Of a stretch of DNA of 64,000 bases, positions 1-64,000 are shown piece by piece. Every line of letters starts with the position of its first letter. Position 1 is the stretch's first letter. The stretch is from NCBI GenBank assembly GCA_964035545.1, contig OZ037773.1, forward strand, positions 7,221,751 through 7,285,750, written 5' to 3'. The notes beneath the pieces are model-generated. The model did no database searches. It worked only from the letters and a program-made list of their open reading frames with translations, and was not told the DNA's origin. A program made the position numbers and the translations under genes. The DNA is from Bugula neritina (Eukaryota; Animalia; Bryozoa).

Positions 1-14
1 AGAATGATTGAATA

Positions 15-275
15 GAGAGACAGTATAAAGTTATTTAGATATAGTATAGAGTTATTTAGATATATTATAGAGTTATTTAAAGATAGCATAAAGCACTTTA
101 GAAACAGTATAAAGTTATTTAGTGATGGTATAAAGTTATTTAGGTATAATATAGAGTTGCTTAGATATAGTATAAAGCAATTTAGAGACAGTATAAAGTC
201 GTTTAGAGACAGTATAAAGTTATTTAGAGACAGTATAGAGTTATTTAGATAAAATATAGAGATATTTAGAGCTAT
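15..275. repeat. Degenerate 21-bp tandem repeat (agagacagtataaagttattt) in a CCDC91 intron
   Basis: About 12 diverged copies visible directly, ending about 35 bp from the exon donor at 309. Confidence 0.85.
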
Positions 276-309
276 ATTGTAACTAATATATAAACTAACA
301 GATCTGTAC

Positions 310-1342
310 TTCTGTTTCTCTTCTAAAGCAGTTTGCAGCTGAGCCTGCAGATCTTTAGCTAGTGCTGTGTCTACAACTGGTGTTGAAGATAGTTTCACAC
401 TCGCCTTCTACAATATGATAACATCTAAAGAAGATTAGAATATTTAAGCTTCTAAGAACTAAATGAGAGCAAAGAATTTTAAAAAAAAAGAGTGGAGCAA
501 AAAACCTCTGAACAATTAAAAGAACTTCGTTGGTAATAAGCTAATCAGCTGCTGTCGAGTTGTAATAGCAAAAAATATAATCAATGCATTTTGTCAAGAA
601 AAGAAAAAATATATTTTTAATTATATTTCAAGACTGCTTTCCTGTGCTGCAAAACCAATACTATGTTTCTGCATTTTTTAAGTCTTCTAGTTATTGATTT
701 TGTAAAATTTTAAAACCTTGGATGTCACAATGAAATTGTCTGGGCAGTTTTAAACTATAGAGACATCAGCTACATTCATTTGCTGATTTCTGGTTGAAAT
801 GTAATTACATGATCACTAATCCTCCTTCAGCTATCAAAAATAACAGAAACTAGATGCAGGAAATTGAGACATGGCAACTGAAAGCAAAACAAAGTTTTTC
901 GCACACATCAATACATACTATACGCAATAAATAATAATTTATACTAGAATATAATCACCTCTGCCTTATCTTCCACATGTTCATCTTTTGACCAGTTTAT
1001 AGAACTCGAAGATGATAAATCGGAAAAGGCACTGGTAAACAGAGATTCTACAATATTTCAAATTTAAAGCTACATCACAAGATCTCCATTAATGAACTGA
1101 ATAAATTGTACGTTAAACAAACAATAAACAACTAGAGTACCTTTCGTGTTGGATACGGTTTCGACAGCAGATGGACTTGGAGAGTCTTTAGCAGAAGCTT
1201 GGAGACTGGCAGCAAGCCAAGGAATTGCTGACACATCTGGTGTAGCACTGGAGGTCACTTCCAATCCATGTTCTACATCAACAGCCGGGTCAAAGTCTGT
1301 TTCAGCAACTTCAAACCCTCCAAAGTCATCATCGTCATCCAT
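310..1342 (-). CDS. CCDC91: Coiled-coil domain-containing protein 91 (GGA-binding partner p56), 5' part; gene runs off the left end
   Basis: Exons 1342-1141, 1047-959 and 407-310 have GT-AG sites and consistent phase. The N-terminus MDDDDDFGGFEVAETDF...SAIPW matches CCDC91, including the DFGGF GAE-binding motif, and leads into a coiled coil (LAKDLQAQLQTALEEKQ). An acceptor at about 1364, just upstream of the ATG, implies a non-coding first exon further right. Confidence 0.85.
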
Positions 1343-3387
1343 ATGCCTACCAGTATCTGGTGACTAAAATTAAAGAAACATCAAAACGTGTACCTGTGGC
1401 TGTATTGCAGTCATTCATACTGATACTCATACCGATTAAGATCAACTTCTAAAATAAAAATGAATCTTTATATTGAAAGTTGATTTAGCACTATCAAATT
1501 CATTATCATTAAACATCGTAAGCATCCAGGTTATTTTGATAAAATCAATTACTGTTAATTAAAAGATCATACTTTTTTAGTAGCATTCACAAAATATATA
1601 CAAAAAATCTCAACTCAATATACCAGAAAAAATGAATTAAAATATATGTGTTAATAGCACTGATATTGACGTGACCGTGGCGCATGAAAAATCTGAAAAA
1701 AGAGTTGTCTTCTTTTTTTCTATATTAATATATAGAGCTTGTCGTGAAAATAAAAATTTTTTTAAAAAAATATTGTGACCCTCTGGTAACTTCCTGAATT
1801 TAGAAAATTAGCTCATATATTTCTTTTCATGTGGACAACAGCTCACTTTTTTTTAAATTTATTTTGAAGCTCTTTTCGTAAAAAATAATCAAAAGTAAAA
1901 AATCCAAAATTTTTACAAATTGGTTCGGGGCTTGACGTGAAAGGCATTTGGACGAAGATGTCAAGGTCACCATTAATAAATTTATTTCATCACAATTCAC
2001 AATACTGCACGGAAAGTTAATGAAGTGAGCTGAAAATTAGGTTGCTAGCATATTGATATACATTATATTGATTGTTGCAGTATTATTTTTTAAATTTGTT
2101 TTGTTATCAGTTATGTTTAACTTCTTCATAGAGCTGCTGTTAGACTAAGAGTAAGACATAATATTAGCAACAATGATAATAATAATATTTATATTAAATT
2201 AAAATTATTATTAAATTCACGGTGAAGTATCACTATCACTATGAGTATGAGTATCGTATAAATTAATTATGAGTATGAGTATCACTATGACATTAACTCA
2301 ATCAATGATTGACTATTACTATGAATATGAATATGGCTTCTAATTCTTGTAACTTTTGACTATGACGATGCTGATACTGATAGTGATAGTGATAATCACT
2401 GCCAGCCCAAGTCTCATACTCATAGTGATACTATTAGTATTAATAATTAGTATTACTATTAGTACAACTACTAGTATTACTCATAGTTCTGATAATGATG
2501 CAGATGATAGTTTTAAAAGTTCTACTTCTACTTTTATAGTAAGCTAGATTGTATATGTTGAGCTCTACTCATTTTTTACTACTAATTTGCTAATACTAAT
2601 AGTAATAGTAATACTAATAATAGTTATAGTTGTTATAATGATAGTAATACTAATAGTAATAATAACTATTTCAATTTGATAATTTATGTTTTATAACAGC
2701 ATTATCGCTTATCATTTACATTGGTTCATAATATGCTTATTTTAATTTTGCTTTGTGTGTTTTGTCATGTTGTAAATTTAAGTTCGTATGGTTATTTAAT
2801 GAACTAGAGAACTAGCCAAATGTTATGTAACGGTTGCAGTAATTTACTATAAACTCAGTGAAATTTAAAACCTAATTGATATTACTATGACATTGATTGT
2901 ACAGAGGTAGCTAAAATATACATTAAATTACCAATAATTTTAATTCGCCAATACACTATGAGTAGAACAATCAAATGCAATGATAGAAAATTAATTAGTC
3001 ATAGCAGCCCGTTGCTTGAGGAACATTGAGCTACAGGTCTAAAATGATGTAGTTTTGTGATCCCTTATATAACAAAATAATTTTTTCAAACTGGTTTAAT
3101 ACTTTTATTATAAACACGCTTATCAAAGTAACATGTTTTTGATGTATATTCTATTAAAAAAGCAATCACATCAGGTTTTCAATTTGTATGTTGTACAAAG
3201 TTTATTATGGTGACAAGTTACTAAATTATATGGTTCAGCTTTGTAAAGTAAAGCTGATAAAATAAAAACAATTATGTGATTGTTTTACTGCTATATATTA
3301 AATTTAAGTGAGTTGAATAATATCCTAGTGCAGTGAATTAGATATTTTTTTAGCTTTGGTACACCTGTTTGTTATAGGCTAACATTC

Positions 3388-3972
3388 CACCAATAGAAGA
3401 ATGGTGCAAGTAGAAGAAATTTCAGGCGCAGAAAGCTAAGGAGCAGTCAGAATGCTGCCAGAGTTGTGAAGAGGCACTTGAAAAAGCTGAATTTCAATAA
3501 TGACATGAAATTCGTAACAGATCACCCTGGTGTATTTGAACTGACATGGCCAGCAGAGTTCTCGAAGTCACATACAACAGCTATTTACATCATCATGGTT
3601 AGCTTAAATTTAATTCCTATATCAGTCTCTAATATATAGTTTGATATCTGCTGTAAATTTGCTTAAGGAGCATACACATAACCAAAACTGAGTTACACTA
3701 TAGTATTTGTTCTTGAATATATTTACCAAGATAAGTAGATTTGCTAATTAATTAACAGTAAAATTATAATGATACAACAATTTTTCTTTTAGATGATTCA
3801 ATCAATAACACAAGACACTACAACATGGTTTTGCAGTTATAGAGTATTAATTTTCTGGCTCTTTCTAAATCTTCATAGAAGGCAAAGAAAACCACTGTCA
3901 GCTTGCCTTTATAACTGAGTGCACGCGTCTTCCACCTACAGATGATGATAAACAATTTGCTGGTGTGGAACT
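3388..3972 (+). pseudogene. Decayed KolX / P2X7-C-terminal-like gene of the Kolobok element
   Basis: Pseudo-translation with stops and frameshifts: [23 protein letters not shown] / FVTDHPG / [14 protein letters not shown], an intron at about 3597-3792, then [28 protein letters not shown]...PPTDDDKQFAG. This follows the KolX motif order WC..CC..TxHPG..VL..Y..YR..W..R.PL.AC..FP..G. Confidence 0.75.
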
Positions 3973-4089
3973 TTCTAATTTTGTTTACAATGAAGATAGA
4001 TTATAGGACATTATTCTTTATGTAAAGATTGTCAAGTTTTGTTATAATTAAGAACAGTTTTAGTTTCAATAAATCGGTTCAACATTATG

Positions 4090-6550
4090 GACATCATTGC
4101 ACAAGCATTTTAATCTTTACTATCTACAAAGGTATCTGATGGACTACTTGAAAATACAAAACTATGCTCCAGATACACAATGAACTGACCAGCAAAGTTA
4201 AAATGAGTTGGAGATGTAGAACATAATATCTTGTTCAAGGCTTTTCCCTGCTGTTGGAACCTTCTACTTCAGAACACTGAATTGAACAAACATATGTAGA
4301 TGTATGAAACTTTGCAAACAATAATAATGTGAAATTAGTTGCTAAGTATTACATTGCTAATAAATACAGCATTGTGTAATGTTTTATTTAATTTTTTTTG
4401 AGCCATTTGATCTATAGGCCTGCATAGTATTTACTATATTATAACTAATAAATTGCAGACACATTATGTCAGACCAGTTTCCATTTAAATAGAATCGTGT
4501 AGGCTATCAAATTTGTAGAAGTAAAAAACCGAATTCTTATTGAGTAAAATACTTGCCTTTTTTTTCATGATGCCTCTACTGCTAAAAAGAGAAGTTTTTA
4601 TCCATACAGCTCCATCAATCTGTATCCTGATGAAGCTAGTAGTTTAGGAACATTTGTGGCGGGGAGTGTAGGCTGAGCTGCAGTATAGGAAGAACCCCAA
4701 CATATGTAATCTATTCAGCACATTATATGTATATTTATTCAAAAAAGAATTTAGAAAATGCTTTATGAAGCATGAACAAAGTAAAAATTAATGCTGGTGA
4801 AAGTAATATTATTACACCCATTAGAATTACTAGCAGCTATAGCATTAAAATTATGTATTTTCATAAAAATGTGTCTAATTTATGCTACAAAGTTATTACT
4901 GCCAAAGGTTACAAAATTTACCAGTCACATTCATGCAGCTGGCGGAGAATAACTAACTTTCACATGCAATAAATACAATTAGTAGCTCAATCTAAAACTA
5001 ATGCGCTATTAAATGTTAGGAGTATAAGTTATAGTTATTCTAAGGAATAATTGCAAAAAAGTTACTTAGAGGAATTTAACTCTTATTATAATGTAATTAT
5101 CTTCCAAGATATATTACAACATCACTACTTGGATGCATACAATGTCATATTTATATTGGCATCAACATAATTTTCAATAATTTCCAATCTATTAACTTGA
5201 GCATTATGATTGTGATTATTTTATAAATAAGGCGATGATTAGGCACTGTTGGTATTTTGGTTCAATTTATTAATAGCTGTAACAGGCAGAGTTGTAAATA
5301 TAATGGATATATCAAAATTCCAATGGGTATAGTACTCTAACACAACATTGATACTAATAATTGTAGCCACTTACTCTTAGAGTTAGTGAATAATGATACA
5401 GTCATAACAATCTGAATTTCAATCAGCATTAGAGATAGGCTGACTGCTTTATAATATTATAGTTATGTCAAATTGAATTTATTCACTATAACTATAAAAT
5501 TTATGATTATAATTATAAATTAAAATAATTTAAATATTATATAATATATTGATAATTATTGGAATCATAATTATATTTATTGTTATGATCATTATGATTA
5601 TAATTATTTAATATTATCTTTGTTTGTATTTAAAGTTGTTCCTTAAATTTAAAGTTGTTTAAGTTTTATAAATTTATTATAATTATATTACTGTATAAGT
5701 ATTGCTATTATTATTAGTATAATTAAATTATTATAATTTATATTTTATTATTTATATTATTATTTATTTTACTTTTTATTTTAAGACCAGCAGTTCAAAT
5801 TAATACTTGTGTCGTTTGTTTTATATTATAACTTACAAGTATAACTATTAACATAATAATTTTACATTTGTTATTAGTATTACTATGAATATAAATATTT
5901 ATATTAATATAAATATAGCTATTGGTATAACTTATACTTATAGTTATAACTAATATTATAAGTATTAGTTTCGAAACTGATTCTGCTCCGTAACATTAAC
6001 ATACTGATACTGTCATATGATTATCATTATGACTGATAATAGTATTAATAAATATAACCATTGAATATTATTAATAATAGTTCACCAATAGGCGACAGTC
6101 ATAGACTTAGAGTTAGAGTGAGAGTCATAGACATAGTGATAGACTAGTGATACTCATAGTCATAGTCATACTGATACTGTGATTCAGTTTCACTGATTCA
6201 GTTACAAATTTTAAAACTTGGTTTTACGTAGACAACTACTAACCTATAATTCATCACAAAACGGTTGAAAATCATCATTTACTGCATATTTAAGAGTAAT
6301 TTTCTGGTAGTGTGGTCGACATGATAATTGAAATTAAAATAGGGAAAATAATTATTTTGTGATTTACAGCAAGTTACAAACTAGCGAAATGGAATAGTCC
6401 ATTTGAAAACAGTCAAATTAGTTACCTTTCTTGATGTTGCGTAGCTAACGTTAGTTATTAGTAGCCGCCCGAAGAGTAACATTCATGTGATTTGAACTAC
6501 GAATAACGAGAATCTGTGACAAACCCGCTTCTTAATAACTTTACGCGATA
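4090..6550 (-). pseudogene. Truncated, decayed Kolobok (THAP-type) transposase fragments
   Basis: At about 4190-4140 a frameshifted [15 protein letters not shown] resembles the Kolobok C..GH...WSSQP motif. At about 4700-4555 AAQPTLP...RGIMKKR resembles the THAP C-terminal AVPT / R..KR segment. A first-exon-like block with a donor lies at about 6425. No catalytic DDE region is visible. Confidence 0.5.
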
Positions 6551-8778
6551 TAAACTCACGCTACAATAGGGCTATTTTGCCATCCCCACGTCAGAATAGG
6601 ACACGGAGGGCACGCTCGCGGGCAAGTCTGGGCAAGTCCAAGACACCTAATATGACCACTTTTACTTACATTTTTGTAGTGTTTTCGTATAAGAAATTGG
6701 ATAAAATGTTGATAAAACAGTTGAAAAGCATGCAAACTTTTGCTCAAATGTAATAAATAACCTGGAAGCTTACCGCCTTTAAGAATACCACTATCAGACA
6801 ATATCAATAATCAGTATGAATAAAACGAAAGATAACAGACTATTGCTAGTACTATTACATTTACTATTAGGCTACTATTAGTATTGGTATTACTATTACT
6901 ATTAGTATTAATATAATTATTACATTTACTGTTACACTTACAGTGTGAGTGTTACTGTTAGTGTTAGACAGTTACACTTACTGTTAGTGTTAGCAAATAA
7001 GAAGTAAATTTAGTTTTACTACAAATATAAGTTTAACTTTAAGTCTAACTTTATAGTTATTAACTATAAAGCTATATTTAAACTAAAACTTGAAGCCTGA
7101 AGGCTGAAGCCGAAGCTGAGAAGCAGTGATTGTCTCATTCACATTGTCATTGTGATTGTGATTGTGAAGGCTGAGGGATTGAATTTGCTTCAATTAAATA
7201 TCAATGATTATTGCAATTGAGTAATGCGAAAATTCTGTGTAGACAACGAATCAAAAGATACAGAAGCTATTTACAGAGCTTTAAATGCCACCTACCTTCA
7301 AAAAATGTGTATAAAATCAGTGTGATTTAACTTTTAAAAATAATTTATAATTATACCCTCTCACATTGCAGGAAGCTGAAAATTGTTTTATTGGCTGCGA
7401 GCATAGCCTCTGTCTTAAACGCACAAATAGCCACGATCTTTCCTTGAAATAAACTCGCAAGCGCTGGAGCTACAAGAAAACAACTCCTAATAATAAACCA
7501 CAAACACTTTTAGAGCTAATTGCATATTTCACGTATATTATAATTTATATATATATATATATATATCTACCAATGAACTACAACCAAATATCTCTAGTTC
7601 AGTTTTGTATACCCAAAACCTCCAACAAGTTAGCCAATGATTTTGTACATAAAATATTGTTTTTCGTGAAAGGGTATATTATGTGTAACACTTACCACTA
7701 ATGTTTGTGTTAATCTGGTGTGGAGTAAAAAAGTTTTCACTAATTTGAAGCCGGCCAAGATTGACATCGAATCTATATAAGGTTCACGATCTCATATTAT
7801 ATAGAACAAGCCACAGGGATTTGTTTATTTCAAAAACCAAAGTAAACCTTGAAAACTGGAGATTGTACGCAAAGATGAATTTAAATGAGGTCAGACAACT
7901 CAATGACCCAAATATAGATGTTTAAACTCACCTGGAAAAATAAGAATCGCTGTATCACAAAAATTATTTTGGAAAGGCGGTTTAGTTTAGTTTTCTAACT
8001 CATTATGAGTAGTTATAGCTCACAACATGTCAAAAAGTCGATTTACTGTACTTCATACTTCATAACATTTGCAGCAGCAAAATATTATGTAGCTAGATGC
8101 TTTTAATAAATTATACACAGGATAGAGGTACCCTGTTCAGTATGAAGTGAGCTTCAGTCAACTCAATGCTGATATGAAGTTTTTCTGACGGTGAACACTG
8201 CAAGCTAGTTTGGTGTCATGGGATTTCAAATATCCAAATAAATAAAGCACTTTTTAACAATGTATAATATATTATGAGCTGAATAAAAAAATTAGGTTAT
8301 ACTATTTTCAAGATTGTTTTTACAAATATATAGAAATTAAGAGCAATTACTATATACAGAAATATTGTGTAGTATTAATACTTACAGAGGATAAAAAAAA
8401 TATATATCTTACTAACCCATATAAAATTAATTTTAGGAAATGCACACAAACCAAAAATAAACTTTACAAAATTATTCGAAACTTGAAAATTTGTTGACAA
8501 GATGAACTCTAAACTTCTAAAAAATATCCCAATTTAAATATAGAAGGAACTGCATGGCACAAGCTGTTAAAATGGTAAAAAGAATGCCAGAGATAAAAAA
8601 TATGACAAGGCATGAAAAAGTAAAACATGAAATGCAAAACTACAGAATAAAAAATTCTCCAACCCACAGAGCAAGCAGTAAAGTGCTAAGTAAATTTATA
8701 ATAAAATAATATGAATTTTTAAAGAAAGGAAAGGCCCTGAAGTCAACCATCTGAGAGTGAACAAATAGATCTCAAGAT

Positions 8779-11700
8779 TCAGTGATAGTCAGTAAACACC
8801 TGTAACAGAGATATTCAGTGATACAATAGTTCGAGTAATTGATTAAGACAATATTTTAGTAGCATTTGAATGAAATCCATGGAACGTCATAATAACATCA
8901 AATAAATTACTTCAGATTCAAAAAATGAATTAATGATGATGCAATATACTTTTTCTTAACTTATGGCTAGACCTGAACTATTAGGATTAACAAGTATATT
9001 CAAACATGAGCTGTTCGAAACCATCAACCGTGCCACTACTACCGCCGCTTCCGTCACTGTTACTACTACTACTGATACTAGCACTACTATAACTGCTAAT
9101 ACACCGCCATCAGGGCTAGGTGACAGAGTACACAGTTAATCAAGCTATGGGGGGGGGGGGGGGGGGGAGAAGAATCACTATTTTATGACTCACCATTCCT
9201 GGATGGTTAAACTCTATCTCAGATGCCAGGGACACAAGTTTTTGCAAGCTATCCTGTGATTGGTTAGTTGAAAGGGACACCAGTGAAGGAGATGAAACTG
9301 TAAAAAATAACAGAAAACATTCATGAAAATATTAATACATATTTTGAACATGAAATATTTTGAAGAGTGTAACATTGGGTTGTGATAAGCCTCAGGCACC
9401 CGTCAAGTATTTGCTACGTCTCTGAACCACCCCTTAGTAACTCAAGTGATGCTAAAAAGCTGAATCTACATTAGCCAGGATTATGTAGAAGAAACGATCA
9501 CAAAGTAATCTGGTTTAATTTTGAAAAACATTAGAATTCACTTCCGGTTAGAAAATTGCTTAACAGAAGCAAAGTGGAAAAATACTTTGTGATGATCACA
9601 TGACTAAATAAAGCACATCGTACGCTGGCAGCAAGTAAACAGAAGTAGATGACTGACCTATGAGCTCACTATCCAATGACCTCGCTGACTCAGATGTGAC
9701 TAGCATTGAGTGGTTATCTTCAGGACTTGTAGACAAGCTGCTGCCAGGCTGCTGCTGAGTAGGCAGCCTCAATGGCAGAGACTTGTCCGCCAGAGGCTAC
9801 AAGATTTTAGTATTTTATTATATTCAGGAAAATATTTAAAACATTCAGAGTTCAAACAAATGAGGCTTTTTAATAGACTGAGAGTCAACCACACGACCTG
9901 AAACTTTGGGAACAGGGTCTATTGAAAAAAACAGGTATATAATGTTTTTAGATATGTTGCTTAGATAAAATAACAAAAAGAAAAAACGGCAATTGTGCAT
10001 TCTTTAAGAGTTTTAGTAGCGGTTTTCTTGAACATAATCGAGTAAAATTAAAATGCACCGAAAAAGTTAAACTTACCAAAAGCTTCATACATTATATTAA
10101 AGTACATACTGGTGCATCCTGGGTAATTTGATTCTGGCAGACTTCCATGAGACTTGAAAAATCTTCAAAGTGATTCACATCAAGGAAATCAGTTGCAGCT
10201 GAGTCATCTACTAACAAAAAATTAAATTTATGTGATTTATCATTACTACCGCTGCTACCACTACTACTACCACTACTACTACCACTACCACTACTTCTAC
10301 TGCTACTACCACCACTACCACCACTACTACTACTACTACTGCTACTACTACTACTACCACTACTTCTACTGTTGCTACTACTGCTACTACTACTACCACT
10401 ACTTATACTACTGCGACAACTAGTACTAACATTACTGGTGCAGCTGAATGGCTGAGCCCAGATTAGACTAATGAAGTTACTAAAACTGAAAACCTAAACT
10501 AAGTCTATCAAACTGAGTTCACAAACACAGTAAAAGCTGTCAGTTGAAAAACTCACAGCTTCCTCTAATCTTTTCCGTGTCTTCCTTCGACTTTAAATCA
10601 TCTCGAAGTCTCCTAAACGTCTTCAATGCTTGCCTGCAATTATAAATCAAATTTTATTTTCTAGAACTTTCTACAGCATGTAAATTGTACACACTATTAT
10701 AACTTCTATAATGTATTGAATATATACCAATAGTAAACCTATTACATGCTTACATCTCACAACCCAGTCCTATACTTACTAAACACTTACATTTCCACCA
10801 ACTTGCCACAGTTGGACCAATGATGAACGGCGTCATCGTCTATGGTGTCTCTTATATCATCATAGACTATGTTAGACTGAGTGTCAAGGACTTTCTGTAA
10901 GCATACATCAGTAATAGCTTCGTTACATACACTCAATAACATGTGTGTACAGCAATCACTCAGACTAATAATAAAATCTCAATACTAAATAGACTAGAGA
11001 ATAAGTTGCTTGCTAGAAAATTCACTATAAAAATAATAAGATTACTGGTTGTTAGTTTGCCAGCATAATACAAACAAATAGACTTGTGAGAAACTCTGCA
11101 TGCGATACTAAGTGCTACCTAGGAGTTATCCCACCATTATGGGAACACAGCACAAGACAACACACAGCATTCTCACACCTTGGTATATCCGTTCATCAAC
11201 TGCTGGGCATGGCTCATGGTAACCTCCTCCAGGTCGTTTGCCAGAGAAGAGCTGATCACCTCCGTCTGGTTACGGCACGATGGATCTGTCATAGTATGAA
11301 CTCTGCACCAGAACTGACCTGCAGCACACAAACAACGGCATGTCTATTGCATCATCACTTGGCAATACAAGATGACATGTGATCAACACCTGGTCTAGTG
11401 ATATCATAATGGCTATTACAGTTTAAGCAACAGCATCATAGCGAAAACATATGACATCATAGCGAAAACATATGACATAGCGAAAACACACGACGTCAGA
11501 GAAAGCTTAAAGACGTGACATCTTGATGCAAACACTGGATGCCATAGTGTTGAGATGGACACATAATGTGAGTACATAGAATGGTGAATACAACCATATC
11601 TATGTCTCCTACACAGAGGTGGTGGTTACCTAGGTTAGAACCGTCAAAGGCTGGCTCTGGTGGCTCATTCTGGTCCGGCAAATAAAAAGTGGGAGATGAC

Positions 11701-14700
11701 GACTCATTCTGAATGGTGTCGTCAGGTGAAGGATACTGTGACACATCTGATGACATGACACCTGCAACATAAGCAGGTGCTCTATAAAGTATGCACACAT
11801 AGCAGTTAGTGGCAGAAGTTAGTAAAGGTAAGAAAAAAGTTTAGCAGTTGAATTTTGGTGAACACTTGGTCTAAAAATTCTCATCTGACCAACTCTCCCA
11901 ACTACAAACCAACTTTTTAAGATAGTAATGGGAATTTTCAGAAAAAATAATGGTTATTTAAAGCATACTGAAAGGAGCAAATAATTTATTTCATCTACTG
12001 CCCAACCTGCCTTTTAGGCTTTAGCAATGTCCAAATATAATTTCTTTATTGGATAAGCTAGCAGTGATACACATATCTGCTATATTGATGAATTCCAAAG
12101 ACATTGACTGTAAGAAAGTAACTACCAATATGTTTTCCACACAGTAGCAGTCTGAAACCAGGAAAATATCTACAACATGTGTTAGAGTATACCTGACTGA
12201 GCATTATCCCCACCAACATTTGCCAGTTGCTGTGGTTCCGTGGAGTAAGACTCTGTGCCACTAATATGAACACCTGCAAGAAATGATATATTATATGACA
12301 CACACCTGCAAGAGATGACATGCTATATGACACACACCTGCAAGAGATGACATGCTATATGACACGCACCTGCAAGAGATGACATGTTATATGACACACA
12401 CCTGCAAGAGATGACATGTCATACGACACACACCTGCAAGAGATGACATGTCATATAGCACACACCTGCAAGAGATGACATATTATAAGACACACACCTG
12501 AAAGAGACAGTTTTCATACCAGTATTCGTAAAAGCACCTCAAAAAGAAAGAGAAAACATCGATGGCACGGGCTGAAAGAGAAAGAGTTACCTGACATGTT
12601 GTAAACCATATCTTTCAGAGTGCCGTCAGACAAATTAGGCATGTCCGCTGTACCAACTGAGGTAAAGTAGCTGACAGGCTGAAGGCTAGCTGACTGTGCA
12701 ACATAGGCAGCAGGTAGGTCAGTATCTACAGAGGCAGCATACGACACATGTGGTGAGCTCGTTCCCGAAGAATAGTCCGAGAATGTTTGCTGGCCAGTCA
12801 AACCAGAAGCAGGCATCAGTCCAGATGTGCTGGCACAGTGACTACGATGGGCATTGAGAGGTGATGAAGCATATGGTTGAGCACAGTTACCACCCACTGT
12901 GTTACTCACATTAGCTCCGTAACTGTCAGTATAGCCGGACGTAACATTGTCTTCTGGTGAACTGACATATGCAGAAGGTGCTCCAGGACTGGCATACGGA
13001 CTGACATAACTTGCAGGTGCTTTGGTGCCTGCAGGACTTGTGTATGGGCTGGCATACTCTGGAAAAGTATGGCTGCCTCCAGGGCTAGTATATGGACTAA
13101 CATAGCTAGGAGGAGCATCACTGCTCCCAGGATTTGCATAAGGATGAACATAGTCGGAGAAAAACGGATTTGTACCAGGGCTCGAGTATGAACTGGAACT
13201 CGGACTGATGTACTCAGCTGGTGGATGAGTACCCTTTGGACTAGTGTACCCTGCAGATGGATGACTACCCCCTGGACTGGGGTACCCTGCAGATGGATGA
13301 CTACCCCCTGGACTGGGGTACCCTGCAGATGGATGACTACCCCCTGGACTGGGGTACCCTGCAGATGGATGACTACCCCCTGGACTAGTGTATCGTGCAG
13401 GAGCATGCGTACCTCCTACTGGCGGCTGACCAGGGGGTTGGCTATAAGACAAGCCCTCATTGTGATTAGAATATCCGTCACTTGTATGAGATGGTGCTGG
13501 TATGTCACGAGCAGCGACTGAGCTCTCATTGTCAGGCGGCAGCACCATTTGCCCGTTGGACATCATTCGCATCATCGACATCACCTGACTTTTAGAGATT
13601 TTGTTTTCTCCCAGGTGCTCACGTAGGTATCGCTGCCCTTCCTTCTCACTGTAAATTATAGAACCACAGCTAATTTTAGTTGTATTCTTGTAAACTTTGA
13701 CACTAGAGCTTCAAACAGAGAGACAAAACTTTCATATCAAATTACCTTTCCCAGATTGCACCAACAAGTTTAAGTGTACCACGGTTTTGACTATATATCA
13801 TAAAATGTAGTGTTAAAAGTGCTTAAAGCTGATATAATTATTTTGTGAAAATCTTTAAGATCAACTAAGACTTTCATCTCAGTCTGAGATGCGTGTGATG
13901 GCTTGCTGCAAATGCAAGCTATATACTTATATATACGCACCTGACAATGTAGTTCATACAGACGATATACTGCGGGCACTTGGATGTGTTGTATACAATA
14001 GTGGCCCGAGTTTGCAGCCAGCACCATTCATTGTTCTTGTTAAGAAACCTGTAGTACTTGCTGATATTCGTACCTGCTGTCATCACTACAACACAAACCA
14101 GTAGACATCAGTAGACACCGAACTAAGTTACACAACAGTAGCCTCTGTTTCCAGTTACACAACAGTAGCCCGTATTCTAAGTTACACTAAATTAGCCTGT
14201 GTCCCTAATTACACTGCAGTAGCTTGTGCTCAAAGTTACATTACATTAGTTTGTACTTCTATCATCTAAACTCTAAAGTAAATAAACTAGGAACAGTTAC
14301 TAAACAAATTTAAAAAAAATTCTTGCTCTAAAATTAGATAAATGAAAATTAAAGATATATGCGGAGAGATTTTTTTTCGACAGTGAAAAAATTCGTACCA
14401 TTTATACCGTGGAAAAATAAGGTTATAGACAGTAGGAGTTGTCAACTCAGAAAAGACCGGTTTGCTGAGTTTTCTACCAGCCATTACACCAACATTTAGG
14501 GCACAGATGGCAAAAGTTTAGTCCACCACGTTTTTTTTATTTATCTGTTGTAACCGCAAACACCATATTACACCTTTCATCAATAAAGAAATGAATAAAA
14601 ATATAAGTTGTTTTTCCAACTGATTATTAGATTAAACATTCCGGTATAACCCGATACATGCCAACAGAGGTGTTAGGATTACTTTAAGAGATTCTCAGAC

Positions 14701-17700
14701 AGCCTAAAGCTGAGTCAGAAAATGCCAGACAATTGTTTTACTGTTGAGGAAACAATGAGTGATATCCTAAGATGGCATATTGTGTAGATAATATATTGAC
14801 ACTTGCAATGTCAGACCTCATGTATATTGCTCATAAAATCATGTGCCCCATCAATCTTCGCTGCATGGCAACATTCCATAGCCAAAAATTTCCATCATGA
14901 TCATTAAAAGTTGCTGCTAACCATGCATCTGATTGGCTATTATAGGGAGACCAAATGCTGCACTCTAGAACAGCTAACTGATGCTTTAAACACTATTCAG
15001 TTTTAATTTACCAAAAAAGTGAAGAGTAACGCAGACAATAATCAGTTTAAACATAAGGTGACCAAAGTTGCCTTTAGACTTTATGTTAAATCTAGTTGAA
15101 GATATCTTTAACACAAAATCAAACATGTATTCAAAAAAGTATGTTTCGCATTGTGTGAAGACTTCACTGACATATTTAGCTGCTAAATCGGAAGGAAGGA
15201 AAAGCGTCACTGTGATGATAACAATCCTGTCATTGTATAATCCTCGTGTCAAAATATTTCACTCCAACAAATAAACCATGACACTTGCTGCAAGTACTCT
15301 AAATATTTTAATAAACATGAAAATTGTTCCCATTAATAGCCACCATGATGTGTGCGAAATCATTACTGTGGTGTACCTGCAGATTTGGAGCTAAGGGCAT
15401 GTTTGGTATAAACATTAGTTTATAGACTGAGCCTACTGCATGAGAATCAGTGCCATCCCTCTTAAATTTCACTCATTTAGCCGAGTCACTTCCACTACCT
15501 CAATTTTCATCTTTTCAATTACATAAAGCTGATAGATTTGTTAACACTTTGGAGCTTACGCTGATTATTAGAATTGCAATTAACAAAAAAGATCCAAAGT
15601 TACATAAATGGAAATTAATTATTTTACAATTTTAAAAATATCATATTCCATTTTTCAGAGTGGAGCCTGGTGAAACTGATTAATCTGAAGATATGCATTT
15701 TATTTTATGAGAGAAATTGGGTGAACAATTTCAAAATGTTTATGGGCTCAGCTTTAAATAACACACTTCAATTTAACATTAATAATACATTTCAATAATA
15801 ACAATACACTTCAGTTTAAACTTAGACTTTAAAAAACAGGAAGAAATTTAGTGATAATTTTACATTTGATTACACCTGCTGTTTTATATTATGATTATTG
15901 ATTACCACTCTTACCCATTAAAATGCCAAGAAATAAGAATAATTTCAATATATAAATGTATTTTTAGTTGACAACTAAAATAACAAAAGTATATAAAAAT
16001 GACCTCTTTCAATTAAACCGCTTTTTCAAATTTTTCTAAGATTTTTTAACTGAAAGTGTGATGGGAGGGCTGGTTGCTGAAATCACGACTCAAAGCCATG
16101 TGAATATCACGAATACAATGCATGATGCTAGTGGATTATATTTTAACAAAATACATAATACGTGACAAAACACCGATAAAAGTCTTGGCAGTTAGACTTA
16201 ATGGAAGAGAGAACATTGGGGTGAAGACAAGAAATAGAGCTACCATTTGGCACTCTTTCGAAGAAATGAAGTAAAAAAGCGAACACATGTTAAACTTGAG
16301 GCTTTGGTACTTTAACATGCAACGTATGACCTCTGTTAATGAAAGAAACTATTCTTGATAAAGTGAAATAGTTTTATTTTAGATTCATTTTCGATAATAA
16401 AATTTATTTCAATTCGTGAAGGCATAATCAGAAAAAGAAAATTTTTGAGTCTTAATGGTAGAATTTAACAATTTTAAGGTAATTTATTAGTTTTTAAGAT
16501 AGCAAATGACGCAGTGATAATACAGTTAAATTTAATAACATTGTAGTTGATCCATCTTGACTGCTGATAGCCATGTGACTAAAACTTACAATTGCTAATA
16601 GTCATGTGACTAAAACTTACAACTGCTAATAATCATGTGACTAAAACTTACAACTGCTAATAGTCATGTGACTAAAACTTACAACTGCTAATAGTCATGT
16701 GACTAGAACTTACAACTGCTAATAGTCATGTGACTAAAACTTACAACTGCTAATAATCATGTGACTAAAACTTACAACTGCTAATAGTCATGTGACTAAA
16801 ACTTACAACTGCTAATAGTCATGTGACTAAAACTTACAACTGCTAATAGTCATGTGACTAAAACTTACAACTGCTAATAGTCATGTGACTAAAACTTACA
16901 ACTGCTAATAATTATGTGACTAAAACTTACGGCTGCTGTGACATTTGCCGCACATCTCCAAGTCCCCGGGATGGTGGTATCTGTACATAGAGTTACCAGG
17001 AATCTCATCAGGTTCATAGCCCAACATGGTAGACAACCTAGACAGAGTTAAAACACAGCAGGTACAACAGTACGATACAAATCATACAGCATGTTATACC
17101 AGACCATGTTCTAGTATTGGCTATTATAAAATATTGTTTTTTTATCAGCTGTGGTCTAGCGGTTAGAGCACTGTCCTATTTAGTGCTAGGTTCTATTCTG
17201 TATTGGCTATGTCACAAAGAGCACCAGACCCCAACTGGACTTCTACCACAGCACCACTTAAACCCATACAATATGAAATATTCAAACCAGTTGATCTAGA
17301 ATTGGTTATTACAAGAAAGTAGATGCTGTATACAGAGTAGACTTGTTATCATACAGGTTCATGGGCTACACTCTAACCAACGAAAATCATATATAATATT
17401 GAATTGGTTAACACACACTCAACCCTTTGACCTATCGAATAGCATACAATTATGAATATCTCATAAATCACAGCTCAACAGTTGCAAACATTGCTGAAGT
17501 TAGTCCATCACATTCCACAGCACAGATAAACAAGAATTCTATTTAAATTTAAAGTCTGCAATTTTTTGCTTTGAAAGAGACCAAGGTTACAGTGAGTAAG
17601 CATAGTTAATGATGCAATCAAGTTGATGTGTATACTTGGTGGTGAGAACATCCTTGGTAAAGGTTATTAATCCTGCAAGCTATCCAGGGAGAATAATCAT

Positions 17701-19908
17701 AGATAGTTGTATATGTAAACAAACCTGCATTGTGCAAATATTTTCTTGTAAAGAAAAAAAGGGGCACAAAAGAAAACAGAAGGTTTATTTCATGCCATAA
17801 TTAGTTTGCCAAGACTGGGAGATGGATTGCAGGCAAAACTTCCACAGCCACATAATATTCATTGTGAGAAAAAGAAAAGTATTTTCAGTAAACACAACAG
17901 TAGGACTTGCTATGAGCTGTGGGTAAATAATATTAGGTTACCACACTTAATGCAGAAGTTTGATATTGTAGCTGTTGGTTGAAATGCTGCTAAAGACACT
18001 AGATACTCTGTACACTCTGTATATGAAGATATGGTTTATAGAGCACAGCCAGGTCACTATCACCTGGGAGTTCACTCACCTTGGATCACAATAGACGAAC
18101 TTCAAGTCCAGGCTGTGTCTACTAATAAACATATTTCCATCCATTTTCAGCTCCATAATAGGGGTGGGTTGTAGGGGCCTCACCACAGCTGCAAGGAAAC
18201 TTGGCTCATCATCCTAACAAATAGAGCGAGACTATACAGTAAAGAGTATAGAGGATGTAACGTTCTCCTGTCGGCCATTGAAGAGTAATGAGCAGTATAA
18301 AACATGCAGCATTAAAAAAATTAAAACATCTGTACACATGCTGAGAATTTCAACAGAAATAAGCACAGAGGTCCCTCCATATCCCACGATTTCATTTATC
18401 ATGACATTCCATAGGTCACGAGAAGGGGTTGGACCCCAGCTTCGTGGCTTATGTATGTGTGTATAGGGACAAACTGGCCGAAGTTCACAGATCCGTGAGT
18501 TAAATCTGGTATTCTACTATGTCATGAATTGAGGTTTAGTGAGACATGGAGGGAGCATTGTACAATAATTCCATGTGAAAGTTGCAGTAACTGCTGTAAA
18601 GGTTCTTTTACCATATGGTGCTTAGCCGCACAAGACAAAACTCTATACTGATCACAACCTCTACGTACCTCGCCGTATTGAATGTATCCAGTCCACTGTA
18701 GGAGCGAGTATTCCATCTGAGAAGAACTCAATGTTAAATTGCTTCTCAGTGATGACCCTGATCTCTTGTGATAATTGCATTTCATTCGAAGGAAGAATTG
18801 GCGTCTAGTGTCTTGAACTGGCATGGAATCTGTCAGCATATCAAATATATATGCAGGTTAACTGAGACGTCATCAAATAGACACGCCATCTTAACTCAAG
18901 AAAATACCTAGAGTAGTGACTGTCCATCTCAACACTAGCTTGTTCCCATACCTTAACCCATTACAACTAATATTATATATAAAACTACAGAGTAGTAGCA
19001 GGTAGCTACTCAACATTCTTCAACATGAAATTTACTACAAAAAACAAACTAAAGTGTCAGTAAAAATACCAACTTGCGGCCATTAAATAATTATACAAGA
19101 ATTTTCAGGATAAAATCTTGATATTTCTACCAGCAGGTAGTTCTGTTATTTTATGACCTGGCGAGTATTTCACTGGTTGGTTCTATTGAGAAAGTAATCT
19201 GGAAACAGTCAAGAAGGAGTTGAGAAACTATGATGTAGTGCATGTCTCAGTCAATATAATGCAACCCTTACCCCTCAGACTCCCCACCACAAGATTGCTC
19301 TATAGTCTATGGAGACAAAATCTATTATTTCCTGTGGGTTTCATATAAATCTGTTTTTTACTTCTAACCGCAGGATGACCAGCTAGATTATGTAAGAATG
19401 TGAACAATGGCCTTATCTGCTGGTACAGCAAAATATTGAGGCTCAGTGCAGTGGACTATTCTGAAAGGAAGCAACTTGACTCGTTAAAATCAAATATTTT
19501 TAATACTCATCTCTGCTAAAACAGTTTTACATGAGACATCACCGATTATGAAATTTCAGCTTAACTGGCCCCTAAACAAACACATTCAACATGGTGGAAT
19601 GGAGAAAGGTATGCCTGAGCACCTCGCAGTGTCGTGTAGGTGAGATCCATCTCCATGAGGTTGCCAGAGCTGGACAGCCCCAATCCGTGAACTGTAGATC
19701 CCTGGATCTTGTCTAGAAACTGCTTGCTCAGTTCTGCTCGGTCTTTCTCCAACACATAGTCTTCAATGTTCTTACCCAGCATATCAATCTGTGTAAGAAT
19801 ATAAATATTATATAATAATATACTGTAGTGATATGTTATATATCACTATGTTTATTGTACTGCACATTATATTATACTACATATATAATATAATATAATC
19901 ATAGAAAC

Positions 19909-19942
<34 letters not shown>

Positions 19943-22346
19943 TAATATATATATAAATATAATTTTAGTTTGATGTAACTATTACTGTTTAAAAATTTAT
20001 TTATTACTAGTTTATTTGATATTACTATTAGTTTATTTAAAAATAGTTTATTTATTACTGCACAATAGTTTATTTTGAGACCTGATTCAAACCAATATGT
20101 TTCTCCACGTTGTCCGAGACGTACACGATCTCTTTCTCAGGAGATATGATTATGAAGAAGCCACTCAAAGACTCTAACATCAAGTTCCCCTCTCCAATAT
20201 CTGACTTGAGCTTCTCGAATGCATCTTTATCTGCAACACACCACAACCTTGTCAGCTGGTCACAGAATATAGGCAGCTGGTCACAGAATACAGGCAGCTG
20301 GTCACAGAATATAGGCAGCTGGTCACAGAATATAGGCAGCTGGTCACAGAATACAGGCAGCTGGTCACAGAATATAGGCAGCTGGTCACAGAATATAGGC
20401 AGCTGGTCACAGAATATAGGCAGCTGGTCACAGAATATAGGCAGCTGGTCACAGAATACAGGCAGCTGGTCACAGAATATAGGCAGCTGGTCACAGAATA
20501 TAGGCAGCTGGTCACAGAATATAGGCAGCTGGTCACAGAATATAGGCAGCTGGTCACAGAATATAGGCGGCTGGTCACAGAATATAGGCAGCTGGTCACA
20601 GAATATAGGCAGCTGGTCACAGAATACAGGCAGCTGGTCACAGAATATAGGCAGCTGGTCACAGAATATAGGCAGCTGGTCACAGAATATAGGCAGCTGG
20701 TCACAGAATATAGGCAGCTGGTCACAGAATATAGGCGGCTGGTCACAGAATATAGGCAGCTGGTCACAGAATACAAGCAGACACATAGTGCCAGGTTAGG
20801 CCTTGTGATTGCTAGAACTATATCTTTACAGATGCTAGACAACCTATAATAATGTCTATTAGAAATAATAAAATCCCCACATCTGAAAGTGTTGGTTAGC
20901 TGATACAAAAAATGCAATGAGTAGCCCTGAAAATCCTATTATGAATCTTGAGGCAACCAAAAGAGAACTGGAGATAGAGTTAAATATGTCATCAACACAC
21001 TGATGTCTATTTTGTGTTTCTTTAAAAAAAAATCTGCTGACCTTCTCTACGGCTAGACAGCGTCTAGACAGCAGAGACAGCCTGGTTGACCAGCATCTAG
21101 CTGGTGATCCCATTACTGTCAGAAACAGACTCACATCTTTAATTATGTTTTCTAAGAATTTTAGCCCTTGTGCTAAACAGAGTTTCAATAAAAAAATAAA
21201 AAACTTGGGCTATAAAAATTTCTCCACTACTGCACCTAAATAGTCCCCTTTCCCTGCCGTGGTCCTTCGAGGGCGGGGGGGGGGGGGGGGGGGATTACTG
21301 CACCTACATGTGCACCTCAAATATTTACCAACATGTTTCATCTCCCTGTATAATAGAGTTATTCACTGATATCGAAGCTGTATTTTCAAGTCAAAAACAT
21401 ATTTTCAATAATCAGAACAAAGTTATGAAAAACAAATAGCGTATATTTATTTTTACACCCAATTGATAGCCATCAGTGATATTAATTCATATTCCATTTG
21501 ATATAATTATTCTATTTTAGGTAACAACATTGATCTAAATAATTGGTGTGTATTGATATACCTTTGAGCAGGTGGTTTACAGTAAACAGAAAATAATTTA
21601 TTATTTGATGTACTAATAGGATACTGCAATGCACTTGCTACAGGTAACAACAACTAACTCATTCAGACAGGTGGGGAGGGGTGGATACAGAAAAGGAGAG
21701 GTGGGGAGGGGTGGATATAGATATGGAGAGGTGGGGAGGGGTGGATATAGATATGGAGAGCTTACAAGAGGTGGATACAGTTGGGGAGAGGTTACGAGAG
21801 GTGGATACAGGTGAGGAGAGGTTACGAGAGGTGGATACAGGTGAGAAGTGGATACAGGTGGGGAGAGGTGGATACAGGTGGGGAGAGGTTACGAGAGGTG
21901 GATACAGGTTGAACTAAAGTAACTTATAACTGAAGTTTTAGACCACTAAACATGTAGAGGATGAAACCTTGCCATATATTGAGACCAAAACCCTTATGCC
22001 CCCTCGCCCTATGGCTGAATGGTAGGTCACCTTAAATCTAAACCACCAGCGCTGCAGCATCTACTTGAATTTACCAGATAAGTGAAAGCAGCTAAGCTAT
22101 AGGCAACACAGTAAGATTTTCAGGAGAATAGAAACAGAGTGTATAGGGTTTCTCACCAGAACCCATGTAGTTCCTTAGTTTGAGAAAAGTTATGGCTAGT
22201 CTGAGAATAGATGCCTTGTCCAGCCTCTTTGTGACGTTCCTGGGTAGCGGCAGCAAGTCAGCAATCTCGCATATCTCCTTCGACTCATCTGTACGTCTCT
22301 GTTTAGCATGAACTCTCGACTTCTCAGCTTTCTTTACTTGAGCCAT
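8779..22346 (-). CDS. bHLH-PAS transcription factor, divergent HIF-alpha/SIM/NPAS-class (class I), about 998 aa
   Basis: Exons: 22346-22157 (bHLH, EKSRVHAKQRR..LPLPRNVTKRLDKASILRLAITFLKLR), 20230-20082, 19788-19623, 18829-18669 (PAS-A), 18213-18080, 17037-16931, 14085-13941 (PAS-B/PAC, FISRHSLDLKFVYCD, YYRFLNKNNEWCWLQTRAT), 13648-12591, 12273-12193, 11761-11630, 11318-11179, 10894-10791, 10633-10557, 10210-10110, 9796-9670, 9297-9194, 8799-8779. All GT-AG and phase-consistent, totalling 2997 nt. The C-terminal exons rest on phase alone. An acceptor at 22369 with an open upstream frame means the N-terminus may be longer. Confidence 0.85.
9148..9168. repeat. Poly-G tract (about 21 nt)
   Basis: Direct G run in the last bHLH-PAS intron; a second run lies at about 21271-21293. 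Confidence 0.9.
10243..10410. repeat. (TAC/CAC)n trinucleotide microsatellite
   Basis: Seen directly; accounts for the spurious poly-Val and poly-Tyr ORFs. Confidence 0.95.
12265..12505 (-). repeat. 32-bp minisatellite whose unit contains the exon-9 splice acceptor (tcttgcag|gtgt), 8 units
   Basis: cctg at 12273, 12305, 12337, 12369, 12401, 12433, 12465 and 12497; the unit at 12273 is the in-frame acceptor. Confidence 0.9.
13215..13395 (-). repeat. Coding 36-bp repeat encoding (HPSAGYPSPGGS)n
   Basis: About 5 units within the 1058-bp exon 8 of the bHLH-PAS gene. Confidence 0.9.
14986..15300 (-). mobile_element. Possible relic of a P-element/THAP9-like transposase C-terminus in bHLH-PAS intron 6
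   Basis: The pattern CSKC...LFLPSD...EVFTQCETYF...GHLMFKLII..LHFFGK resembles the CxxC / L..PS / E..F / H..L...H...K tail of P-family transposases. Recognised by eye only; no termini found. Confidence 0.3.
16571..16935 (-). repeat. 31-bp minisatellite whose unit contains the exon-6 splice donor (gtaagttttagtcacat), 12 units
   Basis: taaaacttac recurs every 31 bp from 16580 to 16921; the last unit is the real donor at 16930. Confidence 0.92.
20252..20780. repeat. 21-bp minisatellite (agctggtcacagaatataggc), about 25 units, intron 1 of the bHLH-PAS gene
   Basis: Highly homogeneous; ends about 20 bp from the exon-2 acceptor; source of the CDQLPIF, SWSQNIG and SCLYSVT ORFs. Confidence 0.95.
21143..21239 (-). 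mobile_element. Truncated copy of the ~160-bp MITE family
   Basis: The reverse complement ttaggtgcagtagtggagaaat...gcccaagtt...aaattcttagaaaacataa matches the left half of 22705-22867. Confidence 0.6.
21665..21910. repeat. G-rich ~30-bp minisatellite (gtggatacaggtggggagaggttacgagag)
   Basis: About 8 diverged units seen directly. Confidence 0.85.
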
Positions 22347-22704
22347 TTCAACCCCTGCTTTCTCACAACTACAAGAGTGACCAGAGTTTCAGAGAATATT
22401 TGAATTGTGTTTGTGTTGTGCTATTGTACCCACTAGTTCCAGTATAAATTGCGTGTCATAAAGGTTTTCAAGGATATTGGATAAAAATAAATATATATTA
22501 TAAGGGTGCAGCTATATTAAGCTTTTTAATAACAAATTAATTTAGTAAACTTGCAGTTGAAATTGTTAAAAGTAAACACTTTATATACCAAACATGGTCG
22601 TCCACACAGCTCGTTTGCTGGCCTAACATTTCCTGTTTCCTTATTTGTGAGTTTGGCTAAATTGAAAGTAGAGTATTTGTAGTGGCACATGCTGAGGGGG
22701 GGCC

Positions 22705-22867
22705 TTAGGAGCAGTAGTGGAGAAATTGGGAGAGCCTAAGTTCTTCAAATTTCTTTATCGATTTTAGTTTGGGGCATGAGTTGAAATTCTTGCAAGAACA
22801 TAACTTCTTTTGCTACATTTCTAATCTAGAACACAGGCTCTTCCCAATTTCTCCATTATTGCAACTA
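22705..22867. mobile_element. ~160-bp MITE with ~30-bp TIRs (Tourist/Harbinger-like), copy A
   Basis: Ends tta-ggagcagtagtggagaaattgggagagcct and aggctcttcccaatttctccattattgcaacta; homologous to 38915-39067 and 46309-46471. Superfamily assignment is tentative. Confidence 0.75.
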
Positions 22868-25800
22868 CCTCCTAATAAATATACCGTCATCAAAAACTGC
22901 AGCAGAGCAATACCTACTGCTTACCAAGACGGAACAGATTTAGAGAAAGGCGGAACATTCTAGAATAACTACCGTATAGACTCACGTCACTCAACTAATT
23001 TTATAGCCCTTTGAAAAATAATGTTGAGTGATTTCTAGCAGAGAGTTTACATCTCAAGTTGTAGACTAAGTTTGCGGCATTTCATAATGAGAAGGATCAC
23101 CACCCCTCCCAACTGTAAACAACTCTGTTGAAAATCACAGGTTGGGTTTATTGCAAGACATTCTCAATTAATGTGGAAACAGAATACAGCTTCATGAACT
23201 TGAGCTGTGGATTCACTCAACCAACTCAACTTGCTGACACAAATCTACGGACACAAATGCACCATAAGTGTCAGCTCCTATAAGAAAATTTTGATCTCCA
23301 ATTGGATGTCCATCAAAACCAGAATTTAGAGCCTCACCTAAACAGCTTGGATTCACACCAAGTGAAATGCTTTGGGTAGCAATATTTGGAAATTCTCTAC
23401 CCTATTTCATTAAATTCAAATTTCTATATTTCTAGGTGCTATAGGCAGGTAGTTACGTACAATCAAACTTTCATTTATTAGGGTAATGTATACTATATAC
23501 ATCACTTTTATTAGCAGGAAATTCATCAAAAATTATTGTTTAGTGATGGTTTTAGTTCATTTCAGCCTATCATTAAACTGATATTACAAGGCAAAAAACA
23601 AGAGCAAAACAATTTCATCTACACACACTACAGACTAAAGTTTATAAGAAGTGCAATATAATGTCTAATATACAAGTTCAAAAGGTAGGCCTGCCTACAA
23701 AGCCAGTTTATGGCATTTACAATGCATATTTTAATATTTTAGAGGCACTATAATATTATTTGATCAGAATGTTTCATGTTCAATATTTACTATGTCTATG
23801 TCTATGTCTCTGGGTACTTTATTACATTATTACATTTACTAGGTTGTATTACTATAATTATAGTACACAGGCTAGACTACAGTCAAAACCTGAATTATAT
23901 CTTAGTGCTGTTGGCCACAGCTTCGTAAAGGTGTCTACTGTAACACAGTTAAGTTTATCTGAGGTTGGTGCAACTGATATGGTGGTTAACAGATTATGAC
24001 TGAAACAGGCAAACAACCAATACTTGGTCACAAATACAAACAGTAATTTATCATCATCATGTCAACAGAATCTGGTAAACGCAGACTGAGGAGACCAAAG
24101 AAACAGATCGGAGGTCAAATAAAAACTGTTGCCAAGTATAATAAACCACAAGGAGAGAAGGTTGAAATGGTAAAAATGATATCCAGAGCAGAATGTGGTT
24201 TTTAATAATTTATTGTCAGTGTAATTACATTAATTATTGCCCAATACAAGAGCAGTTTTCGCAGGTGCATGAGAGATTCAGTAAACCTGCTATGGTTATG
24301 CCTGTATGCTAATAGCAAATAGTGTTGCCAAAACTCAAATATATTAAATCTGTTTCTAGCTCTGGGCTCACCAAGTACAAACTCTCAATTCAACAAGAAC
24401 TAGCATCTCTAAAAGTAAGAGGTTTAATTAAAACAATTTTACAATAAAAAGAAATAGAATGATGGAAGAAAAAATTACTGAGCAACTATTCGAAGAGCAA
24501 AAGGCAAACTTATTGTAAACAAGTGACGGCATCAGTTCCAAATTTATATTTACATGCTTTTACTAGTCTAATGTGGCAGCTGACAAAAGACGGATGACCT
24601 AGTTTTTAATACCATGAAGCATAAAAATGGAAAGAAAAACATTGTAATAAAATGGGTCGCTTCTTAAGACTCCAAGATAAAATAGTGAATACAGCCACTC
24701 AACGGCCAAACTTGAAGGTTGGTCCCTAAAAGCTGTTTATGATCTTCGTAACAAAACATCTACTTTAGTCTAGCCCAGGCTTTCCCATCTACCCTACTCA
24801 AAAAGTAACTAATGCAGCTGCAGCAGTTGTTGGCGAATCAATGTTAATAATTACCCATAATGCATTATAAATATTACATAATTGCAGGTTGTGGGAGTAA
24901 TAAACCTTTTCTAAAAAAGATACACTGGGCAGTTGAGCAGCAATTAAGCATTAACAAACTATACTGATACTCATTACGTTACAGTAGCTAACAACTGTGT
25001 GAGACTGGGAAATAGCAAGAATGTATATGATAACCTCTGCTACATTAAATATACAGTAACAGTTTTAACAGATATTTACATATAGTTGCAAGGATAAGCA
25101 TATTTTATATGCAGATAATTTTAATGATAGTCAAGTTTGTACTGTTAGTAGAGTTAGGCTAAGCAGAGGTTTGTCACTAGTATGAAGGGTTGTACAGAAA
25201 ACAATAGCTAACTCTAACCATCAATATGAATATACCATAAAGAAGTGTTATGCAAACACCAGCAGTTTGAGTTTGAATTATGGTAGGCCACATAACTTGA
25301 CTAATTTAAGAGTAAATCGAGATATTTTTAAAACCTGCAGGCCACAGATGGAGGCGGATGAAATAAATCTATGAAAGCAAATCAAAACAACAGTTATAAT
25401 GAGACACCAACTCCAAGTGTGAATTAAATTCAGCAAAAAGCTATAAGTATATAGTGATAGTAATAAATGTTACAGTATGAACGTATCATAAGGATAATCA
25501 TAAATCATTACTTAACACTAAGAGTTACTTAATTTATAAAAGAAAACTTTTTGACCATTATATTTAAGCCTAATACTTCCTTATGTCATAATAATAAAAA
25601 AAAGCTGAGAAAAACCTCTAAGGAAAGCAGGTCTGTCTAGCCGTATTTGTATTTAATAACTCTACTATATATTAAAATCATATTACGGTATGTCAGGCAT
25701 GAATAAGCAGCAGGGAGATGTTACCTGGTGAAGACAGGATTAACACTACCTACAGAGATGGTAGGTAAACTGATTAGAGGTTTAGCTCTCATGTCTCCTG

Positions 25801-26236
25801 TATCTAGTGGCTGACAGCACCTACTCACTGACAGCAGTTGACTAAATGGAGAACACAGCTCATGCCCCAACCTTATGTCTGACTCACACACAGGATGTTA
25901 GCTGTTTAATGTATGCATGTATGACTGTGGCCAATGAGTGTAGAGGAAACAGCTGGGAGAATGCTATCTCCATCACTTACAACAATTGACAGTAGCTAAT
26001 CAAAACACCAACACATGGCATTGTGTTAGATGCTGGGACTGCCAGATAGTGTTTATAACTTTCAAGTGTCAAAATTTATGTAATCAGTTTGAATAGCTCA
26101 TACATATTAATAGCACTGCTTTAATAACTGCTGGTGTGCTTTGCATTACAAAATGTGAAGTTTGTAAAATCCCACAAATAGTTCAATGCTTCAAAATAAG
26201 GGATAATAAGCCTACATTCTGGTAGCTCTATCACAG

Positions 26237-26386
26237 AGTTGTTCTAGAAGCAGATCCGAGTTGGGGGTGAATGAGTGCAGCAGTTTGGGGTTCTCCAGTT
26301 TGGAGTTAGGGGACATAACTCCAAACTTGAGAACCCCAAACTACTGCACTCTGTCCTCCCAACGAGGAGCTGCTTCTAGAACAATT
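26237..26386. mobile_element. 150-bp foldback (palindromic) MITE with a 9-bp flanking direct repeat
   Basis: Arms of about 70 bp (agttgttctagaagcag...gtttggagtta and taactccaaac...ctgcttctagaacaatt) with a short loop; CTATCACAG at 26228-26236 and 26387-26395. Confidence 0.8.
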
Positions 26387-28739
26387 CTATCACAGGTTGT
26401 ATTCAACGCTAGTCACAAGCAGCATGTGTAAAGTCAGTAGAAGTCAGTATTTTTACAAAGTTCTCTTTTCCAATCTAATAACTCATAACTGAGGCCCAAC
26501 ATTTGAAACGCAAATCCATTATTAGAAGTTGAACCTAATAAAACTATTTGTAAATAACTTTGTCTCAATTCAAAAGATTTCTGTAGCACACTATTTTAAG
26601 TATAAACATAATGCTTTAGAAATTAACTGAAAAACATTGTTTAAGTTATATAAAGTCTCAATCAAAATACTCAGCAATTGTATTTTTTCAAAGCTCTCCA
26701 GTTATGCTAAGCTATTATTGTTTAATCTGCTTTGAAACATTTTCTGCAGTGATGGGGCACGACTGACACGTTTGAACTTAAGCTTTAACCGAATGTGTTC
26801 CATATACAACACAGAAAAAGTGGGTTATAACATCTGTTTGTTTGAATTCAACAACTAGAAGCGGCACTATTGTCCTTTATCACAAGTCTACAGTATGTAA
26901 TTTAGCTGACAAAGTGTTGACTATTTTAAAGTTTTTGATCATACAACATGACTTTCTACAAAAAACTAGAGCTGTTCAGACCAACACTTATGCTTTATCA
27001 AAATTAGAATATTCCAGTAGAATCAGACGCAGTTGAAAACTCAATAACTCTCCAACAAATACAGTATGGAGGAATAAACTCTGAGCCTATTATCACCAGT
27101 ACAGCAGTTGGGGCCCTTCAACTAGCTAGAGGATGTTGTGTCAAAGTTTCAAAAGCACCCACTTTCATAACATCCATGGTGCAATGGAAAAGAAATGTTA
27201 TTAGAGTATAATTTTACATCTATCATACTAGCTAAAATTGAGCTATCTATGGTTGTGATTGAATCTACACTAAACTGTAAACAACAAGATAATATTTAAC
27301 AAGCTCAGGTTCAGTGCTAAACTTGTTAAACTGCTTGAGTTATGTGTAATTATGACAACTCATTAAAGTGCCTATTTGTGTTTTCAAAAGTGGACCTTAC
27401 AATAAATTAAGAGCTGTAACTTCAGTATCAAAAATAAAGCAACAACAACACAACTAATAAAACTGCACATAGTTGCTTATTACCTGAATTAAAAGAATGC
27501 CAACAAAAATGAAAATATTCAATAAAAATTACGGTATTACAGTATAAATTTTACAGCATCTGCTACTATGTTTATTATAAATAGAAATGAATAAAATGTC
27601 TAGCTTAGTGATTATAATCTATAACCTTATAGGATGTATGTCAATATAAATATAATATTACAATTATGATTTTATTTAGTTTCAGTTTCAAAATTGCAAA
27701 TAATGTAAATCACTATTAAGCATATCAATATAATTGTAAATTCTTGTTTACGACTCTAAACTAATTGCTATAAGCATGACCTTATTTTTGAATTAGAACC
27801 CTTTTAAATTGTAACTGTTACCCTAAACTTCAAGAAGTGGTTTATAATTAAGCACCTTCACTAAGACTATTAGGCTTGCAATTCATAGAGTAGCTTGAAA
27901 ATTCTGACTTTAAACATCAAACATTTTAGTTTTGTATTTAAGCATTAATATATCAATACCAATATGAATATGATTCAGTAAACACGTTAGTTGTATTTGG
28001 TCACTGCAAAGGTCTGGTTCATGTTCTCTGTTCCGCAATAAATTTAATGAAAAATCAAGCACTGAAACGATTACTGCTACTAGTACTACACTATATATAG
28101 AGTCAAACCGAGATAAAATAATTAAATTCTAACAACAAATAATAAATGATAAGCTAAATGTTATCACAACCAAGCTAATGACATAGAGCTTAACATCAAA
28201 CTTCATCAAAATAACTATATGAATATAAATATAACAATTATTAACTTTTACTTTTAGACTTTAGTGCAAGGGATTTAATCTGTCATTGTGATTATCTGTT
28301 ATCACTATGATTATGATTTATGATAACAATTATTATATTAATATTCATAATATACATGAATATAAATTATTAAATACTTTAACTGTAAATATAAGCATAA
28401 TATTAATAGAATACATAATAATAATGCTTAGCATAATCATAATGTTATTAAATAAATAATTTATGATTTAAATAAATTATTATCATGATCAATACCATGA
28501 TTATCATAAACATAATTAATATAAATAATTATAATGATGAATAATAATCATAATAATTACTATTAATAATAAAAATATTAAATTTATTCATTATTATTAT
28601 TATTTATTAATATTCTAATTGATATTCATATTCATATTGGCTATTGTATTGCATTTTACAAGTAACAATATGAATATTATTATCTTGATCTTCATTTCAA
28701 TTTCATATTACTATTACTATTAGATTATCATTTAAAATA

Positions 28740-29150
28740 GTGCAGAAAGTAAAACTATACTATATCGCCATTTAAACTATGCTCAATGTTCCAAGCTAAA
28801 CAACTTAGTACTGCAGCCACTATTAGAATTGGTAGCTTATTTCTACCCAAGTAGCTGTAGTGTAAGCATCTAGTTCTACGGCTCCTGGTTTCTACAGCAA
28901 ATCAAGTCAAACAGGAAACTTTTTAATAGTAAAGTAGTAGTGTACAGTTTTATTATGCGCCATATTTTAGCAGCAAACCTAGAGTTAGTAGATTTAAAAT
29001 TTCTTTGTAAAAAAAAATAAAAATAAAAATAATTATAATTACAAAATAAACGTTTTCACTATAAAATAAATTGTAGAAGTTTAAATAATTCTTTTGTCAA
29101 TGCAATGCTGAAATTTTTCATGCAGTTACTACTTCCTACTGGCTAAACGT
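28740..29150. promoter_or_regulatory. Probable bidirectional promoter shared by the bHLH-PAS gene (-) and PNO1 (+)
   Basis: YY1-like CGCCATTT (about 28766) and GCGCCATATT (about 28957). Flanked on both sides by hexamer-lattice domains, and both genes have acceptors just upstream of their ATG exons. Inferred. Confidence 0.45.
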
Positions 29151-30319
29151 GATGATATTGTTAATACATTGAGTTATTAGTCATAAATTAAATTGAACCT
29201 AATGGGTTGACCATCATTTAATTGATATTACTCATTAAAACTGGTATAAAACATACTAGAATAAGGAATAGAGTATTATTGTTAGCTGTGATGTTAAATT
29301 TGTTATTTATTTAGCAATATTTTTCACTTGTACTGTTGTACTTGTAGTGCTAGTACACTACGTCTACTATGAGTACTACTACTAGTACTAGTAGTAGTTG
29401 TACCAGTACTACTACTAGTACTTCAACTTGTGGCTTGTAGTGACAACTCACAGTCACTGACATTCTGACACTCACACTGACTTGGAGACTTAGTTAAAGT
29501 TAATGTCATCGTCCCGGTCTTGTAGTTCAAGTAGAATTTGCTCCAAGTCTAAAGTTTAAAATTTGAAGTCAAACTTATTACTTAACAGCATTAACTTATG
29601 CCTGGGTTATAATTCAAAGTTGGAGACCCTTTTAGTTTTAATTTTATTTTTATAATAAATTTATAATCAAGTAAGTCAAGTAAGACTAATATGTGTCATA
29701 ATGATAATAATAATGATCTGTCTTATTCATACTCATAGTAATAGTCATAGTGGGACTGGGTGACTGTTGCAAGATCAACTGGCATTTATAATTTAACTTT
29801 GATTTTAAGTGAAAAATTTTAATTTAAATACTAATCGTTATGCTTATTCACTTATTGTTAAGTTATACTTTTACTTATAATTATCAACTTATAGTTATAG
29901 TAATACCAATAATAGTAATAGTAATACAGTTAATGTTATATAATAATTTTATAAATATAGTGAATGAAATAAAAATGTAAAAAAAAGCTGTTAAATTGAA
30001 TAGTTACTGGGCACTTTTGCCAGTATAATTTTTTTATTCGAATACACACATTTATGTGCTAGGACAATGAGTAAGTGTCAAGCTTTCTAGTTTTATAAAA
30101 AGTGCTAGAAAGCATATTAATGTTAATAATTGTGGCTATAATATTATTTTATTCACATAAATTTTACTGGTTTCATAAACTCTTTTTTTTATGTTTCAGA
30201 CGTTCCAGGACATCTTTAATAAAAATTTTATAAACAGTCAAACAGAATACCACACTAGTGCATTGAACTAAACAGCTCTAATAGGCGTACAAACTTTTTG
30301 AGAAAAAAAACATTTCAGT

Positions 30320-33300
30320 ATGGATATTGACTCATCAGACCCCGTGACAGATGTCCAAGAGAAGCCACGAAAAGAGCGAAACACAGATCATAAAGTATTG
30401 CGAATCCATACAGAGGATGCTCAGAATGATGAGACGGCAGAGGGTGAGTTTGTTGAAAGAAAGACTAGACCAAAGCGTCTCAAGAGAAAAGCAGCAGGCG
30501 AGACTTCTGAAGCTATGGACACAGAGGCAACTGTACCAAAGAAACCTCATTATGCAAAACTTACTGTTTCTCAGCAAATGGTAGGTGTTTTCCTGTTCAT
30601 TACCTTGTTAAACATGCTCAGTGTACATAGTCCTTTGCTGGTATTTCACTGTCACTCTCTGTTAAACATCGTAAGCATCCAGGTTATTTTGATAAAATCA
30701 ATTACTGTTAATTAAAAGATCATACTTTTTTAATAGCATTCACAAAATATATACAAAAAATCTCAACTCAATATACTAGAAAAAATGAATTAAAATATAT
30801 ATGTTAATAGCACTGATATTGACGTGACCGTGGCACATGAAAAATCTGAAAAAAGAGTTGTCTTCTTTTTTTCTATATTAATATATAGAGCTTGTCGTGA
30901 AAATAAAGATTTTTTTTAAAAAAATATTGTGACCCTCTGGTAACTTCCTGAATTTAGAAAATTAGCTCATATATTTCTTTTCATGTGGACAACAGCTCAC
31001 TTTTTTTTAAATTTATTTTGAAGCTCTTTTCGTAAAAAATAATCAAAAGTAAAAAATCCAAAATTTTTACAAATTGGTTCGGGGCTTGACGTGAAAGGCA
31101 TTTGGACGAAGATGTCAAGGTCACCATTAATAAATTTATTTCATCACAATTCACAATACTGCACGGAAAGTTAATGAAGTGAGCTGAAAATTAGGTTGCT
31201 AGCATATTGATATACATTATATTGATTGTTGCAGTATTATTTTTTAAATTTGTTTTGTTATCAGTTATGTTTAACTTCTTCATAGAGCTGCTGTTAGACT
31301 AAGAGTAAGACATAATATTAGCAACAATGATAATAAATTATAATGATATTTATATTAAATTAAAATTATTATTAAATTCACGGTGAAGTATCACTATCAC
31401 TATGAGTATGAGTATCGTATAAATTAATTATGAGTATGAGTATCACTATGACATTTACTCAATCAATGATTGACTATTACTATGAATATGGCTTCTAATT
31501 CTTGTAACTTTTGACTATGACGATGCTGATAAGTGATACTGATAGTGATAATCACTGCCAGCCCAAGTCTCATACTCATAGTGATACTATTACTAGTATT
31601 AGTATTAATAATTAGTATTACTATTAGTACAACTACTAGTATTACTCATAGTTCTGATAATGATGCAGATGATAGTTTTAAAAGTTCTACTTCTACTTTT
31701 ATAGTAAGCTAGATTGTATATGTTGAGCTCTACTCATTTTTTACTACTAATTTGCTAATACTAATAGTAATACTAATAATAGTTATAGTTGTTATAATGA
31801 TAGTAATACTAATAGTAATAATAACTATTTCAATTTGATAATTTATGTTTTATAACAGCATTATCGCTTATCATTTACATTGGTTCATAATATGCTTATT
31901 TTAATTTTGCTTTGTGTGTTTTGTCATGTTGTAAATTTAAGTTCGTATGGTTATTTAATGAACTAGAGAACTAGCCAAATGTTATGTAACGGTTGCAGTA
32001 ATTTACTATAAACTCAGTGAAATTTAAAACCTAATTGAATTACTATGACATTGATTGTACAGAGGTAGCTAAAATATACATTAAATTACCAATAATTTTA
32101 ATTTGCCAATACACTATGAGTAGAACAATCAAATGCAATGATAGAAAATTAATTAGTCATAGCAGCCCGTTGCTTGAGGAACATTGAGCTACAGGTCTAA
32201 AATGATGTAGTTTTGTGATCCCTTATATAACAAAATAATTTTTTCAAACTGGTTTAATACTTTTATTATAAACACGCTTATCAAAGTAACATGTTTTTGA
32301 TGTATATTCTATTAAAAAAGCAATCACATCAGGTTTTCAATTTGTATGTTGTACAAAGTTTATTATGGTGACAAGTTACTAAATTATATGGTTCAGCTTT
32401 GTAAAGTAAAGCTGATAAAATAAAAACAATTATGTGATTGTTTTACTGCTATATATTAAATTTAAATGAGTTGAATAATATCCTAGTGCAGTGAATTAGA
32501 TATTTTTTTAGCTTTGGTACACCTGTTTGTTATAGGCTAACATTCCACCAATAGAAGAATGGTGCAAGTAGAAGAAATTTCAGGCGCAGAAAGCTAAGGA
32601 GCAGTCAGAATGCTGCCAGAGTTGTGAAGAGGCACTTGAAAAAGCTGAATTTCAATAATGACATGAAATTCGTAACAGATCACCCTGGTGTATTTGAACT
32701 GACATGGCCAGCAGAGTTCTCGAAGTCACATACAACAGCTATTTACATCATCATGGTTAGCTTAAATTTAATTCCTATATCAGTCTCTAATATATAGTTT
32801 GATATCTGCTGTAAATTCGCTTAAGGAGCATACACATAACCAAAACTGAGTTACACTATAGTATTTGTTCTTGAATATATTTACCAAGATAAGTAGATTT
32901 GCTAATTCATTAACAGTAAAATTATAATGATACAACAATTTTTCTTTTAGATGATTCAATCAATAACACAAGACACTACAACATGGTTTTGCAGTTATAG
33001 AGTATTAATTTTCTGGCTCTTTCCAAATCTTCATAGAAGGCAAAGAAAACCACTGTCAGCTTGCCTTTATAACTGAGTGCACGCGTCTTCCACCTACAGA
33101 TGATTATAAACAATTTGCTGGTGTGGAACGTTCTAATTTTGTTTACAATGAAGATAGATTATAGGACATTATTCTTTATGTAAAGATTGTCAAGTTTTGT
33201 TATAATTAAGAACAGTTTTAGTTTCAATAAATCGGTTCAACATTATGGACATCATTGCACAAGCATTTTAATCTTTACTATCTACAAAGGTATCTGATGG

Positions 33301-36300
33301 ACTACTTGAAAATACAAAACTATGCTCCAGATACACAATGAACTGACCAGCAAAGTTAAAATGAGTTGGAGATGTAGAACATAATATCTTGTTCAAGGCT
33401 TTTCCCTGCTGTTGGAACCTTCTACTTCAGAACACTGAATTGAACAAACATATGTAGATGTATGAAACTTTGCAAACAATAATAATGTGAAATTAGTTGC
33501 TAAGTATTACATTGCTAATAAATACAGCATTGTGTAATGTTTTATTTAATTTTTTTTGAGCCATTTGATCTATAGGCCTGCATAGTATTTACTATATTAT
33601 AACTAATAAATTGTAGACACATTATGTCAGACCAGTTTCCATTTAAATAGAATCGTGTAGGCTATCAAATTTGTAGAAGTAAAAAACCGAATTCTTATTG
33701 AGTAAAATACTTGCCTTTTTTTTCATGATGCCTCTACTGCTAAAAAGAGAAGTTTTTATCAATACAGCTCCATCAATCTGTATCCTGGTGAAGCTAGTAG
33801 TTTAGGAACATTTGTGGCGGGGAGTGTAGGCTGAGCTGCAGTATAGGAAGAACCCCAACATATGTAATCTATTCAGCACATTATATGTATATTTATTCAA
33901 AAAAGAATTTAGAAAATGCTTTATGAAGCATGAACAAAGTAAAAATTACTGCTAGTGAAAGTAATATTATTACACCCATTAGAATTACTAGCAGCTATAG
34001 CATTAAAATTATGTATTTTCATAAAAATGTGTCTAATTTATGCTACAAAGTTATTACTGCCAAAGGTTACAAAATTTACCAGTCACATTCATGCAGCTGG
34101 CGGAGAATAACTAACTTTCACATGCAATAAATACAATTAGTAGCTCAATCTAAAACTAATGCGCTATTAAATGTTAGGAGTATAAGTTATAGTTATTCTA
34201 AGGAATAATTGCAAAAAAGTTACTTAGAGGAATTTAACTCTTATTATAATGTAATTATCTTCCAAGATATATTACAACATCACTACTTGGATGCATACAA
34301 TGTCATATTTATATTGGCATCAACATAATTTTTAATAATTTCCAATCTATTAACTTGAGCATTATGATTGTGATTATTTTATAACAATCTGAATTTCAAT
34401 CAGCATTAGAGATAGGCTGACTGCTTTATAATATTATAGTTATGTCAAATTGAATTTATTCACTATAACTATAAAATTTATGATTATAATTATAAATTAA
34501 AATAATTTAAATATTATATAATATATTGATAATTATTGGAATCATAATTATATTTATTGTTATGATCATTATGATTATAATTATTTAATATTATCTTTGT
34601 TTGTATTTAAAGTTGTTCCTTAAATTTAAAGTTGTTTAAGTTTTATAAATTTATTATAATTATATTGCTGTATAAGTATTGCTATTAGTATTAGTATAAT
34701 TAAATTATTATAATTTATATTTTATTATTTATATTATTATTTATTTTACTTTTTATTTTAAGACCAGCAGTTCAAATTAATACTTGTGTCGTTTGTTTTA
34801 TATTATAACTTACAAGTATAACTATTACCATAATAATTTTACATTTGTTATTAGTATTACTATGAATATAAATATTTATATTAATATAAATATAGCTATT
34901 GGTATAACTTATACTTATAGTTATAACTAATATTATAAGTATTAGTTTCGAAACTGATTCTGCTCCGTAACATTAACATACTGATACTGTCATATGATTA
35001 TCATTATGACTGATAATAGTATTAATAAATATAACCATTAAATATTATTAATAATAGTTCACCAATAGGCGACAGTCATAGACTTAGAGTTAGAGTGAGA
35101 GTCATAGACATAGTGATAGACTAGTGATACTCATAGTCATACTGATACTGTGATTCAGTTTCACTGATTCAGTTACAAATTTTAAAACTTGGTTTTACGT
35201 AGACAACTACTAACCTATAATTCATCACAAAACGGTTGAAAATCATCATTTACTGCATATTTAAGAGTAATTTTCTGGTAGTGTGGTCGACATGATAATT
35301 GAAATTAAAATAGGGAAAATAATTATTTTGTGATTTACAGCAAGTTACAAACTAGCGAAATGGAATAGTCCATTTGAAAACAGTCAAATTAGTTACCTTT
35401 CTTGATGTTGCGTAGCTAACGTTAGTTATTAGTAGCCGCCCGAAGAGTAACATTCATGTGATTTGAACTACGAATAACGAGAATCTGTGACAAACCCGCT
35501 TCTTAATAACTTTACGCGATATAAACTCACGCTACAATAGGGCTATTTTGCCATCCCCACGTCAGAATAGGACACGGAGGGCACGCTCGCGGGCAAGTCT
35601 GGGCAAGTCCAAGACACCTAATATGACCACTTTTACTTACATTTTTGTAGTGTTTTCGTATAAGAAATTGGATAAAATGCTGATAAAACAGTTGAAAAGC
35701 ATGCAAACCTTTGCTCAAATGTAATAAATAACCTGGAAGCTTACCGCCTTTAAGTTATAAACTGTAAACTTCTTGCTATAATGGTTTGATAAATATTGGC
35801 ATAGTATTATGATTGTAAAAGTGGCTTGTTTAATTGTTGTGCCTCATTTTTCCATTTTTTAACTGTTCTGTGGTTTTAATAACTAACTATTCCCTTTCAA
35901 GTATTTACAGTTTTTTTATGACTGAGTATTACCAACATAATATGTTCATAACGTATCCAGAAAGGCAAGGCAGAGTACAGGAAAGTGAGAATACCACCAA
36001 ATAGGTTGAAGGCTCTTAAAGAAAACTGGCTAGAAATCTATAATCCAATTGTTCAGCAACTGTTCCTTCAAGTTCGCTTTAACATCAAGATGAGGAGAGT
36101 TGAGATCAAGGTTAGAACAACGCTTGTTATTCCATTAGCCTTTATAGTGTTGATGTAGTCCTTTGCTCTTCAGCATCTTCTTTGAATTTCATTATATTTT
36201 GTCAATTTAGACTAGTAAAGAGACTAAGGAAGTCTCTGCACTGCAGAAGGCAGAAGATTTTGTGAAAGCTTTTTCTGTCGGATTCGAAGTAGCGGTGAGT

Positions 36301-37972
36301 CAAGTACCATTATGCTGTTTTCTTACTAAATAAGTTTAATGCTCTGCATGTCAATCGATTTTCATGACTCCGTTCTTGACTATCACTCTATTTAATGTGT
36401 CTGTCTGTTCCAACAGGATGCGTTGGCATTGGTGCGACTAGATGATCTATATTTAGAGTCATTTCAAGTGCAAGATGGTGAGTTTCTCTAAGTTTCCTGT
36501 CTGTGCCATCAGCAATAAAGTTCCTAATTTTGAATAATCATCCTGAAAAATCTGCTATGATTTACTTGTATACTTCACCAGCTGCGATGACCCACGGTGG
36601 CAGTGTGACTGAGTGTGTAACTCACATTGACAGTGTGACTAAGTGTATAATTCACAGTCACTGAGTATGTTGCTGTAATATTTCTACTTGTTGCAGTAAA
36701 GACACTGAGAGGTGACCATTTAGCCAGAGCTATCGGTAGAATCGCTGGTAAAGGAGGCAAAACAAAGTTCACCATTGAGAATGTTACCAAGACTAGAATT
36801 GTGCTGCAAGAAAAGTATGTTTCTGTGACCTATGCTATTCTTTATCAGCTAATTTTAGTTGGAATTGCTATTGTAGCATTTTGTGTGTTTTCTTAGGTTA
36901 TTATGCTCTGGTTAATCAGTTTGTAGAAATTTATTAGATTGGTCTTTTTTCTGCTTATCCACACTTTTATATTCATTCAGACATCCACACAGTTAGATCC
37001 GTTACTGTTAAGAGAGTACTAAACCCTGTGTAATGATCCTGCAGATGTTATAAAAAAAATTTCAAATAGCCTTTGTATCATTTTATGCAGTCCTTTCAAG
37101 TTTTACTTGCATTGCACTGTATAATATATAATTGTATTTATTTTGGATTTGTCCTTGTAGCAAGATAAACATACTGGGTACATTTCACAACATAGCTGCT
37201 GCTCGTCGTGCTATATCTAATCTCATACTAGGTGAGTATATCTATAGTATAGAGTTGTATTCTCATACTAGGTGAGTATAACTATAGTATAGAGTTGTAT
37301 TCTCTACTAGGTTAGTATAACTATAGTGTAGAGTTGTATTCTCTTACTAGGTGAGTATAACTATAGTATAGAGTTGTATTCTCATACTAGGTGAGTATAA
37401 CTATAGTATAGAGTTGTATTCTCATACTAGGTTAGTATAACTATAGTATAGAGTTGTATTCTCATACTAGGTTAGTATAACTATAGTATAGAGTTGTATT
37501 CTCTTACTAGGTTAGTATAACTATAGTATAGAGTTGTATTCTCATACTAGGTTAGTATAACTATAGTATAGAGTTGTATTCTCATACTAGGTTAGTATAA
37601 CTATAGTATAGAGTTGTATTCTCATACCAGGTGAGTATAACTATAGTACAGAGTTGTATTCTCATACTAGGAGTGTTAATATAATTTGGTGGACGTTTTG
37701 AGGGAAACAATTATATGCTGTTCGAGAACGTTTGCCTTCACCTACACTGTTTAGTTAACTTATTTGATGTACTATTCAGTGATCTGATTTCTCTGGTTTC
37801 CTGTTGCTATAGTTACTCTTCAGCGGCAGATGTAAGTATAGTAAGTAGTCTGGCAATATTTCCCCTTGTAATGTCTATATATACAGCTGGCTGATGTTTT
37901 GTAGGGAGTCCTCCATCTAAGGTTTACGGTACTATGAGAGCTATTGCTGCTAAAGTCCACGATAGGTTTTGA
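30320..37972 (+). CDS. PNO1: RNA-binding protein PNO1 (Dim2), KH-domain 40S biogenesis factor, 270 aa
   Basis: Exons 30320-30580, 35961-36110, 36211-36294, 36417-36477, 36697-36814, 37161-37231, 37905-37972. Motifs: [71 protein letters not shown]. Confidence 0.97.
30666..35749. mobile_element. Kolobok element copy 2, inserted in the first coding intron of PNO1
   Basis: TTAA at 30662-30665 and 35750-35753. Same orientation and roughly 99% identical by eye to 1513-6778; lacks the ~181 bp found at 5227-5407. Confidence 0.9.
37221..37670 (+). repeat. 40-bp minisatellite whose unit contains the PNO1 exon-6 donor junction (ctcatactag|gtgagt)
   Basis: The real donor follows 37231; ten further AG|GT copies occur at about 37271, 37310, 37350 and so on to 37630. 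Confidence 0.93.
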
Positions 37973-38749
37973 GAGACAGTGAAACAGCTTTCTGGCTATG
38001 GAGCACTTCTACGTTACAAACCTCATGTTACATTACTAATTCTTATATGATACATGTATTCCTGATATGTTGCATGTAATTCTCCTGTGTTGTATGTACT
38101 GATGTGTTTTACATGCAATCCTTGTAATGTAAGATAGGACATGCTCTGTTTTACATGAATCGATTTGTTGAAACTATTTTTTATAGTTGAATGGTCTTGC
38201 ATTCAAAGCAAAAGTGCTAAGAAAGTTTTTTATGTGTAAACTGGAGTTATCTTACCTGTAAGAAGTTATATTTATATAATAAGCCGTCACCTAATGACCC
38301 CGAAAAGTGGTCAAGGGAATTTTATTCATTATTTCCCAAGTCACCATAACTTCTTACAAGATTTTATTTGGAAACACATAATTAATGATACTTATCCTAT
38401 AGACATCAGTTAAACAGATTAGCAAAGGGCAGCTTTACCTAAAGTAATGCAGTAACTGAACACATTTGAGATCTTGACATACTATAGCGTATGATGAAAC
38501 TGCCCCTGTTATCCATCAATGTAAGTATAAGGAATATATAGCCAACAAAATAGAGCCGTGTAACAATGAATATAACCGTAACTAAAATAACCCATTTTCC
38601 ATCAAAAGTAAATTGCAAAAAGTTGAACAAATAATTTTGCTGATATTTTAAATGACATGATAAATTAAAATTGGACGATAAATATTTAAGATGAAAGTGT
38701 GGCTACATTTTAAAGCCAGACTTTCAGTAACTGTTGCTGTGAGCGTCAA

Positions 38750-41700
38750 TTAGTGTAGGAATCGGATGCTCATCTTCTGCTCAACATCCACTCTTTCCAT
38801 GCACTGCAAGAACAACACACAACTGACTCAAGATCAATCACTCAGAGAACTGATAAAATACTAGTCATCGTATTGAGAAATCCACAGTTTTATGGGTGAT
38901 CAAAATTGAAGCATTTAGGAGCAGTAGTATAGAAATCAAGATAGCCTAAGTCCTTACACTTTTTTATTAAATTTTGGTTTGGATTGAAATTCTGAAAACA
39001 AAACTTCTTATGCTACATTTCTAATCTAGAACACAGGCTTTTCTCAATTTCTCCATTACTGCATCTACCTCCAAAATTGTCAAGTATACGATTTCCAATA
39101 ACAGCACCACAATAAATCAATGGTTGACACAAGACAATATAGATAAAGGCTTCATTCTGCATACTAATCGGCTCAGCTTGACTTGAAGAGGAAATGATGA
39201 AACCCACACCAATGACTAATGTGTAGGCTGATGGATTAGTAGCACACATGTGTTCAGTGAAGGTGAACAGACAGACCATAAAACAAACACTCCATGACAG
39301 TGAAGGACAGACCATAGAGAGAGGTATAACTTGTAACAAAGTAGTATACAGACAACGGAAACAGAAAATGTAACCAGTGTTTTAGGAATAAGCTGCTTAC
39401 TTCGGAAAACTCTGAGAAGGAAATAGCTCGGTCGCCATCTTTATCGGCCTCAGCAATAGTTCTGTCGGCAATGCTTCCGAGCTATTAGGTGAGAAAACAG
39501 CAGCTACAGCATGCATACAGTACTATTACAGAATATCTAAACACTATACACAGTCCTGCTACAGAATGTACACAGTACTATTAGAGAATATCTAAACACT
39601 ACATACAACCCTGATACAGTATGTACACAGTACTACTACAGAATATCTAAACACTACATACAACCCTGATACAGTATGTACACAGTACTACTACAGCACC
39701 TGTTCTTCTGATATGTTTGCTCCCACCATCATGTGTAACACTGCCAACAGCTCTTCTCTAGATATGAAACCATCACCGTCCAAGTCGTACATACGAAATG
39801 CGACTGAAACACACAGGAAATGCAGTAAGCAACAGTGTGAATCACATTTCTATATTATTTTTATGAAATGAATTTCACTGAAGCTAACAGTTAGTGTTTG
39901 TGATCTTGTCATTATTTAGAGTTTAACCTATGAGCGGTCAGAGAACTAAAAGCTAGCTGTAGCCTTAGGGCACTTACATCTTAGTTTCTGCTCTCGAGTG
40001 TTCAGAGTACCCCCAGAGTCTTTAGATTTCCTGTATGGTCGGAAATGGGCCAGAGTCCTCATGAACTGGCGGAAGTTGAGAGATTCCTCGTCATCTCTTC
40101 AATTGATGAATAATTTACAGTCGGGACAGAATAACTAACAGTAATAGTGAGTACTAGCAGTAGTAACAGTGAGTACAACTAGTAGTAATAGTGAATACAA
40201 CTATCAGTAACAGTGAGTACAACTAGTAGTAATAGTGAATACAACTATCAGTAACAGTGAGTACAACTAGTAGTAATAGTGAATACAACTATCAGTAATA
40301 GTGAGTACAACTAGTAGTAATAGTGAATACAACTAACAGTAACAATGAGTACAACTAGTAGTAGTAACAGTGAGTACAACTAGTAGTAATAGTGAGTAAT
40401 AGTAGTAGTAGCAAGTACAGGCAATAGTAACTGTTCATTATCAGCAAATGTGTATCTAATAATTATCTCCAAACAGATTTAAATGATAACCCAATATTTT
40501 CATAGGCTTATTGCTTTATTCATCTGAAATTATATGATATTTAAAATTATATAACTGATAATACTGAATGCTAGAAATATACAGCTATAGCTATCCCAAT
40601 CTTCATGTGTAGCACAACAACCGTAACTGTGTTGATAACCTTTCTAAATAGAAGGTGTTGATCATATAATTCATCTTTTTGGTAAATAAAGACTGCATGG
40701 AAGTAGGGGTTGCATAGGCAGGGTGATAACAAACGTTACCATGGTAACCAGACAAGCAGCAGATGAAACTACAGAACCATAAAATTCTTACCCTTCCTGG
40801 AAGAAAGCGTGGACAATTCTATCTCCTAGCGGGTTAATAGCTAGTTCTGGAATTCCCAATAAATTCTCACGACTAAAATAATAAATTCAATTAAATATAA
40901 CCACTAATAACTTCCTATAAATTATATTTCAGTGTGCTATTTTATTAATGTTGGCACTAGATTCTATCAATCCAAGTGCATAATCATTATAAATTAGATT
41001 TTGAATGTTGAAACATAATGCAAGCAATTTGAACATCAATTTCCTACTGGTGGAAGCCATTGACAGTTATCTTACAGTAATACTGTATTATTGGCAATAC
41101 TATAAGTCAGTTCAAACTATACCAAATGTGACATATGTAAACGTCTATCAAAGTTCATAGAACTCTGATAGACGTTTACATGTGAGAGAAGATGGCTGTA
41201 TAAACAGAAGTGCTAGTTTGGGAGATACTTGAACTAATACAGCACATGTACATCCTCCAAATCAGGGACAACATTTACTACAAACACCCCCTTTCTCAGT
41301 ATTAAATTTCAGTATAAACATTCACTAAAACATAGTATAGAATACACCAGGCAGAGGTTTATAGTAAATTAGATACCACCACCTACTGGTCAACTACCAA
41401 CACATAACTCACTCATCATATAGAGCGCACAAGATGACGACTTTATGTCACAATAAACTACAGGAAGTAGTAAGCAATATGAACTGTAACTTACGTCAAG
41501 TAACCACTGTTATTCTTGTCTAGGTTATTAAACCTACTGTAGAGTCGGATAATCTGATTGGGCGAAACTAAAAATACAAAGAGAGTGAATACATGCTACA
41601 CACACTTAAACCTTTGAGGAAGCACGCACATTGAGAGTTATTATTAGCACTAGAAATGTAAATTTTCAGAAAGTGTTGCCAAAAATGCTGAGTAAAAGCT

Positions 41701-41896
41701 TAGTTTGTAAATAGTCTTTCAAACAAACAAGTATACTATAAAACAATCAGGGAAAACAGCTCCTACTTGTATATTCAGTTGAATAATGAGTCATAAGATA
41801 GAAAGTGACGAGTCATGAGCGATACTTACATCCTGTATCTCGCTGTATTTCAGACACTTCTTCTGGCTGCAACAAAACTGCAGCACGGTTGCCCAT
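38750..41896 (-). CDS. CHP1: Calcineurin B homologous protein 1, EF-hand protein, 192 aa
   Basis: Exons 41896-41830, 41567-41495, 40872-40792, 40096-39978, 39803-39700, 39481-39401, 38803-38750. Motifs: [10 protein letters not shown] (Gly2), [57 protein letters not shown]. Confidence 0.96.
38915..39067. mobile_element. ~160-bp MITE copy B (last CHP1 intron)
   Basis: Shares both TIRs and the core tgctacatttctaatctagaacacaggct with copy A. Confidence 0.75.
39510..39695. repeat. ~55-bp tandem repeat abutting the CHP1 exon-5 donor
   Basis: About 3 units of cagtactaytacagaatatctaaacactacatacaaccctgatacagtatgtaca. Confidence 0.8.
40135..40410. repeat. ~21/42-bp minisatellite (agtaatagtgagtacaact) near the CHP1 exon-4 acceptor
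   Basis: Seen directly, about 12 units. Confidence 0.85.
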
Positions 41897-44792
41897 ACTT
41901 CAATCTATAATACATTATGATTATATACTTAGTAGCACAAGCTTTTACCCAACATCTATAATGTACACCCTGCATTATATTTAGATATGCATAATTACTA
42001 CAAATAATTTGACATAATATTAAATACAATCATTATATTAAATTCATAAAAAAAAACAATTATAATGTTTCGATATAACTGGTATAGTATAACACTTTAA
42101 CTAAAATTAACTATATTGAAAGCCTAAATAACAATAAAATGTGAAAATTGGTATTATGAGAACCAAAAAAATACTGTCACTTCAAGGGTGTAACTGTCAC
42201 ATTAGGCATGAGGCTCAGTTTTATAACCAAGTCTACTAGTACTAGTAAAATTTACTATTACTATTAGTGATAACCCCATCGAAAATCGTTAGTGATTAGA
42301 CTTAAAGTTACTTTATAAGTAATAATTATTATGATTATTATTCTATACCACAAATTTAAATTACTAAACAATGATATTAATATGATACTCAATGTCAGAA
42401 TAGCCAATAACTAAATAAGAACACTTTTCAGTACTGTTATGAGTTATTGAGCGTAAACTTACAGTTAGTGTTACTAAGACTATGAGTTTACTCACACTCA
42501 AACTAAATCCCACATGGCACAAGGATAGTCTTAACTCTTAAGTAACGCTAGCCATATTTATATTACCACTCGGATTGACATTATTTTCTGAAATTGCTTT
42601 TACAATGAAACCAGCATTAAATCTTATAATCAAAATTATATTAATTATTGCCAAATGAGTAGTGGCTAATACTAATAGTAATACTTGAACTTAAAGTCCA
42701 AAGTAAAAGTTATATCATAAGGTTTGGCTTTAGTTTCAAATAATTTTTATTATAACTGTTTTATTTACATTAAATCTAATATAAATTAAAATATTACCAC
42801 CAATATTTATATCAAGTTTAACCAAGTTATTATATTTAAATCAATAATGATTATATTTATCAACTTGAACTTGATTACTAATTAGTATTATTATTTCTAA
42901 TATTAAACTAGTAAATTACTAAATAGTAAAACTAAATAGAAGTTTAATTAGTATAACTATAAGTTAAAATATTACTACTACTACGCCTACTACTAGTACT
43001 AGTACTGGTAAAAGTATAACTACTAGTACTAGTAATACTCTTACTATTAGTATTAGTAATATTAATACTAATACTAATAGTAATAGTAATACTATTACTC
43101 TTAGTGTTACTGTTAGACTTAGTGTTACTGTTACTGTGTTAGGTTGAAGTTCACAAAAGACGAAACGTTGTAATTGTAAAACTAAATTGGTAAATGTATA
43201 ACATTTACCAGTCGATACTCAGTATTTTAAAAACAAAAACTTGTATGAGTTTAAAAACTCTCACAACTAGTATAGGAATGAAAATCTCGGACAAATGTGA
43301 TTTGTCATCATGATATCTATTATAATTATGCAATACAACTAAAATTATCCTGAAGTACACGAACACTCTTTTAGACTTGGATCCTACAATGTCAGAGGAA
43401 GCTGAGAAAGACTTTATGCTCAGTAACAACATGCTCTAATAACGAGTTCCGCCGTTTTATAGCTACACTCATTCACTATAGTACCACGATTACACTTTTA
43501 GTTACAACCAAAAGTTGTTAAAAGGCAACTCCTACAACATGGGTGTTTGGGCAAAACAATTAATAAGACAACTTCAATCTAATGCAGTTATACATGGCAG
43601 ACCTCTGCTATCTCAACTATTCGACAACAATGTAAGAAATGTGTCTTAGGTAAACCATTTGATAGAAACCCTGAGCTAATTTTTAGCATTTTCGGTGCCA
43701 GTTGCAGGATAGTTTGGTTTTTCTAGTGTGAATGTTTTTCTAGTCTTAAATTTGTGGTCATCGAACGTCAACATATATAAATTCCTCTTTTGTATAGTAA
43801 ATCTTTTTAATAAATTCAACCAAAAACCAAATCAAAATAGCAACTGCTTAGCAGCCACTATTTTTCAGTATTTCTCAATCCCAACTCAACAGAACAATTG
43901 CTAGTTGTAATAATTTCATCCGTAGAAATCACAAACATTTAAGGAAACCATAATTCCTTACAGCCTTGAAACACTGAAGTTTTTGTAGTTTTGAAACCAC
44001 AAACATGTTTATTATATTAGACAAGAAACGATGCGCTTGTGAAGGAAGTAGTTTTACTGCACAACAGACCAGAAGGCAGCATTTTGCCAAATGATCATTA
44101 CAAAAGACACCAGTAAGTGATTGTAGTTGTTAGGTATTTATTGACCTGTACAAACCTTAGTAATAAATTGAAAAGGTGAATCATTTCTAGAAAACCATTC
44201 AATGCCGTCTGCATTAACTACCTGCTCGAAATTACATGTTATAAGGAGTAGCGAAGATCTGAACACACAAATTATAAAAAGGGAACTAAAATCTGCCAAC
44301 AGAATAAGTAAGTGTCATAATCATTTATATACCTTTTCAGAGACTAAATTGTTCAAAATAAAAGAGTAAAGGAGAAAATAATTAGTAGATAAAGTAATAC
44401 AGAATGAATTGCTCAATTTAACAGATAGCTCAATTTTCCATATGATAACTTTTATTACTGAAGCAAGGGTGAGAAATGTATAAAATACAATAATAGTAAC
44501 TACAATCTAGGCTCACTTCATGGGTGGGCAACGCTAAGGTAGGTAACATGGTAATTGATAAAAATCTCGCAGGTAACATGTATCTCACAAGAGATTTGAT
44601 TTATTGACCACAGATTTCCGCCAAACTGCATTCACGTTGAGTGTTGAAATACAGAAGATTTTCACGTCCCATATTCAAACACAACTGTTGAAATGTTTCG
44701 AGCTGCTGCTAGCGAGACTGTGGCATCCACGTTGACCAATTAGGAGTGATAGTAGGAGAGATATAAGTCGGTGTCTCAGCAGACGGCGGGGT

Positions 44793-61934
<17,142 letters not shown>

Positions 61935-61959
61935 GGCTAAATTTCGGCCTGTTCATTCA

Positions 61960-62230
61960 CGCAAAATTCGAAATACTACTCCCAAGCACTTGAGGCTGAG
62001 GGAAGGGAAGAAAAAATCACCTGCCAAATGCTGCTACCGGGTTGGTGTGAAATGGTCATGTGATGCACTCGATTGTTTATTATTCGTTAGAATAGCAGTG
62101 GGCGCGGTTTTGCAAAGCGGAGACAAACCTTCATAAAATGCTTCCGCATCCTCCAATTAAGAGACGACAACCACTAAAAAGTAAAACAAGTTCTACAGCT
62201 GCATAGATCACGTCGGGTAGTTAACTACCA
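61960..62230. promoter_or_regulatory. Probable promoter of alpha-actinin, likely shared with a divergent + strand gene
   Basis: Locally CpG/GC-richer stretch (gggcgcgg, cttccgc, cacgtcgg) immediately upstream of the actinin ATG exon. Confidence 0.5.
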
Positions 62231-62805
62231 ACAATTAAGTTCAATTCTTACCAATAACCAATCCCAACAACATTGATAAGCATACAAACAGTTATCAACA
62301 CACCGAGACAGCAAAAAACATGTAATTTCAATGGCTATAATATATTATTAGGGTGAAGAATTAAAATAACTTCTATGACCAAATTATTATAACTGCAAAT
62401 AGTTATTACAATGAATGAAACTCCAAGTAAGGATTAAAAAATTAACATAAAATTTTTGTTTGCAGCGTTTTAAATGTTTAATCACAAAATTTTTAAATTG
62501 ACAAGAATAAATTATAAAATATATAAAACAAAAATGCTTCTTTAGTTCGTCCTTTGAAACAAATATAATATTTGAGGTTATATTATAGCTGCCGTCTATG
62601 TCGGCTCGAGATGTTGGAGGTTTTTTAGAATTGTTATTAAGGATAATTGTGTTATTGTTATAATATAACAGTAACACAATTATCAATATTAATATCATTA
62701 ATATTTATAACTTTATTTTTTAAATATATGCTTGAAGCTGTAGTTCAATTTTTTTCATCAATAAAATTGTTTTAATTAGGTACTTGTTTTGATTTTAGTT
62801 GCAGC

Positions 62806-63873
62806 ATGAACAACTACAAGTGAGCATGAGTATAAGTATAACTATAACATTAAGTTTAACTATAACTAAAAATATTCACATTGATATTGTCATTGATGAT
62901 TGATATTCATATTCACTATCAGTATCATATTGCCACACTCACTATCACTCTAATCATCATTGTGATTTTTGCAATTCAGATTGTAATAATAATAATTATT
63001 TTTATTATGATTAACATACTGATAATCATAATATAATTATAACTGTCAACATCATGATCATGATTTTGTGTATTGATATACTATTATCCATAATACTCAT
63101 ACTCATACTGTGCAAACTATAACTATCACTGCCATGCACTCACTGTGGCATTGATTAAATGAGATTGAAAGTTAAAATATAATAAAATCAAATGATATTG
63201 TTGCAGTACTGATTAAAAAAGCTAGAGTGTTCTAATTCAAATTAGTGGTCTTTTTAAATAATTTCATTATATTTTGAAAACTAGTTTTTTTATTTTCAAC
63301 ATATTAATTTTAGCATATAAGTTATCAAAAGAGGCAATAACATGGCATATTTTTATTCTGTAAACTTAAGCTTTTTAAAACATGAAAACCGTGAATGCAT
63401 TTTGAAATATTTAAATATTTTTCATTACTAGTGTAAAATTCAACGAGTAGATATTTACAGGGTTCTCAATTTCTTGTTTATTATCAAAGGATTGTACAGC
63501 ACTGCTATAATCTACCATGACACCACACTATATAAAGCAGGCAAATTATTTTACCTAATCTCTACAATATATATGTATGACTATTGTCGAGCAGAGATCT
63601 ATGCCAAATCAGATTTATTTTAAACTAACAGTATTCGACTGCTCTGATATATTTATAATTCACAGCCAGTAGTCTTCATATATTTTTCAGATCAGCTACA
63701 GCTTTGATACTCTACATAACCAGTATGGGCAGGTCCTCAAAGCTTTTCTAATGTTGCCCTATTGACTTATAGCTGAGGCTGATATATATGCTGGTATTAC
63801 CAACTTCTTTGCTTTAACCAGAAGGACAAGAGTATGGCGACTTTCAAACAGGGCTCGAAAGCAGCTCTGCCAG
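62806..63873 (+). CDS. Probable first exons of an unidentified gene running off the right end
   Basis: Candidate exons ATGAACAACTACAA|gtgagc (62806-62819), ttttcag|63691-63732 and ttaaccag|~63822-63873|gtaagt. One phase-consistent reading is MNNYKSATALILYITSMGRRTRVWRLSNRARKQLC. Frame and identity are uncertain. Confidence 0.3.
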
Positions 63874-64000
63874 TAAGTGACTTATTCATGAGTGTTTAAG
63901 CCTTTGTACTGTACACTAGTTCTTTATGGTAGAGGGAAGTTTACAATATAGAAAGTTCAATTAATTAATATGCTAAAATACACTAAACAGAGCTGAGCAT

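Follow-up and report, generated by a model that had tools for sequence, protein, structure and literature searches.

What kind of DNA lies beside the gene starts of this locus, and what produces its pattern? In the 64-kb stretch analyzed here (the window), AT-rich blocks repeat a degenerate hexamer, TNANWN (T.A.W.), which we refer to as the lattice. The initial annotation placed such a lattice adjacent to each gene's 5' end and regarded it either as a periodic binding or nucleosome-positioning array or as the footprint of a process linked to the TSS.

Counting in-phase TNANWN runs of at least four units revealed 41 on the plus strand and 50 on the minus strand of the window, where about 2 are expected. 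Thirty first-order Markov shuffles, performed in local 500-bp blocks, gave means of 2.0 (plus) and 2.5 (minus), which corresponds to an approximately 20-fold excess. The longest observed run has 9 units, versus at most 5 in any shuffle. A motif-free scan, which subtracts the identity at lags 4, 5, 7 and 8 from that at lag 6, recovered all six domains listed in the initial annotation and located four others absent from that list. The window thus holds ten lattice domains, six in host DNA and four borne by a transposon (Table 1). For the host domains, the scan returned the intervals 6749-7226, 28196-28773, 29243-29989, 42125-43240, 61522-61868 and 62711-63187. Together, the run excess and the motif-free scan establish that the degenerate hexamer lattice is real. 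One boundary changes: in the interval annotated as 27600-28740, only about 28190-28790 scores, the remainder being without score, and the lag-6 scan found no lattice domain between 16948 and 28188.

Table 1. Lattice domains and associated features in the window. A strand given for a lattice is that of the gene to which the lattice is assigned.
Feature	Position	Strand	Remarks
Transposon copy a	1509-6783	+	5275 bp, TTAA-flanked, TIR, non-coding
Left lattice, copy a	2070-2755		
Right lattice, copy a	5260-6275		
CCDC91 ATG exon	1073-1342	-	90% identical protein in relative
Host lattice, CCDC91	6830-7226	-	upstream of ATG exon, putative 5' intron
Putative CCDC91 donor	intron start 7295	-	GTAGGT
Host lattice, bHLH-PAS (putative)	about 28188-28788	-	GC 16%; left of inter-lattice region; assigned to the gene's 5' end by the initial annotation
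Inter-lattice region	28790-29240		putative divergent promoter (PNO1 and a minus-strand transcript)
Host lattice, PNO1	about 29243-29990		upstream of ATG exon, putative 5'UTR intron
PNO1 ATG exon	30320-30580	+	95% identical protein in relative
Transposon copy b	30662-35754	+	in PNO1 intron 2
Left lattice, copy b	31243-31914		
Right lattice, copy b	34290-35241		
Host lattice, CHP1 (largest)	42125-43240	-	putative 5' intron
Putative CHP1 donor	intron start 43154	-	GTGAAC
Host lattice, actinin	about 61489-61880	-	start of intron 1
Actinin exon 1, coding part	61839-61934	-	ATG to donor
Promoter region between two lattices	61881-62710		CpG-rich part 61951-62300
Host lattice, next gene	about 62711-63205	+	begins directly after donor-like GTGAGC, 62820

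The placement in intron 1 can be read straight from the sequence for actinin only. Its ATG lies at 61934, its intron starts at 61838, and the lattice runs from about 61800, approximately 40 nt past the exon-1 donor; ten metagenomic proteins conserve the N-terminal peptide MADPYKDEY.... At the other genes, ATG exons, donor-like sites and CpG-rich segments served to deduce the placement; the ATG exons of CCDC91 and PNO1 have the lattice upstream of them, and the 5' exon of both genes is predicted. Where the gene structure is readable, the 5'-most intron is a mosaic of arrays over its first 0.3-1.1 kb, the mosaic beginning tens of bases past the exon-1 donor. Lattices are found on both sides of divergent promoters, and this two-sided arrangement recurs. 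In random block B5, the CpG-rich promoter of a BRPF/JADE-like gene is followed by 1 kb of lattice and then by the gene's first long coding ORF. All six host genes of the window fit the annotated rule, but only two lattice loci occur in a random 200 kb, so the rule that each gene start has one holds locally. As annotated, internal introns have no comparable domains, except for transposon-borne arrays at 50110-51310.

The TNANWN motif captures a single frame of a less strict rule. In each domain, short AT-rich arrays of hexamers or trimers, largely TA-N units, form a mosaic, with approximately 4-8 units per array, independent phases and many different units. TRF reports periods of 6, 12, 18, 21, 9 and 3 at 63-80% matches, with many units per domain. 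Identity falls from 0.51 at lag 6 to 0.37 at lag 24 and to the baseline of 0.32 by lag 42, so that phase coherence is gone within about 24-36 bp. Among the retained W/S hexamer patterns, WWWWWW (444) is the most frequent, followed by SWWWWW (157), SWSWWW (75) and SWWSWW (62); two S almost never stand side by side. TA is enriched (1.17), AA/TT is depleted (0.85), and long same-letter runs are few. In the largest domain, TA-S-TA-W arrays form long hairpins (z = -3.75). The GC content of the lattice is 16-29%, with GpC at 1.08. Its CpG o/e of 0.37 is close to the 0.40 of the genome, which suggests that the lattice is probably methylated like bulk DNA; this speaks against a simple explanation as an unmethylated valley.

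These properties disagree with the annotated periodic binding or nucleosome-positioning array: the phase is lost within the coherence length given above, no common motif was found across the domains, and there is no strand polarity, since the signs of AT and GC skew are inconsistent relative to the direction of transcription. The same lack of consistent strand bias speaks against a signal acting in the RNA of the first intron, such as arrays of U1-binding, branch-point or decoy sites, or intron-mediated enhancement. Such a signal would suit a lattice that starts just past the actinin exon-1 donor and the putative donor of the next gene, and PAS-like hexamers are somewhat fewer in sense (12) than in antisense (22). 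However, splice-like, branch-point-like and PAS-like motifs have broadly similar frequencies in sense and antisense, 5'ss-like and stop motifs are likewise about equal on both strands, and units vary freely from array to array. We consider an RNA-level signal very improbable.

The arrays show a peculiar behavior of C and G. An isolated C or G holds a fixed phase, while its identity swaps between the two, with lag-6 observed/expected ratios of 2.33 for C to C, 2.07 for C to G and 0.62 for C to T. The flips are nearly confined to A_S_T and T_S_A contexts, where C/G identity is close to random and 76 of 88 chains are heterogeneous, versus only 2 of 10 in A_S_A or T_S_T contexts. The W spacer stays fixed within arrays whose S flips. 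No standard mutational mechanism predicts this restriction together with the fixed spacer, and slippage alone cannot account for the C/G scramble. Between relatives, C<->G swaps account for 15 of the 77 substitutions inside the lattice versus 6 of 229 outside (in a smaller subset, 11 of 53 versus 6 of 229; Fisher p = 2e-5), part of which may be unit shuffling that the aligner scored as substitutions.

Comparison with a close relative revealed a lattice at all four orthologous sites recovered. At CCDC91 (relative contig L023), the lattice is present and the transposon absent, the site of copy a being empty with a single TTAA. PNO1 (L021), where the site of copy b is also empty, differs by indels of 6, 10, 18 and 14 nt and by C<->G swaps; actinin (L026-L029) differs by indels of 7, 8, 24 and 41 nt; and the lattice of the next gene lies on the matching promoter side (L026, 452-911). 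Overall, the indels between orthologous lattices span 3-41 nt. Substitution divergence is 16.3% in the lattice versus 15.9% in the adjoining intron, meaning that the lattice gains point substitutions about as fast as neutral intron does. More distant taxa lack a lattice at the orthologous loci, in line with the annotated lineage specificity.

The transposon offers a second comparison. Its layout is a CpG-rich end, a lattice, a core, a second lattice and another CpG-rich end, and at least 25 copies with 96-100% identity exist genome-wide. Copies a and b are 99% identical, and their lattices differ by indels of 6, 6, 6, 9 and 7 nt (7, 6, 9 and 6 nt plus one C/G swap in the left lattices; 6 nt in the right ones), whereas outside the lattices we observed only point changes, 1-nt indels and one 181-nt indel. 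Slippage-type events that add or remove whole units therefore both create the arrays and drive their turnover. The annotated statement that simple slippage does not explain the lattice applies to the C/G scramble; it does not apply to unit-length indels, the main difference between copies and between orthologues.

Since four of the ten domains lie inside a transposon, the host domains might themselves be transposon-derived, as remnants or excision footprints of elements targeting open 5'-end chromatin, or as fragments of the TTAA element. Both copies inserted less than 1 kb from a host lattice, and the element at 50110-51310 carries subterminal hexamer arrays. Against this origin, the relative carries the host lattices without the transposon, and the host domains have unique flanks, which match only themselves, and no TIR or TSD. 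Matches elsewhere are limited to the low-complexity cores, which align to hundreds of other loci, on both strands, with 70-85% identity. Alignment to one repeated consensus with TIR/TSD is restricted to the four domains that the TTAA element carries. In agreement with the initial annotation, the domains are not one transposon or satellite family, and we judge a transposon origin improbable.

Unit-length indels, many TRF arrays and a neutral substitution rate would also be expected of ordinary decayed microsatellites in unconstrained AT-rich DNA, which would sit near gene starts because first introns are the long ones in a compact genome. AT-richness is insufficient, however: random block B4, in which 39% of windows are below 28% GC, has zero lattice, and the AT-rich block B3 is likewise without it. 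In the long internal introns of the bHLH-PAS gene, we found ordinary 21-36-mer minisatellites and no lattice. Moreover, the differences between neighboring units are C/G exchanges and not the transitions that decay predicts, and the two-sided promoter arrangement recurs. Ordinary decay is thus an unlikely explanation, though less so than an origin from transposons.

A stronger competitor is a selected promoter-proximal DNA or chromatin element, a flexible, A-tract-poor and CpG-free spacer that would set nucleosome behavior, insulate from gene-body methylation or block silencing, as the PATC introns of C. elegans do. Only the W/S pattern would be constrained, leaving C and G interchangeable, which suits the TA-rich, AA/TT-poor composition with few long same-letter runs and with S held in phase at free identity. 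The consistent placement on the promoter side and on both flanks of divergent promoters, the retention at four orthologous sites in the relative, and the lattice inside each CpG-rich end of a recently active transposon also point to such an element. However, the substitution rate equals that of the neighboring intron, large multi-unit indels are tolerated, long-range phase is missing, and a random 200 kb has just two loci. C<->G exchange far above the neutral rate cannot be produced by purifying selection alone. We regard a selected element as possible but rather doubtful.

The domains are best explained as a lineage-specific class of promoter-proximal, cryptically simple DNA. Of the options in the initial annotation, the TSS-linked mutation footprint fits best, given the unit-length indels, the neutral substitution rate and the C<->G exchange. 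Our favored reading, held at somewhat less than even confidence, is that the domains are slippage-built simple sequence and a promoter-proximal mutational footprint. We propose that they arise mainly as a by-product of how chromatin or DNA is configured immediately past promoters with germ-line or stem-line activity, where frequent unwinding might lead to slippage, cytosine damage and abasic-site bypass, and that they would not be a sequence code read by a protein. Such a by-product would explain why domains are limited to a subset of genes, why they also occur in a mobile element that has CpG-rich ends of its own, and why strand polarity and long-range phase are missing. Against the mutational footprint, the link to chromatin state and most TSS positions are themselves deduced, the context-restricted C/G flips beside a fixed W spacer fit no standard mechanism, and the footprint leaves the preference for period 6 without explanation. 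A successful transposon with two lattices and the persistence across a species split are equally compatible with function.

As a tentative proposal, a lineage-specific germ- or stem-line process may act in the first kilobase past active promoters, flipping isolated C:G pairs to G:C (for instance where unwound DNA undergoes cytosine damage and abasic-site bypass) and driving hexamer slippage, or else a portable anti-silencing or insulating class may have been co-opted by transposons. Either form would be an undescribed promoter-proximal sequence state, readable from sequence alone. If the lattice marks the zone past promoters that the germ or stem line uses, it could serve as a sequence-only marker of transcription starts and expression class. 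A true footprint would expose a process, C:G to G:C flips with six-base slippage, that is unknown from model organisms; a selected lattice would represent a novel type of promoter-flanking element in early animals. Carried as a module by a mobile element, the lattice would be transferable to reporter constructs. Either outcome informs the boundary between promoter and gene body in compact, heavily methylated genomes.

The promoter composition of Amphimedon queenslandica, with a compact genome of approximately 64% AT, CpG depletion, a peak of CpG at TSSs and numerous bidirectional promoters, matches that of the window (PMC4773876, PMC4432959). These two papers describe no periodic or repeat class downstream of the TSS, and the terms "periodic" and "first intron" are absent from them. 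The annotated analogy to CpG islands fails, as a high GC content and a CpG o/e above approximately 0.6 define an island and the lattice has neither; CpG-rich segments adjoin some domains and lie within none. A nucleosome-positioning array would show dinucleotide phasing of approximately 10 bp, or a phase maintained over nucleosome lengths, while the lattice has period 6 and no signal beyond lag 24-36.

In C. elegans, PATCs are periodic An/Tn clusters in introns of germline-expressed genes, with a helical period of approximately 10 bp kept over long ranges. The lattice is likewise a lineage-specific, intronic, AT-rich periodic class without conserved sequence in a subset of genes, and may share the link to germ-line expression. 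The annotated analogy breaks down on period and A/T tracts: the lattice has period 6 with coherence of approximately 30 bp, enriches TA and depletes AA/TT, and is promoter-proximal, whereas PATCs are intron-wide or chromosome-arm-wide.

Vertebrate immunoglobulin hypermutation, which involves AID, uracil excision and REV1 bypass approximately 0.1-2 kb downstream of the TSS, shares the promoter distance window and prominent C<->G transversions. The likeness would be one of mechanism only: hypermutation is somatic and locus-specific, with WRC hotspots and a deaminase, whereas the lattice footprint would be germ-line and genome-wide, with flips confined to A_S_T/T_S_A.

Tandem repeats in yeast and human promoters are also unstable repeats concentrated near gene starts; the lattice differs in lying downstream in the first intron instead of the nucleosome-free promoter, and in being a degenerate mosaic instead of single pure arrays. 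Ordinary microsatellites share whole-unit gain and loss, but a single pure head-to-tail unit is not found in the lattice, given its low match percentages and C/G scramble. Cryptically simple sequence, the slippage-generated simple DNA reportedly described by Tautz and colleagues in 1986, differs from the lattice in three respects: the lattice prefers periods 6 and 3 in non-coding DNA, is confined to promoter-proximal positions, and keeps S in phase while its C/G identity is randomized depending on 3-mer context. What the two have in common is a local excess of short repeated motifs, a patchwork of related units and turnover through indels of unit length.

The lattice domains beside gene 5' ends are AT-rich mosaics, made up of short arrays whose units are of many kinds (TRF periods 6, 12, 18, 21, 9 and 3 at 63-80% matches). 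The hexamer strings quoted as examples in the initial annotation are found where it placed them. In-phase T.A.W. runs of at least four units (W, A or T) are enriched, with 41 on the plus strand and 50 on the minus strand against means of 2.0 and 2.5 in shuffles retaining local composition and first-order structure, and the longest run in the window has 9 units. The proposed TNANWN pattern is seen, as one of the frames in which a looser rule can be read. A motif-free scan, in which identity between bases six apart (lag 6) is set against lags 4, 5, 7 and 8, recovers all six domains listed before, although only ~28190-28790 scores within the one drawn at 27600-28740, and it adds four domains absent from that list. 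Lag identity in the lattice declines from 0.51 at 6 to 0.37 at 24 and reaches baseline by 42; a phase common to the whole domain is absent. The retained W/S hexamer patterns (S, C or G) are chiefly all-W, single S, or two non-adjacent S. TA is raised (1.17), AA and TT are lowered (0.85), and CpG o/e is 0.37 vs 1.08 for GpC. Over the whole window, GC stands at 34% and CpG o/e at 0.40.

Coordinates and counterparts of the lattices, transposons and other repeats in the window
Feature	Position	Description	Relative's contigs
Lattice, CCDC91 upstream		orthologous lattice	L023
Lattice, PNO1 upstream		orthologous lattice	L021
Lattice, actinin intron 1	from ~61800	orthologous lattice	L026-L029
Lattice, neighbour's side of actinin promoter	just after 62820	orthologous lattice	L026-L029
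TTAA transposon, 5275 bp, copy a	1509-6783	imperfect terminal inverted repeats, TTAA at both ends	
TTAA transposon, copy b	30662-35754	imperfect terminal inverted repeats, TTAA at both ends	
Second transposon-like element	50110-51310	internal actinin intron; TIR-like ends start CAGGGTTGGGG	
Internal inverted repeat of second element	50485-50648 vs 50771-50935		
(TAC/CAC)-rich array	10135-10536	period 3/9/12, 38% GC, high lag-6 score	
bHLH-PAS gene minisatellite, 32-mer	12270-12507	91-97% matches	
bHLH-PAS gene minisatellite, 36-mer	13222-13400	91-97% matches	
bHLH-PAS gene minisatellite, 31-mer	16560-16937	91-97% matches	
bHLH-PAS gene minisatellite, 21-mer	20253-20780	91-97% matches	

Actinin is the clear case of a lattice in intron 1. 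On the minus strand, its ATG lies at 61934 and intron 1 starts at 61838, and exon 1 and its donor are conserved in a close relative. In the next gene, the lattice begins directly after a donor-like GTGAGC at 62820; the 15-nt segment before this site also has an acceptor-like site upstream, so it is possibly not exon 1. At PNO1 (ATG 30320) and CCDC91 (ATG 1342, minus strand), the lattice is upstream of the ATG exon. Since acceptor-like sites precede both ATG exons, the lattice likely lies inside a putative 5'UTR intron in these two genes. The CHP1 and bHLH-PAS lattices are assigned provisionally, from the gene models of the initial annotation; with a bHLH-PAS start at about 22.4 kb, the 28190-28790 domain would simply flank the PNO1 promoter on its far side. 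Placement of the TSS is putative for every gene but actinin. Between 16948 and 28188, the motif-free scan finds no lattice domain despite several long AT-rich introns. We also notice the (TAC/CAC)-rich array, which is something other than lattice and probably a low-complexity coding repeat belonging to the bHLH-PAS gene, and, within that gene, four ordinary minisatellites, of which the 36-mer sits within a long minus-strand ORF encoding a proline/serine/glycine-rich repeat.

The genome-wide frequency was estimated from five random 40-kb blocks (200 kb). Lattices occur at only two loci there, covering ~1.6% of bases, and a block in which 39% of windows have less than 28% GC contains none. At one locus (L003 1950-4160, block B1 21950-24160), a two-sided lattice surrounds a 600-bp central region, which is CpG-poor and lies near no long ORF. 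At the other, in block B5, a 1-kb lattice follows a CpG-rich segment and precedes the BRPF/JADE-like gene's first long coding ORF, and the ADAM-like gene across the shared promoter has no lattice (L018 200-620 with L017 8677-8919), which demonstrates that a lattice can be one-sided at a shared promoter. The class thus appears to be specific and promoter-linked but restricted to a subset of genes; the earlier claim of a lattice beside every gene does not generalize, and the window is unusually dense in lattices.

Contigs of the close relative, which diverges by ~16% in adjoining intron, were recruited via short ORFs adjoining the lattices. Four orthologous lattices occupy the same places, with 84-92% identity when aligned and indels of 3-41 nt. 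The same style in these Illumina-based contigs counts against an assembly artefact. At the orthologous actinin, PNO1 and CCDC91 loci of more distant taxa there is no lattice, in line with the lineage specificity suggested initially; the actinin contigs of these taxa have 38-45% GC. Substitution divergence is 16.3% in lattice (PNO1 and CCDC91 pooled) vs 15.9% in adjoining intron, and the lattice substitution rate is neutral. C<->G changes account for 15/77 substitutions in lattice vs 6/229 outside (Fisher p = 2e-5, computed on the first 53 lattice substitutions), an excess of which part may be unit shuffling scored by the aligner as substitutions.

The same exchange is visible inside the arrays. 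The lag-6 partners of C are C (obs/exp 2.33) and G (2.07) nearly equally, with T at only 0.62, whereas A and T hold their identity (A->A 1.56, A->T 0.69). The flipping of S depends on trinucleotide context. At lag 6, the letter is the same in 119 pairs and flipped in 136 for A_S_T, and 66 and 56 for T_S_A, vs 21 and 2 for A_S_A, and 30 and 2 for T_S_T; likewise, 76/88 chains of at least three in-phase S are heterogeneous in the former two contexts vs 2/10 in the latter two. The orientation of S is near a coin toss, and long same-letter runs are few. A true unit of 12 nt is rejected on the lag-12 values (C->C 1.56, C->G 1.94). A context-specific mutation bias acting genome-wide is also rejected, as A_S_T/T_S_A sites with conserved neighbours are flipped between the relatives in 5/25 cases in lattice vs 1/88 outside (p = 0.002), though here too some of the excess may come from shuffled units. 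In perfect (TAN)n runs, S flips while the W spacer stays constant. Because TA-S-TA-W arrays behave in this way, small inversions and template switching are unlikely origins of the flips; arrays of the TATSAS type, moreover, are not self-complementary. Hairpin z-scores are negative in some arrays only (-3.75, -2.2), vs +0.8 to +1.8 in others.

The initial proposal would have been refuted by domains aligning to one transposon or satellite family. The host domains do not: searched against the 216-Mb assembly, their flanks find no match but themselves. Their cores align at 70-85% identity, over 50-250 bp, with hundreds of loci elsewhere and on both strands, as expected of a low-complexity class. 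On the other hand, lattices are carried by the TTAA transposon, a non-coding element (no ORF longer than 66 aa) that occurs at least 25 times in the genome, its copies being 96-100% identical. Copies a and b are 98.6-99.1% identical, and the relative has an empty site for each insertion (L023, L021), a single TTAA standing at one of them. Scanning metagenomes with a 24-mer of the element gave no match. In their lattice parts, the copies differ by indels of 7, 6, 9, 6 and 6 nt and a paired C/G swap; the remaining 3.7 kb shows nothing beyond point changes, 1-nt indels and a single 181-nt indel, a segment of copy a (window 5223-5403) that is missing from copy b. The second transposon-like element, with subterminal perfect (TAATTG)n arrays and palindromic GTAATTAATTAC, accounts for the sole lattice-like patches found in internal introns, which are otherwise free of lattice as first reported. 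The TTAA element runs from CpG-rich end through lattice, core and lattice to CpG-rich end. This layout is the best argument for the main rival to a mutational origin, namely that the lattice is a selected element with constraint on the W/S pattern only, which we consider less likely.

Lattice turnover is of the slippage type. Taken with the neutral rate, the lack of strand polarity relative to transcription and of long-range phase, the patchy hairpins and a CpG depletion at the level of bulk DNA, it argues against the protein-binding code or nucleosome-phasing array put forward in the initial annotation, and likewise against an RNA signal and an unmethylated-valley origin. Our best reading, still a tentative one, is that the lattice would be the mutational footprint of a state of the DNA or chromatin immediately 3' of promoters that are active in the germ or stem line. 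This reading does not account for the context dependence of the C/G flips, for why period 6 prevails or for which genes carry a lattice.

We found no description of this sequence class in a literature search. In Amphimedon, whose genome is AT-rich, CpG peaks at the TSS, and the promoter and annotation papers report no downstream repeat class like the lattice (PMC4773876, PMC4432959). The PATC introns of C. elegans provide an analogy only, because the lattice lacks their defining 10-bp A/T-tract periodicity. The lattice comes closest to cryptically simple sequence and degenerate microsatellites, whose turnover it shares but from which it differs in position and in the C/G scramble.
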